The notes under the pieces: model-generated
The model's database searches: none
The model's input: the letters and a program-made list of their open reading frames with translations, nothing else
What the model was told of the DNA's origin: nothing
In this document: piece after piece, positions 1 to 64,000 of the stretch
How the letters are laid out: every line of letters begins with the position of its first letter
Position numbering within the stretch: position 1 is the first letter of the stretch
Position numbers and translations under genes: made by a program
Source: an uncultured delta proteobacterium
GTDB taxonomy: Bacteria > Desulfobacterota > RBG-13-43-22
NCBI GenBank assembly: GCA_963711835.1
Contig: CAVQFQ010000013.1
Location: forward strand, 1-64,000
Direction of reading: 5' to 3'
DNA: 64,000 nucleotides

Positions 1-1229
1 ACCGTTTGGGAAATTACCTGGATGATCCCACCCATGGCCATCCTGAGGTTCTCCAAAGTTTGATCCAGCCTGGCCTGGGCTTTTTTTCTATCGGTGATAT
101 CCCTTAGGTAGGCCAGGGATAAGGATTTCCCTTGAAAAGGCATTTGCGTTGAAGAGGCCTCTATGTAAACTATTTCTCCGTCCTTTCGGATCCCCTTATA
201 TTCATAGCGGGACGGTACCGGTTCTCCGCGCTGTCGGCGGCGATTGTAATCAGTAAGCTTTTCGCGGTCATCAGGATGCAACACTATCGTAAATGATCGA
301 CCCAGGACCTCCTCCGGCTTTTCGAACCCGTACATCTCGCAATATTTCTGATTGACATAACGAAGCGCTTCACCTTCTATAATAGCCACCCCGTCATTCG
401 AACTTTCTATGGCTACGCGATACTGCTCCTCGCTCTCCTTTAGCTTCTTCTCCGCCAGCCTGCGCTCGGTGACATCGTGGGCCAAGCCGCGCACAATGGG
501 AACAGCCACGCCTTCGGTCCGCAGGGTATTGTTATATTCCCAGTAACGGGTTTCGCCGGTGGCGATTTTTATCTTCATGATGCCGCTTGCTTGGCCCTTT
601 CTTCGTATTTCATCCAAATAGGCACCGAATTGTTCACGCACCTCAGGGGTGAGGAATTTGCTTAAATTCAGGTTCAGCAAAGCTTCACGGGAAAACCCCG
701 CTAAGTTAACCGCCGCCTCATTGACGGAAAGCAGTTTTCCCTCCAGGTCGTGGGTGCAAATCAGGTCCTGGCTTTTCTCCACCAGATCGCGATAGCGCTC
801 CTCACTCTCCCGCAGGGCCTCGTTGGTCTGCTTGCGCTCCTGGAGCAAGGACCATTCACGGAGGGCGTGTTCGACCGTGCGGGGCATCGCGGCAAAGGCC
901 TCGGGGGATTTGACGATATAGTCCAGGGCCCCGGCTTTCATGGCTTCCACGGCAATCTCTTCGTTCCCGAAGCTGGTCATAATCAGGATCGGAAAAGGGC
1001 CGCTTTCCGCAGGCGAGGTCAGGACCTCGATGGCGCGGCCGTCCGGCAGGTTCAGATCCAACAGAGCGATGTCCGGAGCGCGGGCCGCGGCCATCTCCCG
1101 GTACTCCATAAGTGTCCCGGCTATCAGGACTTCGGTCTTTAAACCGGCAACCTGGATAGCTCTCCGGATGGCTTCGGCATGAGCCGGTTCGTCTTCCACG
1201 ATCAATATCTGCAAAGGGGTATCATTCAT
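1..1229 (-). CDS. Receiver + multi-PAS signalling protein, runs off the window start (output domain probably HD-GYP)
   Basis: Not in ORF track. Manual translation from ATG at 1229: MNDTPLQILIVEDEPAHAEAI...DIALLDLNLPDG...AMKAGALDYIVK (receiver), then PAS repeats (ESEERYRDLVE, RDITDRKK) and LENLRMAMGGIIQVISQT, the kind of helix that precedes HD-GYP domains. Confidence 0.8.
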   Translation of the reverse strand, partial: MNDTPLQILIVEDEPAHAEAIRRAIQVAGLKTEVLIAGTLMEYREMAAARAPDIALLDLNLPDGRAIEVLTSPAESGPFPILIMTSFGNEEIAVEAMKAGALDYIVKSPEAFAAMPRTVEHALREWSLLQERKQTNEALRESEERYRDLVEKSQDLICTHDLEGKLLSVNEAAVNLAGFSREALLNLNLSKFLTPEVREQFGAYLDEIRRKGQASGIMKIKIATGETRYWEYNNTLRTEGVAVPIVRGLAHDVTERRLAEKKLKESEEQYRVAIESSNDGVAIIEGEALRYVNQKYCEMYGFEKPEEVLGRSFTIVLHPDDREKLTDYNRRRQRGEPVPSRYEYKGIRKDGEIVYIEASSTQMPFQGKSLSLAYLRDITDRKKAQARLDQTLENLRMAMGGIIQVISQT

Positions 1230-1614
1230 TTGAGACTCCATTTGACCCTATATCCATGGCCGCCAATAAAGTATAAGGGGAGACTGGTTTTTCGAAGAAA
1301 TGGCTGGCCCCCAGCGCAAAGGCCTCCTTTTTGGTCTCAGGAGTTCCATAACCGGTAATGATTATGACCTGGGTCTCTAACTTTTTCTTTCTCACAGCTT
1401 TCAGTATCTCTAATCCTTCCTCGCCCGTGACACCGGTTAAACGCAAATCCGCCAGGATAACGGCATAATTTTTTCGGTTGATACAGTCCAGAGCCTCTTC
1501 CAGGGTCTCAGCCGTATCCACGGCGATTTCATTGGTGGAGAAGAATTTCTTAAAAACCATTAAGGTCACGATTTCATCTTCAACGATTAATAGGCGTGTT
1601 TTCCCCTTGACCAT
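1222..1614 (-). CDS. Single-domain response regulator (CheY-like)
   Basis: LLIVEDE, ILADLRL, IITGYG and FFEKP motifs; likely start ATG 1614 (ORF track extends to 1665). Confidence 0.9.
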   Translation of the reverse strand: MVKGKTRLLIVEDEIVTLMVFKKFFSTNEIAVDTAETLEEALDCINRKNYAVILADLRLTGVTGEEGLEILKAVRKKKLETQVIIITGYGTPETKKEAFALGASHFFEKPVSPYTLLAAMDIGSNGVSNE

Positions 1615-1694
1615 ATCCACCTTCCAGAGAGCCGGTATTGTTACTGGCCATGATGATTTTTTCAACTTTTTGGGAGGCCGGTATTCCTTTATAA

Positions 1695-1710
1695 TTCAAA
1701 AGGGATGCCA
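1695..1710 (-). promoter_or_regulatory. Putative sigma-54 (-24/-12) promoter
   Basis: Minus strand TGGCATCCCTTTTGAA (TGGCA-N-TTG, variant -12), just downstream of a sigma-54 activator gene. Confidence 0.5.
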
Positions 1711-1776
1711 GGATGGATTCCTGAGGAAAGGTACTGTTTTTTCAGGAGGTTCTTATAAAGAGAGGTAAAGGTCTCC

Positions 1777-1821
1777 GTCTCAATAATCAAATCTTGAGAC
1801 GAGTCGTCTCAGGTCCTGAGA
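1777..1821. promoter_or_regulatory. Tandem GTCTCA...TGAGAC palindromes, putative enhancer-binding-protein sites
   Basis: gtctcaataatcaaatcttgagac and gtctcaggtcctgagac lie ~70-110 bp upstream of the sigma-54 motif. Confidence 0.45.
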
Positions 1822-1837
1822 CGGTTCTCGGGGCAGG

Positions 1838-3154
1838 TTACGTTTTGAGCTGTTTCAGTTTGCGGTAGAATGTGGCCCGGGAGATACCCAGGATCCGGGC
1901 GGCCCGGTTGACATCGCCGTCGCAATCCTTGAGAACCGCCTTAAGACGTAGGGCTTCAGCCTCGTCCGAGACTTTCCTCCTTTCAGGACCACCCTGCTTC
2001 CAGGTGATGGTTTCCAGCCCGGGGAAATGGGACGGAGCAAGCGGTTCGCCCCTGGAAAGGAGGAGGCCTCTCTCCAAAACATTGCGCAGCTCCCTGATAT
2101 TTCCCGGCCAGGGATATTGCCAAAACAGGCCCAATATTTCCGGAGACAGTTTCGAATCGGGAACCTCCAGGCTTTGGAGCAGATGGGTGGCCAGGCCTTC
2201 AATATCTTCCGGCCTTTCCCTTAAAGGCGGGAGCAAGATCGGAAAGACCTGGATCCTGAAATAAAGTTCCTTGCGAAAGCGGCCCTGGGCGACCTCTTCA
2301 GGGAGGTCCTTGTTGGTAGCGCCGAGTAAGCGAAAGTCACTTCGGCGCTGCTTGACATCCCCGATGCGGCGGAAACTTTTTTCTTCGATCACTTTAAGAA
2401 ACTGGGCCTGGACGCCCCATTCCATGTCCCCGACTTCATCCAGGAAGAGAGAGCCCCGGTCGGCCACCTCGATCAGGCCCGGCCGGTCCTGGACCGCCGA
2501 GGTATAGGCCCCGCGGGCTGCGCCGAACAACTCGCTGGCCAGCATATCTCCCTTCAGCGCGGAACAATTAATCTCTACAAACGGCTGGTCCCTACGACTG
2601 CTCCGGCGGTGAATCCATTTGGCCAGCATCCCTTTGCCGGTTCCCGACTCCCCCAAAAGCAAAACCACGGAATCCGTATCGGCCGCCAGGGCCGCCAGTT
2701 CTTCCACCTTCCGAATGGTCGGGCTTTGGCCGAAGTAGATCTCATCTGTTTTTGCCAGGCGCCGGCCGGTATAGTCCTTTCGCCTCATGGAACCCAGTTC
2801 CAGAGTCTTGCGCAGAAAAACCTCCAGGCTGGCCATGTCTACCGGTTTGGTCAGTAGGTTGTCGGCGCCGCGGCGCATGGCCTCCACGGCAATGGGTATA
2901 TCCCCGGCCCCGGTGATGACAATAATGGGCAGTTCGGGATGGTTCTCCCTCAGTGCCGGAATCCAGTCCAGACCGTTGCCGTCCGGAAGGCCCAGGTCAA
3001 GCAGCAGGGCGTCGTATCGTTGGCCGGCGACGGCCTCCTGGGCTTCAGCCAGGGTGGCGGCCTCCTGCACCTGGTAGCCGTTTTTTGTCAAATATTTCGA
3101 AAACCCAAATCGTATGGCCGCTTCGTCATCCACTAATAGGATGATGGGTTTCAT
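1838..3154 (-). CDS. Sigma-54-dependent NtrC/AtoC-family response regulator
   Basis: Receiver domain, Walker A GESGTGK, GAYTSA (GAFTGA-like) loop, WPGNIREL, C-terminal Fis HTH. Confidence 0.95.
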   Translation of the reverse strand: MKPIILLVDDEAAIRFGFSKYLTKNGYQVQEAATLAEAQEAVAGQRYDALLLDLGLPDGNGLDWIPALRENHPELPIIVITGAGDIPIAVEAMRRGADNLLTKPVDMASLEVFLRKTLELGSMRRKDYTGRRLAKTDEIYFGQSPTIRKVEELAALAADTDSVVLLLGESGTGKGMLAKWIHRRSSRRDQPFVEINCSALKGDMLASELFGAARGAYTSAVQDRPGLIEVADRGSLFLDEVGDMEWGVQAQFLKVIEEKSFRRIGDVKQRRSDFRLLGATNKDLPEEVAQGRFRKELYFRIQVFPILLPPLRERPEDIEGLATHLLQSLEVPDSKLSPEILGLFWQYPWPGNIRELRNVLERGLLLSRGEPLAPSHFPGLETITWKQGGPERRKVSDEAEALRLKAVLKDCDGDVNRAARILGISRATFYRKLKQLKT

Positions 3155-5930
3155 GAATCAATACCTCTCTTTCAGTGAAAATCGGCAACGTTACCACCAA
3201 GGTGCAACCCGGCGGGGGATCGTTGTTCCAAATGGCTACCCGGCCGCCCAGCGACTCGACGAAATTTTTGACCAGACTCAGACCCAGTCCCGTCCCTCCC
3301 TTTCGAGTGGTAAAGAAGGGATCGAAGACCCGGGGAAGATAATCAGGAGAAATGCCTTTTCCCTGATCCATAATTCGGATGCGGCACGTTTTTTTATTCA
3401 ATATCTGGACGCTGAGATCAATGGTGCTTCCTTCCGGGCTGTTTTGGGCGGCATTGTCCAGGAGATTTAGCAGGGCCTGTTGGAGGCGAATCGGGTCCGT
3501 TTTTATAAGGATCTTTTTCGCTTCACCGGGCAGATCGATGGATAAGTCATGGGTCGTAACAAAACCGGCGCCCTGCCAAAGGGCTTGGGCACCTTTTACT
3601 AATTCATCCAGCGAGTGGGACTGGAAAAGATCCAGTTGTACAGGCCTTCCCAGTTCCAACAAATCCTTCATCAAATTGGACAGTCGGCTGACCTGGGTTC
3701 GGATATGGTCGAGATAGGGCTGGTATTCGGGATTATCCCCCAGGTCCTTGAAAAGGGCTTCGCTGACGGCCAGGATGGCGTTGAGGGGATTACGGACCTC
3801 ATGGGCCACGCCCGCCACTACCAGGTTCAGTATTTTCATTTCCTGAAAATGCTTTAACTGTTTTTCAATCTGCTTGCGCTCGGTGATGTCGCTGTAGGCG
3901 ATGGCGACACCATAGCCCCCCAGCGGTATGGGCGCGGCGGTCACACTGATCCAGGTGATTTCGCCTTTGTCCTTTACAATGCCCATCTCCACGTTCTCAA
4001 TCAGACGGTTTTCTCGCAATGCCCTGGTACTGGCATACTCATCGGCGGGCATGGGTGTGCCGTCCTTCCGAATAATCTGCCATTCCTTGCTGTCGATTCT
4101 CCTTTGAGCGTGTACCTCGCGAGTGATGCCCAACAGCTGTTCTGATTGGCGATTCGCTTCTATGATCTTGCCCGATTTGTCTGAAATAGTGATGCCGAGT
4201 GGAAACGATTCGAACAAGACCCGGTACTTTTCCAGGCTGACTCGCAACGCACTTTCCATTAATTTCCTGGCTGTAATATCCTGGGCTGTTCCGAAAACGC
4301 TCATAATTCTGCCATCGCTGTCCTTTTTTGGATATCCTATCGCGTGCATCCACCGAATAGTTTTATCTGGACGAAGTATCCGGAACTCAATGTCGAAGGG
4401 GATTCCTTCAGCAATTGATGTTGTCACTGCATTGTTAAGGATACTCCAGTCATCGGGGTGGGTAACCTTCTGGTGTGCTTCGAAGGAAGGTTCGTCCTTT
4501 TCAGGGTCAAGACCGAATATGTGGAAGATTTCCTCGGACCATGTGGGTGTCATGATGGATGTATCGAGTTCCCAGTGGCCGATATGTGCCACTCCTTGAG
4601 CTTCTCTGAGAAGAGCCTCGCTCTTTGCCAGTGCCTCCTCTGCCCTCTTGCGCTCGGTGATATCGCGAATAATCATACTGGTTCTAAAGGCGTCATTTCC
4701 AACTGTGAACAAGGCCGTAGAAATTTCGGCCGGGAATCGAGTCCCATCCTTTCTTTGTAAGGTAAGTTCGCCCTTGAATTTGCCAGTACGCTTTCGTTCC
4801 TCCAAAGCCATGGCCAGGCGGGGGTCCGTTCTATCCACCACACCGGTTCGGTCGATTTTATTTAATTCTCCCTCGGTGTATCCCAGCATACGGCAGGCCT
4901 CTTCGTTGGCTTCCAGGATGTTCCCATCCGGCGTTGTCAGCAGAACCGCATCAATGCTGTTACTGAAGAAGGTCCGGTAGCTTTCTTCGCTTTCACGCAG
5001 GATTTCTTGGGAACGGAATAACTCCTGGTTGGCGGCCAAAAGTGACTGGGTTTTTTCCTTGACCTTATGTCTAAAGACTATGCTTGCCCCCAAGAAAAAG
5101 AGGAGCAGTCCACCCAACCCGCCCAAGGCCCAAGGCAACCAAGAGGGGAAAACCGTTTTTCGCAGGTAAACTCCCATCCATTTATCCAGTGACTGGTAAT
5201 AGAAGGAGTTTTTATCGACCTTAAGAGTGGCAAAATTAGTATCCAGGATGGAAATTATGGATCCATGTCGCCCTTTGGGAACGGCGGAGCGGATTTTCAT
5301 CGGTGAGAAGTAGATAGTGGTTGGTTCTATGTTGCGGAATCGTCCCTCCAGGACCAACCCATTGACCTTAGTATTTATCCCGGCGTCAACCTCTCCGCGC
5401 TCAACAGCCAGGAAGACTTCGGTATATTCGTTCATTTCCCTGATCCGGGCCTTGATAGCGAACTGCTCCAAGAGTTTTTTAAATTCCTCGGTATATATGC
5501 TGCCTTTCCGAACAGCAATGGTTTTACCTTTAAGGGCAAGGATGTCTGAAATATCCTTGCCCTTTCTTCGGTAAACCAGGCCCCAGTCCAGGAAAAGAAA
5601 GTCTTTGGTAAAATCAAATTTTTTAGCCCTTTCCTCATTATAGATGAGGGTCGGCAGAAGATCTATTTCGCCCTTTTCCAAACGCGCCAGGTTTTCGACC
5701 AAGGTGCCCGGTATGAATTCCAGCTTCCAATTCTCTTTGGCGGCCAGGTGGAAAAGAACATCGATATAGAGGCCCTTGGGCAGGCCCTCCTTATCGATAA
5801 AGGCTACGGGTTCAAAATTAAAAACCCCGACTTTGAGGACGGTTTCAGGTTGAGCTGCTGCTGTCTGGATAAAGAGGGATAACAGGAGGATCGTCAGGAA
5901 AACTTTTAGGACAACCATTTTAGAAAGCAT
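3126..5930 (-). CDS. Sensor histidine kinase with periplasmic solute-binding domain and PAS domains
   Basis: Signal peptide, SBP-family-3-like domain, TM helix, three PAS repeats, H-box AHEVRNPL, G-box GTGLGL. Confidence 0.95.
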   Translation of the reverse strand: MLSKMVVLKVFLTILLLSLFIQTAAAQPETVLKVGVFNFEPVAFIDKEGLPKGLYIDVLFHLAAKENWKLEFIPGTLVENLARLEKGEIDLLPTLIYNEERAKKFDFTKDFLFLDWGLVYRRKGKDISDILALKGKTIAVRKGSIYTEEFKKLLEQFAIKARIREMNEYTEVFLAVERGEVDAGINTKVNGLVLEGRFRNIEPTTIYFSPMKIRSAVPKGRHGSIISILDTNFATLKVDKNSFYYQSLDKWMGVYLRKTVFPSWLPWALGGLGGLLLFFLGASIVFRHKVKEKTQSLLAANQELFRSQEILRESEESYRTFFSNSIDAVLLTTPDGNILEANEEACRMLGYTEGELNKIDRTGVVDRTDPRLAMALEERKRTGKFKGELTLQRKDGTRFPAEISTALFTVGNDAFRTSMIIRDITERKRAEEALAKSEALLREAQGVAHIGHWELDTSIMTPTWSEEIFHIFGLDPEKDEPSFEAHQKVTHPDDWSILNNAVTTSIAEGIPFDIEFRILRPDKTIRWMHAIGYPKKDSDGRIMSVFGTAQDITARKLMESALRVSLEKYRVLFESFPLGITISDKSGKIIEANRQSEQLLGITREVHAQRRIDSKEWQIIRKDGTPMPADEYASTRALRENRLIENVEMGIVKDKGEITWISVTAAPIPLGGYGVAIAYSDITERKQIEKQLKHFQEMKILNLVVAGVAHEVRNPLNAILAVSEALFKDLGDNPEYQPYLDHIRTQVSRLSNLMKDLLELGRPVQLDLFQSHSLDELVKGAQALWQGAGFVTTHDLSIDLPGEAKKILIKTDPIRLQQALLNLLDNAAQNSPEGSTIDLSVQILNKKTCRIRIMDQGKGISPDYLPRVFDPFFTTRKGGTGLGLSLVKNFVESLGGRVAIWNNDPPPGCTLVVTLPIFTEREVLIHETHHPISG

Positions 5931-5975
5931 GCTGCGGTCCCTATGTATTCGAAAAGGTCCTGCCCAATGCAGACT

Positions 5976-6344
5976 TCAGGCGGTTTCCGGAAAGACCTGA
6001 AAATTCATCATCTGAAAATCTCGATCAAAAGAAAAAACGGTGTCGATCTTGAGGGCCTCCATGACCGCAAAACTCGTGCAGTCCGTGTAGCTGAATTCCT
6101 GATCTTTGAATTTGAGAAAGAGTTCCCAGGCCCTTTCTTTGTGTTCCCGTCGCACAGTAACAAGAGTCGTCAATCGGCTGTCTTTCAATCGTCTACCGAA
6201 GTGGCCCGCTATCGTCCAACCGAGCCGCCTTCGGATGAGGGTCACCGTTTCATCGAAAATGGAATTGGTTGTCAGCAAAGGGGAATAATTCAGCCTGAGG
6301 TATGCGGCGTGTGGGTGAGTGGGGTCATTCTGTCCATCCTTCAA
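5976..6344 (-). pseudogene. Orphan PIN/VapC-family gene lacking its N-terminus
   Basis: TTNSIFDET, SYTDCTSF and FSFDRDF PIN motifs present; N-terminal DT motif and cognate antitoxin absent. Confidence 0.65.
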
Positions 6345-6520
6345 GACAAGAGAAATGGATGGGCAAGAACCGGGCCAATGGGCGGGGCCATAAGGTAGCT
6401 CCTCATAAAGGTTTACTGCAGAGCAACTTGGCCTAACTTCCGGATTTCTTTTTATATTGTAATACGCTGAGGGAGAGAGTCAACAAAAAAATGGGCGAAA
6501 TAGGGGACGTCCCCTGTTCG

Positions 6521-6934
6521 CTACTTATTGGGTAAAACGGCTATCCGGGGGGATTCTATTAAATGTTCATCTGCTGTAACCAGGGTCAGATTATAAACCA
6601 GAGCTGTAGCCGCCAAGACCCTATCCGCAGGGTCATTATGGCGGAGTTTCATAGACCGGGTTTCTTTGGCAACCTGAAAATTTATGGAAGCTTCTTTAAA
6701 AGGAACCTGCCTGAAGACCTTCTCCAGCCAGCGCATAGGTTCGGATTCTAAAACGATCCTTCCTTTTTCAACCAGAATTAAGAACTCCCAGATACTGATG
6801 GGAGACAGCCATAGATCATTGGCCGGATTTTTCAAAGCCCGGACCACCTTGGGCCGAAGATGCCCGGGTTCCAGCAAGCTCCAGATCCAGATATGGGTGT
6901 CCAATAATAGATTCACCCTTTCAAAACCTCCCAA
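6521..6934 (-). CDS. vapC: Type II toxin VapC (PIN domain)
   Basis: LLLDTHIWIW, SPISIWE, DPADR, LVTAD; true start probably the GTG near 6916. Confidence 0.9.
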   Translation of the reverse strand: MGGFERVNLLLDTHIWIWSLLEPGHLRPKVVRALKNPANDLWLSPISIWEFLILVEKGRIVLESEPMRWLEKVFRQVPFKEASINFQVAKETRSMKLRHNDPADRVLAATALVYNLTLVTADEHLIESPRIAVLPNK

Positions 6935-7167
6935 TCTTTTTCTTCCATAACGGGAGAGATAATGTCCCCGGTAATTTTCCCCGTAGATTTAAAAGATCCC
7001 AGCCAGGACGCCGTTTTCTGGGGAGCAGGCGGGGAAATCACCTGGGCAATCGGTTCCCCTTTCTTGGTAACTATGATAGGTTGGCCGGTTTTTTTTACCC
7101 GATCCAGCAGGGATAAACAGGTCGCTTTAAACTTGGATATGGGTATCATTTCCTCCATCAAAAACAC
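6913..7167 (-). CDS. Phd/YefM-family antitoxin
   Basis: ISKFKATCLSLLDRV...IIVTKKGEPIA; overlaps vapC; TAGTC/GACTA operator-like repeats at 7201-7220. Confidence 0.9.
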   Translation of the reverse strand: MFLMEEMIPISKFKATCLSLLDRVKKTGQPIIVTKKGEPIAQVISPPAPQKTASWLGSFKSTGKITGDIISPVMEEKDWEVLKG

Positions 7168-7310
7168 CTCCAGGGAATTAGAGTGTCTCTGTTTTTACCA
7201 TAGTCAAGGACTATAGTCAATTAGATAAATTGACGCCGGGAAAAGGTCAGCCGTCATGTAAAGTTATTGACCTTTTTACGGACGTACCACCCTGTTTTAT
7301 TTTTTATTTT

Positions 7311-9494
7311 CTATCGCCACTGGGGCTTCAGGATCAGGGCCGAGAGCGGGGGCAGGGTCAAGGGGATTGAATACGGATAGGCATGAAAAGGAACCGGCTC
7401 GGCATAGAGGACGCCGCCGTTACCCAGGTTGCTTCCACCGTACCAGCTTGAATCGCTGTTTAACACCTCCCGGTAGTAAGGGGCTTCGGGAACACCGATC
7501 CGGTAGCCGAAATGGGGCACCGGGGTCAAATTAAGGACCACCACCAGCCAGCTTTCTTTGGCCCGGCGGACATAAGAGACGATCGACTGCTGCCAGTCCT
7601 GGCAATCAATCCACTGGAAGCCTTCCGGGCGATGGTCCCATTCCCAGAGGGCCGGCTCCTCCAGGTACAACTTTCCCAGATCGGCCAAAAAACCCTGGAA
7701 GCCCTTTCGCAGCGGGTCTTCCTCTAAATGCCAATCCAGGCTCTGATCGTGGTCCCACTCCCTTTCCATGGCCAGCTCGCTGCCCATGAACAGGAGCTTC
7801 TTTCCGGGATGGGTATACATATAGGCCAGCAGGGTCCTCAAATTGGCAAACTTCTGCCAGGTATCTCCGGGCATCTTATTCAGCAGGGACCCCTTGCCGT
7901 GAACCACCTCATCGTGGGAAAAGGGCAGGATAAAATTTTCCGTATGGGCATAGAGCATGGAGAAAGTCAATTCGTTATGGTGGAAACAGCGGTGAACCGG
8001 GTCCTTGGAAAAATAGAGCAGGGTATCGTGCATCCAACCCATATTCCACTTGAAGCCGAAACCCAGGCCGCCCCGGTAGGTGGGGGCGCTGACCCCCGTC
8101 CAGTCCGTGGATTCTTCGGCTACGGTGAAACAACCCGGGAATTCCCGGTAGACCAGTTCGTTTAAGGTCTTGATAAAAGAAATGGCCTCCAAGTTTTCAC
8201 GTCCGCCATAGACATTCGGAATCCATTCGCCTTCATTACGGCTGTAATCCAGGTAGAGCATAGAGGCCACGGCATCGACCCGCAGGGCGTCGATATGGTA
8301 TTGATCCAGCCAGAAGAGGGCGTTGGTCAGGAGAAAATTGCGGACCTCGTTTCTTCCGAAGTTGAAGATCAGGGTCCCCCAATCCTGGTGCTCCCCTTTC
8401 TTGGGATCGGCATGCTCATAAAGGGCCGTGCCGTCAAACCAGCGCAGGGCGAAATCATCCTTGGGGAAATGGGCCGGCACCCAATCCAGGATAACGCCGA
8501 TGCCGGCCTGGTGGCAGGCGTCCACCAGAAAACGGAAGTCATCCGGGCTTCCATAGCGGCTGGTAGGGGCATAATACCCGGTAACCTGGTAGCCCCAGGA
8601 GCCGTCGAAAGGATGTTCGGCAATCGGCATCAGTTCCAGATGGGTAAACCCAAACCGTTTCATTTCATCGATCAGGTAAGGGGTTATTTCCCGGTAGGTA
8701 AAGGGCCGGTTGTCTCCTTCAGGGACCCTGCGAAAGGAACCCAGGTGGCACTCATAAATGGACATCGGGGCCGTCCGGTGGTCAAATTTTCGGCGTCTTT
8801 CCATCCATCCCGAATCCCCCCATTGGTAAGCGGACAGGTCCCAGACCCTGGCGCAGATGGCCGGCGGAAGTTCCATGGAAAAGGCAAAGGGATCGGTCTT
8901 GATCCGGAGATGGCCCTCCCGGGTCTTAATTTCGAACTTATAGAGTGCCCCCGGCCTCAGGCCGGGCAGAAATAATTCCCAAATCCCGGAGCGGCCCATG
9001 GAACGCATGGGGAAAAGGCGGCCGTCCCAGCGGTTGAATTCCCCCAGCAGGCTGACCCGTTTGGCATTGGGGGCCCAAACGGCAAAGGAGACGCCTGAGA
9101 CGCCGTCCAGGGTGGTTTGATGGGCCCCCAGTCGTTCATATAATTTAAGATGATTGCCTTCATTAAAAAGAAAAAGGTCCATCTCTCCCAGGCTGGGGAG
9201 AAACCGGTAAGGGTCTTCGGTTTCCCAGGTGTTGCCGTCCTTGAAATGAAACCGGAAATGATAAGGGAAAGGCCAGGCGGCCTTCTTGAGATCGGCCTCA
9301 AAAACCCCCCCGGGATGGATACGGGCCATGGTGACGGACTGGCCGTCCCACAACAGGGTGACCCGGTAGGCTTCGGGATGATAGGCCCGGATGATCAGCC
9401 CCTGATCCGAGCCCTGCTTATACGGATGGCCCCCCAGAATATGATGGGGATCGGAATGGTCCCCTCTGACCAAGGTGTCCAGTTCAGCTCTCAT
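7311..9494 (-). CDS. glgB: 1,4-alpha-glucan branching enzyme
   Basis: [37 protein letters not shown]. Confidence 0.97.
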
Positions 9495-9740
9495 TCCGCC
9501 CTCCAGGAAATAAGTTCCGGTGGTATTTCGATTTCACGGGCAAAGGCTTTATAAGGCCCCCGGTCCCAGGGCCTGCTTTCAGGCAGTAATCCGTTCATTC
9601 CAATCATGGTATGGGGAAGCGCTTTCTTCTTTCTCTATGGCCTCCAACCAGGGGTTTTCCCGGGGAGGTTGATAAAAATGCCCGTGGATGCAAATATAAC
9701 GTCCGGTTTTGGTTTTCAAGAAGCGATCCTTATTCTAAAA

Positions 9741-9776
9741 AAAAGACCATGGCCGCTCCGGCGGCTATGGTCTTTT
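9741..9776. terminator. Rho-independent terminator hairpin
   Basis: aaaagaccatggccgc-tccg-gcggctatggtctttt with A/T tails, downstream of the FmdB-like gene. Confidence 0.7.
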
Positions 9777-9800
9777 CTCTCGGATATATTTTTTCCCTTC

Positions 9801-10115
9801 CTAATTGCTTTCAGACGTGCCATTGGCCGGGGTGCTGGCGGCCGGGGGGACGGCATTTTTTTCGGCGCCGTCAGCGGGTTTGGCCTTGACACTGTCAACG
9901 GCCTTGTCCTTTTCACCTTCCGCTGCCGAAGACCCTTTCCGGGCATAGTCCGTAACATACCAACCGCTCCCTTTGAGGTGAAAGGAACTCTGGGAGATCA
10001 ATTTCCTCAACGCCCCGGAACAGCCGGGGCATTCGGTCAGGGGGGAATCCGAAAATTTCTGCATGGCCTCCAGGGTGCGGCCGCATTTTTGGCATTCATA
10101 CTCGTAAATAGGCAT
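9801..10115 (-). CDS. FmdB-family zinc-ribbon protein
   Basis: MPIYEYECQKC...CPGC...LKGSGWYVTDY. Confidence 0.9.
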   Translation of the reverse strand: MPIYEYECQKCGRTLEAMQKFSDSPLTECPGCSGALRKLISQSSFHLKGSGWYVTDYARKGSSAAEGEKDKAVDSVKAKPADGAEKNAVPPAASTPANGTSESN

Positions 10116-10127
10116 TTGACAAACCTC

Positions 10128-10667
10128 CTAAATCAGTTGTCCAATTTCAGTTGGGCAGCGATGGCCCAAGTAAGAGTCCAGGATAGGGTTTAATCGGAGC
10201 CCCTTTAGGGGCTTTAAGATCTCGAAGGTCGTTTGATGGACCTTGCCTTCTTCAACAACCTTCTCTTCTTCAGTTACCTCGAAGCGCTGCATAAATTTCC
10301 TGAACCGGATTACATGCACCAATTCGTGGGTCAGAATATATACCAGTAACGGAAACAGTTCAATCCCCTCTTGGCGGTCAATGACCCCCAGGATATTATG
10401 ATCCTGGAGGCAAATCCGGTAATAATCCCTGGGATAATTTACCGGGATTCGATAAGGGAAGGGAACCACGTACCGGGCAATCTGGGCCAGACCATGGGGG
10501 GTGATCTCCTCTTCCCGGAGCTGGGTTAAGTTGGAAACCTCAAAACCATATTTCTTCCAATTGCTGGTGGAAATATGGTAATGATTACACGTAATGTCCT
10601 CGGCCACTTCCAGGGCTTTATCAACCTGGCCAATCTCCCCCGAGGAAAAGTAATTATACCCATTCAT
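10128..10667 (-). CDS. Conserved hypothetical protein with HExxH motif
   Basis: ILTHELVHVIRF; co-oriented with the FmdB-like gene. Confidence 0.75.
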   Translation of the reverse strand: MNGYNYFSSGEIGQVDKALEVAEDITCNHYHISTSNWKKYGFEVSNLTQLREEEITPHGLAQIARYVVPFPYRIPVNYPRDYYRICLQDHNILGVIDRQEGIELFPLLVYILTHELVHVIRFRKFMQRFEVTEEEKVVEEGKVHQTTFEILKPLKGLRLNPILDSYLGHRCPTEIGQLI

Positions 10668-10738
10668 GTCTCGCCTCTGAATTTATTGTTAAAGTAACAC
10701 TTTTTTATAAAGAAGTCAAGCTATTGAAAGGGCCGGAC

Positions 10739-10838
10739 TGGGGCTACGGATCACCCTTTGGACAACCTCGAAATTAAGACCCCCTGACGCCTTTAAAAAT
10801 CATGAGAGGACTTCATCACGTAACTTTGGGACTATCCC
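10739..10838. repeat. Right-end fragment of the nested-IR repeat family
   Basis: ggggctacggatcaccctttggacaacctcgaaattaagacccc...atcacgtaactttgggactatccc matches the ends of the 26.9 kb and 49.0 kb copies. Confidence 0.8.
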
Positions 10839-10868
10839 TAATTTTAAAAATGAAAGGAGCGGCAGAAA

Positions 10869-11999
10869 ATGCCCGATCGCTCATCCATTCCGGCCGGCCG
10901 CCGGAAAAGGATTGATCACCTTTTGGCGACTCTTAATGAGAAAGAACTTTCCGGAATCTTTATTTCCCAACCGGAAAATCGACGCTATTTAAGCGGCTTT
11001 AGGCCCTCCGACCCCCAGTTGGACGAATCTTCCGGGTTCCTGATCCTGGGGCCGGACCTGGCCATTCTCGGAACCGACCCCAGGTATGAAATGGAGGCCT
11101 TTCAGCAGGCCAGGGGTTTCCAGCCTTTCATTTATCGAGGAGGACTGGAAGGGTCCTGGCCGGAATTGCAGAAGCGCATTCCCCCTTTAAAACGCTTGGC
11201 CTTTGAAAGTCCTGCCCTCAGTTATCATTTTTACCGCAGGTTGAAAAAATTGTTTCTTAAAGGGCGGGCCCCGGTCACCCTGGTGCCGACCTTCCATCTG
11301 GTGGAGGGCCTAAGGGCCCAGAAGGATCCTTCGGAACTGAAGGCCATAGAGCGGTCCTTAGCGATTACCGAAAGGGCTTTCCAGGAGGTCCTTAGCCGGT
11401 TAAAACCAGGCCAAACCGAGAAGGAGATCTCCTGGCGGATAAAGGAGCTCATTCACCTTCACGGCGGGGATGACCCGGCCTTCGAACCGATTGTGGCTTC
11501 CGGCCCACAGGCCGCACTGCCCCATGCCGAATCCACGGACCGGGAAATAAAAAACGGAGAACCCATTCTGTTCGACCTGGGTTCGAAATGGCAAGGGTAT
11601 TGCTCGGATATGAGTCGGACCGTTTTCCTGGGAAAACCTTCGGAGCGTTTTAAGGAGGTTTACAGACTGGTACGGGAAGCCCAGGTCAAGGCTCAGGAAG
11701 GAATCTGTTCCGGTATGGATACCAGACAAGTGGACGGACTTGCAAGATCTGTAATAGAAAAAGGAGGTTATGGAAAATACTTCAAGCATTCTCTCGGGCA
11801 TGGAGTAGGGCTGGCCACCCATGAAATCCCCAGCCTCAACCCGCTTAAAGCCGACCTTCTCCGGCCTGGAATGGTGGTAACCATTGAACCAGGGATTTAC
11901 CTGCCCGGTTGGGGAGGGGTGCGCCTGGAAAATATGGCGGTCATCCGAAAAAATGGGGCCCGCCTTTTAAGTCAGGACATGACCTTTTACAATTTTTAA
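10869..11999 (+). CDS. Xaa-Pro aminopeptidase (M24 family)
   Basis: YCSDMSRT, HSLGHGVG, TIEPGIY, GVRLE. Confidence 0.93.
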   Translation: MPDRSSIPAGRRKRIDHLLATLNEKELSGIFISQPENRRYLSGFRPSDPQLDESSGFLILGPDLAILGTDPRYEMEAFQQARGFQPFIYRGGLEGSWPELQKRIPPLKRLAFESPALSYHFYRRLKKLFLKGRAPVTLVPTFHLVEGLRAQKDPSELKAIERSLAITERAFQEVLSRLKPGQTEKEISWRIKELIHLHGGDDPAFEPIVASGPQAALPHAESTDREIKNGEPILFDLGSKWQGYCSDMSRTVFLGKPSERFKEVYRLVREAQVKAQEGICSGMDTRQVDGLARSVIEKGGYGKYFKHSLGHGVGLATHEIPSLNPLKADLLRPGMVVTIEPGIYLPGWGGVRLENMAVIRKNGARLLSQDMTFYNF

Positions 12000-12058
12000 T
12001 GATGGTTAGATTGAATATATTAAACCAAAATAGAGTCTTTTATATTTCGAATATGCCG

Positions 12059-12151
12059 TTAATAAGGGTCTCATAATAGTCTTGACATGAAATTGAGGAG
12101 CTTGCCTTAAATGGGACCTGGGGGTCACTATTATTTTGAGACCCTTAATAA
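12059..12151. repeat. Small inverted-repeat element (TTAWTAAGGGTCTCA ends)
   Basis: ttaataagggtctcataatagt ... actattattttgagacccttaataa; related ends at 25160-25188 and 34215-34510. Confidence 0.7.
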
Positions 12152-12194
12152 CTATGAGTGACGAGCGATGAGCTTTTCTTAAGGAGAACTGGCC

Positions 12195-14747
12195 ATGTTG
12201 TTTGAGAACGGAGCCGGGGAAGAGGCCCTGGCCTATCGAAAAAAATATCGCGGCGTTATTGGAATCACTTCCAAGATCCCCATCAAAGACGCCAACATCT
12301 TAAGCCTGGTTTACACCCCCGGCGTAGCCGAACCCTGTCTGAAAATCGCCCAGGATCCGCTTCAATCCTATACGCTCTCCTGCCGGGGAAACACGGTCGG
12401 CATCCTGACGGATGGTTCCGGGCTCTTTCGTCTGGGCCAGGCCGGGCCCGAAGCGGCCCTGCCGGTCATGGAGGGCAAGGCCGTTATTCTCAAGACCTTC
12501 GCTGGCGTAGATGCCATTCCCCTCTGTCTTAGAACCAGGGATGCCTACGAATTTATTGATACCGCTCTGGCCTTAACCCCGACCTTCGGGGCCTTTTGCC
12601 TGGAAGATATCGCCAGCCCCCAGAGCTTCACTATTGCCGACCACTTGGAAAGAGGAGCCGATATCCCGGTTTTCAACAACCACGGTCTCGGAGTGGCCAT
12701 CCCCACCCTGTCAGCCATGATCAATTCCATGAAGCTCGTCGGCAAAGACCTGCCGGCCGCCCGGGTTATCATCAACGGCGCCGGCATGGCCGGCCTGGCC
12801 AGCGCCGAGTTGCTGGTAACGGCCGGCATCAAGAATGTCGTGGTCTGCGACCGGGACGGCGCCTTATACCCATACCGCCCAAAAGGGATGAGCTGGGCCA
12901 AATGGGAAATCGTTAAAAAAACCAACCCGGAGAAAGTCAAAGGGGGTCTAGTCGAGACCATTAAAGGGGCGGACGTCTTCATCGGCCTTTCAACTGGGGG
13001 CATCCTGACCGGCGATATGGTCCGCACCATGGCCAAGGATCCGGTCATCTTTGCTTTGGCGACGCCCACCCCCGAGATCATGCCCGAAGAAGCCCGCCGG
13101 GCCGGAGCCCGGGTCATGGTTTTTAACCGGGCCGATTTCCCCAATCAATCGGATGTGGCCATGATCTTTCCTGGATTCTTTCGGGGGGTGCTGGACAGCC
13201 GCTCCAGTAATATCAACAGCACCATGGCCCTGGCCGCAGCCCAGGCCCTGGCGGATTGCATTTCCCCGTCGGAGTTGTCTCCCGATTACGTCATGCCCAA
13301 GATCTTTGATTTCCGTGTCGCCCCCCGCATCGCCGAGGCGGTCGCCCGGGCCGCCCTGGAAACCGGGGAAGCCAAAGGAGAGGTGGATCCCCATGAAATT
13401 GCCGAGAACACCCGGCGTTATGTCTATGAAGGCCACTGGCCGGTTCCGCCTCCTTCATTAAAAAAACAATCCCTCAAGGAGGAATCTCTGGAGCTGCACC
13501 GGCGTTACCGGGGAGTGCTGGAGATCAAAAATAAAATCGCCATTCGCGACAATTACATCCTGGGCCAGTTTTATCTGCCCCCTTTAGCCGAAAAACCGGC
13601 CCGCCTGATTCGGGAAAACCCGGAACTGGTCTATGAGCTGACCGCCAAAGGCAACCTGGTGGCCATCGTCACCGACGGCAGCGCCGTCCTGGGATTGGGC
13701 AATATCGGCGCCCAGGCTGCTATGCCGGTCATGGAAGGCAAGGCCATTCTTTTTCAGACCTTTGCCGGGGTGGAGGCCTTTCCCATTTGCCTGGCCACTC
13801 AGGATGCCGATGAAATCGTGGAAATCGTCAAAAGGATGGAAGCCACCTTCGGCGGCATCAACCTGGAGGATATTTCCGCTCCCCGCTGTTTTTACATCGA
13901 GAGGCGGTTGAAGGAAGAGATGGGCATCCCGGTCTTTCATGATGACCAGCACGGCACCGCCATAGTGGTTGCGGCCGCCCTGCTCAATTCGGCCCTGCTT
14001 TCCGGGCGCCGGCTCGAAGAGTTCCAGGTGGTCATAAACGGCGCCGGAGCTGCGGCCATTGCCGTCAGCAAACTGCTCCTTGAAATGGGACTCCGGCAGA
14101 TCGTCCTCTGTGATACCCGGGGAGCCATTTACCCGGGACGCCAGGAAGGGTTGAACTGGATTAAGGAAGAAATGGCCCAACAGACCAATCCCGAGCGGAA
14201 AAAGGGGACCCTTTCTGATGTGCTTAAAGGGGCGGACGTCTTTATCGGCCTTTCCGTAGCCGGGGCCATGAATTCGGAGATGGTTCAGTCCATGGCCAAC
14301 GACCCGATCATTTTTGCCCTGGCCAACCCCATGCCCGAGATTTTTCCCGAACCGGCCCGGGAAGCCGGGGCTTATATCATGGCTACCGGCCGCTCGGATT
14401 ATCCCAACCAGGTGAACAATTCCCTGGTCTTTCCCGGCGTATTCCGCGGGGCACTGGATGTCAGAGCTCGAACCATCAATGAGGCCATGAAGATTGCAGC
14501 CGCCCGGGCCATTGCCGGTTTGATTGCCGAAAAAGAATTGAGTCCCGACTATATCATTCCCAAGAGTATGGATTTTCGAGTCCCCCCGGCCGTAGCCCAA
14601 GCCGTGGCTCGAAGCGCCATGGAAACCGGTGCGGCCCGAATCGAAGTGGATCCCGAGGTCATTGCCCGGAGGACAAGGACTATCATCTACGAAGGTGAAT
14701 TGGGTTATCTGAAGGACGAAGACCTCAAGCTGGAAAGTGCCCGATAG
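12195..14747 (+). CDS. Tandem-duplicated NAD(P)-dependent malic enzyme (two ME modules, no PTA domain)
   Basis: Two full copies of the small-subunit ME fold: [25 protein letters not shown] and PNQ each occur twice. Confidence 0.9.
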
Positions 14748-14945
14748 CCTGAAGTTCGGCTTTCGGGGTCCGGCCCATACGGGGCTGATGCCTCCTTCGT
14801 ATAACGTCGGCTCTTTTCATGAAACTTTGGGGATCGTCTTTCAACCGGAGGCTATCACCAAGGCAATACCTTACACTTTGCCTTTTGATTTAACTCCTCC
14901 AAGCACTTCCTGCACCAACGTGCCCTCAGACTCAGACTTTGCTTT

Positions 14946-16661
14946 TTATAGCTTTATTTTGATCTGCAGGCTGCGGAGGCGGTTGATGGCGGCGGCGATC
15001 TCAAAAAGCCGGGGCCTGGCCAGGTTTCCGACCTTATAGGGCATCAAGCCATCCAGCCCTTTCTCCTCGATCTCGGCCAGGGCTTTTTCAAGTCCTTCCT
15101 TTAGGCTACTGCTCCCATCCAAATATTTCGAAGCATATAAGTGGATCAGGCGGCCGATGGAACGGGTTTGCCCGGTCTCGACCAGTTGTTCTACAGAAGA
15201 AAGATCGATGACCTGCTCCCCATAAATGAGGCTGGACCTTCCCTTGGCCTCGATACGAACCTCTCTGTTTCCCCGGCTGGGATCAAAGCTTTCCGGCTTA
15301 GGCTGACGGGGGCTGAAGTCTCCGAAGGATTCGCCGCCCTCCGCAAGCCGGTGCACCGGAAAACGTTCGGCGATCTCCCGGGCCTCTTGGGTTACCAGAA
15401 AGGGTTTGTAGTTGTTCATCCAGATGACGGTATCGGCCGCTTCAAAGTAATCCCCGGATCCTCCCATGACCAGGATGGTGGAGACCCTGTGCTCCTGATA
15501 AAGCTGGCGGACCTTGTCAATAAAAGGGGTGATCGGTTCATGGGCCTTCTGAACCAGTTCCTGCATGCGGCGGTCGCGGATCATGAAATTCGTGGCCGAG
15601 GTGTCTTCATCGATGAGCAGCACCTTGGCCTCCATTTCCAGGGCTTCCATGATATTGGCTGCCTGGGAGGTGCTGCCGCTGGCATTATCGGTGCTGAAGC
15701 GAACCGTATCTCTGAAGAGGGGCAGACTTTTTATAAACGGGCTGATATTGACTTTGGCCACCCCGCGGCCGTCTTCGCTGCGGATTTTTACGGCCCGGGG
15801 ATCGGAGACGCAATAGTCACGGCCATCGCCCGGGACGTGGCTGTAGATCCCCAGTTCCAGGGCCCTCAGCAGGGTGGATTTTCCGTGAAAGCCGCCCCCG
15901 CAAATCAGGGTTACTCCCGACGGTATTCCCATGCCTTTCAGCAAACCCTTGTGGGGCAACTGGAATGAAACCGAAAGTTCCGGCGGGGTTCTGAAGGGAA
16001 CTACCCCCATGGTCAAAGGCCGGGTGCTGATGCCGCTCTCCCTGGGCAGGATCGCCCCATCGGGAATAAAAGCCGCCAGCCCCTTTTCCGACAAAGCAGC
16101 TCGCAGCCCTTCCTGATCCTCATAGGCATCCACAAAACGTTTAACCTCCAGACCCAGGCTGGGTAGATGAAACACCCCCTGCTGGAGTATGTTAGGCAGA
16201 TCATCAAAGAAAAGGGCTACGGCCTCCATGCCCATGACGGTCCTGCCGACCGCCGGCAGCCCGGCGGTTAAACGCAGCTCCAGGGTTCCCTCCTTTACCA
16301 CGACCGCGGACCGTTCCAGAATTTCGGCCCCTCCGGCCTCGATGGCAATCCCGCCGTTTCGACCGGCGCCCCGGTGTTTGCCGGCCTGGTTTCGGATGGC
16401 TTGCTGAACCTGACGGCCGATGAAATCGCAAAAGGCCACCCGCCGCACCCGGCTTTCCCAGAGATCGGCCAGGATCTGCCATTTTTTTAAGGATATCAAA
16501 ACACGGATCCTGGAAGGCGGGGCAAAGGGATCGGCCTGGACCCGGTCTATAAACAATTCATATTGGGAAAACAGATAATGCCCTTCAATATCCTGGTAGG
16601 CCTTGTAGCCTTTTTCGTGGATTCGGAAGAGGGTCTTCTTTAAGTCGTCAGCAGGCTTCAT
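14946..16661 (-). CDS. Predicted ABC-class ATPase (COG3044-like)
   Basis: VQADPFAPPS, GGGFHGKST, STDNASGSTSQAA, LIDEDTSATNFM. Confidence 0.88.
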   Translation of the reverse strand: MKPADDLKKTLFRIHEKGYKAYQDIEGHYLFSQYELFIDRVQADPFAPPSRIRVLISLKKWQILADLWESRVRRVAFCDFIGRQVQQAIRNQAGKHRGAGRNGGIAIEAGGAEILERSAVVVKEGTLELRLTAGLPAVGRTVMGMEAVALFFDDLPNILQQGVFHLPSLGLEVKRFVDAYEDQEGLRAALSEKGLAAFIPDGAILPRESGISTRPLTMGVVPFRTPPELSVSFQLPHKGLLKGMGIPSGVTLICGGGFHGKSTLLRALELGIYSHVPGDGRDYCVSDPRAVKIRSEDGRGVAKVNISPFIKSLPLFRDTVRFSTDNASGSTSQAANIMEALEMEAKVLLIDEDTSATNFMIRDRRMQELVQKAHEPITPFIDKVRQLYQEHRVSTILVMGGSGDYFEAADTVIWMNNYKPFLVTQEAREIAERFPVHRLAEGGESFGDFSPRQPKPESFDPSRGNREVRIEAKGRSSLIYGEQVIDLSSVEQLVETGQTRSIGRLIHLYASKYLDGSSSLKEGLEKALAEIEEKGLDGLMPYKVGNLARPRLFEIAAAINRLRSLQIKIKL

Positions 16662-16702
16662 GGAATTTCCTTAAAATAGCTGTTGGTCAAAATAGTCGGT
16701 TA

Positions 16703-17071
16703 TTAGCTGATAAAAACCACTCCATCCAGATCCTTGAAATCTGCGTCACTGGTTATCACCTTAGCATCCTTTTGAACGGCCGTGGCATAAACAATGGCGT
16801 CCGCCATGGGTAGAGAAAACTTAAGACTCAGGTCGGCCGCTAAAAGAGCAATGCTTTCCTCTAATGGAATTATCTGGGTTTTATTCATGAAAGATACGGC
16901 CAATAAAGCCTCCTCTTCGGTTCTGTCTCTTTTGATTTTTTTATAGACTTCATACAGGACAATGGTTGGGGTTATGATCCGGGTCAGATCCTTGAGATGT
17001 TTTGCATATTCCGAGCCCCGGGGACCTTCAATAAAAAAATCGATCCACCCTGAGGAATCTATCAGTTTCAT
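16703..17071 (-). CDS. vapC: Type II toxin VapC (PIN domain)
   Basis: LIDSSGWI, VLYEV, MADAIVYATA, TSDADF. Confidence 0.9.
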   Translation of the reverse strand: MKLIDSSGWIDFFIEGPRGSEYAKHLKDLTRIITPTIVLYEVYKKIKRDRTEEEALLAVSFMNKTQIIPLEESIALLAADLSLKFSLPMADAIVYATAVQKDAKVITSDADFKDLDGVVFIS

Positions 17072-17277
17072 GCCCTATCTCTTTCATCACGGATATTTTT
17101 ATTATCCATGCCCTTTAAAAAACCTCTGAAATATTCCGGCGGTTTTTCAGGAATCAGATGAATAATACCTCCCTTAAAAACAACCACCATCTTTTGGCCG
17201 CTTTTTAAGTTAAGTTTTTCCCTGATGTCTTTCGGGATAACCACTTGGTATTTGGGAGATATGGTCGTTGTTCCCAT
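17068..17277 (-). CDS. AbrB/MazE-family antitoxin
   Basis: ISPKYQVVIPKDIREKL; 4-nt overlap with vapC. Confidence 0.9.
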   Translation of the reverse strand: MGTTTISPKYQVVIPKDIREKLNLKSGQKMVVVFKGGIIHLIPEKPPEYFRGFLKGMDNKNIRDERDRA

Positions 17278-17475
17278 TTGTCCTCCTTTTTTTCTATCGA
17301 TAGTAATATCGTAAAACCATTTCGGGTGTTTGTCAACAATTTTAACAGGTTTCTCCCCTGAGGAGGCTGGCCCGCTTCCTTTCCCTTTAAACTATTCCCT
17401 TGAAAGAGGAAAGCCGTTTTGTTATAAAAAGCCCAAAAGTCAAAGGCAGCCGCCAGCCTTGGTGCGGTCACCACC

Positions 17476-19916
<2,441 letters not shown>

Positions 19917-19922
19917 GAAAAG

Positions 19923-20040
19923 ACGTTCGACGTTCAGAGTTTGGAGTTGAGGAAAAAGGGAGCGTGAGCGTCGTTGGCCGAATAATACTGAACCCTGAAC
20001 CCCGAACTCTGAACTCACAACAACGACGAACGCCGAACGT
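19923..20040. repeat. Heptamer tandem repeats in both orientations
   Basis: acgttcg/acgttca/gagtttg and ctgaacc/ctgaacc/ccgaact/ctgaact; similar short arrays at 18380-18410, 48543-48574 and 56553-56580. Confidence 0.55.
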
Positions 20041-20054
20041 AATTTAAGGAAACC

Positions 20055-21614
20055 ATGGACATTCACAGTCAAAAAGTTCTGATCCTCGATTTCGGGTCAC
20101 AAACCACCCAACTCATCGCCCGACGGATCAGGGAAGCAAGGGTCTATTGCGAAATTCATCCCTTCAACTGGCCGTTGGACCAGATCCGTTCTTTTGATCC
20201 CAAGGGGATCATCCTCTCCGGCAGCCCGGCCAGTGTCTATGATGCCCGGGCGCCCTTGAGCGACCCGGCCATCTTTGAATTGGGAGTCCCCATCCTGGGG
20301 ATCTGTTACGGCATGCAGTGGATCACCCATCAGTTAGGGGGCCGGGTCGGCCGTTCGGCCAAGAGAGAATTCGGCCGGGTGGAAATCCAATGGCTGGATT
20401 ATGAGGACCTTTTTTTCGGGTTGGACAAAGAAAAATCGCCGGCCCAACGAACGGTCTGGATGAGCCACGGGGACCGCATCGAGAGGCTTCCCAAAGGCTA
20501 CCGGGCCATTGCCGAAAGTAAAAATGCCCCCTTGGCGGCCATGCGCAACAAAAACCGGACCGTCTTCGGGGTTCAGTTTCATCCGGAAGTGGTCCATACC
20601 CCGGCCGGGAATAGAATCATCAAAAATTTTCTCTTTAAAATTTGCCGCTTAAAGCCCCTCTGGACCCCGGCTTCCTTTATCAAACAAACCATCTCCCGGA
20701 TCCGGCAACAGGTTGGAAAAGAAAAAGTCCTCTGCGCCCTTTCCGGCGGGGTGGATTCTTCGGTTGTGGCCGTTTTGCTCCACCAGGCCCTGGGCAGGCA
20801 ACTGACCTGTATCTTTGTCAACAACGGTCTGCTGCGCAGCGGCGAGGCCGAAAAGGTGGTCCGGGTCTTTCGGGGCCATTATCATATCCCTTTGGTTTAC
20901 GTGGATGCCAGCCGGATCTTCCTGAAAAAATTGAAAGGGGTCATCGATCCCGAAAAGAAACGGACCCTCATCGGCCATCAGTTCATCCGCATTTTTGAAG
21001 CCGAAGCCAAAAAGATCGGACCGGTCCGCTTTCTGGCCCAGGGCACCTTATACCCGGATGTGATTGAATCGGTTTCTTTCAAAGGGCCTTCCGCCACCAT
21101 TAAGACCCATCACAACGTCGGAGGCCTTCCGGAGCGAATGCGCTTGGAATTAATTGAGCCTTTGCGGGAGTTATTCAAGGACGAAGGACGGGAAGTGGGC
21201 CGCAACCTGGGTTTGCCGGAAGAAATGATCAACCGCCAGCCCTTTCCCGGACCGGGTCTGGCCATCCGCATTCTGGGGGAGGTAACCGAGGAGCGCTTGG
21301 ACATCTTGCGCCAAGCCGATACCATTGTCTGGGAGGAAATGAGGAAGGCCAACCTGTATACCAAGGTCTGGCAGTCCTTTGCCGTCCTTTTGCCAATCAA
21401 AACCGTGGGCGTTATGGGGGATGAACGCACCTATGAACACGTGGTTGCCCTGCGCATCGTCGACAGCCTGGATGCCATGACGGCCGATTGGAGCCGGATT
21501 CCTTATGCCCTGTTGGGCCATTTGTCCAATCGAATCATCAATGAAGTCAAAGGGGTCAACCGGGTGGTTTATGATATCTCGTCCAAACCTCCCAGCACCA
21601 TCGAGTGGGAATAA
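20055..21614 (+). CDS. guaA: GMP synthase (glutamine-hydrolysing)
   Basis: [34 protein letters not shown]. Confidence 0.98.
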
Positions 21615-21626
21615 GCCCTTATAACC

Positions 21627-24600
21627 ATGCCTCATTCCACCTTTATCCATCTGCATACCCATACCCAATACAGCCTGCTGGATGGAGAAATCCGTCTCAA
21701 AGCCCTGTGTGAAAAGGCCCAGGCCTTCAAAATCCCGGCTATCGCCATCACCGATCACGGGAACCTTTTCGGAGTGGTGGATTTCTATAAACAGGCCCAA
21801 AAATACGGACTGAAACCGATTATCGGCTGCGAAATTTATGTCGCCCCGGAAAGCCGCTTCCAAAAAGAATCGCTTCCACACCAGGAAAATGCCTTCCACC
21901 TGGTTCTGCTCTGTAAAAATGATAAAGGGTATCGCAACCTGGTCAAGCTGGTAACCCTGGCCAACTTTGAAGGTTTTTACTACAAACCCAGAATAGACAA
22001 GGAGTTGTTGAGGGCCCATAACAAAGGGCTGATCGCTATGTCGGCCTGCTTGCACGGGGAGGTACCCCATAGCCTGCTCAGGGGCCAGTTTGATCTGGCC
22101 CTCAAGACCGCCCAGGAACTGGCCGAGATCTTTGACCAGGACCGCTTCTACCTGGAACTTCAAAAAAATGATATCCCGGAACAGGAGATCGTCAACCGGG
22201 GTCTCCTTGAAATTCATCGTCAAACAGGCCTGCCGATAGTCGCGACCAATGACTGCCATTACCTGACCCGGGAAGAAGCCAAGGCCCATGATGTCCTGCT
22301 CTGCATCCAGACCGGGAAAACCGTAGAAGATACCAACCGGATGCGTTTTTCCACCGACCAGCTTTACTTCAAATCCCCGGAAGAGATGCAGGCCTTGTTT
22401 GCCGATTTGCCTGAGGCCCTGGAAAACACCTTGCGCATCGCCGAACGATGTAATCTGGAATTGACTTTTGGAAACTCGTTCCTTCCCAAATACCCCCTGC
22501 CGCCGGAAGAAACCATGGACGGGCGGTTAAGGAAAAACGCCCGAAGCGGTTTGGAAGAGCGTCTGGCTCAAAAGGAAAAGACGGATCCCTCCTTCCCCCC
22601 CCATCGATTCAAGGAATACCGCGACCGGTTGGAGAAGGAACTCACCGTTATTACTTCCATGGGGTTTTCCGGCTATTTCCTGGTGGTGGCCGATTACGTC
22701 CGTTTTGCCAAGGAAAAAGGGATCCCGGTCGGACCGGGGCGGGGCTCCGGTGCCGGCAGCCTGGTGGCCTTTGCTCTGGGCATTACCGATATCGATCCCC
22801 TGACCTACGGTCTTCTGTTCGAACGCTTCCTGAACGTAGAACGAAAGGAACTTCCGGATATCGATGTGGATTTTTGCGTTGAGGGCCGGGATGACGTTTT
22901 AAAATATATTGTTGAAAAATACGGCCAGGATTATGTGGCTCAAATCATCACCTTCGGGAAAATGCAGGCCCGGGCCGTGATCCGCGATGTGGGGCGGGCC
23001 TTGAATATCCCTTACGGGGAGGTCGATCGGATTGCCAAATTGGTTCCCAATGTCTTGGACATCACCCTGAGTAAGGCCCTGGAGATGGAACCCCGGCTCA
23101 AAGAACTCAAGGAATCGGACCCGAATATTCGTCAGCTATTGACCGTGGCCGAGGCCCTGGAAGGTCTGCCCCGCCATGCCTCCACCCATGCCGCCGGGGT
23201 GGTCATCTCCCCCCACCCTATCCCGGATTCCGTTCCCCTCTACAAAGGACCCAAAGGCGAGGTGCTGACCCAGTATGACATGAAATGCGTTCAGGAAATG
23301 GGCTTGATCAAATTCGACCTTTTGGGGCTCAATAATTTAACCATTATTCAGTATGCCCTCAAAGTGATTGAACGCACCCATGGAGTGACCATCGAGCTCT
23401 CCCGGATCCCTTTGGACGATCCGGCCGCTTATGAATTACTGGACCGGGGAGATACCTCGGGGGTTTTCCAACTTGAGAGTTCGGGTATGAAAGAACTCCT
23501 GGTCAAGATCGGACCCCGGACCTTTGAGGACTTGATAGCCCTGATCGCCCTGTACCGGCCCGGTCCCCTGGAAAGCGGCATGGTCGCCGACTATATCAAG
23601 CGGAAACACGGTCAGGTGCCGGTCGAATACCCGCTGCCTCAATTGGAGGGGATCTTGAAGGAAACCTATGGCATCGTTGTCTATCAGGAACAGGTGATGC
23701 AAATCGCCGGTCTCCTGGCGGATTATTCCATGGGGGAAGGGGATATCCTCAGGCGGGCCATGGGGAAAAAGATTCCGGAAGTAATGGCCCAGCAGCGGAC
23801 CCGTTTCCTGGAAGGAACCCGGAAGAAAAAGATTGATCAAAAGAAGGCCGATGCCATTTTTGATCTGATGGAAAAATTCGGCGGCTATGGTTTTAATAAG
23901 TCCCACAGTGCCGCCTACGCCATGATTACCTATCAAACGGCCTATCTCAAGGCCCATTACCCGCTGGATTTCATGGTCGCCCTGCTGACCAGCAAGATGG
24001 GAAATTCCACGGAAGTGACCAAATATATCGCCGAGTGCCGGGAGAAGGGCATGGTGGTTCTTCCTCCGGATGTCAACCAAAGCCAGATGGACTTTACGGT
24101 GGTCGAGGATAAGATCCGTTTTGGGCTGGCGGCTGTTAAGAACGTAGGGGCCGGGGCCATCGAGTTTATCCTGGAGGCCCGGGAAAAGGGGGGACCGTTC
24201 CATTCTCTGATTGATTTCTGCCGGAGGGTCGATTTGCGCCGCGTCAACCGGCGGGTAATGGAAAGCCTGATCAAATGCGGGGCCTTTGACTCCCTGGGGG
24301 CGGCTCGTTCCAGCTTGATGGCCTTTTTGCCTGATGCCTTGGAGATCGGCCAGAAGGTTCAACGGGAGCAGACCGAGGCCCAGTTTAGTCTTTTTGCCCT
24401 GACTGCGGAAGGAGGGCCGGCCTTTTCCATGCCCGAGGTGGAACTCCCGGCTTTGGGAGAATGGCGGGAGAGTCAGAAATTGGCCTATGAAAAGGAGATC
24501 CTCGGTTTTTACATTACCGGGCATCCCCTGACCCGATATACCGAGGCTTTGCAGGCCATGAAGACGACGGATCTTCAATCCCTCCCGGACTTCGGGGACA

Positions 24601-25106
24601 AAGAAACCATCCGCATTGCCGGGATGGCCGCCGCTTTGAAGGAAATCAACAGCAAAAAAGGGGAGCGCATGGCCTTTGCGACGATTGAAGATCTGACCGG
24701 AACCTGCGAGGTGATTATCTTTGCCGATACCTTCAGGAAATGCTCTCCCGTATTGAAGGAGGAAAGTCCCCTGTGGATCAGCGGTCTGACCACCAAGGAT
24801 GAGAAGGGAATTAAAATTATCGCCAATGAAGTGATGCTCCTGGCTGAGGCCGAAGAAAAATTAGCCCAGCAGGCGATTATTAAAATATCCCTGGACGACC
24901 TCAGCCGATCCCAGCTTCAGGATTTGTCTCATCTGCTTTTATCCCATAAGGGTCTCTGTCCGGTTCAAATCTGGGCCGCCCTGCCTGATGAGAGCCAGGT
25001 TCTCTTAAACCTTCCGGAGGCCTACAAGATCCGGCCTTCCTCCCGATTACGAAAAGAACTTAACCATCTTCCCGGTCGTCTTGTCCTGGAAATCCAATAT
25101 CCCTGA
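21627..25106 (+). CDS. dnaE: DNA polymerase III alpha subunit
   Basis: PHP HLHTHTQYSLLDG, GPGRGSGAGS, PDIDVDF, YGFNKSH; no intein-sized insertion. Confidence 0.98.
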   Translation: MPHSTFIHLHTHTQYSLLDGEIRLKALCEKAQAFKIPAIAITDHGNLFGVVDFYKQAQKYGLKPIIGCEIYVAPESRFQKESLPHQENAFHLVLLCKNDKGYRNLVKLVTLANFEGFYYKPRIDKELLRAHNKGLIAMSACLHGEVPHSLLRGQFDLALKTAQELAEIFDQDRFYLELQKNDIPEQEIVNRGLLEIHRQTGLPIVATNDCHYLTREEAKAHDVLLCIQTGKTVEDTNRMRFSTDQLYFKSPEEMQALFADLPEALENTLRIAERCNLELTFGNSFLPKYPLPPEETMDGRLRKNARSGLEERLAQKEKTDPSFPPHRFKEYRDRLEKELTVITSMGFSGYFLVVADYVRFAKEKGIPVGPGRGSGAGSLVAFALGITDIDPLTYGLLFERFLNVERKELPDIDVDFCVEGRDDVLKYIVEKYGQDYVAQIITFGKMQARAVIRDVGRALNIPYGEVDRIAKLVPNVLDITLSKALEMEPRLKELKESDPNIRQLLTVAEALEGLPRHASTHAAGVVISPHPIPDSVPLYKGPKGEVLTQYDMKCVQEMGLIKFDLLGLNNLTIIQYALKVIERTHGVTIELSRIPLDDPAAYELLDRGDTSGVFQLESSGMKELLVKIGPRTFEDLIALIALYRPGPLESGMVADYIKRKHGQVPVEYPLPQLEGILKETYGIVVYQEQVMQIAGLLADYSMGEGDILRRAMGKKIPEVMAQQRTRFLEGTRKKKIDQKKADAIFDLMEKFGGYGFNKSHSAAYAMITYQTAYLKAHYPLDFMVALLTSKMGNSTEVTKYIAECREKGMVVLPPDVNQSQMDFTVVEDKIRFGLAAVKNVGAGAIEFILEAREKGGPFHSLIDFCRRVDLRRVNRRVMESLIKCGAFDSLGAARSSLMAFLPDALEIGQKVQREQTEAQFSLFALTAEGGPAFSMPEVELPALGEWRESQKLAYEKEILGFYITGHPLTRYTEALQAMKTTDLQSLPDFGDKETIRIAGMAAALKEINSKKGERMAFATIEDLTGTCEVIIFADTFRKCSPVLKEESPLWISGLTTKDEKGIKIIANEVMLLAEAEEKLAQQAIIKISLDDLSRSQLQDLSHLLLSHKGLCPVQIWAALPDESQVLLNLPEAYKIRPSSRLRKELNHLPGRLVLEIQYP

Positions 25107-25194
25107 AGTCTTGCGGAAAACCGGCAAGCGGTTCGATTCACGGCCCGCCGGTCCCTGTTGGTCACTATTATTTTGAGACCCTTAATAGTTATCC

Positions 25195-25923
25195 ATGACT
25201 GTTTATCAAGAACGTTTTTATCGAAGCCGGCCCAGTTCAAAAGAGTGGATCTCCTTCACTATCCAGGTCAAGGAAAGCGATCTCTGGGTGCGGGCTAAAA
25301 GAGACCTTTCCGAAGAAGGGTATGAGCGGGTTTTTCAACACCGCCATACCGTCGAAACCTATATCCGGCAGAGGCCGGAATTTAAAGACGCCCTGGCGCC
25401 TCTTCCCTCTGATCCCCTGGCCCCGGCCATTATTCGGGATATGCTGCTGGCCGGTCAAATCGCCGGGGTGGGACCGATGGCGGCTGTGGCCGGCGCCATA
25501 GCCCAATATGTAGGGCAGGATCTTCTGCCTCTGTCGTCCGACCTGATCATCGAAAATGGCGGGGATCTTTTTATCTCCAGCAGCGAACCCTTGACGGTAG
25601 GTATCTTTGCCGGCGATTCGGCTTTGAGCCAACGCCTGGGAATTGAAATGGAGCCCACCCTGACCCCGGTAGGGCTTTGCACTTCTTCAGGTACGGTGGG
25701 CCATTCCCTGAGTTTCGGCAAAGCCGATGCCGTTACTATTCGCTCCTCTTCGGCCATCGTAGCCGATGCCCTGGCCACGGCCGTCGCCAATCGGGTCCGG
25801 ACCAGGAAGGATATATCCGGCGCCTTGGCCTGGGCCCAGTCCATCCCGGAGGTGCAGGGGGTCTTGATCATCGTCGGAGATCAAATCGGCCTTTGGGGGG
25901 ATTTGAAACTGGTTTCGGTTTGA
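25195..25923 (+). CDS. UPF0280/ApbE-like protein
   Basis: GPMAAVAGAIA, ENGGD, CTSSGTVGHSLSFGKADA. Confidence 0.9.
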   Translation: MTVYQERFYRSRPSSKEWISFTIQVKESDLWVRAKRDLSEEGYERVFQHRHTVETYIRQRPEFKDALAPLPSDPLAPAIIRDMLLAGQIAGVGPMAAVAGAIAQYVGQDLLPLSSDLIIENGGDLFISSSEPLTVGIFAGDSALSQRLGIEMEPTLTPVGLCTSSGTVGHSLSFGKADAVTIRSSSAIVADALATAVANRVRTRKDISGALAWAQSIPEVQGVLIIVGDQIGLWGDLKLVSV

Positions 25924-25925
25924 TT

Positions 25926-26040
25926 TTTAGCCACGGACACACACGGACGACTACGGACCATTTTTAGGCCAGACCCCGCTATGAGGGACCTGGCCTAACC
26001 ACGTCATCGCTATCGCGAGCATAAGAGGGTCTGTGGTAAA
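25926..26040. repeat. Small intergenic palindromic element
   Basis: tttagccacggac...gtctgtggtaaa imperfect inverted ends. Confidence 0.4.
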
Positions 26041-26070
26041 ATAAAGGTTTATGAGCAGGAGGATTGTTTA

Positions 26071-26943
26071 ATGAAATTTCCAAAGTCCATAGGGATCATA
26101 CTACTGATTTGTGTTATAGGCTTCGGGGGCTGCGGAACCATCCCTGTCGCCAAAGAGCGCAAGGGACCGCCCAAGGTGGCCCTGGTCTTGGGAGGCGGGG
26201 CGGCCCGAGGATTCGCTCACGTGGGGGTTATCCGGGTCTTGGAGCAGGAGAAGATCCCGATACATATGATTGTCGGCACCAGCGTCGGAAGTCTGATCGG
26301 GGCCCTCTATGCCTCCGATCCCAACAGCTTCAATTTGGAATGGCTGGCCTTTACCATCGAGAAAGAGGATATCTTCGATTACTCTGTGCTGTATTCCAAA
26401 ATGGGTCCGGTCTTAGGAGAGCGGCTGGAAAAATTCATCCAGACTAAAGTCAGAGCCAAGACCTTGGAACAGATGAAAATCCCCTTCTATGCCGTAGCTA
26501 CGGATCTGAATAGCGGTGGTACCTGGGTCTTTGAAAAGGGTTCGGTAGCCAAAGCGGTGCGGGCCAGTTGTTCCATCCCGGGCATTTTTCAACCCCTTGA
26601 ATTAGGCGGCCGGATGTATGTGGACGGCGGGGTAACGGACAATCTGCCGGTAGACGTCGCCCGGGCCAGAGGGGCCGATATCATTATCGCGGTCAATATC
26701 CAGACAAACATCCAGAACCCCCAGATCAATTCCCTGGTCGATGTTATTTTGCAGTCCATCAACATCATGGGGCGTGAACTGGTGAGCTATAAGTGCCGGG
26801 ACTATGATGTTCTCATCGAGCCCAACGTCGGCGATGTGGGCCTAACCGATTTTTCCCAGAAAAAGCGGCTGGTGGATGCCGGGATCCAGGCCGCTAAACA
26901 GGCCCTGCCCAAGATTCGAAAGTCCCTCGAAGAGAAGCCTTAA
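26071..26943 (+). CDS. Patatin-like phospholipase (probable lipoprotein)
   Basis: GGGAARG, GTSVG nucleophile elbow, VDGG; lipobox-like GGC. Confidence 0.93.
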   Translation: MKFPKSIGIILLICVIGFGGCGTIPVAKERKGPPKVALVLGGGAARGFAHVGVIRVLEQEKIPIHMIVGTSVGSLIGALYASDPNSFNLEWLAFTIEKEDIFDYSVLYSKMGPVLGERLEKFIQTKVRAKTLEQMKIPFYAVATDLNSGGTWVFEKGSVAKAVRASCSIPGIFQPLELGGRMYVDGGVTDNLPVDVARARGADIIIAVNIQTNIQNPQINSLVDVILQSINIMGRELVSYKCRDYDVLIEPNVGDVGLTDFSQKKRLVDAGIQAAKQALPKIRKSLEEKP

Positions 26944-26947
26944 ATTA

Positions 26948-27317
26948 GAGTTTGTCCCAACGTTATGTGATTCTCAAACCGAAGGGATTGTCTTAAAAAA
27001 ATATTAAATCACCCCAAAGGGCTTCGGGGGTCTTGATTTCAAGGATTGTCCGCCAAAACGCCGGCAGCTTGAACCCGGGCAGGAAGTTTAAAATGGGGTT
27101 TAGAAACAGGCCAACACCAAAGTCCCGTCTTCGGCGGGATGAATGCCCGGCTTCCAACCAACTTAGAAATTTGGGCCGGGTTCTTCGCATCCAAAACAAT
27201 GCCAGTCCCACTCCTGCGAGTGGATCAGTTGGGGCTATGGATTACCTTGCGGACAACCTTGAAATCAAGACCCCCGAAGCCCTCGACGAATGGAGTGCTT
27301 AACGTTGGGACAAACTC
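26948..27317. mobile_element. MITE-like element with nested inverted repeats (copy A)
   Basis: Perfect 18-bp outer IR gagtttgtcccaacgtta (26948-26965/27300-27317); perfect 27-bp inner IR agggcttcgggggtcttgatttcaagg (27018-27044/27257-27283). Confidence 0.85.
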
Positions 27318-27329
27318 AAAAATTAATCG

Positions 27330-28274
27330 ATGAACGATGAGCGCCGGATGATAAAGGCAGCCCTAAAAAAAGGAGGGCATCTCTGGATCGGAATAAGCGC
27401 TCTGCTGTTTTTCCAGACCGCCCTTTTCCTGCAGATTGAGCCGATTGTCACCTATTTTTATTCCTTTATCTGGTGGGCCTATGTGGTCACCGTGGACGGA
27501 TTGATTTACCGAATCCAAGGACATTCCCTGATCATCAACCGGACTCGGCAATTCTTTCAGTTGCTTCCCTGGTCGGTTTTTATCTGGCTCATTTTCGAAG
27601 GGTTCAACCTGATACTGAAAAATTGGTATTACATCGGGGTCCCCAAATCCATTTTCCTGCGCTGGCCGGGCTATTTCGTGGCCTACGGGACCGTTCTTCC
27701 CGCCATCTTTGAAACCAAAGAACTACTGGCAGCCTTGGGCCTGTTCAAAAAAGGCCGTCTGCGGCCGGTTCAAATCCGTCCCACCTGGTTCCGGCCTCTC
27801 ATAGTCATCGGGTCCCTCTGTCTGATTCTACCTTTGATGGTCCCGCCCTTTTTCTTTCCCCTGGTCTGGTTGGGCTTTATATTCCTTCTGGAACCGTTCA
27901 ATTATCAAACCCACCGGCCTTCTCTTCTTAAAGACCTGGAACAGGGAAAATTGGAAAATCTCCTCCAACTTCCTTTGGCCGGTATGATCTGCGGTCTGCT
28001 CTGGGAGTTCTGGAATTACTGGGCCAGCGCCAAGTGGGTTTACACCGTTCCCTGGGTGGGGGAGTTAAAACTGTTTGAAATGCCCATCCTGGGATTTTTC
28101 GGATTTCCCCCCTTTGCCGTGGAGTGCTTTGTTATCGTCGCCTTCCTGGGATTTTTTGAAGGCCGGACGGAAAAACAGCGGCGGTCGCCTTGGGGGTTCT
28201 GGCCGGTATGGCTCTTTTTCTACCTGGTTATGTTTTCAGCCATCGATACCTATACGGTCCGGTCGTTTGGATGA
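27330..28274 (+). CDS. Multi-pass membrane protein
   Basis: ~8 hydrophobic helices, WEFWNYW and FEMPILGFFGFPPF motifs. Confidence 0.8.
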   Translation: MNDERRMIKAALKKGGHLWIGISALLFFQTALFLQIEPIVTYFYSFIWWAYVVTVDGLIYRIQGHSLIINRTRQFFQLLPWSVFIWLIFEGFNLILKNWYYIGVPKSIFLRWPGYFVAYGTVLPAIFETKELLAALGLFKKGRLRPVQIRPTWFRPLIVIGSLCLILPLMVPPFFFPLVWLGFIFLLEPFNYQTHRPSLLKDLEQGKLENLLQLPLAGMICGLLWEFWNYWASAKWVYTVPWVGELKLFEMPILGFFGFPPFAVECFVIVAFLGFFEGRTEKQRRSPWGFWPVWLFFYLVMFSAIDTYTVRSFG

Positions 28275-28308
28275 CGAGGAATAACCGTAAGAGGCCTGAG
28301 GTTGGAGG

Positions 28309-29646
28309 ATGAAAAAGAAACTCTATTTCATCAGTCTGGGCTGCGCTAAAAATCAGGTGGACAGCGAGATCATGCTCCACGAATTGGAAAGCCGGGGCCT
28401 GGTCCTGACCCCGGACCCCGAAAAGGCCGAGGTCGTCATTGTCAATACCTGCAGTTTTATTGAATCGGCCACCCGGGAAAGCATCGATACCATTCTGGAG
28501 GCCGCCCGGTTGAAACAGGAAGGCCGATGCCGGGTGTTGGCTGTAGCCGGTTGTTTCCCACAACGCTATCGGGAATCCTTAATAGCCCAATTGCCTGAAG
28601 TGGACCTTTTTTTGGGAACCGAATCGTTTGTAGGTATCGCCGATCAGGTCCTGGCTCTTTTGGCCGGGGATAAAAGCGAAACGATGATCCTGAGACCCGA
28701 TCCCCGGCTCTGGGCAGGACCTCTCAGCCGCACCGTGACCACGGGCAAAGGGTCGGCCTATTTAAAAATCGCTGAAGGCTGCTCCAACTTTTGCGCCTAC
28801 TGCACCATCCCGTCGATTCGGGGACCGTTCCGAAGCCGCGATCCAGGGATCCTGCTCCAGGAGGCAAACAACTTAGCCGGGCAAGGGGTCAGGGAACTGA
28901 ACCTGGTGGCCCAGGATACGACGGCTTATGGAACTGATTTGAGGCCCTCCTCTTCTCTGATGGCCTTACTGAAGGCCTTGATCCGGATCGAATCGCTCGC
29001 CTGGCTTCGGCTCCTCTATCTCCGGCCGGAGAGGATTACCCGGCCCTTGCTGGATTTGATGGCCGGGGAAGGGAAAATCTGCCCTTACCTGGATATCCCT
29101 GTCCAGCATATCAGTGATGCGGTTCTGAAGAGGATGAATCGGCCTTATCGGGGTAAAAAGCTACGGGGCCTGATTTCTCGAATCCGTCGCCTCCTGCCCC
29201 AGGCGGCCCTGCGGTCAACGGTCATGGTCGGTTTCCCCGGCGAAGGGGAAAGGGAATTTCAGGAGCTGTTCAATTTTATCACTGAAGTTGAATTCGATCA
29301 CCTGGGCGTCTTCCCATTTTCTCCGGAGGAAGGCACGCCGGCCGCCCAGTATGCCGATCAAGTACCCCTGGAAATCAGTCAAAAAAGGGTTGATCTCTTA
29401 ATGGAACGGCAAAAAGAAATATCATTTAAAAAAAATCAGGCTCGGATCGGGACCCTGGAGCCTGTTTTGGTCACCGGACTCAGCCCGGAAAGCGATTTGT
29501 TGATCCAGGGGCGGACCCGTTTTCAGGCCCCGGAGGCGGACGGGGTGATCTATCTTACCCGGGGCCAGCCCCGCTTCGGCGAAATCCAGATGGTTAAAAT
29601 CACCGAAGCCCATCCTTACGATTTAGTGGGAGAAATTTGCGAATGA
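28309..29646 (+). CDS. rimO: Ribosomal protein S12 methylthiotransferase
   Basis: SLGCAKNQVDSE, KIAEGCSNFCAYC radical SAM motif, APEADG, TRAM domain. Confidence 0.95.
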   Translation: MKKKLYFISLGCAKNQVDSEIMLHELESRGLVLTPDPEKAEVVIVNTCSFIESATRESIDTILEAARLKQEGRCRVLAVAGCFPQRYRESLIAQLPEVDLFLGTESFVGIADQVLALLAGDKSETMILRPDPRLWAGPLSRTVTTGKGSAYLKIAEGCSNFCAYCTIPSIRGPFRSRDPGILLQEANNLAGQGVRELNLVAQDTTAYGTDLRPSSSLMALLKALIRIESLAWLRLLYLRPERITRPLLDLMAGEGKICPYLDIPVQHISDAVLKRMNRPYRGKKLRGLISRIRRLLPQAALRSTVMVGFPGEGEREFQELFNFITEVEFDHLGVFPFSPEEGTPAAQYADQVPLEISQKRVDLLMERQKEISFKKNQARIGTLEPVLVTGLSPESDLLIQGRTRFQAPEADGVIYLTRGQPRFGEIQMVKITEAHPYDLVGEICE

Positions 29647-29840
29647 AAGAGAAAGCCTATCCCTTTTCCTGTCCCATCTGCGCCAAGGTAACCGACTACC
29701 CCTTGGAACTATTTATTGAGGGGGCGGTTCTCACCTGCCCCTTCTGCAAACTGTCCCTTCGCCTCCACGGGCACATGCTGGCCTATATCCAGAAAGAAAT
29801 CGTGGAAATGAAAAAACCCGAAGAAGAGACAGTCACGTAA
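29643..29840 (+). CDS. Small zinc-ribbon protein
   Basis: CPIC...CPFC; ATGA overlap with the rimO stop. Confidence 0.7.
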   Translation: MKEKAYPFSCPICAKVTDYPLELFIEGAVLTCPFCKLSLRLHGHMLAYIQKEIVEMKKPEEETVT

Positions 29841-29880
29841 GTCCCAACCCCTGACCACCTGAGATTGCTTTTTTCTTCGC

Positions 29881-30966
29881 TTATTCTTTTAAGATTATAG
29901 GAAGATAGGTGGGGCAATAAAGTTGGGTCTGCCGTTCATAGGCTCCCAGGTCCACCTTTCCCCCAACGATTCGAGGATCCCCATTCTTATCTTCAGATAC
30001 ACCTGAGGAGGCCGCGTTGTCCCCGGCATTGATGGCCGGGGAGGAACACCGGAGATGCAAATCGAAGAAGCTCACATATCGGGGATCGGCTGAAATAGAC
30101 CCGATGCCTGGAGAGGCGCCGGAATAATTCCCCCAGGCATTGGCCCAGACATCATTGGTGCTGTTAACCGGTGCACTGGTGGCATCGGCATGGATTCCAT
30201 AGGTGCCGTTGGAAGTAATGACGTTGTTGGTTATCTGGGGATTGCTGGAATTGAAATTGGCGACTCCGCCTCCCCCGTAATTGAGAAAAATCGTGTTGTT
30301 CACAATGGACGGGCTGGCGCTGTCGTTAAAAATACCGCTGCCGTTGATGCCGGCAATGACGTTGTTGATGATGCTCGGATTCGAATAATAATTTTTAATC
30401 CCGGCGTCTGCCCCTCCGCTTCCTGAAAAGGTCACAAAATTACCGGAAATGGAAAACTGGGTAACGTTTTGAGTGAAAATCCCCGTGGAGGTGTTTTCGG
30501 TAATATTGCAGTTGTTAACATAACCTCTGATGGGGAAGAGGTTGGAAGACCCTATGAGATCTATCCCTTTTATCCCTTTTTTTACCGTTAAATTTTTTAT
30601 AAAGACAAACTTATTTCCACCCCAAACCTCAATAACATTCTGGTTGCTGGAAGAGGCGTCAATGATGGCCACCTCCGAGGAAAAACCTTCCAGGTACAAA
30701 GCCTTATCCATGATCGTTATGGGAAAGGTTTCGCCGTTAGCCGCGGTGGAATAGGTTCCCGCCAGGACATAAACCCCATCATTTTCTCCGGCCTTATTAA
30801 TGGCCGCCTGAATGGTTTTGCACGGATCTCCAGGAAGACAACTATTTGAATCGCTGCCAGTAGCTCCATCCACATAATACCAGGCCGCCTGGGCAACCGG
30901 ATTCAGAATAGTCAACACACCAAAAGCGACTAGCAACCCTCTTGCGACCCATCTTTTCATCGGCAA
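29881..30966 (-). CDS. Secreted right-handed beta-helix protein (DUF1565-like, choice-of-anchor-Q-like tail)
   Basis: Signal peptide, YYVDGATGSD...PCKTIQAAI, Asn-rich repeats, SPAINAG...VDLGAYE. Confidence 0.85.
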   Translation of the reverse strand: MPMKRWVARGLLVAFGVLTILNPVAQAAWYYVDGATGSDSNSCLPGDPCKTIQAAINKAGENDGVYVLAGTYSTAANGETFPITIMDKALYLEGFSSEVAIIDASSSNQNVIEVWGGNKFVFIKNLTVKKGIKGIDLIGSSNLFPIRGYVNNCNITENTSTGIFTQNVTQFSISGNFVTFSGSGGADAGIKNYYSNPSIINNVIAGINGSGIFNDSASPSIVNNTIFLNYGGGGVANFNSSNPQITNNVITSNGTYGIHADATSAPVNSTNDVWANAWGNYSGASPGIGSISADPRYVSFFDLHLRCSSPAINAGDNAASSGVSEDKNGDPRIVGGKVDLGAYERQTQLYCPTYLPIILKE

Positions 30967-31049
30967 CCTCCTTTTCTGTTAAACACTTCTAACTTACAAG
31001 AAGACACCCCTTTAATTCCATCTGATTTTACTTCCCGGCCAGGGGCTTT

Positions 31050-31436
31050 TTACCAAATCACCGCCACATCATAACGGGCGATCTGGTGATCAGCGGTCAG
31101 GATGGGCATTTCTTCCAACTGCGCCTGGGCTACTAACAGACGGTCAAAAGGATCCTTGTGATGGTCTGGGAGGGAAAAAATCTGCAAGGCATGCTTCATC
31201 CGGATGGCTAAACTTTGAAAAGCATTCAATTGGATTTGTTCCCAAATAAAGTCTACCGGGTTCTCCGAAATTTTTAGACGGCCCAATTGCGTCTTAATCA
31301 CCAATTCCCAACCCGAGGCGGCGCTCACAAATACTTCGTTATCCATATTTTTTATTATCTCCCCGGCGCGTGGAGACAGCTTGGGATCATCGGTGATCCA
31401 CCAGAGAAAGGCATGGGTATCCAGCAGGACCCTCAT
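31050..31436 (-). CDS. vapC: Type II toxin VapC (PIN domain)
   Basis: LLDTHAFLWW, SGWE, HKDPFDR, ILTAD. Confidence 0.92.
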   Translation of the reverse strand: MRVLLDTHAFLWWITDDPKLSPRAGEIIKNMDNEVFVSAASGWELVIKTQLGRLKISENPVDFIWEQIQLNAFQSLAIRMKHALQIFSLPDHHKDPFDRLLVAQAQLEEMPILTADHQIARYDVAVIW

Positions 31437-31669
31437 GATCCAAAGGCCTTTAGGAGAGACTTGGGCAGAGGTTTTTCAAAATCCCTGGAAATGACTATTT
31501 TCCCCTTGGCCGTTCCCGCCACCCTCTTGGCAGGTCGATTAACAAAGCTCACCAATCGCGCCACCGGTTTTCCGGCATGGGCAATAACCACCTCATCCCC
31601 TTTGGCCACCTGACCCAGGAGCCGTGACAGGTGGGTTTTGGCTTCATGAATATTTACTTTTTTTACCAT
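31433..31669 (-). CDS. Phd/YefM-family antitoxin
   Basis: VNIHEAKTHLSRLL...GKPVARL; GACTAAGTC repeated twice upstream (31697-31717). Confidence 0.92.
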   Translation of the reverse strand: MVKKVNIHEAKTHLSRLLGQVAKGDEVVIAHAGKPVARLVSFVNRPAKRVAGTAKGKIVISRDFEKPLPKSLLKAFGS

Positions 31670-31914
31670 GGCTTCCTCCCTTACGAGATTATATAGACTA
31701 AGTCCTTGACTAAGTCAAACTCTTTCCTTAATGCCCGAGATTGCCCCAGCGGCCTTTCAGGTCGTTGTGGGGGATCTTAGGATCTTGATGAAAAAATTAC
31801 TTTAACTTTTTTAAAAAATTTGGCATAAAATAAGTCTCATAAAACCAGAACGGGCTGGGGGGAAATGGGTACCGTTTTGTCAACGCCCCCAACCGGAATA
31901 AAGGAGGAGACTCG

Positions 31915-32016
31915 ATGGCAAAATCAATGGACTCAAAGAAGGACGCAAAAAAGAAGCCCGCCAAGACGGCCAAAGAAAAGAAGAAAGCCAAACAGGAAAA
32001 GAAAAAGGGGAAATAG
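31915..32016 (+). CDS. 33-aa lysine-rich small protein
   Basis: Not in ORF track; AAGGAGGA RBS then MAKSMDSKKDAKKKPAKTAKEKKKAKQEKKKGK*. Confidence 0.7.
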   Translation: MAKSMDSKKDAKKKPAKTAKEKKKAKQEKKKGK

Positions 32017-32039
32017 GCAGGCCAAAGCAATCGGGAGCC

Positions 32040-32312
32040 ATGGACGAGAGAAACTTTTACACGGAGGCCCCTGAGACGATAAAAACCGGCTATACCTGTC
32101 CGACGTGCCGCCAGACAGCCGAGTTCCCGGTCCGCTGGCTCAAGCGGACCAAAAAGACCAAACTGCCGCCCGGCGCCGACGAACGGGACCGGGCCAAGTT
32201 CGCCAAGGCTCGGGATTATCTGGTGCGGGTGGACGATTTCCTGACCTGCCCCAATCCGCGCTGCCGGCGCCGGTTTGAAATTCCCAATGATCAAACCGTG
32301 GTTTTGGTTTGA
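32040..32312 (+). CDS. Small zinc-binding hypothetical protein
   Basis: CPTC...CPNPRC, GGGAG RBS. Confidence 0.75.
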   Translation: MDERNFYTEAPETIKTGYTCPTCRQTAEFPVRWLKRTKKTKLPPGADERDRAKFAKARDYLVRVDDFLTCPNPRCRRRFEIPNDQTVVLV

Positions 32313-32335
32313 AAGATGCCGCGAATCGGTGGCCT

Positions 32336-32575
32336 TTATTTCAGGAATGGCCCCTGTGTTTGATCGAAGAGATCCCTGACAATCCCTTCGGCCTCCCCCA
32401 AGCGGGCTTCATCCACCATAACGGTCCCCCAACCCTTCTGGGTCACGAACAGCCCGTTATAGGCGGTATCCTTATATTCCCGGACCAGAAAGGGGATGGC
32501 CACCTTCCCCAGGGCGTCGGTCAGCAGATCGGCCTGGAATTGATTGTCCAGGGTGATTAATTTTTTCCAGTTCAT
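32336..32575 (-). CDS. Small PII/DUF2007-like putative signal-transducing protein
   Basis: NQFQADLLTDAL...IPFLV...GWGTVMV pattern. Confidence 0.7.
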   Translation of the reverse strand: MNWKKLITLDNQFQADLLTDALGKVAIPFLVREYKDTAYNGLFVTQKGWGTVMVDEARLGEAEGIVRDLFDQTQGPFLK

Positions 32576-32602
32576 TTCCGTGAAATAGGCCCGGTCAGGG
32601 AC

Positions 32603-32896
32603 CTACATATCCTTAATCCCGGACATCAACCGGTCAAACTTCTCCACTTCGACCACCGGTGAAGTCACAAAGGAGATGCCGGTCAACTTATTTAAGGCCA
32701 CCGAGGCGGCAAAGGCCTTTTCGGCATCCGGGAAATCCAGGGTAAAGACCAGATCGTGTTCCCCCATCACGGCAAACATGGAAATGACTGTGCCGCCGTT
32801 CTTCTTAATAATGGCAACCGCCTTTTTTGTCCTTTGGGAAGAAATTCCTTTTATCGACTCACTGGAATACTTTCCGAACATCATGAAGATCGGCAT
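32603..32896 (-). CDS. GYD-domain protein
   Basis: MPIFMMFGKYS...GG...MGEHDLV; AGGAGG RBS. Confidence 0.8.
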   Translation of the reverse strand: MPIFMMFGKYSSESIKGISSQRTKKAVAIIKKNGGTVISMFAVMGEHDLVFTLDFPDAEKAFAASVALNKLTGISFVTSPVVEVEKFDRLMSGIKDM

Positions 32897-32917
32897 ATTG
32901 AAATCCTCCTTTCGCTA

Positions 32918-33088
32918 TTAACAGGTTGCTGAAAAAGGCCCATCTATCCCGCGCTTCGCGGGATTGCCCTCATCCCTCGTCATTGCGACGTAGATCTAAT
33001 CTACGCCTCATTCCGAGGAATTTAGGGCGCCTTGTATCTGAACCTTTTTGAGCAACCTGTAAAAAAGGGTTTTTCCGCATCCTGTTAA
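32918..33088. mobile_element. MITE-like element with ACAGGTTGCT(G/C)AAAAAGG terminal inverted repeats
   Basis: acaggttgctgaaaaagg (32921) / cctttttgagcaacctgt (ends 33060), plus a second degenerate end to 33088. Confidence 0.75.
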
Positions 33089-33091
33089 TGA

Positions 33092-33493
33092 TTACTTTTT
33101 CAGATAAAAGTCATAGAGCGCCTTGCCTACAAAAAAATCTCCCCAGGCGATGCCGATGTCCGGCAGGGTCGATTTCAAAATCCAAGTACTCGGAGGCGCG
33201 GCCTTGGCGATGATTTCCGCGATACTGAAATGGGCCATAAAGACCGTGCCGTAGATGACGATCAGCCCGTTCAAGAGATACCCGTAAACAGCAGTACGGC
33301 GAAAAGCAAAAAGGGCCGTCACTGCGATGACGTCAAGGGCCGGGAAGATAAAAGCCAGAAAGCGGGTCCCGTTAAAAAGGAAAGACCCGGGATGAAGCTT
33401 GTCGGGGACCATAAAATAGTGGATTCGGTAATGGAGCATCAGTCCTGATATGGCCAGCAAAAATAGGGCCGCCAGAAGCGCTTTTCTATTCAT
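33092..33493 (-). CDS. Membrane protein (His-containing helices)
   Basis: Likely start MNRKALL after AAAGGGGAG; 3-4 TM helices; LHYRIH and MAHF. Confidence 0.75.
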   Translation of the reverse strand: MNRKALLAALFLLAISGLMLHYRIHYFMVPDKLHPGSFLFNGTRFLAFIFPALDVIAVTALFAFRRTAVYGYLLNGLIVIYGTVFMAHFSIAEIIAKAAPPSTWILKSTLPDIGIAWGDFFVGKALYDFYLKK

Positions 33494-33657
33494 GATCCTG
33501 CTCCCCTTTCTTGATAGTCTTGACCCCGGCGCCTGCCCCGGGGTTCGCCGGGTGATCGCCGCCTGGGAAGTTTCCTTTGTCATTCCGGGCTTGACCCGGA
33601 ATCCAGGAATGTATGTTTATTTCAGGCACAGGTCTGCCGGCGCGGCTCGGATCCCTT

Positions 33658-33762
33658 TTAAAAATGGAACCGGACCAGATGCCCCAGATACAAGGTAAAC
33701 CCGATTACAACTAAGTGGAGAATCCACCAGCCGGGCGTGAAGAGTAAAAAATATTTGATCAT
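33658..33762 (-). CDS. 34-aa single-helix membrane peptide (FTPGWWILH...GH)
   Basis: GGAGGG RBS, MIKYFLLFTPGWWILHLVVIGFTLYLGHLVRFHF*. Confidence 0.65.
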   Translation of the reverse strand: MIKYFLLFTPGWWILHLVVIGFTLYLGHLVRFHF

Positions 33763-33879
33763 GGCACCCTCCAGAGTAGATGACCGATGGTGTAAACGGC
33801 CGATATACCCAGGAGGTGGATGATCCACCAGCCGGGAGTGAGAAAACTGATTTTCCTGAAGAAGCCGGTTCTGTTCCAT
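33759..33879 (-). pseudogene. Frameshifted paralogous membrane peptide (FLTPGWWIIH...GH)
   Basis: AAGGAGGG RBS + ATG 33879; the +1 frame reads GFFRKISFLTPGWWIIHLLGISAVYTIGHLLWRVP*, with its stop overlapping the next ATG (ATGA). Confidence 0.6.
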
Positions 33880-34027
33880 GGTTGCCCTCCTTCTCAATTG
33901 ACCCGATTATAACCCATTGGGACTATTTGTTCCAGCAATCCGTTAAATTCCGGGCCGCGCCCCCAATTTTCCCCCCTTCCAAGTCTTGTAATTTTTTAAC
34001 TTTTTGTTTTCATTAATTAATGAAATT

Positions 34028-34043
34028 TGGCACCAATTTAGCT
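34028..34043 (+). promoter_or_regulatory. Putative sigma-54 promoter
   Basis: TGGCACCAATTTAGCT with GG at -24 and GC at -12. Confidence 0.55.
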
Positions 34044-34078
34044 ATATTAAACCGGCAAACAAGGCAATGGGAGGAATC

Positions 34079-34214
34079 ATGGCGGACTTATTTCATCACC
34101 TCTCGCTGGAAACGGAACTCCGCCTTCATCTCCACTGGGTCACCGGCCGGGTTTCCCGGAACGGAAGCGCCCTCGGCCTCGGACTGGCCGACTCCCTCAA
34201 AGAATTCGGCCTTG
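34079..34214 (+). pseudogene. Gene 5' fragment truncated by a repeat element
   Basis: GGGAGGA RBS, MADLFHHLSLETELRLHLHW...KEFGL, then runs into the IR element at 34215. Confidence 0.45.
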
Positions 34215-34510
34215 TTATTAACGGTCTCATAATTATATTTACCTGTTACGTGATGTATCATTTTTCTCTCGCCCGCTCTCTTCGGTCGCTCGAGTTCACA
34301 GAGAGCACAGAGATAATTTTATTTGACTGCCGTTGAGAAGGACGGCAGCCAAAAACCGCCTCAGGCCTTCGGCCATAAGTGCGCGACAGCGCCAAGCCTG
34401 TTTTTCATTGGCGGCCTCTCACCGGCAATGAAAAAATAGAACCTCTGCGACTCTGCGCGCTCTGTGAGAGATCGTCTTTTTAGTCGATATTATTTTGAGA
34501 TCGTTAATAA
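34215..34510. mobile_element. Compound MITE-like element (TTATTAACGRTCTCA ends with a nested CACAGAG/CTCTGTG element)
   Basis: ttattaacggtctcataattatat / atattattttgagatcgttaataa; internal cacagagagcacagag ... ctctgcgcgctctgtg. Confidence 0.7.
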
Positions 34511-34540
34511 TCATTCTATCTGGATAGAGGAGGAACTCAC

Positions 34541-35212
34541 ATGAAATTGCCATTCACCATCGACCAGTTTTTAAATGTTTTTCAAACCTACAACCTGTCC
34601 ATCTGGCCGGCTCAAATCGTCGCTTATATTCTCGGCGCCCTGGCCGTAATATTGGTTCTCAGAAGGACCGTCTCCGGCGACAGGATCATTGCCGGCATTC
34701 TCTCCCTGATGTGGTTGATGAACGGCGCGGTTTATCACCTTATCTTTTTCAGTCCCATCAACAAGGCGGCCTACCTCTTTGGCGCCATCTTCCTCATCCA
34801 GGGCCTCCTCTTTTTCCATGGCGGGGTATTAAAAAACAAGATCACCTTTCGTTGGGAACTTTCTCTTTATTCCCTGTTTGGAGCCCTTTGCCTGCTTTAT
34901 GCCATGCTCATTTATCCCTTATTGGGAGCCCTGGCCGGTCATGGCTATCCAAGGGGTCCCGTCTTTGGGGTGGCCCCCTGCCCGACCACTATTTTCACCT
35001 TTGGGTTGCTTCTCTGGACCCAAAAGCCTCTGCCCAAATACCTGGTCATTATCCCGTTGATCTGGTCTCTTATCGGGTTTGTGGCCGCCTTGCAACTGGG
35101 AATCAGGGAGGATATCGGGCTTCTCCTGGCCGGGGTAATCGGAACCTTTCTGATCGTCCTTAGGGACAGAAAAGGCCGGCCGGCTGAAGTCGCCGGCCGT
35201 TCAAGGACCTAA
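34541..35212 (+). CDS. Membrane protein (DUF6064-like)
   Basis: MKLPFTIDQFLNVF..YN...WP, FGVAPCPTTIFTFG. Confidence 0.8.
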   Translation: MKLPFTIDQFLNVFQTYNLSIWPAQIVAYILGALAVILVLRRTVSGDRIIAGILSLMWLMNGAVYHLIFFSPINKAAYLFGAIFLIQGLLFFHGGVLKNKITFRWELSLYSLFGALCLLYAMLIYPLLGALAGHGYPRGPVFGVAPCPTTIFTFGLLLWTQKPLPKYLVIIPLIWSLIGFVAALQLGIREDIGLLLAGVIGTFLIVLRDRKGRPAEVAGRSRT

Positions 35213-35283
35213 AGGGTTCAGGAGGAAAAAAGATGAGCAGGAAAGACTTGTAAAGGATTATCAATAAGAGGGAGGCCTACCTG
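35055..35283 (+). repeat. Direct repeat copy 1 (3' end of DUF6064-like gene and downstream DNA)
   Basis: Aligns by eye with 36385-36837 once the IS200-type insert is removed. Confidence 0.85.
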
Positions 35284-35675
35284 AGGTGGTCCCCAAAAAC
35301 TGGACAATGTGCTAAGCTCAGCCGTGCGAGGTACGAGCATCGGCTTGAGCGACTTGTTGGGCCTCCCTGCTCATCCCTGTCCTTTAGTCGCTTTCGCCAG
35401 TAGAAAGGTCGCCGTTTCTGATGAGCGCACGCTACGATTCGAATTCGATCGGGATAAACAGCGTAGATCAGATTGTAGGGGAACCGCCACAAAGGCTTCC
35501 TCCGCACTCTCCTTCCGATTCGCTGGGAAGCCTCAGGGTTCGTCAAGATCTGGTCGAGTGCTCGTTCCACTTCTCCGATAAAGTCCGAACCAAGCCCAAG
35601 CTTACGCACCTCGTAGTACTGCGCCGCCTCAGTGACCTCCGCGTCGGCATCGGGATGGAAAGCGAGCAGTTTCAC
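35277..35675 (-). CDS. RelE/ParE-family toxin (reads through attC)
   Basis: FHPDADAEV..AAQYYE...RFPYNLIY...IVACAHQKRRPFYW. Confidence 0.9.
   Translation of the reverse strand: MKLLAFHPDADAEVTEAAQYYEVRKLGLGSDFIGEVERALDQILTNPEASQRIGRRVRRKPLWRFPYNLIYAVYPDRIRIVACAHQKRRPFYWRKRLKDRDEQGGPTSRSSRCSYLARLSLAHCPVFGDHLR
35302..35362 (-). other. attC site (R' end degenerate)
   Basis: GCCCAAC-aagtcgctcaagccg...cggctgagcttagcac-ATTGTCC, ~61 bp imperfect palindrome right after the toxin coding core. Confidence 0.7.
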
Positions 35676-35896
35676 GAGATGGCAGTCCGCGCTCGGCGAA
35701 GTACTTCCTTGGCCGGTATCTCAGTCACCTGTCCTTGCTCCATCTCATCCAGGCGGCGTTCCGCCTCCTCAGCCCACAATGCCTCGATCTCCGCTTCGGA
35801 CAGATCGTCGAGGCTCTCGACTATCCACTTTGCAAGCGCTGCCCGTTCCTTTAAATCCAGCTTCTTGATCTTGGCTTCAATTTCCTTGAGGCTCAT
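35672..35896 (-). CDS. Addiction-module antitoxin
   Basis: ERAALA..IVESLD...WAEEAERRLDE; cassette core GTTGGAT at 35942-35948. Confidence 0.88.
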   Translation of the reverse strand: MSLKEIEAKIKKLDLKERAALAKWIVESLDDLSEAEIEALWAEEAERRLDEMEQGQVTEIPAKEVLRRARTAIS

Positions 35897-35976
35897 ATGC
35901 CCCTCCTTCAGTGTTCAAAGTGATATTGTCATTCATTCCCGATCCAACAATTGGATCAGATAGTGAAAAGTGAAAA

Positions 35977-36377
35977 GGGGACGCTGGTAAGAAAGTAAGT
36001 ATTTCAGTTGATTAACTTTAACTGATTTTCCTGGGCGATAGCCTCCCCTCTTTCAACCGCGTACCCGACCCCAGGAGCACTTATCCCCAATCGTTTGGCA
36101 GGAATATCTTGCGACGCTCTATCCCGCGGATCATGATGTGGTGCAAAACACCGGGCGCGTCAAGACGAGCTAATCTCGGCATGCACTCATTCATTCCACA
36201 AAAAACCGCCTACGTCAACTTACTTTCTGATTCCTGTGAAGTAACCCTGGTTTTCGAAATAATGATGATTCTCACAATAATTTTTTCTAGTATTTACCGG
36301 ATATTGGAAACAGCATATTTTATTATTTTACTTCAAATCGAATTACTTCTCATGAATCCTTTCTTACCAGCGTCCCC
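35977..36377. mobile_element. Non-autonomous element with 19-bp IRs carrying an internally deleted RAYT/Y1 transposase
   Basis: ggggacgctggtaagaaag / ctttcttaccagcgtcccc perfect IR. Confidence 0.75.
36004..36182 (-). pseudogene. REP-associated tyrosine transposase (Y1) remnant
   Basis: MPRLARLDAPGVLHHIMIRGIERRKIF joined out of frame to C-terminal AKRLGISAPGVGYAVERGE...*. Confidence 0.8.
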
Positions 36378-36384
36378 ATTCCCA

Positions 36385-36837
36385 CGTTGATCTGGTCTCT
36401 TATTGGGTTTATGGCTGCCTTGCAACTGGGGATCAGGGAGGATATCGGGCTTCTCCTGGCCGGGGTGATCGGAACCTTTCTGATCGTCCTTCGGGACAAA
36501 AATGGCCGGCAGGGTGAAATCGCCGGCCGGTCAAAGGCATAGAGGGTTTAATTACTGTTAGGTAAACCCCCGGCTCTGCCGGGGGACCCCCAGAGTTTGA
36601 CAATTCCCCCTCACTCCCCCTTTTCAAAGGGGGAGGTTTCTCCTCCCTTTGGAAAAGGGAGGTCGGGGGGGATTTAAAAAGCATCTTGTTTTTTGTTTGC
36701 GATCAGGCCCCTTCGAGGGGCCAACAAACATCAAGCCTCCGGCTCTGCCGGAGATCAGGTGACTAGGTCAACTCACAGGAGGAAAGAAAGATCAGGAAAG
36801 ACGGGTATAGGATTATCATTAAAAGGGAAGCTTACTG
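36385..36837 (+). repeat. Direct repeat copy 2 (DUF6064-like 3' fragment), interrupted by an IS200/IS605-type element
   Basis: gttgatctggtctctt...gggaggatatcgggcttctcctggccgggg... matches 35055 onward. Confidence 0.85.
36558..36764. mobile_element. IS200/IS605-derived non-autonomous element
   Basis: End hairpins cccccggctctgccggggg and ctccggctctgccggag, gccccttcgaggggc hairpin, no transposase. Confidence 0.7.
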
Positions 36838-37025
36838 GCAGGCGAGAGAGGCAGAATATCTCTGGTTTAAATGGCCGGTATTAGGCCTCGGACTGAGTAT
36901 CATTTTCCACGGACTTGGCTATGAGCGTTATTATAGGTTTCCAGGGATTTCTTGGCCTTCACAACTACTTTGTCACCTCCTTGTGGAAATTGAGGAACTG
37001 CGATCCGGTGGAGAGTAATCTGAGA

Positions 37026-37448
37026 TTAGGACTTTTCTTCTATTTTATTATGTTTCGTCAACTCTATCATTTTATTTTGCCATTCTTCCAAATTCTTTTT
37101 ATGGCCAGTAAAAACTTCTTTGTCAAAAACTTCGTCGTTACCAATTTCCAGCGACTTCATAAGACCAACCAAACTTTCCATCAAAGACTCATAGTCGGAA
37201 GTTACCATTTGCACATAAAGCATATGCTCCTCTAAGGAAACCTTACGATCAATCTTTCTTAAATTAGCATCAGCAAGAAAGCCAAAGTTTGCATTGTGAT
37301 ATTTAAATTTTGCATATATTGCTTTTAACATACCTTGTAATGCCATATACAAAGGTTTCTTGGAATTCCTTCTTTTTTCGATAATAAATAGAGTGGTGGA
37401 AATGATCGTTAAAGCCCAAGCAATCAGCTGATCAATAGGTATTTTCAT
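37026..37448 (-). CDS. Cassette-encoded hypothetical protein with N-terminal TM helix
   Basis: Starts ~20 bp after core site GTTGGGA; low GC. Confidence 0.7.
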   Translation of the reverse strand: MKIPIDQLIAWALTIISTTLFIIEKRRNSKKPLYMALQGMLKAIYAKFKYHNANFGFLADANLRKIDRKVSLEEHMLYVQMVTSDYESLMESLVGLMKSLEIGNDEVFDKEVFTGHKKNLEEWQNKMIELTKHNKIEEKS

Positions 37449-37467
37449 TTTGATCCCTTTCAATAAA

Positions 37468-37564
37468 TCCCAACGTTCGGGGTAACCGGGCACCGGTCGT
37501 GCGAAGCGCGACGGGAACCCAACGGCGACGCCGTTGGGCGTTTCTATTGATGCCGGGGTTAGGC
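37468..37564 (-). other. attC site
   Basis: GCCTAAC (contains the upstream gene's TAA)...palindromic body...GTTGGGA, 97 bp. Confidence 0.85.
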
Positions 37565-38266
37565 ACGTTTCATCGCATCACCCAGTTCTTTCCAGAAATC
37601 AATCAACGCATCTCGGTACTGCTGTACGTCCGTTATTGCGACATACAAATCCTCGCCAACAAGCGGAAGGAACACACGCGGTACAATCTTGCCGAAGGAA
37701 AGACCGAGCCCGATTGTTTTGGGGTGCTCAAACAGATCTGGCCTCAGTTGATGAAGTTCTTTCGCAGATTTCCCCTCGGCATGCTTCACCGTGTTCGAAA
37801 CGAGTCGTAGCTCGTCGACTCTTGCCCATGAGGAAAACATTTTGATATCAATCGCCAACGCCTTCAGGCGCTTCTGAAACTCACTTATCTGAAAAAGCTT
37901 GGGGTTATTCTCGTCATGTAAATCCAAAACCTGCTTGCGGAGGAACAACATGACTTGCTGCTCGAATATGTGGTAAAGGGCGGCGGCGAAGAGATTAATC
38001 ATGCCCTGGCGAATGCCGTCTATCAACATATAGTGGGAAATCCCAGCTTCCTCGGCGGCCTCAGCAAAGTCGGAAGGATCCTCGTCCCCAGTTCCAGGCG
38101 CAGACATGAACGCTTCCCAGGTCTCCTCAGAAATGGCCCGGGCCTCTTCCTCAATCCCAGCAAACGCTGGCAGCATTCGTTTCTCCAGCGCCTCAACAAT
38201 CGCGCGAAGCTGTGGCACAAACTTATGCCGGAATACCCGGGTCCAGAAGTGATGATTCAAGACCAT
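37559..38266 (-). CDS. Cassette-encoded HEPN-like protein
   Basis: YHIFEQQ and ELRLVSNTVKH (R...N..KH) motifs; stop lies inside the attC inverse core. Confidence 0.65.
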   Translation of the reverse strand: MVLNHHFWTRVFRHKFVPQLRAIVEALEKRMLPAFAGIEEEARAISEETWEAFMSAPGTGDEDPSDFAEAAEEAGISHYMLIDGIRQGMINLFAAALYHIFEQQVMLFLRKQVLDLHDENNPKLFQISEFQKRLKALAIDIKMFSSWARVDELRLVSNTVKHAEGKSAKELHQLRPDLFEHPKTIGLGLSFGKIVPRVFLPLVGEDLYVAITDVQQYRDALIDFWKELGDAMKRA

Positions 38267-38285
38267 AGTGTGCTCAACATAACTT

Positions 38286-38360
38286 TTCTAATGCCGCGGT
38301 TAAGTGGGCGGTAAAGGAGCGTAGCGGATTTGCCGATCCATCTTCAACCGCTTGTTAACC
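38286..38360 (-). other. attC site
   Basis: GGTTAAC-aagcggttgaag...cttaaccgcggc-ATTAGAA, 75 bp; G>A at the core site. Confidence 0.8.
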
Positions 38361-38376
38361 CTTTGCCTTATCTTCA

Positions 38377-39102
38377 CTAGATTTCATGCCCAGGCTGAAA
38401 TGCAAGCATTTCTATATGATACGGTCGCCATTGGAAACCGTCATTGTCATTACTGGTAAGGCGCTCGGCAATAGCCTTGCAGAGCCAGGACCCATAGATA
38501 AACCCTAGCCTTTTCTGATTAGGTGCTGTGTCCGCCGCTCTTGGAAAACCAGTCATTGGAGAACCTACTCTCCCCGGTGGCCACGGCAATTTCAATAGAC
38601 TCTCATTCTGGCTGTAACCCAGTGAGTTCCAAATCCCGCTGATTAGCCATTGCAGTCCTCTTGCGCAATAAGAGTCGTAGATGACCCAATTATCAAGGTC
38701 CCACATTTCATAAACTTTTGTAATTGATGCAAGTCTTTCCACGCACAGTTGCCGAAGATCGATAGCCTCCTCGCCAGAGAGCAGATTCAAAGACGAAAGA
38801 CTGGGCTCAAGTTCTTGTCTCATATGACTCGTTAGAGGGGCCATGCCTCCCCAATCCAATATTTTGTTGGCCACATCAAATAATTCATCTTTTCCTGGAC
38901 AGGAGGAAAGGGCCTTGTTGAATTTAAGCCTGGTTCTTTCACCGAACTGATAATCATGCCCCCGAAAAGAATGTCTCCTTAATGTATTCCGCCAGAAGTC
39001 AGGATCGCCTTTCTTGAAGTGATTGATGATAGCAAGAATTGATTCCCCAGCCTTAGCGTTGAATGCTGAATAAGTAAACGGGACTATGGTTCTGAGGGCC
39101 AT
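38377..39102 (-). CDS. Cassette-encoded OGG-fold DNA glycosylase-like protein
   Basis: ILDWGG, TKV, VIYDS, IEMLAF motifs; cassette core GTTAACC at 39127-39133 complements its attC inverse core GGTTAAC. Confidence 0.55.
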   Translation of the reverse strand: MALRTIVPFTYSAFNAKAGESILAIINHFKKGDPDFWRNTLRRHSFRGHDYQFGERTRLKFNKALSSCPGKDELFDVANKILDWGGMAPLTSHMRQELEPSLSSLNLLSGEEAIDLRQLCVERLASITKVYEMWDLDNWVIYDSYCARGLQWLISGIWNSLGYSQNESLLKLPWPPGRVGSPMTGFPRAADTAPNQKRLGFIYGSWLCKAIAERLTSNDNDGFQWRPYHIEMLAFQPGHEI

Positions 39103-39463
39103 GTTTTTATTTTCTCACCTATACTGGGTTAACAAATTATTCTATAGTTTCCGTATAACTTCACAACTCAAAGGGTTCCCTTCATGGATCTATGCAATAC
39201 CAATTCTTATTGCCTATTCACCTCATGATCTTTATCAATTAACTCCTTAAAATAACACAATATCTCTTGACAGTTTTCTTAACAACTCATTTTAGGCTAT
39301 CTGCATATCATGACATTTTTGAGATTGTACAGAAATAGGGGAATTCATCATGCTGGCTATCTCTCCGGATTACGGAGAGAATTTGAACCTTTTGGAATTT
39401 CCATTTCATATTGGACTCCATAAGGTTAGAGGTTTTCTTGGGAGGTTAATAAGGTCTTGGTTT

Positions 39464-39484
39464 GCGTCCCCAACGGGATTTGAA
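39464..39484 (-). other. 21-bp tRNA-Glu 3' fragment (att-like relic)
   Basis: TTCAAATCCCGTTGGGGACGC resembles the T-loop and acceptor strand of bacterial tRNA-Glu. Confidence 0.6.
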
Positions 39485-39486
39485 TA

Positions 39487-40833
39487 TTACTTGGGGCCAA
39501 AGAACGGCAAAAATTCCATCTGATCCAGTTGGTCTATTTTCCCCGGCCTTGGCTTAGCCGGAGGGGCCGATTTCTTCAGCGCCGTTTCGGTGGCCCTTGG
39601 TTTAGACTGGGCTTCTAAAGCCATTCTTGATTTCAGGGCTTCCACCTGTTTGGCGGTTTCGAGATTGGCCGGGTCGATAGCCAGGGCTTTCTGATAATCG
39701 GCTAAGGCTCCCGCCGAGTCCCCCCGACCTTCCTTCGCCTCACCCCGGCCCAGGTAGGCCACCCGGTTTTGGGGATCCAGGCCCAAGGCCTGGTTGAAAT
39801 CGGCGATGGCTCCCTCCAGATTTCCTTTTTCTTTCTGGATCAACCCACGGTTTTTATAGGCCATGGAGGACTTGGGGTCCATGGCAATGGCCCGGTCGAC
39901 GTCCTGCAGGGCCCCGGGGTAATCCTTTTGCAACAGTTTAAGATAGCCCCGATTATTGTAGGCCACCGGATTCGTGGGATCCAGGTTGATTGCCTGATTC
40001 AGGTCGGCGACGGCCCCGCCAAGATCCCCTTGTTCCTTTTTAACGGCCGCCCGGTGGATAAACCCGGGACTGATCTTCGGGTCGATTTCAATGGCTTTAT
40101 TCAAGTCGGCCAGGGCCCCGCCGAGGTCTTTCTGTTTGGTCTTCAGCATCCCCCGGGAGATGTAGGCCCGGATGTTGGTGGAGGGATTCAGCGCCAGGGA
40201 TTGGTTGTAATCGGCCATGGCACCGTTAAGATCGCCCTGTTTTTCTTTGATGATCCCCCGGTGGCAGAAAGCATATTCGTTTCTGGGATTCAATTCGATG
40301 GCCTTGAGCTGGTCGGCCATCGCCCCGTTCAAATCTCCCTTAACGATTTTTATATAACCCCGCTGGGAATAGGCGAGACTCATAGGCACTGTATCTCCCT
40401 TCGGGATCAGTTCAATGGCCTTTTCATAATCGGCCAGAGCCCCGTCCAAATCCCGCCGCCACTCCTTGAGTGTCCCCCGATTGTAATAAGCGAAGCCATA
40501 CTGCGGATTAAGTTCGATGGCCCGCAACACATCGGCCAGGGCCCCGTCATAGTCCTTGTTTCTCCTTTTGGCCAATCCCCGCCAGTTGTAAGCCGGGGCC
40601 AACCTGGGATTCAGGTCCAGGGCCTTGGTCAAAACGGCAATGGCCTCCGGATATCTGCCCTGTTCAACGAAGGTCCTCCCCTTTTCAAGGAAGGTCCTTG
40701 CATTGGGGTCATAAAAAGTTTTGCTATTCTGGCTGTCGGAGATATCCGGGAGGGTCAGACTGAAAAGAAGGCCGATTACAACCAGGAAGAACCGGGGGGT
40801 TTGAAGCGGTTTTTTTGGGGAGACCCATTTCAT
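39487..40833 (-). CDS. Secreted tetratricopeptide-repeat protein
   Basis: ~10 repeats of AYxxRG...GDLxGAxADxxKAIxLxP; N-terminal hydrophobic segment. Confidence 0.92.
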   Translation of the reverse strand: MKWVSPKKPLQTPRFFLVVIGLLFSLTLPDISDSQNSKTFYDPNARTFLEKGRTFVEQGRYPEAIAVLTKALDLNPRLAPAYNWRGLAKRRNKDYDGALADVLRAIELNPQYGFAYYNRGTLKEWRRDLDGALADYEKAIELIPKGDTVPMSLAYSQRGYIKIVKGDLNGAMADQLKAIELNPRNEYAFCHRGIIKEKQGDLNGAMADYNQSLALNPSTNIRAYISRGMLKTKQKDLGGALADLNKAIEIDPKISPGFIHRAAVKKEQGDLGGAVADLNQAINLDPTNPVAYNNRGYLKLLQKDYPGALQDVDRAIAMDPKSSMAYKNRGLIQKEKGNLEGAIADFNQALGLDPQNRVAYLGRGEAKEGRGDSAGALADYQKALAIDPANLETAKQVEALKSRMALEAQSKPRATETALKKSAPPAKPRPGKIDQLDQMEFLPFFGPK

Positions 40834-41166
40834 AGACTGGCTCCTTTCCTGGGTGATGGGTGGGAAGACGGATTAGTGGGACAGAGGAGGAAATGTCGTT
40901 CAAGGGTAGTACATTGGTCCCTCGCCCAAAAAATTAGTCCATAAGATCTTTAACCGGTTAAAAATTTGAGAAAAATTCCTTCGGGATGGAAAGAAGTATA
41001 AAATAAGCTAAATAAGAGATCAAGGAGAAAAAAGAAGAAAGAACAGGGATGGCTAAGGAGGTTAATGGGCATATTATCTCTAAAGCCATACCTTGTCCAT
41101 TATACGGGAGGGGTTCCCCTCATTTTTTTATGGATTTTATTTTTAAAGACGCTAAAATTTTTAGAA

Positions 41167-41286
41167 GTGAAATCACCGGAGCCTATCCAAAAGATCCTTA
41201 AAATATTGCAGAGCCAGGGTGATCCAAAACGGGCGCAGGTTCTGCAAAGGTTTTTCTGGGACCGCCGGATCGATATTGTGGCCCCC
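41167..41286 (+). pseudogene. Internally deleted DNA alkylation repair (AlkD-like) remnant
   Basis: ILKILQSQGDPKRAQVLQRFF joined directly to WDRRIDIVA. Confidence 0.5.
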
Positions 41287-41375
41287 TCGAATAATAAGTT
41301 CTTTTCTACGTCCGGTGAGCCAAAAATAGCTGTCCTTGTCCTGCCTTCCAAGGGCGCCGGAAAATTTTTCACCCT

Positions 41376-42998
41376 TTAGGGAAGTTTGTAGTCTTTGAAA
41401 TCGTCCCGAAGCTTGGTCTTGAGGAGTTTGCCCGTGGCCGTATGGGGAAGCTGGTCCACAAAAACCACGTCATCCGGCACCTGCCATTTGGCCACCTTTT
41501 TTCGCATATAGTCGAGGATCTCCTCTTTAGTGACCGCCACCCCTTTCTTCTTAATCACGATCAGCAAGGGACGCTCATCCCACTTGGGGTGGATCACTCC
41601 GATGACCGCGGCCTCGGCCACAGCCGGGTGTCCCAGGGCGTCATTTTCCAGGTCGATGGAGCTGATCCATTCTCCACCCGACTTAATCACATCCTTGGAT
41701 CGATCGGTAATCTGCATGTATCCGTCCGGATCCAGGGTAGCCACATCTCCTGTGTCGAACCACCCCTCGTTGTCCAAGATTTGGCCGCCTTCGCCCTTCA
41801 AATAGCCGTTGGCGATCCATGGTCCCCGGACCATGAGATGTCCGAAGGCCTTGCCGTCCCGAGGCAGTTCTTGACCCTGACCGTCGACGATTTTGAGGTC
41901 AACCCCGTAGATAGCCCGTCCCTGTTTAGCCTTAATGGAAAGTTTCTCTTCATAGGGCAGGATAGCATGTCTGGGCTTCAAGTTGCCGGTCGTGCCCAGA
42001 GGACTGGTCTCGGTCATGCCCCAAGCGTGGATGACTTGGACGTTATAGTCTTGCTCAAAGACTTCGATCATGGTCTTTGGGGCCGCTGAGCCGCCGATCA
42101 CGACCCGATTCAAATAGGGCAGTTTCTTGCCGGCGGTCTGGAGGTATTGCAGGAGCATCAACCATACGGTGGGAACGCCTAAGGTCAGGGTCACCTTTTC
42201 AGCATCGAGAAGCTCATAGATGGCTTCTCCATCCACCCTGGCCCCGGGGAAAACTATTTTGGCCCCGCACATGGCCGCGGCATAGGGTACGCCCCAGGCA
42301 TTGGCATGGAACATGGGCACCACGGGCAAGACCACTTCTCCGCTGGAAAGGCCCAAGGCGTCTACGGTGCAGACACAGAAGCTATGAAGGACCATGGACC
42401 GATGCGAACAGAGGACTCCTTTGGGATTGCCCGTTGTTCCTGAGGTGTAGCACAGAATGGAGGCCGTGTTTTCGTCGAACCTGGGCCAATTATACTCATC
42501 GCTTTGTTTCCCGATTAAAGTTTCGTAACACAAGCAATTAGGGAGGGTGGTCTTGGGCATATGGGGCTCGTCGGTCATGATGACCAATCCCTTGATGGCC
42601 GTAAGCCGGTCGGCAATAGATTCAAGAAGAGGGACAAAAGGTAAATCTACAAAGATATATCGATCCTCGGCGTGATTGACGATATAAGCGATCTGTTCAG
42701 GAAAGAGTCTCGGGTTTATGGTGTGCAGGACAGCACCCATGCCGGGGACCCCGAAGTAGAGCTCCAAATGGCGGTATCCATTCCAGGCCAGGGTGCCAAT
42801 CCGGTCCCCGGGTTTGACTTCCAGAGAAAGTAGGGCCTTGGCTAACTGTTTGGATCGCTTATGGCTCTCCTGGTAATTATAGCGGTGCAGCGGACCTTCG
42901 ATGGTCCGTGATACCAGCTCCACGTCGCCGTGATACAGGTCGGCGAAGGAAACCAGTGAAGAGATTAAAAGGGGATAATCCTGCATCAATCCGTTCAT
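41376..42998 (-). CDS. Fatty-acid/3-(methylthio)propionyl-CoA ligase (AlkK/DmdB-like)
   Basis: [37 protein letters not shown]. Confidence 0.9.
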
Positions 42999-43082
42999 TG
43001 TTGTTCCTCCTTTTATGGGAGCAACCCTGGGGGCCACGCGGATTTATTAAGAGGGTCGGCCTATTCGGTGATGTCTCCAAAA

Positions 43083-43172
43083 TCAGAAAGGGATAGCCGC
43101 CTTTCCCAGGGCATCGGTCAGGAGATCAGCCTGGAATTGATTGTCCAGAGTGATTAATTTTTTCCAGTTCAC
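43083..43172 (-). pseudogene. Truncated 5' duplicate of the 32336-32575 gene
   Basis: VNWKKLITLDNQFQADLLTDALGKAAIPF*; 1-nt deletion then stop. Confidence 0.85.
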
Positions 43173-43243
43173 TTTTTCTTCGGTGGCGAAATTTTGGTGA
43201 CTGCCGACAAAGTTGGGGGAAGAGCTAAATTTTGTTTGATTTG

Positions 43244-43337
<94 letters not shown>

Positions 43338-43365
43338 GTTTTTTGAAAGTCAAATGCCCTTTGCC

Positions 43366-43401
43366 CCTCACCCCAACCCTCTCCCCCAAGGGGCGAGGGA
43401 G
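43366..43401. repeat. REP-like hairpin
   Basis: ccctcaccccaaccctctcccccaaggggcgaggga. Confidence 0.45.
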
Positions 43402-43454
43402 AAAAAAAGGCGGGGATTTGAAACCCGCGGGACATGGGTGTTATTCATGAAGCA

Positions 43455-43931
43455 TTATAGATTATTGTCGCGTTGTAATTTAAAAAATTTTTGCATCAGG
43501 TCCCGGCATTCTTTCTCAAGGACCCCGGAGACCACCTCAAAACGATGGTTCAAACGCTGATCCTGTGAGACATCATACAGAGACCCCAGGGCCCCGGCCT
43601 TGGGATCAAAAGCCCCGAAAACCACTTTCTTCACCCGGGCCTGGATAATGGCCCCGGCGCACATCAGGCAGGGTTCGATAGTGACAAACAGCGTGGTTCC
43701 CGGCAACCGGTAATTCTTCAGGACCTGGGCGGCCTGTTTTAAGACCAGGATCTCGGCGTGGGCCGTAGGGTCGTTCATCCTTCGAGGCTGGTTAAAAGCC
43801 GAAGCTATTTTTTCACCCGCATCGGAGATCAGAACCGCCCCGACCGGTACCTCCTCTTCCTGAAAGGCCCTTTCGGCCTCTTCGAGGGCCAGGGCCATAA
43901 ACGTTTCGGACCTTTCGATCCAACCCGCCAT
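43455..43931 (-). CDS. tadA: tRNA adenosine(34) deaminase
   Basis: EVPVGA, DPTAHAE, EPCLMCAGA. Confidence 0.95.
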   Translation of the reverse strand: MAGWIERSETFMALALEEAERAFQEEEVPVGAVLISDAGEKIASAFNQPRRMNDPTAHAEILVLKQAAQVLKNYRLPGTTLFVTIEPCLMCAGAIIQARVKKVVFGAFDPKAGALGSLYDVSQDQRLNHRFEVVSGVLEKECRDLMQKFFKLQRDNNL

Positions 43932-43932
43932 A

Positions 43933-45291
43933 TCAGTCCGTCAAATCCTTTTTGACCCGATCCAGCACCCCTTCGATCAGTCCCTGAATTTCCTCCAACC
44001 TCTCCGGGGAGTAGGCCTCGAAGCGGAGCACCAAAACAGGCTGGGTATTGGAGGCACGGATCAACCCCCAGCCGTCTTCGAATTGGATCCGGACCCCATC
44101 CACGTCAATGATCTGAAAGCGGCCGGCGAGTTCCGCCTTAACGGCTTCCACTATCATGAATTTCTTCTCCTCCGGGCAGACCACTCGGATTTCCGGGGTG
44201 GAAAAGGTCTTCGGCAATCCTTCCAACAATTCAGGGATGCGCTTTTCGGTCTTGGACAGGATTTCAAGCAGCCGCAGGGAGGCATAGACCGCATCATCAA
44301 AGCCGAAGTAACGATCGGCGAAAAAGAGGTGGCCGCTCATTTCGCCCGCCAAAACGGCCTTAACCTCTTTCATTTTTTGCTTGATCAGGGAATGGCCGGT
44401 CCGCCACATAACAGCCCGGCCCCCCCGGCGGGGGATGTCCTCATAAAAATTCTGGGAACATTTGACCTCTCCCAGAAAAGTAGCCCCGGGATTATGCCTT
44501 AAAATATCGCGGGCAAAAAGGATCATCAACTGATCCCCCCAGATGATTTCCCCGGTATGGTCGATTACCCCCAGGCGGTCGCCGTCCCCGTCAAAGGCCA
44601 GCCCTACATCCAGCTTTTTGCCGACCACCAACTCTATTAACTCCTTTACATTCTCCGGGACCGTCGGATCAGGCTCGTGGTTGGGAAAGGAGCCGTCGAT
44701 GTCGCAATACAAATCGAACACCTGACAGCCCATCTGCTTCAGGATGGGCAGGGCCAGCCAGCCCCCGGTCCCGTTGCCGCCGTCGATGCCGACCCGCAGG
44801 GGCCGGGCTATCTGAATGTCCCGGCGCATAAACTCCTGATAGGCCGGAACCACGTCGGCAAAAGACAGGGAGCCTTCCCCGGTAAGGAAATCCCCTCTCT
44901 CGGCGATGGCCCGCAGGCTTTGAATCTCTTCCCCGAAGATGGTATCCGGTCCGCTGCAAATCTTGAAACCGTTATATTCGGGGGGATTATGGCTGGCCGT
45001 GATCATAATCCCGCCGTCGGTCTGGAGATGGCGGATGGAAAAATACATAAGCGGAGTGGGGCCGACGCCGATATCAATAACTTGGCAACCGCTGGACAAC
45101 AGCCCTTTCAGCAGATGTTCCCGGAAAGGGGCGGAGCTGTTTCGCCCGTCCCGGGCCAGGGAAATCTTTTGCTGTCCCTTCCGGCCCAGGTAGGTTCCCA
45201 TGGCCTTCCCGAGGACGGTCACCTCTTCCAGGGTCAACTCCTTACCGACCACGGCCCGGATATCGTATTCTCTGAAGATCTGTGGATTCAT
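43933..45291 (-). CDS. Phosphomannomutase/phosphoglucomutase
   Basis: FREYDIR, TASHNP, FDGDGDR, GEMSGH, RASNT. Confidence 0.95.
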   Translation of the reverse strand: MNPQIFREYDIRAVVGKELTLEEVTVLGKAMGTYLGRKGQQKISLARDGRNSSAPFREHLLKGLLSSGCQVIDIGVGPTPLMYFSIRHLQTDGGIMITASHNPPEYNGFKICSGPDTIFGEEIQSLRAIAERGDFLTGEGSLSFADVVPAYQEFMRRDIQIARPLRVGIDGGNGTGGWLALPILKQMGCQVFDLYCDIDGSFPNHEPDPTVPENVKELIELVVGKKLDVGLAFDGDGDRLGVIDHTGEIIWGDQLMILFARDILRHNPGATFLGEVKCSQNFYEDIPRRGGRAVMWRTGHSLIKQKMKEVKAVLAGEMSGHLFFADRYFGFDDAVYASLRLLEILSKTEKRIPELLEGLPKTFSTPEIRVVCPEEKKFMIVEAVKAELAGRFQIIDVDGVRIQFEDGWGLIRASNTQPVLVLRFEAYSPERLEEIQGLIEGVLDRVKKDLTD

Positions 45292-45293
45292 CC

Positions 45294-46376
45294 TTACAAC
45301 AAATCCTCCCGGCCCTCTTTCTCCAGGAGTTCAACGACCTTCTTGACCTCCTGAGAACGCTCCCGGGGACAGATCAGAATGGCATCCCCGGTGTGCACCA
45401 CGACCAGATCCTGCACCCCCACCAGGGCCACGATTTTATCCGGGCTATGGACCAGGCAGCCCCGGCTGTCGATGGTATAAACCGTCCCTTTGAAACAGTT
45501 CTGCTGGGCGTCCTTGGCCTCTAACTGATAGACCGCCTCCCAACTGCCCACATCGTTCCAGCCGAAATCGCCCTCCAGCATAACCACATTATCGGCCCGC
45601 TCCATCAGGGCATAATCAATCGAGATATTTTCCATCCTCTCATAAGCCGCCCGCAGGGCCCGGTCCCAGACGGGCCGGTTGAAGGCCTTTTCCAGGTCGG
45701 CTAACTCCCGGTATAAATCCGGGGTAAACTGGGCCATTTTTTTCAGGACCGAGGCAACGGACCAGATGAACATGCCGCTGTTCCAAAAAAAGGTGCCGGC
45801 CTTCAGCATGGCCGAGGCTTTCTCCCGGTTGGGCTTCTCATGAAAGGCCTTGACCTGCCGCACCTCCCGGCCCTGGAGTTTCCTGATTTTTTTCCCCTGT
45901 TCCAGATAACCGTAACCCGTCTCCGGGGCCGTAGGTTTGATCCCTAAAGTAATCAGATAATCCCCCTCCCGCGAGACCTGCAGGGCCGCCTTCAGGGTCT
46001 TCAGGAATTCTTCCGGTCGGGAAATGTAATGGTCGGCCGGCAGGACGGCCATCGAGGCCGTGGGATCCCATTTGGAAAGGATCATGGCCGCCAGGCCGAT
46101 GCAGGGGGCGGTGTTTTTCCCTAAGGGCTCGACCAGCAGATGACGGTCTCTCAAATCGGGCAAAAGTTTTCTGATGGCTTCAGCCTGGGATATTTCCGTC
46201 ACCACCAGGATATGGTCCCAGTCGGTCAGGGGCAGGACCCGGTCGATGGTCTGCTCCAGGATGGTCTTGGGACCGATGATATCCAGAAGCTGCTTGGGCC
46301 GCCTAGTCCGGCTCCTGGGCCAGAAGCGAGTCCCCCGGCCCCCGGCCATGATAACGGTATAAACGGGAAAGGTCAT
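45294..46376 (-). CDS. manC: Mannose-1-phosphate guanylyltransferase
   Basis: MAGGRGTRFWP.SR...PKQ, EPLGKNTA, GYGY, WNDVGSW. Confidence 0.93.
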   Translation of the reverse strand: MTFPVYTVIMAGGRGTRFWPRSRTRRPKQLLDIIGPKTILEQTIDRVLPLTDWDHILVVTEISQAEAIRKLLPDLRDRHLLVEPLGKNTAPCIGLAAMILSKWDPTASMAVLPADHYISRPEEFLKTLKAALQVSREGDYLITLGIKPTAPETGYGYLEQGKKIRKLQGREVRQVKAFHEKPNREKASAMLKAGTFFWNSGMFIWSVASVLKKMAQFTPDLYRELADLEKAFNRPVWDRALRAAYERMENISIDYALMERADNVVMLEGDFGWNDVGSWEAVYQLEAKDAQQNCFKGTVYTIDSRGCLVHSPDKIVALVGVQDLVVVHTGDAILICPRERSQEVKKVVELLEKEGREDLL

Positions 46377-46443
46377 GAGTGCCCCACTCTCACGTGTCGC
46401 GAGGTAATCTTTTCACCTGAACGGAAACCGGCCTCCGTCTTCC

Positions 46444-47631
46444 TCATTGGCAGGCCCCGGCCGCCCGGCTCTTTCCTTCTTTCCAAAAGGGCGAAATGGC
46501 CCTCAAGCGTTCAATAATCGGGGGAAGATACTCCAGGACGTATTGGATTTCCTCCTCCGTATTATAGATGCTCAGGCTGAAACGGATCGACCCGTGGGCG
46601 GCCGTGAAGGGGACGCCCATGGCCCGAAGGACATGGGAGGGCTCCAGAGACCCGGAGGTGCAGGCCGAACCGGAGGAGGCACAGATTCCCAGGTTGCTCA
46701 AGAGAAGCAGGATCGATTCCCCTTCAACATATTCAAAGCTGATACTCAAGGTGTTGGGAAGCCGCTCTTTCCGATGGCCGTTAATAATGGAATTGGGGAT
46801 CTTTTCCAACAGCCCCTGTTCCAAGGTATCCCGGAGGTTCCGGATCCTCTCATTCTCCTCCTTGAGGTTCTTCAGGGCCAGCCCGCAGGCCTGCCCCAAC
46901 CCGACCATATAGGGGACGTTTTCGGTCCCTCCGCGGCGCCCTCTTTCCTGGTGACCGCCAATGATGAAAGGGGTGAAACGGGTCCCTTTCCGGATGTAGA
47001 GCACGCCGATGCCTTTTGGGGCATGCAGTTTGTGCCCCGAGATGGAAAGAAGATCGATGGGAACCTGGGAAAGATCGATCGGGATCTTACCCGCAGCCTG
47101 GACCGCATCGGTGTGAAAAACCACCCCTTTCGATTTAACCAGCCGGGCTATGGCCTCAATGGGGAAAATAACCCCGGTCTCGTTGTTGGCCCACATGATG
47201 CTGACCAGGGCCGTGTCGTCCGTTATAGCCGCCTCCACCTGTTCCGGATCCAGCCGTCCTTCCCGGTCTACCGGCAGGACCGTCACCTTATAGCCCCTTT
47301 TGGAAAGATAGGTGGCCAGGTTCCCCACGGCCGGATGTTCCACCCGGCTGGTGATGATATGCTTTTTCTGGGGATAGGAATTCAAGGTCCCCCAGATGGC
47401 CGCATTATCGCTCTCGGTCCCGCAACTGGTAAAAACGCATTCCTGCGGATCGGCCCCGATCAGGGCGGCCGTTTCTTCCCGGGCCTTCTGGATATCCTTG
47501 GCTACCTGTCCGCCGAAAGTATGCATACTGGAGGGGTTTCCATAAAAAGTGCCGAAGTAAGGCAGCATGGCCTCCACGACCTCGGGAGCGGTTTGGGTGG
47601 TGGCGTTATTATCCAGGTAAACGACTTTCAT
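46444..47631 (-). CDS. nifS: Cysteine desulfurase NifS
   Basis: YLDNNATT, SGHK, SSGSACTS; coupled to nifU. Confidence 0.95.
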   Translation of the reverse strand: MKVVYLDNNATTQTAPEVVEAMLPYFGTFYGNPSSMHTFGGQVAKDIQKAREETAALIGADPQECVFTSCGTESDNAAIWGTLNSYPQKKHIITSRVEHPAVGNLATYLSKRGYKVTVLPVDREGRLDPEQVEAAITDDTALVSIMWANNETGVIFPIEAIARLVKSKGVVFHTDAVQAAGKIPIDLSQVPIDLLSISGHKLHAPKGIGVLYIRKGTRFTPFIIGGHQERGRRGGTENVPYMVGLGQACGLALKNLKEENERIRNLRDTLEQGLLEKIPNSIINGHRKERLPNTLSISFEYVEGESILLLLSNLGICASSGSACTSGSLEPSHVLRAMGVPFTAAHGSIRFSLSIYNTEEEIQYVLEYLPPIIERLRAISPFWKEGKSRAAGACQ

Positions 47632-48476
47632 GACTTGACCTCCTCCACCGTAATCTCCGGATGAACGAATTCCTTGAACTTGGATTCCACGTAGTCCTTC
47701 AGGGTCACTTCGGCGGCCCGGCAGGAGGAACAGGCCCCGCGCAGGGCCACCAGGACTTTGTTGCCTTCGATATCGATCAAATCGATATCGCCGCCGTCGG
47801 CCTTGAGGGCCGGCCGGATTTCCCGCTCCAAGGTTTCCTCGATCAGCTTCATTTTCTGGATATTGGTCAGGCGGACCGCCGCCTTTCCGGCCGAGGCTTC
47901 CCGGAGGGGTTTTTCTTCTTTCAAAATGCGCTGCAGGATGACCTCGATCTTATCGTGACAGGTTTCGCACCCGCCTCCGGCCTTGGTATAATCGGTTACT
48001 TCCTCCCGGGTCCGGAGATTGTTTTGCCGGATAACCCGCTCGATCTCTTTATCGGTGACGCCGAAACATTCGCAAACAATCTCCCCCTCTTCCTCCTTGG
48101 GTTTGGCCAGCCCGCGATAATTGGCTATGGCTGCAGACAGGGCCTGCTCGCCCAGGACCGAGCAATGCATCTTTTCCTTGGGCAGTCCTCCCAGGAAGGC
48201 CGCAATATCCTTATTGGTGATCTTCTCGGCCTCTGCGAGGGTCTTCCCGATAATCAGTTCGGTCAGGGCCGAGGAGGAGGCGATGGCGCTGGCGCAGCCG
48301 AAGGTCTGGAATTTGGCCTCCTTTATCCGCTTATCCGGGTCCAATTTAAAGGTCAAACGGAGGGCATCGCCGCAGGCCAGGGAACCCACCTCACCGACCC
48401 CATCCGGGTTTTCGACTTCCCCGATATTCTTGGGGCTTTCAAAATATTCCTTAACCTTTTCCGTATAATCCCACAT
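47628..48476 (-). CDS. nifU: Fe-S cluster assembly protein NifU
   Basis: IscU domain (ACGD, FGC, KMHC), BFD-like CECF...GGGCETC, Nfu GACSSC. Confidence 0.95.
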   Translation of the reverse strand: MWDYTEKVKEYFESPKNIGEVENPDGVGEVGSLACGDALRLTFKLDPDKRIKEAKFQTFGCASAIASSSALTELIIGKTLAEAEKITNKDIAAFLGGLPKEKMHCSVLGEQALSAAIANYRGLAKPKEEEGEIVCECFGVTDKEIERVIRQNNLRTREEVTDYTKAGGGCETCHDKIEVILQRILKEEKPLREASAGKAAVRLTNIQKMKLIEETLEREIRPALKADGGDIDLIDIEGNKVLVALRGACSSCRAAEVTLKDYVESKFKEFVHPEITVEEVKS

Positions 48477-48614
48477 ACCCGATCCTCCGAACACCGAAGT
48501 TAACCTTGGAAGGGCGTTCCATGTAATTCCTAAGCATTCTCCTTGAATCCTTGAACCCTTGAATCCTCGAATCCTTCTATCATCGCCAACTTTTTTGGAG
48601 ATGACCCTTTATTT

Positions 48615-49016
48615 TTAATGCGAATACTGAACCAATTCGATCAGTATCCCAAAAGTCCCCTTGGGGTGCAGGAAAGCGATCTTGGCTTGATGGGCACCGG
48701 GCCGCGCTTGTTGATCCACCAGGGGAACCCCCTTGGCCTTTAATTCTTCCAGAGCCTGGTCAATATCGTCCACCTCGAAAGCAATATGATGAATCCCCTC
48801 CCCTTTTTTATCGATAAACTTATTCATGACCCCTTCCGGATCGGTGGATTGGACCAACTCCACATTGGTCTGCCCGATGGGCACGAAGGCGACCTTCAGT
48901 TCGCCCAGCATTTCTTCGTGAGAAACCGGCAAAGAAAGCAAGTCCTGGTATAAGGTTTTAGCCTGATCGGTGTCCTTTACGGCCACGCCGATATGGGCGA
49001 TCCTCTTGATCTTCAT
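48615..49016 (-). CDS. mce: Methylmalonyl-CoA epimerase
   Basis: HIGVAV, GEGIHHIAFEV, GAH...AFLHPK..G.LIEL. Confidence 0.9.
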   Translation of the reverse strand: MKIKRIAHIGVAVKDTDQAKTLYQDLLSLPVSHEEMLGELKVAFVPIGQTNVELVQSTDPEGVMNKFIDKKGEGIHHIAFEVDDIDQALEELKAKGVPLVDQQARPGAHQAKIAFLHPKGTFGILIELVQYSH

Positions 49017-49049
49017 TTTTCGCGACCTCCTGATTATTTTACATCTTTT

Positions 49050-49381
49050 GGGATAGTCCCAAAGTTACGTAATTCTCAAACCGAAGGGGGTGTCTCTTAA
49101 AATATTAAATCACCCCAAAGGGCTTCGGGGGTCTTGATTTCAAGGTTGTCCGAAAGGGTATCCGTAGCCCCAACCCGGCCCGAATTTCTAAGTTGGTTGG
49201 GAGCCGGGCATTCACCTAAGACGATAAATCGCTTTGGTGTTGGCCTGTTTCTAAATCCCATTATAAACTTCCTGCCCGGGTTCAGGCTGCCGGCGTTTTG
49301 GCGGACAATCCTTGAAATCAAGACCCCCGAAGCCCTCTATGAATGTAGTGGCTAAAAATCACGTAACTTTGGGACAAACTT
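49050..49381. mobile_element. MITE-like element with nested inverted repeats (copy B, core inverted relative to copy A)
   Basis: Outer IR gtcccaaagttacgt (49056-49070/49361-49375); same 27-bp inner IR as copy A (49119-49145/49310-49336). Confidence 0.85.
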
Positions 49382-49519
49382 TATCTTTTATATTCAATTT
49401 AGCCCAATAGTTCAAGTTAAAAGCCTTAAGGGCCCCCGGCCGGGAGAGCCCCTCTTGACAAAGGATATTGTTTTCATTAATTTAATCTATAAGAAAATTT
49501 AACCTGAAGGGCACTGACC

Positions 49520-49771
49520 ATGAACCAGAAAAAAATTAATCCTGCCTTCCGGGCCCCGGTGCGACGGAAGAAAGCCCCGGCCCAATACGACCAATTCGAA
49601 GCCACTGAACTTTACTGTCCTCGATGCCGTCAAGCCATGCCGGTTCGGAAACGGTTGCTTCTGGTCTTACCGGAAGGAGACAAGTACGAATACCTCTGCG
49701 CCGCCTGTTGGACCTCGGTGGGGGACAAAATCGAAAAAAATACCGAGGGCATTAAACTCGTCCTCGGTTGA
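49520..49771 (+). CDS. Small zinc-binding cytoplasmic protein
   Basis: LYCPRC...RLLLVLPEG..YEYLCAAC. Confidence 0.8.
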   Translation: MNQKKINPAFRAPVRRKKAPAQYDQFEATELYCPRCRQAMPVRKRLLLVLPEGDKYEYLCAACWTSVGDKIEKNTEGIKLVLG

Positions 49772-49789
49772 TCCCCTGAAAGCCCTTCA

Positions 49790-52789
49790 GTGGCCGCCTG
49801 TCCTCTCTTTTCTTTCCTCCGGAAGGCTTTCTTCTCGGCCGCCTTCTTGGTGTTTCTCACCTTAACCTCCTGCAGCTCTTCCTGGGTAACCGAAACCGTA
49901 ACGGATTATCTTAAAAAAAAGACCGGGCTGGAGGTCAAGGTGAAAGAGGTCTCTTTTACCCTGAAAGACTTGGCTTTCGAGATGAAAGGTCTTTCCCTTA
50001 ACTATAAAAAGGGGCCTTCGACCTGGGAGATAACCGCAGCCCAGGCCAAAGTCGATTTGGATTGGTATTTTGCCGAAGAAAATCTTCCCTGGCCTTCAAT
50101 AAAAATAAAAACCATCGCCGTCTGGCAGCCGGTCATTTCCGCCAGGCTGCCTGAAACCAAACAAAAATGGGATTGGGTGGCGCATTTAAAAAAATTACCG
50201 GACCTGGAACAGGTGGAACTATCCGACCTTCAAGGCCGGATCCTTCTGGGAAGCACCACGGTTCACCTTTCCCCGGGGACCGTCATTCTGATTTCTTTTT
50301 CCCCTGACCAGGGCGGTAAACTCCAGTATCAGGTAAAAGAAATAAAAGCGGACCTTCCCTTAAAAAAAATCCATTTCAGGGGGCGGTCCAGGGGAACCAT
50401 TGAGCTCCTGGATTTTCCCGATCAGCCACGATGGAACGGGTCGTTAAAGATCTCGGACTTTCACCTTGCCGAAAAAGGGTTGACCCTGACCGGCTCATCT
50501 GGAACCCTGAACTTCAAGAAGGAAGGAGCCTCCCTTCAAACCACCGGCTCCCAGGTCCTTCTAAACAGGTTCCATTGGTCCGGTCCTAAAGGGTCCTTTC
50601 GGGCCTCGGGAAAGGTCGCTCTTTCCGGTTCCTTTCAGGGAATCGAAACCGACCCCTCCAAAGGAAACCTTATGGGCGGCCGGCTCGATTGGGACGGCCT
50701 CGATTTTGAGATGCTCTGGGGTGATAGAAAAATAGCCGGTCTGGCCCAAGGCTGGATGACCCTGGACGGACCCTTGAAAAGGCCCCGGGTAGCCGGGCGG
50801 ATCCGGACCGTTCAGACCAGATTGGATCTCCTTCCTATTTCGACTCCCGGATTGGAGGCCGATCTCCCTTTCCAGGGCTCCTTTCCCGATCTCTCCTTTT
50901 CCCGGGTGCAAGCCCGGTCGGATCAATGTCAATGGCGCTTCCCAACCGTTTCCCTGATGGTCCTCAACCCGGAAACGCGATTCAACGCCCAAATCCTGGA
51001 CAAGGGCCGGCAAATTAGAATCGAAGCCATCTCCTTAAAAACCAAAAATTGGGGGACATTCAGCGGTCATTTGCTTTTTGAGCCCCTCAAGGGGCCGGCC
51101 CCCCAGGGCTGGGCCTATTCCAGGGATTTTCCGATCCGACAGGCTTCCGGCTTCTTTTCACCCGGCCTGGCCCGGATCTTTCCCGATGAAATACCGGGAC
51201 AGGGGGACTTGACCTGGTATTGGGACCGGACCGCGGCGGCGGTGCAATTTCAACTCGCTTTAAAACCCCCTTCCTTGCAGGCCGGCGGCCAGGACCGGAT
51301 GTGGGAAGCGGAAAATCTTCAGACCGAGGTGTCTCTTTCAGGCCAATGGTTTCCGAGGGAAAGACGCTGGGAAATAACCGGGACCCAGCAGATCAGGGCC
51401 GGATCCCTGGCCCTGGCCCCCTGGATCTTCCCTTTCAACCGGGATCCCCTTCAAGCCGAATTCAGGGGAAGGATTGAACAAATCCCGGGAAGCTCCCCAG
51501 CTTCCCGCTTGGAAGGCTCCCTGGACCTGCACTATGCCCCTATCGGTAAGCTCCAGGCCTCAGGCCTCATTTCCTTCCTCTTCCCGAATTGGACCTATGC
51601 CGGATCATTGGAACTCAATGAGCTGCCTACGGAAACGGCCTACCCCCTGCTGGTGGCCGGTCCCCTGGCCCTGGAACATCCTTTCCTGGAAAAGGTCTTT
51701 CTCCAGGGATCGCTCCGGGCTCGGCTCCAGGTGGGCAAGACCGATAAAAATAACAGCCTGCAGGGACGGATTTCCAGCCCCGGTCTGAAAATAACAACCC
51801 GGGAGCCTTCTTTTTATCTGGAGGATCTGGCCTTCGATCTGCCTTTTCAGTTTTCTTCCGACCGGTCTGAAAAAAGCCCTCTTCCACCGGAAACCGGATT
51901 CCTCCGGATTGGAGACCTCCAGGGACCGGGACTATCGGCCCGGGGGCTTACCCTTCCGGTCTGGTCCGAATCCGATCGCCTTGAGATCCCGGGTGATATA
52001 ACCCTTTCGTTATGGGCAGGGGAGGCGACCCTAAAGGATCTCCGGGTGGACCATCTCTTGACCAAACCCACCCTTCTCACGGCCCTGTTCTTAAAGGACG
52101 CGGAACTGGATCGCCTTTTCCCTAATAAGAGAGTCTCGGCCAAATTAAACGGAACCTTTGACTCGGTGGTGGTCTCAGCGGAAAAGGCCTCTTTCGAGGG
52201 GGTGTTAAGGGCTGAGCTTTTCGACGGGCAGGTGGAAGGAACCCATTGGGCCATAAGTCAGCCCTTTTCAAGGGACCGCCGGATACAGGCCGACCTTTCC
52301 TTCAGCCACCTCAACCTGGAACCGATCACCCGTCTTTTTTCCTTCGGCCAGGTAACCGGCTATATTCAGGGTACGGTGAACGATCTTTCCGTGTACGACA
52401 ACCAACTGGAGGGCTTTGATCTTACCTTGCGGACCGAAGAGGTTAAGGCGGTCCCTAAAAAAATCACTCTGAAGGCCGTTGAAAATATCAGTCTCTTAGG
52501 AACCGGATCCGGAGAATTGGATGTCTTGAGCAGGGGGATCAATCGTTGGATCCGGGAATACGAATACGGATCCATCGGCATTTCCTGCAGGCTCCGGGGA
52601 GATCGCCTGCAGCTTCGAGGAACCATTATTGAAGAGGGAGTGGAATATCTGGTCCGTAAATCCGGCTGGTCCGGGATCGATGTGATTAATAAAAATCCCG
52701 ACAATGAAATCGAATTTTCTGATATATTGGAACGCATAAAACGGCTGGAAAGAAATCATCCGCCGGGAGGAAATCATGAGAATCGCTAA
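49790..52789 (+). CDS. YdbH/AsmA-like intermembrane lipid-transport protein
   Basis: N-terminal anchor, long beta-rich body, adjacent to a YdbL-like gene. Confidence 0.7.
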   Translation: MAACPLFSFLRKAFFSAAFLVFLTLTSCSSSWVTETVTDYLKKKTGLEVKVKEVSFTLKDLAFEMKGLSLNYKKGPSTWEITAAQAKVDLDWYFAEENLPWPSIKIKTIAVWQPVISARLPETKQKWDWVAHLKKLPDLEQVELSDLQGRILLGSTTVHLSPGTVILISFSPDQGGKLQYQVKEIKADLPLKKIHFRGRSRGTIELLDFPDQPRWNGSLKISDFHLAEKGLTLTGSSGTLNFKKEGASLQTTGSQVLLNRFHWSGPKGSFRASGKVALSGSFQGIETDPSKGNLMGGRLDWDGLDFEMLWGDRKIAGLAQGWMTLDGPLKRPRVAGRIRTVQTRLDLLPISTPGLEADLPFQGSFPDLSFSRVQARSDQCQWRFPTVSLMVLNPETRFNAQILDKGRQIRIEAISLKTKNWGTFSGHLLFEPLKGPAPQGWAYSRDFPIRQASGFFSPGLARIFPDEIPGQGDLTWYWDRTAAAVQFQLALKPPSLQAGGQDRMWEAENLQTEVSLSGQWFPRERRWEITGTQQIRAGSLALAPWIFPFNRDPLQAEFRGRIEQIPGSSPASRLEGSLDLHYAPIGKLQASGLISFLFPNWTYAGSLELNELPTETAYPLLVAGPLALEHPFLEKVFLQGSLRARLQVGKTDKNNSLQGRISSPGLKITTREPSFYLEDLAFDLPFQFSSDRSEKSPLPPETGFLRIGDLQGPGLSARGLTLPVWSESDRLEIPGDITLSLWAGEATLKDLRVDHLLTKPTLLTALFLKDAELDRLFPNKRVSAKLNGTFDSVVVSAEKASFEGVLRAELFDGQVEGTHWAISQPFSRDRRIQADLSFSHLNLEPITRLFSFGQVTGYIQGTVNDLSVYDNQLEGFDLTLRTEEVKAVPKKITLKAVENISLLGTGSGELDVLSRGINRWIREYEYGSIGISCRLRGDRLQLRGTIIEEGVEYLVRKSGWSGIDVINKNPDNEIEFSDILERIKRLERNHPPGGNHENR

Positions 52790-53363
52790 AATAAAAATCC
52801 TGTTCCCTTTTTGGACCTTAACCCTCATGATGGCTTGTGTCACGGTGAATGTTTATTTTCCGGCCAGGGAAGTGGAAAAGAAGGCCGGGGAAATCGTGGA
52901 TGAGATCCGGAAAAAGGATCAAACCGCTCCGACCAATCCTTCAGGACCTCAGAGTAAATGGGAGGTCCTGGCCGCCCTTGTTGCGCACCGGGGCCTGGCC
53001 TATGCCCAAAGGGAAGCCGAGGCTTCGACCCCGGCCATCCAGAATCTTAAGAGTCAAATAAAAGACCGGTTTCCGCGGCTGGCGCCATTTTTCCAGAAAG
53101 GAGCCATTGGGGAAGGGCGGCGAGGCCTGCTGGAGGTCAGAGAAACCAAGGGACTCTCCCCAACGGAAAGGACGGAGCTTAAGTCTCTGGTGGAGGCGGA
53201 AAATCGGGACCGCCGGACCCTCTATCAGGAAGTGGCTAAGTCCATGAATATTTCTGCCGACCAAATCACCAAGGTCCAGCGCATTTTTGCCGATAAGTGG
53301 CAGCAGGCCGCCGCTCCGGGCTGGTGGATCCAGAAAGAAGACGGGGCCTGGGTCCAGAAGTAG
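52776..53363 (+). CDS. YdbL/DUF1318-family lipoprotein
   Basis: Lipobox MMAC-VTVNVYFPA; GAIGE..GLL, ENRDR..LY, GWWIQ..G.W. Confidence 0.85.
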   Translation: MRIAKIKILFPFWTLTLMMACVTVNVYFPAREVEKKAGEIVDEIRKKDQTAPTNPSGPQSKWEVLAALVAHRGLAYAQREAEASTPAIQNLKSQIKDRFPRLAPFFQKGAIGEGRRGLLEVRETKGLSPTERTELKSLVEAENRDRRTLYQEVAKSMNISADQITKVQRIFADKWQQAAAPGWWIQKEDGAWVQK

Positions 53364-53403
53364 GGTCGGACAGGACTTTAGAAAAAAATTTAAAGATCTT
53401 TGT

Positions 53404-53736
53404 TTAGGTGGTTAATTGCAGATCCCGGATCAGGGAATGGGCGAATTCGAGCAGAAAGGCCTCTTGGGGGGCTGTGGCATATTGGATGCAGTCGCAGCGG
53501 AATTTTTCTTGAGACCGAACCAGGCATTCGAATTTTATAAATCCCTTTCCGATCTCGATCGCCAGATAATGGGGTCCGCAGGCCTTATGCTCCCGTTGCA
53601 GCGGGGAGAGCAGATTCTCGGGAAGCTCCAGCCAAAAAATTTCGTCTAAAGTGGAGGAAAGGGTCCTTTCCTTAAGATAGGCCTTGATGGCCGTCATTGG
53701 CCCGGCAGGGATTTCATCAAGCAGATACTGGCGCAT
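53404..53736 (-). CDS. Conserved hypothetical protein
   Basis: Likely start MRQYLLDE after AGGAGGG; HKACGPH, LVRS, RCDCIQYAT. Confidence 0.75.
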   Translation of the reverse strand: MRQYLLDEIPAGPMTAIKAYLKERTLSSTLDEIFWLELPENLLSPLQREHKACGPHYLAIEIGKGFIKFECLVRSQEKFRCDCIQYATAPQEAFLLEFAHSLIRDLQLTT

Positions 53737-53746
53737 CAGGACCCTC

Positions 53747-54082
53747 CTAACTCTTTTTTCTGGCCACGGTGTAGGCATCCCATATCGAGTAGGCCCAGAC
53801 CAGTCCCAACAACAGCAGCACCAGGTAAAGTCCCGGATGGGACTGTCTGGAAAGGGTTTCGGCAATAAAAGAAAAAGAAGGCGGGGTTTTTTCAAAAACA
53901 TCCCCGGGCAGAGTCAGGATAACCCGGTTTAAGTCGATGACGATCATAACAAACAAGGCCAGAAACAATAGGGAGACTCCGGCGATCAACAATCCTCCCT
54001 TGCGATAGTCCTTATTGACGATCTGACCCATTCCGGGAAGGATGAAGGCGGATAGAAGAGGGGCTAAGAGAGTCTTCTTCAT
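53747..54082 (-). CDS. Small membrane protein
   Basis: LLSAFILPGMGQ...WAYSIWDAY. Confidence 0.8.
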   Translation of the reverse strand: MKKTLLAPLLSAFILPGMGQIVNKDYRKGGLLIAGVSLLFLALFVMIVIDLNRVILTLPGDVFEKTPPSFSFIAETLSRQSHPGLYLVLLLLGLVWAYSIWDAYTVARKKS

Positions 54083-54135
54083 AGATTCCTGAACACGTCC
54101 TTCTGCGAATTTTTCTCTAACCTTTCCATATCAGG

Positions 54136-54352
54136 GGTGGTGGTGGGTCACATTTTTTTGTTGTCCAAAAGGAGATCAAGAACCCCCAATCCGGCCCGAA
54201 TAGCTAAGTTCATTTGAGGGCAGGGCATTCACACCAGCCTATTCCCAGCTTGGGTGTAGGCCTTCTGCCGAAACACTTTTCGCATTTTGGCCCGACAAAG
54301 AAGCTTATGGCTTTAGGGTGGACAACTTAAAAAAATGTGACCCACCACCACC
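54136..54352. mobile_element. MITE-like element with different IRs but a core homologous to copies A/B
   Basis: IR ggtggtggtgggtcacattttttt / aaaaaaatgtgacccaccaccacc; core motifs ccggcccgaat, ctaagtt, gggcattcac, ggtgt.ggcct shared with the 49 kb core. Confidence 0.75.
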
Positions 54353-54481
54353 ATTTCTTCGAGAATTGAAAAATAAATTTCAACACTCTTTGATTAGCTC
54401 TTTTTATAGCGGGCTCACCGCCTTCTGTCAACGGTCATGATTTCGATTTTTCCCTGGCTTCTTCTCTGAAGCTGTGATACC

Positions 54482-54557
54482 ACAACCTTGAAATCAAGAC
54501 CCCCGTAGCCCTTTGAGAATAGAGTGCTTAAAAATCACGTAACGTTGGGATAAACTC
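54482..54557. repeat. Right-end fragment of the nested-IR family
   Basis: acaaccttgaaatcaagacccccg...aaaatcacgtaacgttgggataaactc. Confidence 0.8.
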
Positions 54558-54579
54558 AAATAAGGGGATCAGGTTATCT

Positions 54580-55365
54580 ATGGAAAATCCGTTCCGCGAT
54601 GTCCACGTCAGTGTCCCTTTTTTCCTGTTGAGGGATCAATACCTGCCGTTAATCCTAAGTAATCAGCTCCGGGTTGAAATCGGTCTCAGCGCCGACGTCC
54701 TGGAGGTCAACCCAATTGAAGACTTTAAGGATTTGGCCGGCCGACTATCCGGGGCCGGTTTGGCCTGCTCCTTTCATGCCCCCTTCCTGGATCTTTCCTT
54801 AGGGGCCATCGATCCCAAAATACGAGAGGTCTCTCTGATGAGGATGGAACAGGTCATCGAACTGGTTTCCATTTTCCGGCCTCGCTGGATCGTCTGTCAC
54901 GCCGCTTATGAATCCCGCCACTACGAAGATGAGCAAAAGCACTGGCTGGAAAACAGCCTCTGTTCTTTCAAGCACCTCCTTTCCCGTTTGGAAAATAGCC
55001 TGACCCCCTTGATGGTGGAAAATGTTTATGAAAAAGATCCCAGCCTCCTGGAGGCCATTTTCCGGGGGCTGAACTCTCCCTTATGCCGTTTTTGCCTGGA
55101 CGCAGGCCACCATCGAATCTATAGCCGGACGGATCTGAAAGACTGGCTCGATCGGTTGGGACCTTTCCTGGGCATGCTCCACCTCCACGATAACCATGGA
55201 CGCACCGATGATCACCTGGCCCTGGGCCAGGGATCTATCGATTTCCTCTATTTTTTTAGCCTCTTAAAAGAAAAAAAGCTCCGTCCCTATATCACCCTGG
55301 AAGCCCATCAGGAGGATTGGGTCAGAAAGAGTCTGGATTTCTTGGCCCTCCACTGGCCGGCCTGA
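54580..55365 (+). CDS. Sugar phosphate isomerase/epimerase (AP-endonuclease-2 TIM barrel)
   Basis: FHAPFLDL, VEN, CLDAGH, HLHDN.G..DDH, TLE. Confidence 0.88.
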   Translation: MENPFRDVHVSVPFFLLRDQYLPLILSNQLRVEIGLSADVLEVNPIEDFKDLAGRLSGAGLACSFHAPFLDLSLGAIDPKIREVSLMRMEQVIELVSIFRPRWIVCHAAYESRHYEDEQKHWLENSLCSFKHLLSRLENSLTPLMVENVYEKDPSLLEAIFRGLNSPLCRFCLDAGHHRIYSRTDLKDWLDRLGPFLGMLHLHDNHGRTDDHLALGQGSIDFLYFFSLLKEKKLRPYITLEAHQEDWVRKSLDFLALHWPA

Positions 55366-55423
55366 ATCGCCTCTGCCTGTTCATTTCCTTTCAGCTTAGA
55401 TCTTGACATTTGAGACGGAAGCA

Positions 55424-55454
55424 TTAATAAATAATAATGGTTCTTATTTATAAA
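55424..55454 (+). promoter_or_regulatory. Putative PerR/Fur box
   Basis: AT-rich imperfect palindrome aaataataatggttcttattt just downstream of a TTGACA -35 and upstream of perR. Confidence 0.55.
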
Positions 55455-55477
55455 TTTTGAGGCGGACCCCCTACCCC

Positions 55478-55975
55478 ATGAATGAACCAGACAAATTGCG
55501 AGATACCAAGGCCCGCCGGGTGATGGTGGATGAAATCTGCAAGAGTTGCTCTCATCCTACGGCAGATGAGGTCTATGACCTGGTGCGGAAACGTTTACCC
55601 AGGATAAGTCTTGGAACTATTTACCGAAACCTGGAACTTCTATCGGAAAAGGGGCTCATCCAAAAGCTGGATTTAGCCGGCACCCAACGGCGTTATGATG
55701 GAAATACGGAGAATCATTATCACCTCCGCTGCCTGGCTTGCAGTTTGGTTAAGGATATTATAATCCACCCGTTTAAAGAATGGGAAATAGTTCTGCCCCA
55801 GGATCCCGAGTATGAAATACTCGGCCATCGCCTGGAGTTCTTTGGAATCTGTCCATCCTGCAAATTGGAAAAAAAGAACGGTCCGGTCGATCCTGCCGGA
55901 CTTGAACGCGGCCTCTTAAAGATAAAGAAAAAAGAAAGGAGAATTAACCATGGAATTAAAAGGCTCAAGAACTGA
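55478..55975 (+). CDS. perR: Fur-family regulator, PerR-like
   Basis: [32 protein letters not shown]; heads the rbr/dfx cluster. Confidence 0.85.
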
Positions 55976-56522
55976 AAAAAACATTCTGACCGCCTTCAGC
56001 GGGGAATCGCAGGCCAGAAATCGTTATTCTTATTTTGCCAGCCAGGCTAAAAAAGAAGGTTATGTTCAGATGTCCTTGATTTTTGAGGAAACCTCGAACC
56101 AGGAGAAAGAGCATGCCAAACGCATTTTTAAATTACTTCCGGGAGGAATGGTCGAAATCCAGGCTTCGTTCCCAGCCGGGGTAATCGGGCTTACCGCTGA
56201 AAATTTAAAGGAAGCCGCCGGCGGGGAGCATTATGAGTGGACCGATATGTATCCCACCTTCGCTAAAATCGCCCGGGAAGAAGGTTTTCAGGATATGGCC
56301 CATATTTTTGAATCGATCGCCGTGGCTGAGAAGCAGCATGAAAAACGGTATCTTGGACTCTTGGCCAACATAAAAACAGGAAAGGTCTTTAAAAAGGATA
56401 AACCCGTAGTCTGGCGCTGCCTTAACTGCGGCTATCTGCACGAAGGTTCGGAAGCCCCCGATGAATGTCCGGCCTGCGACCATCCACGGGACTATTATGA
56501 ACTCTTAGGAGAAAATTGGTAA
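55950..56522 (+). CDS. rbr: Rubrerythrin
   Basis: [28 protein letters not shown]...CPAC.HP. Confidence 0.96.
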
Positions 56523-56615
56523 AACCATAAAACCGGGAAAGCCCGGTTTCAAGCTGATAGCTCATAGCGGATAGCCGATAGAAAAAAAACCACCTTAAGC
56601 AAAGGAGAAACGAAC

Positions 56616-56990
56616 ATGACGGAAAAATTACAGATTTACAAATGTGGAGTTTGCGGTAATATCGTCGAGATGCTTCATGAAGGCAAGGGGGAGCTGGTTT
56701 GTTGCGGCCAGCCGATGAAACTTTTTGTGGAAAATACCGTGGATGCCGCCAGAGAAAAACATCTTCCGGTGGTTGAAAAAACCCCAACCGGTTTCAAGGT
56801 CAAAGTGGGTAGCGTGGCCCATCCTATGGAAGAAAAACATTATATCGAATGGATTGAAGTACTGGCCGATGAGAAAGCCTACCGGGCCTTTCTGAAGCCC
56901 GGAGGGACCCCTGAAGCCGTTTTTGATTTTTCGGCCGATACGATAACGGCCCGCGAGTATTGTAATCTTCATGGATTATGGAAGGCTTAA
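56616..56990 (+). CDS. dfx: Desulfoferrodoxin (superoxide reductase)
   Basis: YKCGVCGN...CCGQPM, EKHLP, HPM..KHYIEW, YCNLHG. Confidence 0.96.
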
Positions 56991-56994
56991 GAAA

Positions 56995-57528
56995 ATGACT
57001 GATCCCCTTCAATGTTCCCTGGACATGCTGGCTGCGGCCCTGGAAATGGAGGAGAAGGGCCAGGCCTTTTACGAGAAGGCCTTCAAAGCCTGCCGGAACC
57101 CTCAGTGCCGGGAAATCTTCCGCTCCTTGTCCGAAGAAGAGGTGGTCCATGGGCAACGAATCAGGCAGATCCACGACACCCTTTCCTCAGGCCAATGCTG
57201 GACCAGGAACTGGGAAGGGCTAAAGGGGCCCTCAAAAACCCTGGGCGACTTATTCCGAAATCTGGCCGCGCAGGAAAAGAAAAAAATCAAGGCCGAAACC
57301 AGTGATCTGGAGGCCATAGATATCGCCCTCGATTTTGAATCGGCCGGGGTAAAATTTTATGAGGACCATCTGCTTAAAGCCGTTGACCCGATGGAAAAGG
57401 CCTTTCTTTACAAAATGATCCAGGAAGAGAAGGAGCATTTTCGGGCTTTGAAGGATACCCGGTACTATCTCACGGATCCCGAAGGATGGTTTATTGAAAA
57501 AGAACGCGCCGGTCTGGACGGGTCATAA
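56995..57528 (+). CDS. Ferritin-like rubrerythrin-family protein
   Basis: MEEKG..FY, EEVVH, FE....FY, EEKEH. Confidence 0.85.
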   Translation: MTDPLQCSLDMLAAALEMEEKGQAFYEKAFKACRNPQCREIFRSLSEEEVVHGQRIRQIHDTLSSGQCWTRNWEGLKGPSKTLGDLFRNLAAQEKKKIKAETSDLEAIDIALDFESAGVKFYEDHLLKAVDPMEKAFLYKMIQEEKEHFRALKDTRYYLTDPEGWFIEKERAGLDGS

Positions 57529-57601
57529 GCAGGCCGGCCTTTTTTCAATAAATTATTAACAATAAAGACAGCGCATTCAGTACAGGGGCACTATCGGCGG
57601 C

Positions 57602-59335
57602 ATGGCGGATCATTCCCTTCATATCGTTATCGGAGGTGAAGCCGGACAGGGGCTGGTAACGCTCGGCCAGTTGCTGGCCAAGAGTCTGGTCCGCCAGGGT
57701 TACTTTATACTGGTGACCCAGGATTACCAATCCCGCATTCGGGGAGGTCATAACACCTTTCGGATCCGAACCGGGATTAAGGAAATCCTGGCCCCTGATG
57801 AAACGATCGATCTTCTGATCGCCCTGGATTCCCAAACCACTTCCCTTCATCGACAGGAAATGGGGCCTGGTGGGCTCATCGTTTTGGACAGCGATTTTAA
57901 GGGTGAGGGTCCGGCCGGTTTGAAGGTCCCCTTTAAGGAATTGGGATCCGGCCGGGTGGCCAATGTCCTGGCTTTGGGGGTGGCCGGGGCCCTGCTGGGG
58001 CTGAGTCAAGAAAGCTTGTCCCAGGCGCTGGATGATACTTTTGGCCATAAAAAGGCCGAGCTGGCCGAAGAAAACCGGCAGGCCTTGCAGAAGGCCTACC
58101 AGTGGACGGAGAAGCAGGATGTTTTCTTTCCGAGGCTGGCTCCTGCCGAACTCCCTTCCCCGGCCCGGTTGATGATGAATGGGAATGAAGCGATTGCCCT
58201 GGGCGCCCTCTCGGCGGGATTGAAATTCCTATCCTTTTACCCCATGACCCCCTCCACCTCCATCGCCCTGGCCGTCACCGCCCAAGCCCTTAAACTGGGG
58301 ATCATTGTCGAACAGGCCGAAGATGAAATCGCCGCTGTTAATATGGCTATTGGGGCCTCTTATGCCGGGGCCCCCAGCATGGTCTGTACTTCGGGCGGAG
58401 GGTTTGCCTTGATGGTGGAAGGGGTCAGCCTGGCCGGCATGACCGAAACGCCGGTCGTCATTTGCGTCGGACAACGACCCGCCCCGGCCACGGGATTGCC
58501 TACCCGGACCGAACAGGCCGATCTGGAATTTGTTTTGCACTCCGGTCATGGCGAGTTTCCCAGGGCCGTCTTCACCCCGGGTACCATTGAAGAATGTTTC
58601 CACTTGACTCGCCAGGCCTTTGAACTGGCTGAGGCCTTTCAAACGCCGATCTTCCTGCTGACCGATCAATTTCTGGCCGACTCCTACCGCGCGCTGGAGC
58701 CTTTTGAACTGGGGAATCTCCCCTCCTTCGGTCCCCGAACCGATACCGCTCCTCTTTCCCTCCCCTACCAACGTTACGCTATCACCCCTACCGGAGTTTC
58801 ACCCCGCCTCCTGCCGGGGCAGAGCCCCCACCTGGTGGTGGCCGACAGTGATGAACACACCGAGGACGGTCATATTACCGAAGATCTTTCCGTCAGGAAG
58901 CAGATGGTGGAAAAGAGACTGAGGAAGCTGGAAGGGATCCGCCGGGAGGTCAGGCCTCCCGGGTTTTGGGGGGATGAAAATCCGGAGATCCTTCTGGTAA
59001 CCTGGGGGTCCAGCAGGGGAGCGGTCCTGGAAGCGGCTTCGATTTTGAGAAGCCAGGGAGAAAAGGTCGGGGCTCTTTATTTTTCACAGATCTGGCCCTT
59101 GGTCCCGGACCATTTCTCAGGCCTCCTGGAAAAGGCAGCCCGGGTCATAGCCGTGGAAGGGAATGCCTTCGGCCAGTTGGCCCGGCTGATTCGCCGGGAA
59201 AGCGGCTATGCCATAGACCAAAAGATTCTTCGTTATGACGGGCTGCCCATCACGGCAAACTATATTTTAGACCGCCTACAAACCCTTAAGGTGGAGGGAC
59301 TGCCTCTAACCTCAAACGAAACGATCCATTATTGA
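57602..59335 (+). CDS. korA: 2-oxoacid:ferredoxin oxidoreductase alpha subunit
   Basis: GGEAGQG, SRIRGG, YPMTPS, QAEDEIAA, TSGGG, TGLPT. Confidence 0.92.
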   Translation: MADHSLHIVIGGEAGQGLVTLGQLLAKSLVRQGYFILVTQDYQSRIRGGHNTFRIRTGIKEILAPDETIDLLIALDSQTTSLHRQEMGPGGLIVLDSDFKGEGPAGLKVPFKELGSGRVANVLALGVAGALLGLSQESLSQALDDTFGHKKAELAEENRQALQKAYQWTEKQDVFFPRLAPAELPSPARLMMNGNEAIALGALSAGLKFLSFYPMTPSTSIALAVTAQALKLGIIVEQAEDEIAAVNMAIGASYAGAPSMVCTSGGGFALMVEGVSLAGMTETPVVICVGQRPAPATGLPTRTEQADLEFVLHSGHGEFPRAVFTPGTIEECFHLTRQAFELAEAFQTPIFLLTDQFLADSYRALEPFELGNLPSFGPRTDTAPLSLPYQRYAITPTGVSPRLLPGQSPHLVVADSDEHTEDGHITEDLSVRKQMVEKRLRKLEGIRREVRPPGFWGDENPEILLVTWGSSRGAVLEAASILRSQGEKVGALYFSQIWPLVPDHFSGLLEKAARVIAVEGNAFGQLARLIRRESGYAIDQKILRYDGLPITANYILDRLQTLKVEGLPLTSNETIHY

Positions 59336-59357
59336 AGATAACCAAAAGGACTGAATT

Positions 59358-60209
59358 ATGGTCACCCTGGATGATTACGGAACCTTTGAAACAGCCTGGT
59401 GTCCGGGATGCGGCAACCCTTTCATCTTGCAAGCCGTCAAGCAGGCCCTGGTAGCCTTGGGATTGCAACCCCATGAGGTCCTCTTTGTTTCAGGCATCGG
59501 CCAGGCCGCCAAGGCCCCCCACTATTTACGGGCCAATCTTTTCAATGGCCTTCACGGCCGATCCCTGCCGGTGGCGACCGGCGCCAAATCAGCCAATCCC
59601 AATCTGGTCGTCCTGGTTGAAAGCGGCGACGGTTGCACTTACGGTGAAGGGGGAAACCATTTTCTGGCCGCCATCCGGCGAAATTGTGATCTGACCCTGC
59701 TGGTTCATAACAACCAGATCTACGGTCTGACCAAGGGGCAGGCCAGCCCGACCAGCGACGAAGGGATGGTAACCAAGGCCCAGCCCCAGGGAGCGCCCTC
59801 GGAGGCCTTTAATCCAATAGCCGTGGCCGTGGCCATGCAGGCCGGCTTTGTGGCCCGGGGCTTCTCGGGCCTGGCCGATCACTTAGCCCGGCTGATACAG
59901 GAGGCCGTGGCCCATCGGGGTTTTTCCCTGATCGATATACTCCAGCCCTGCGTTTCTTTCAATAAGGTGAATACCTTTGGCTGGTATAAGAAACGCTGCT
60001 ATGAGTTGCCGCCGGACTACGACCCCATCGACTGGGCCGGGGCCATGAAAACTTCTTTGGAATGGGGGGACCGTATCCCTCTGGGGGTCATCTTCCGGAA
60101 AGAAAAACCGACCTTCGAAGATCATTTTCCGCAATTACAGGCCGGCCCCCTGGTGGGTCGAAAAGGTGATGGAAAACTCCTCCAGGAGATTATGGAGAGC
60201 TATCAATAA
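59358..60209 (+). CDS. korB: 2-oxoacid:ferredoxin oxidoreductase beta subunit
   Basis: WCPGCG, HGR, GDG, NNQIYGLTKGQ.SPT, QPC. Confidence 0.92.
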   Translation: MVTLDDYGTFETAWCPGCGNPFILQAVKQALVALGLQPHEVLFVSGIGQAAKAPHYLRANLFNGLHGRSLPVATGAKSANPNLVVLVESGDGCTYGEGGNHFLAAIRRNCDLTLLVHNNQIYGLTKGQASPTSDEGMVTKAQPQGAPSEAFNPIAVAVAMQAGFVARGFSGLADHLARLIQEAVAHRGFSLIDILQPCVSFNKVNTFGWYKKRCYELPPDYDPIDWAGAMKTSLEWGDRIPLGVIFRKEKPTFEDHFPQLQAGPLVGRKGDGKLLQEIMESYQ

Positions 60210-60302
60210 GGATGGTTGTCAAACAGGCTGCCCTTCCCCGCCTTGGCTGGGGAGACGATTTGGGGGGCTCTTCAGGAGGTCAGCCTCAATAAGGAGAAAA
60301 TC

Positions 60303-61805
60303 ATGAAAAAAGCGGCCGTCGGACTCTTTCTAATTTCCATCTTGATCGGGGTTTCCGTTTTTGCCAATTCCTCCAAAAAACCGGATCTTATCAGCGAAGA
60401 TACCAAGGCCTGCCTGGAATGCCATGTCACGGCCACCCCGGGGATCACCCTGGACTGGAAGAAGAGTCTCCATTCTCAGGTCCTTCCCAGGGAAGGAATA
60501 AAAAAAGGCCGGCTCGAAAGAAAAGTCTCCAGTGAGAAGGTCCCCGAGAAATACGCCTCTTCCGTGGTAGGTTGTGCGGAATGCCATACTCAGAACGCCG
60601 ACCGGCATAAGGATTCCTTTGAGCATAATGGGTTTAGGGTTTATGTGGTCGTTACCCCGAACGATTGTTCCACCTGTCATGCCCTGGAGGCCAAACAATA
60701 CAGTCAAAATATTATGTCCCGGGCTTACGGCAATCTGGCTCACAACCCGGTTTATCGGGGATTGGCTGATTTAGTCAATGGCCCCAAGACCTATAAAGAC
60801 GGGAAGATCACCCACAGCCCCCCGGATTTGGAAACCAGCTATGATTCCTGCTACCACTGCCACGGAACGATTGTAACGGTTAAAGGTCTAAAAAAGAAAG
60901 AGACCCCCCAGGGAGAAATGGAATTTCCCGTTTTAAGCGGCTGGCCCAATCAGGGTGTGGGAAGGGTCAATCCGGATAGCTCCCTGGGCTCCTGCACGGC
61001 TTGCCATACCCGCCATGCCTTTTCCATCGAGATGGCTCGAAAGCCCTATACCTGTTCGCAGTGCCACACAGGACCGGATGTCCCGGCCTACAAAGTTTAT
61101 TCGGTCAGCAAACACGGCAATATCTTCTCCTCCCTGGGAAAGGATTGGAATTTTAAAGGAGTCCCCTGGAAGATCGGGAAAGACCTTACCGGCCCCACCT
61201 GCGCCACCTGCCATGTCAGCCTGACGACAGACCCTGAAGGCCAGGTAGTGGCCGAAAGGACCCACCAGATGAATGACCGCCTGCCCTGGAGGCTTTTTGG
61301 TTTGATCTATGCCCATGCCCATCCTAAGTCGCCCGATACCTCGATAATAAAAAATAAAGCCGGCTTGCCCCTGCCTACGGAACTGACCGGGGAATCAGCC
61401 GCTTCCTTTCTGATTGACGCCAAGGAGCAGGGTAGGAGACGGCAAACCATGACCAAGGTCTGTCTCTCCTGCCACAGCCAGGGCTGGGTCGAAGGACACT
61501 TCCGTCGTCTGGAGAATACCATCAAGACCACCAACCAGTTGACCTTAACCGCCACCCGGATCATGATTTCGGCCTGGGACCAGGGTTTGGCCAAAGGGTT
61601 GGCGCAAAAGGACAGCCTTTTCAATGAAGCCCTGGAAAGAAAATGGGCCGAACAATGGCTCTTTTATGCCAATTCCACCCGCTACGCCTCGGCCATGATG
61701 GGGGCCGACTACGGGGCCTTTGCCGACGGCCGGTGGTACCTCAGCAAGACCATCCAGGAGCTGGCTGAAATGGTTGAAACCAAAAGCAGTCAAAAAAGGC
61801 GATGA
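60303..61805 (+). CDS. Periplasmic octaheme cytochrome c, hydroxylamine oxidoreductase (HAO) family
   Basis: Eight CxxCH motifs (CLECH, CAECH, CSTCH, CYHCH, CTACH, CSQCH, CATCH, CLSCH), [16 protein letters not shown], signal peptide. Confidence 0.88.
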
Positions 61806-61819
61806 GAAAGGACCGAGAA

Positions 61820-61981
61820 ATGAAAAAGTATGTTTGTGATGTCTGCGGTTATGTATATGACCCGGCGGAAGGCGACCCGGACAATGGGATCGCCCCGGGT
61901 ACGGCCTTTGAAGATCTTCCCGATGACTGGCTGTGCCCGTTGTGCGGGGTAGGGAAGGATCAGTTTAGTCCCGAAGAATAA
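61820..61981 (+). CDS. rub: Rubredoxin
   Basis: Not in ORF track; [15 protein letters not shown]...[17 protein letters not shown]. Confidence 0.96.
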
Positions 61982-62096
61982 AAAACCCGATAACGGATGC
62001 CGGAGACCCGAGGCCCGATTAATACAAACCCTTTTGAGATCAATTGTTATTTGGATTAAATCAGGTATTCGGCATCGGGCATCACAGGAGGTGCAA

Positions 62097-62669
62097 ATGA
62101 AAAAACAGATCTTTTTTTTGTTGGTGTTCATAACTATTCTGGGAATCGCCTCTCCCATCCCGGCGGCCGGTACCCCGCCTGCCAAAGGCGATCCTATGCC
62201 GGCCCTGACCTTGCCGGTTCCCAAAAGTCCTGATGAAAAAGCCTACCTGGGACTCACCGGGGACGGGACCTTCAAGCTTTCCCAAATCAAGGCCCAGGTG
62301 GTCATTATTGAGATTTTCAGTATGTACTGTCCCTTTTGTCAGGTGGAGGCTCCCACCGTCAATGAGTTATACCGGCTTATCGAGGAGAACCCGGAGCTGA
62401 AAGGCAAAATCAAGCTGCTCGGCTTAGGCGCCGGCAATTCCATTTTCGAGGTAAATATCTTCAAAAATAAATACCAGATCCCCTTCCCCCTCCTTCCGGA
62501 CCAGGATTTTACATTTCATAATGCCTTAGGGGAAGTCAGGACCCCTTACTTTATCGCCCTGAAATTTAAAAAGGACCGGAGCCCTCAGGTCATTTTTTCG
62601 GAACTGGGATCCATACATGGAGCCAGGCCCTTTCTGGAAAAGATAATCTCCCTGGCGGAATTGAAATAG
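62097..62669 (+). CDS. Secreted TlpA/redoxin-family thiol-disulfide oxidoreductase
   Basis: AGGAGGTG RBS, signal peptide, MYCPFC, RTPYF. Confidence 0.87.
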   Translation: MKKQIFFLLVFITILGIASPIPAAGTPPAKGDPMPALTLPVPKSPDEKAYLGLTGDGTFKLSQIKAQVVIIEIFSMYCPFCQVEAPTVNELYRLIEENPELKGKIKLLGLGAGNSIFEVNIFKNKYQIPFPLLPDQDFTFHNALGEVRTPYFIALKFKKDRSPQVIFSELGSIHGARPFLEKIISLAELK

Positions 62670-62680
62670 GAGGTAGTCCC

Positions 62681-63286
62681 ATGAAAAAAAATCGAACCAA
62701 GACCTTGTTTATTATCCTGCTGGTCTCGGGTCTGGCCTGCCCCTCCTGGGCGCAAACCCTTTCCGAGGCCTACAAAGGCAATATTTATAATGTCGGGCAC
62801 CTAAAGCCCATTGACAGCCGACTAAAAGTCAAGGTGGGAGATCCGGCCCCGGATTTCAGCCTTCCGGCCGTTTCAGGGGGGAAAATTACCTTGAGTCAGT
62901 ACCGGGGAAAGAAAAATGTGGTCCTCTCTTTTGTACCGGCGGCCTGGACCCCGGTCTGTTCCGATCAATGGCCCGGCTATAATATCGTTCAGGGTCTTTT
63001 TGAACAAAAAGAGGCCATCCTGCTGGGCATCACCGTAGATAACATTCCTACCCTCTTTGCCTGGACCAACCAGATGGGCAAACTCTGGTTTCCGGTCCTT
63101 TCGGATTTCTGGCCCCACGGGGCCGTAGCCGATCGTTATGGGATCTTGCGCACCGACGGGACTTCCGAGAGGGCCGTTTTTCTGATCGATAAAAAGGGGC
63201 TGATCCGCTATATCAACGTCAACGACATCAACAAACGTCCCCGCCTCGAAGACCTGGCGGCCGAATTGGAAAAGCTGGATAAATAG
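62681..63286 (+). CDS. Secreted peroxiredoxin (AhpE-like)
   Basis: PAAWTPVC, LSDFWPHG.VA..YG, ERA.F. Confidence 0.87.
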   Translation: MKKNRTKTLFIILLVSGLACPSWAQTLSEAYKGNIYNVGHLKPIDSRLKVKVGDPAPDFSLPAVSGGKITLSQYRGKKNVVLSFVPAAWTPVCSDQWPGYNIVQGLFEQKEAILLGITVDNIPTLFAWTNQMGKLWFPVLSDFWPHGAVADRYGILRTDGTSERAVFLIDKKGLIRYINVNDINKRPRLEDLAAELEKLDK

Positions 63287-63299
63287 TCAAAGCCGGATT

Positions 63300-64000
63300 A
63301 TGAATTTTATCAGCGCCATCAGGACCTTGCTGGCCCGGGAAGATTACCAGGCCCTGGCCTTGATGGCCCGGGAGCACGGGGGAAGGACAGCCGCCGGGTT
63401 GATCGGCCTGGTCACGGATCTGGATGAGACCATCAAGTGGCGAGCCGTTTCGGCCTTAGGCCGGACCGTGGCCGGTTTATATTCCCAGGACCCGGAACGG
63501 GCCAGAAAGGTTCTCAGGCAACTTCTCTGGAATCTTAACGAAGAATCAGGAGGCATCGGTTGGGGTATGCCGGAGGCCTTCGGAGAAATTATTGCCCTTA
63601 CGCCTCCCCTGAGAAGGGAATACGGTTATTTGCTGGTGGCTTATCTCTCCGAAAAATGCTGCTTCCTTGAAAACGACCAATTGCTCCTGGGGGTGGTTTG
63701 GGCCTTGGGCCGCATCGGGGATCTGGAACCGGATTTAAAACAACAAGCCCTTCCCTTCCTTTTGGAGGCCCTTAACCATACCAACCCAACCATGCAGGGC
63801 ACGGCCGCCTGGACCCTGGGACAGCTTAAGGCCGGGGAGGCCTTTCCCTTTCTAAAAGCCTTGCGCACCGGACCGGGGATGATTAAAATATTTGAACAAG
63901 GCTTATTAAAAGAAAAACCCATTCAAGAATGGATAACGGAAGCTATCGAAAAAATAGGACCAGGAGGTGAGAGTGATGAACGAGAACGACTGGAAATGCA
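63300..64000 (+). CDS. HEAT-repeat protein (DVU0298-like), stop beyond window end
   Basis: Not in ORF track; KWRAV..LG, RQLLWNLNEESGGIGWGMPEA.GEI, GVVWALGRI. Confidence 0.85.
   Translation, partial: MNFISAIRTLLAREDYQALALMAREHGGRTAAGLIGLVTDLDETIKWRAVSALGRTVAGLYSQDPERARKVLRQLLWNLNEESGGIGWGMPEAFGEIIALTPPLRREYGYLLVAYLSEKCCFLENDQLLLGVVWALGRIGDLEPDLKQQALPFLLEALNHTNPTMQGTAAWTLGQLKAGEAFPFLKALRTGPGMIKIFEQGLLKEKPIQEWITEAIEKIGPGGESDERERLEM
63976..64000 (+). CDS. Start of next gene (MNENDWKC..., possibly a small Cys-motif protein)
   Basis: AGGAGGT RBS then ATG; truncated by window end. Confidence 0.4.

Follow-up and report, generated by a model that had tools for sequence, protein, structure and literature searches.

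The repeat copies A and B, which lie in the window (the whole 64,000-nucleotide stretch that was analysed), are copies of a non-autonomous transposon whose core has flipped in place repeatedly, probably through exchange between its ~34-bp inner arms and without a dedicated invertase. The whole MITE unit measures 330-370 bp and has inverted outer ends. Inside this outer shell lies a module that forms a ~215-bp hairpin, with arms of 27+7 bp and a core of ~164 bp.

Copies in the window

The first-pass annotation had described A and B as one shell around a core of opposite orientation, and our comparison bore this out. The outer shell runs in the same direction in both copies (59 of 67 aligned bases identical on the left, 28 of 34 on the right), the 27-bp inner repeats pair without mismatch and do not differ between A and B (Table 1), and the A core equals the reverse complement of the B core at 147 of 159 positions, a count that leaves out an insertion of 48 bp and an exchanged small hairpin, both in A. 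A short GC-rich hairpin (27123-27139) replaces the usual centre of the A core, and the left terminus of A bears the right-end variant. The inner arms reach about 7 bases further than had been reported, into what was called the core, and the core is a degenerate palindrome in its own right. A 1-nt asymmetry said to travel with the core does adjoin one and the same end of the core in both copies, but this does not always hold across the family. The B site is empty in all four outside runs, with a skip of 340 bases (332 + 8). Among contigs of other samples, none spans the inner arm of A. RNA run X5 has contigs that cover the repeat, which was rejected as a sign of expression.

Table 1. Features of the repeat family in the window
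Feature	Position	Strand	Remark
Copy A, whole MITE, shell type S1, common core orientation	26948..27317	+	
A target duplication, left 8-bp copy	26940..26947	.	6/8 match to 27318-27325
A left inner arm, 27 bp, extends about 7 bp into core	27018..27044	+	
A core, 212 bp	27045..27256	+	48-bp insertion included
A right inner arm	27257..27283	-	
Copy B, whole S1 MITE, reversed core	49050..49381	+	
B target duplication, left 8-bp copy	49042..49049	.	7/8 match to 49382-49389
B left inner arm	49119..49145	+	
B core of 164 bp, inverted with respect to the A core	49146..49309	-	
B right inner arm	49310..49336	-	
Truncated copy from a divergent S1-like subfamily, with a single core end, arm and outer end	10727..10838	.	
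Truncated S1 copy, only right arm and right shell	54482..54557	+	
Full module in shell S4	54082..54394	-	Arms 54136-54159 and 54329-54352
Shell S5 without module, one arm remnant	12058..12152	.	

Two fragments reported near 10739 and at 54482 are real, and the statement that the window holds no recombinase or transposase for the repeat stands: 0 of the 12 families searched matched there. The first-pass annotation overlooked a full module and a module-less shell (the last two rows of Table 1). The S4 shell around that module is unrelated to the A/B shell and has no terminal inverted repeat, and this copy, shell included, is missing at this site in two of the four outside runs, where 313 bases are skipped and 3 bases are shared. 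The module-less S5 shell is likely a deletion product. The reported closeness of right ends to ORF starts holds locally (30 and 22 bp for the fragment ends, 12 bp for the right end of A) but not genome-wide (41 vs 36). Another ORF start lies 33 bp from the left end of B.

A large MITE family sharing one module

A and B are members of a large MITE family that moves as a whole unit. The genome contains 118 full modules spread over five shell types (S1 to S5). We found 86 paired outer ends, which are the terminal inverted repeats of shells S1-S3, and an 8-bp target duplication that is exact in 36 of 82 elements and has at most one mismatch in 59, compared with a mean of 2.5 at the same threshold in a shuffled control. 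Exact matches were absent for duplication lengths of 5-7 and 9-11. Shells S1-S3 are short, non-coding, multi-copy and insertion-polymorphic, with terminal inverted repeats and a fixed 8-bp duplication, as is characteristic of MITEs, which are non-autonomous elements of the DDE type. Altogether, the shells carrying the module show three different insertion signatures: the 8-bp duplication, a TA duplication seen in S5 only, and a 3-4-base shared end without inverted ends. No relatedness is detectable between these shells, and hence the module must have entered them at some time. Some S2 shells contain S1-type cores with 92% identity to S1 cores; cores may pass between shells by recombining within the inner portion of the arms, which the shells have in common. 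Short arm and core motifs are invariant across genomes, suggesting that a protein may bind them. By inspection, the arms may also resemble hix-type sites, ends of Tn3 or ISL3, attC sites and retron repeats; the likeness to ISL3 ends was checked and failed.

Our searches for an autonomous partner returned no element with these ends in the same genome, which is 89% complete (PF05598, PF01609, PF13610, PF03400, PF12762, PF06782 and PF01797), none in a family-wide search (PF06782, PF00872, PF01548 and PF01610), and no partner with matching ends among transposase loci from relatives. For the Mutator-like families PF06782 and PF00872, there were no matches in this genome and those in relatives lacked these ends, with a PF06782 control that matched nowhere. 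An exact-pattern scan, which misses diverged relatives, found no long ORF-bearing parent of the module in 44 genome and 78 metagenome loci, and a scan of the same kind and reach found no match in viral contigs. A 2,495-bp S2 copy (C10:53481-55975) was rejected as an autonomous element because both of its ORFs belong to a separate inserted IS, which has its own inverted ends and sits in the core hairpin. The mobilising transposases would work in trans. Our literature search found no paper on nested MITEs with internal inverted repeats plus inversion, and among the matches listed for MITEs in Desulfobacterota none concerned this family.

Inversion of the core in place

The core inverts in place at one orthologous locus. 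In the related species G010 and G014 the cores at this locus are opposite and identical at 156 of 164 positions once turned, the collinear flanks match at 93% across 560 bp and at 86% across 229 bp, and the next best core elsewhere reaches only 77%. This single flipped locus compares with 10 locus pairs that are unflipped. Four further 'flipped' calls against metagenome contigs were dropped; three of them, when aligned, were other shell types at neighbouring sites, and the fourth (L184) maps beside the same site as one of the dropped calls.

Both orientations are present in four of the five shell types, with common/reversed counts of 32/9 in S1, 24/4 in S2, 14/11 in S4, 3/13 in S5 and 3/0 in S3. 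Three more shells, from loci of another genome, are also mixed (5/3, 1/5 and 3/2), and the passenger flip recurs in at least seven shell types. A single clade of reversed copies was rejected (AU p 8e-12 for S1 with 40 rows, 1e-4 for S4 with 25 rows), and since the reversed copies do not form one clade we conclude that flips happened many times. The S1 and S4 trees each have 8 orientation changes, the same as with shuffled labels, in trees built from ~250-bp rows with low support and in which recombination among copies can scatter labels.

The two arms of a copy do not vary independently. Rare variants common to both arms numbered 11 against 0.75 expected in S1, 5 against 0.29 in S2, 29 against 2.55 in S4, and 5 against 0.43 in S5, where the shuffle maximum was also 5. 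This co-variation spans whole arms, including the outermost bases. In reversed S1 copies the extra nucleotide beside the arm mostly moves with the core (8 of 9), as it does in 2 of 4 reversed S2 copies; it remains with the shell in one reversed copy of each type, and is missing from one S2 copy. Depending on the copy, this marker travels, stays, doubles or vanishes, and there is no fixed crossover point. An outer G/A difference is kept by the shell in all three reversed S1 copies that have it, and outer ends are converted or swapped in 5 of 43 S1 copies. Two 'empty' S1 shells of 120 bp occupy loci that are filled in other strains and show a 4-base microhomology at the gap. The empty shells have varied microhomology endpoints and retain differing parts of the arms, and they look like deletions. 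Taken together, arm co-variation, a variable exchange point and slippage-type deletions point to template switching or inverted-repeat recombination.

Fine-scale mosaics of the two core orientations, with 9, 7 and 5 switches, occur in three S1 copies; the mosaic loci are C4:304668, C17:515019 and C25:34088. Reads of mixed orientation may have produced them as consensus artefacts, and flipping at these loci would then be faster. Such mosaics are not readily explained by one template switch.

The whole unit transposes, leaving the 8-bp duplication, and we propose that homology-driven exchange between the inner arms inverts the core during replication template switching or by host recombination. 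The enzymology could be a fold-back or cross-fork polymerase switch or else RecA-type recombination. Flips would be mostly rare and neutral, and would afterwards be inherited and spread through transposition. The flips probably arise by accident, through copying or recombination that involves the inner inverted repeats, and do not constitute a gene switch.

Alternative explanations and known systems

The first-pass annotation had proposed either a switch flipped in trans or an inner MITE, and it was right that the family is dispersed and nested in its build and that the core can invert. In the former proposal, a recombinase would flip the core at many loci and alter the expression of neighbouring genes, as a dispersed phase-variation switch. 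Such a system could account for both orientations occurring in four of five shell types, the conserved arm motifs, the S4 orientation ratio near 1:1 and the three mosaic copies, which may stem from mixed populations, and the genome has seven tyrosine-recombinase matches. However, the 89% complete genome gave no match to the resolvase family of serine recombinases (PF00239), the exchange point is variable and entire arms co-vary; six tyrosine-recombinase loci were scanned and contained no module core. Where flanking ORFs are co-directional, the two core directions relative to them are balanced (37 vs 35), as is the core end that faces a start within 200 bp (36 vs 41), and a scan for sigma-70 sites found none in the A and B cores. 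Orientation was constant at 9 of 9 loci common to strains, in a comparison that included 35 other loci without a full module in this genome. With no gene bias, no resolvase match and nine stable loci, a regulatory switch is not supported and we consider it improbable. The second proposal, in which outer MITEs receive an inner MITE either way by site-specific insertion and orientation is set at that moment, would fit the constant length of the module arms in shells that are not detectably related and the existence of coreless hairpin shells (C8:20936-21089 and several S4 and S2 shells). It is largely refuted, and unlikely, as an account of the flips, given the in-place flip of a locus-specific core at an orthologous locus, the varying microhomology and arm remnants of empty shells, the lack of an identified shell-less full module (1 of 107 had no shell call) and the direct duplication at the arm centre in 0 of 77 arm-motif copies with 3 mismatches allowed. 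Apparent free cores in genome G008 were found to sit within shells.

We regard it as very unlikely that the module represents a structured RNA, or that a Y1 (HUH) transposase moves it as a REPIN-like element, with orientation being irrelevant because the module folds on either strand. Copy B forms a long hairpin (z of -10, as single-stranded DNA), the genome has 12 Y1 matches, and paired arms co-vary as they do in REPINs according to the accessible part of PMC3116915; but an Rfam search gave no match, the consensus fold over 34 diverse cores is weak (-9 kcal/mol), the inner conserved motifs are invariant instead of covarying, a G-U strand bias is absent, none of the 10 of 12 Y1 loci examined has an adjoining module core, and no free copies were identified. 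Errors made in assembling or polishing the inverted repeat might be suspected for a multi-copy repeat within a metagenome-assembled genome, the more so as the three mosaics resemble consensus artefacts. This explanation is extremely unlikely, as the same three loci are reversed in independent metagenome contigs, the reversed state also occurs in other genomes, and contigs of runs X1 and X2 contain opposite-strand joints over the 27-bp arm, which are not locus-specific.

Flipped cores between inverted repeats are the usual signature for calling phase-variation switches. In the reading that we prefer, exchange between inner arms, a MITE hairpin passenger yields a switch-like signature at scale, likely without a dedicated enzyme, and both cases can be separated by sequence tests of arm co-variation, exchange point, stability at orthologous loci and gene bias. 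An odd feature is that one conserved module rides unrelated non-autonomous transposons in two genera. A more speculative idea, which we put forward tentatively and think rather unlikely to be correct as a whole, is that the ~215-bp module is its own cassette, a palindromic array of invariant putative protein-binding motifs spaced evenly by ~29 bp, which colonises and is swapped among MITEs of three unrelated transposition systems, is kept for an advantage to its carrier, and at some loci flips so rapidly that both orientations coexist in one population. Should the module bind a protein of the host or of transposition, it would represent a novel type of shared cargo.

Several known systems share some of these properties. 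The ISH6 family (p-MULT 2; PMC3942029) has an 8-bp AT-rich duplication in common with shells here, and the first bases of ISDesp5 in the same source look by eye like S2/S3 ends. In 67 of 72 strand readings the second base of the duplications here is A and the seventh is T, and the ISH6 consensus AANATNTT fits just 9 of 36 at no more than one mismatch; the S4 and S5 insertion signatures differ from that of ISH6, and our searches found no ISH6-type transposase with these ends. Correia elements (CREE/NEMIS) of Neisseria, multi-copy intergenic MITEs said to invert in place (cited in the review PMC10969869), have promoters and no nested shell, whereas the present elements have a nested shell and no sigma-70-like site in the A and B cores. 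REPINs, as far as the accessible part of PMC3116915 describes them, likewise have inverted arms, a length-conserved spacer, compensatory changes and a whole-unit hairpin; the module differs in having no link to a RAYT gene and no identified free copies, and its mobile unit is the outer shell. Template switching can homogenise arms and invert the spacer in recurrent and reversible events (PMC8604942, in part), in cases with spacers of 2-5 bp in yeast genes, compared with about 150-210 bp in a mobile repeat here; the large gap between those spacers and a 164-bp core speaks against the comparison. ISWpi1 of Wolbachia shows in-place inversion between 23-bp inverted repeats together with arm conversion at 2 of 22 loci in the sections available of PMC3004938, and conversions also affect outer ends here (5 of 43 S1 copies). 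Unlike ISWpi1, the present element is gene-less and exchange is mainly between internal arms, such that the passenger alone flips and shell direction is kept. Arm homogenisation with spacer inversion is, in the available parts of these two reports, the published signature of both template switching (PMC8604942) and recombination between 23-bp IS ends (PMC3004938).

Copies A and B and the family of the shared module

The two MITE copies A and B hold up as first described. Their shells have the same direction, the perfect 27-bp inner repeats are identical in both, and one core has to be turned round before the two agree at 147 of 159 bases. Read on the same strand they still agree at 71%, since the core forms a degenerate palindrome whose halves align better than all 1000 shuffles. 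Neither copy has a match in Rfam. A profile of the core identified 135 loci in the window's own genome (3.9 Mb, 28 contigs, 89% complete). Full modules, hairpins of ∼215 bp with inner arms of 27+7 bp around a core of ∼164 bp, were catalogued at 118 of these. Three of them lie on the small contigs C27 and C1, which repeat parts of C17 (97.6% over 8.9 kb) and C21 (93-98%), likely as strain haplotypes; each of the three is oriented like its partner.

The modules occupy five shell types. S1, the type of the window, has 32 forward, 9 reversed and 3 mosaic copies, and a divergent subfamily adds 2 forward; forward and reversed copies number 24/4 in S2 and 3/0 in S3, and the two orientations, with arbitrary labels, 14/11 in S4 and 3/13 in S5. 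S2 and S3 are related and S1 and S2 weakly so (7/300 shuffles), while likeness in the remaining pairs was not distinguishable from shuffles. The core motif is present in the own genome and in 9 of 20 other genomes of its taxonomic family, all from one genus. Outside that family the arm motif gave single scattered matches in 10 of 387 genomes, similar to the reversed control. Named records with the module are labelled as uncultured deltaproteobacterial, Thermodesulfobacteriota or Pseudomonadota genomes. No published description was found in the literature searched; the element family is real and previously undescribed.

Features in the window and elsewhere in its genome
Contig	Positions	Feature
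Window	26948-27317	Copy A, S1
Window	49050-49381	Copy B, S1
Window	25150-25187	Lone S5 end and arm remnant, just ahead of ORF at 25195
Window	27123-27139	GC-rich hairpin in core
Window	34214-34511	S5-type shell, inverted ends same as 12058-12152; different hairpin-rich passenger instead of module
Window	32490-32577, 43087-43174	88-bp direct repeat (90%) flanking 10.6 kb, adjoining tRNA 43247-43337; may mark an integrated island or a gene start that was duplicated
Window	35047-35218, 36377-36548	172-bp direct repeat (89%), 1.3 kb apart
C16	105746-106148	S1 element, flanked by its 8-bp duplication, that entered an S4 shell in its left part; plain shell-in-shell nesting
C10	L003:305-2472 (inside the 2,495-bp S2 copy at 53481-55975)	Single-copy two-ORF element, 16-bp inverted ends
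C17	515019-515239	Mosaic S1 copy, core 167 bp
C25	34088-34306	Mosaic S1 copy, core 167 bp
C4	304668-304888	Mosaic S1 copy, core 167 bp

Mobile shells and their passenger

The mobile unit is the outer shell. S1-S3 have inverted ends and an AT-rich 8-bp duplication, which is exact in 36 of 82 cases and within one mismatch in 59 (control mean, 2.5). In four outside runs, contigs covering the site of B lack exactly 340 bases, the 332 of the copy plus 8. Strain comparisons showed a 3-4-base shared end and no inverted ends for insertions of S4, and a TA duplication for those of S5. When 73 metagenome modules were compared with the own genome, 35 mapped to sites without a full module and 9 to common loci, 25 had no flank match, and 4 were neighbouring elements of another shell type. 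No autonomous partner with these ends was found in the own genome or in the transposase loci examined from relatives.

The same module rides shells with three insertion signatures, at least three further shell types carry it in another genome, and all but 1 of 107 modules received a shell call. Where S2 shells hold S1-type cores, these are 92% identical to S1 cores, as close as S1 cores among themselves, an indication that cassettes were recently exchanged through the common inner arm. Short motifs spaced ∼29 bp apart are invariant and mirrored across 34 diverse cores, which average 67% identity, and neither covariation nor strand bias was detected; such a pattern would suit protein-binding DNA better than folded RNA. 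Its role as common passenger is the part worth following. The S5-type shell at 34214 has another passenger, so such shells can hold other cargo. The element within L003 sits in a hairpin loop of an S2 core, where a duplication of 5-9 bases borders it, and encodes a 190-aa HTH protein ending in a run of A and a 423-aa DDE_Tnp_1 protein, possibly joined by frameshift fusion.

Inversion of the core

At one locus, between the same two genes with collinear flanks, the related species G010 and G014 carry modules whose cores point in opposite directions and agree at 156/164 positions after one is turned, an in-place flip; at a second locus of this pair orientation is kept. Tree tests rejected one clade of reversed copies in S1 (mosaics, divergent subfamily and one duplicate excluded) and in S4. 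Each tree has 8 orientation changes, equal to shuffled labels, with low support and with recombination between copies able to add scatter. In S1, S2, S4 and S5, rare variants occur on both arms of one copy 11, 5, 29 and 5 times versus 0.75, 0.29, 2.55 and 0.43 expected, which is arm-to-arm copying. In most reversed copies the extra nucleotide beside the arm accompanies the core; two copies keep it in the shell, others have it twice or not at all, and an outer G/A difference remains with the shell. The point of exchange therefore varies. Outer ends have undergone the same kind of conversion in 5 of 43 S1 copies, including A. Coreless shells end at varied short repeats, and for two of the three 120-bp S1 shells other strains have a filled copy at that locus. 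The core has flipped in place and repeatedly, likely by exchange between the inner arms, with accompanying deletions. Together, these features match template switching (PMC8604942) and also conversion-associated recombination between short IS ends (PMC3004938), and one or the other probably acts. In many cores of this genome a GC-rich hairpin of 15-25 bp stands in place of part of the sequence, time and again at the same junctions and in some cases with 20-55 bp deleted; for two such patterns the genome has 33 and 68 occurrences (both strands counted), and Y1 transposases (12 matches) are possible movers.

The first-pass annotation had proposed a dispersed invertible switch flipped in trans, or an inner MITE inserted site-specifically into an outer one in either orientation, with effects on expression plausible. 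Effects on genes found no support: cores run with and against co-directional flanking genes at 37 versus 35 loci (simple ORF calls, ≥120 aa). The right ends said to aim at gene starts are not special genome-wide, with 41 right versus 36 left shell ends facing a start within 200 bp. Neither core of A and B has a sigma-70-like site, and no resolvase-family gene was found in the own genome. Orientation was unchanged at 9 of 9 strain-shared loci, three of them reversed, with 3 of the 9 alignments ending short of the core; whole elements thus appear to be gained and lost more often than cores flip. The three mosaic S1 copies, in which orientation alternates 9, 7 and 5 times, count against this reading, as they may be a consensus of mixed-orientation reads, in which case both orientations were present in the sample. 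The 21 metagenome cores contained no such mosaic, but the pattern used for that scan could not have picked one up. On present evidence the core flip is not a switch and is most likely incidental.

Comparison with known systems

The family shows none of the tested features of a site-specific inverton, nor, at the 10 Y1 loci examined, the RAYT link of REPINs (PMC3116915). It may belong to ISH6 (PMC3942029), with which it agrees in the 8-bp duplication length and, by eye, in the S2/S3 ends, but no more than 9 of 36 duplications carry the motif, and no ISH6-type transposase with these ends was found. By every testable feature except a named partner, the family is a MITE. It works like ISWpi1 and, as cited in the review PMC10969869, like Correia elements, but with inversion moved inward to an internal repeat.
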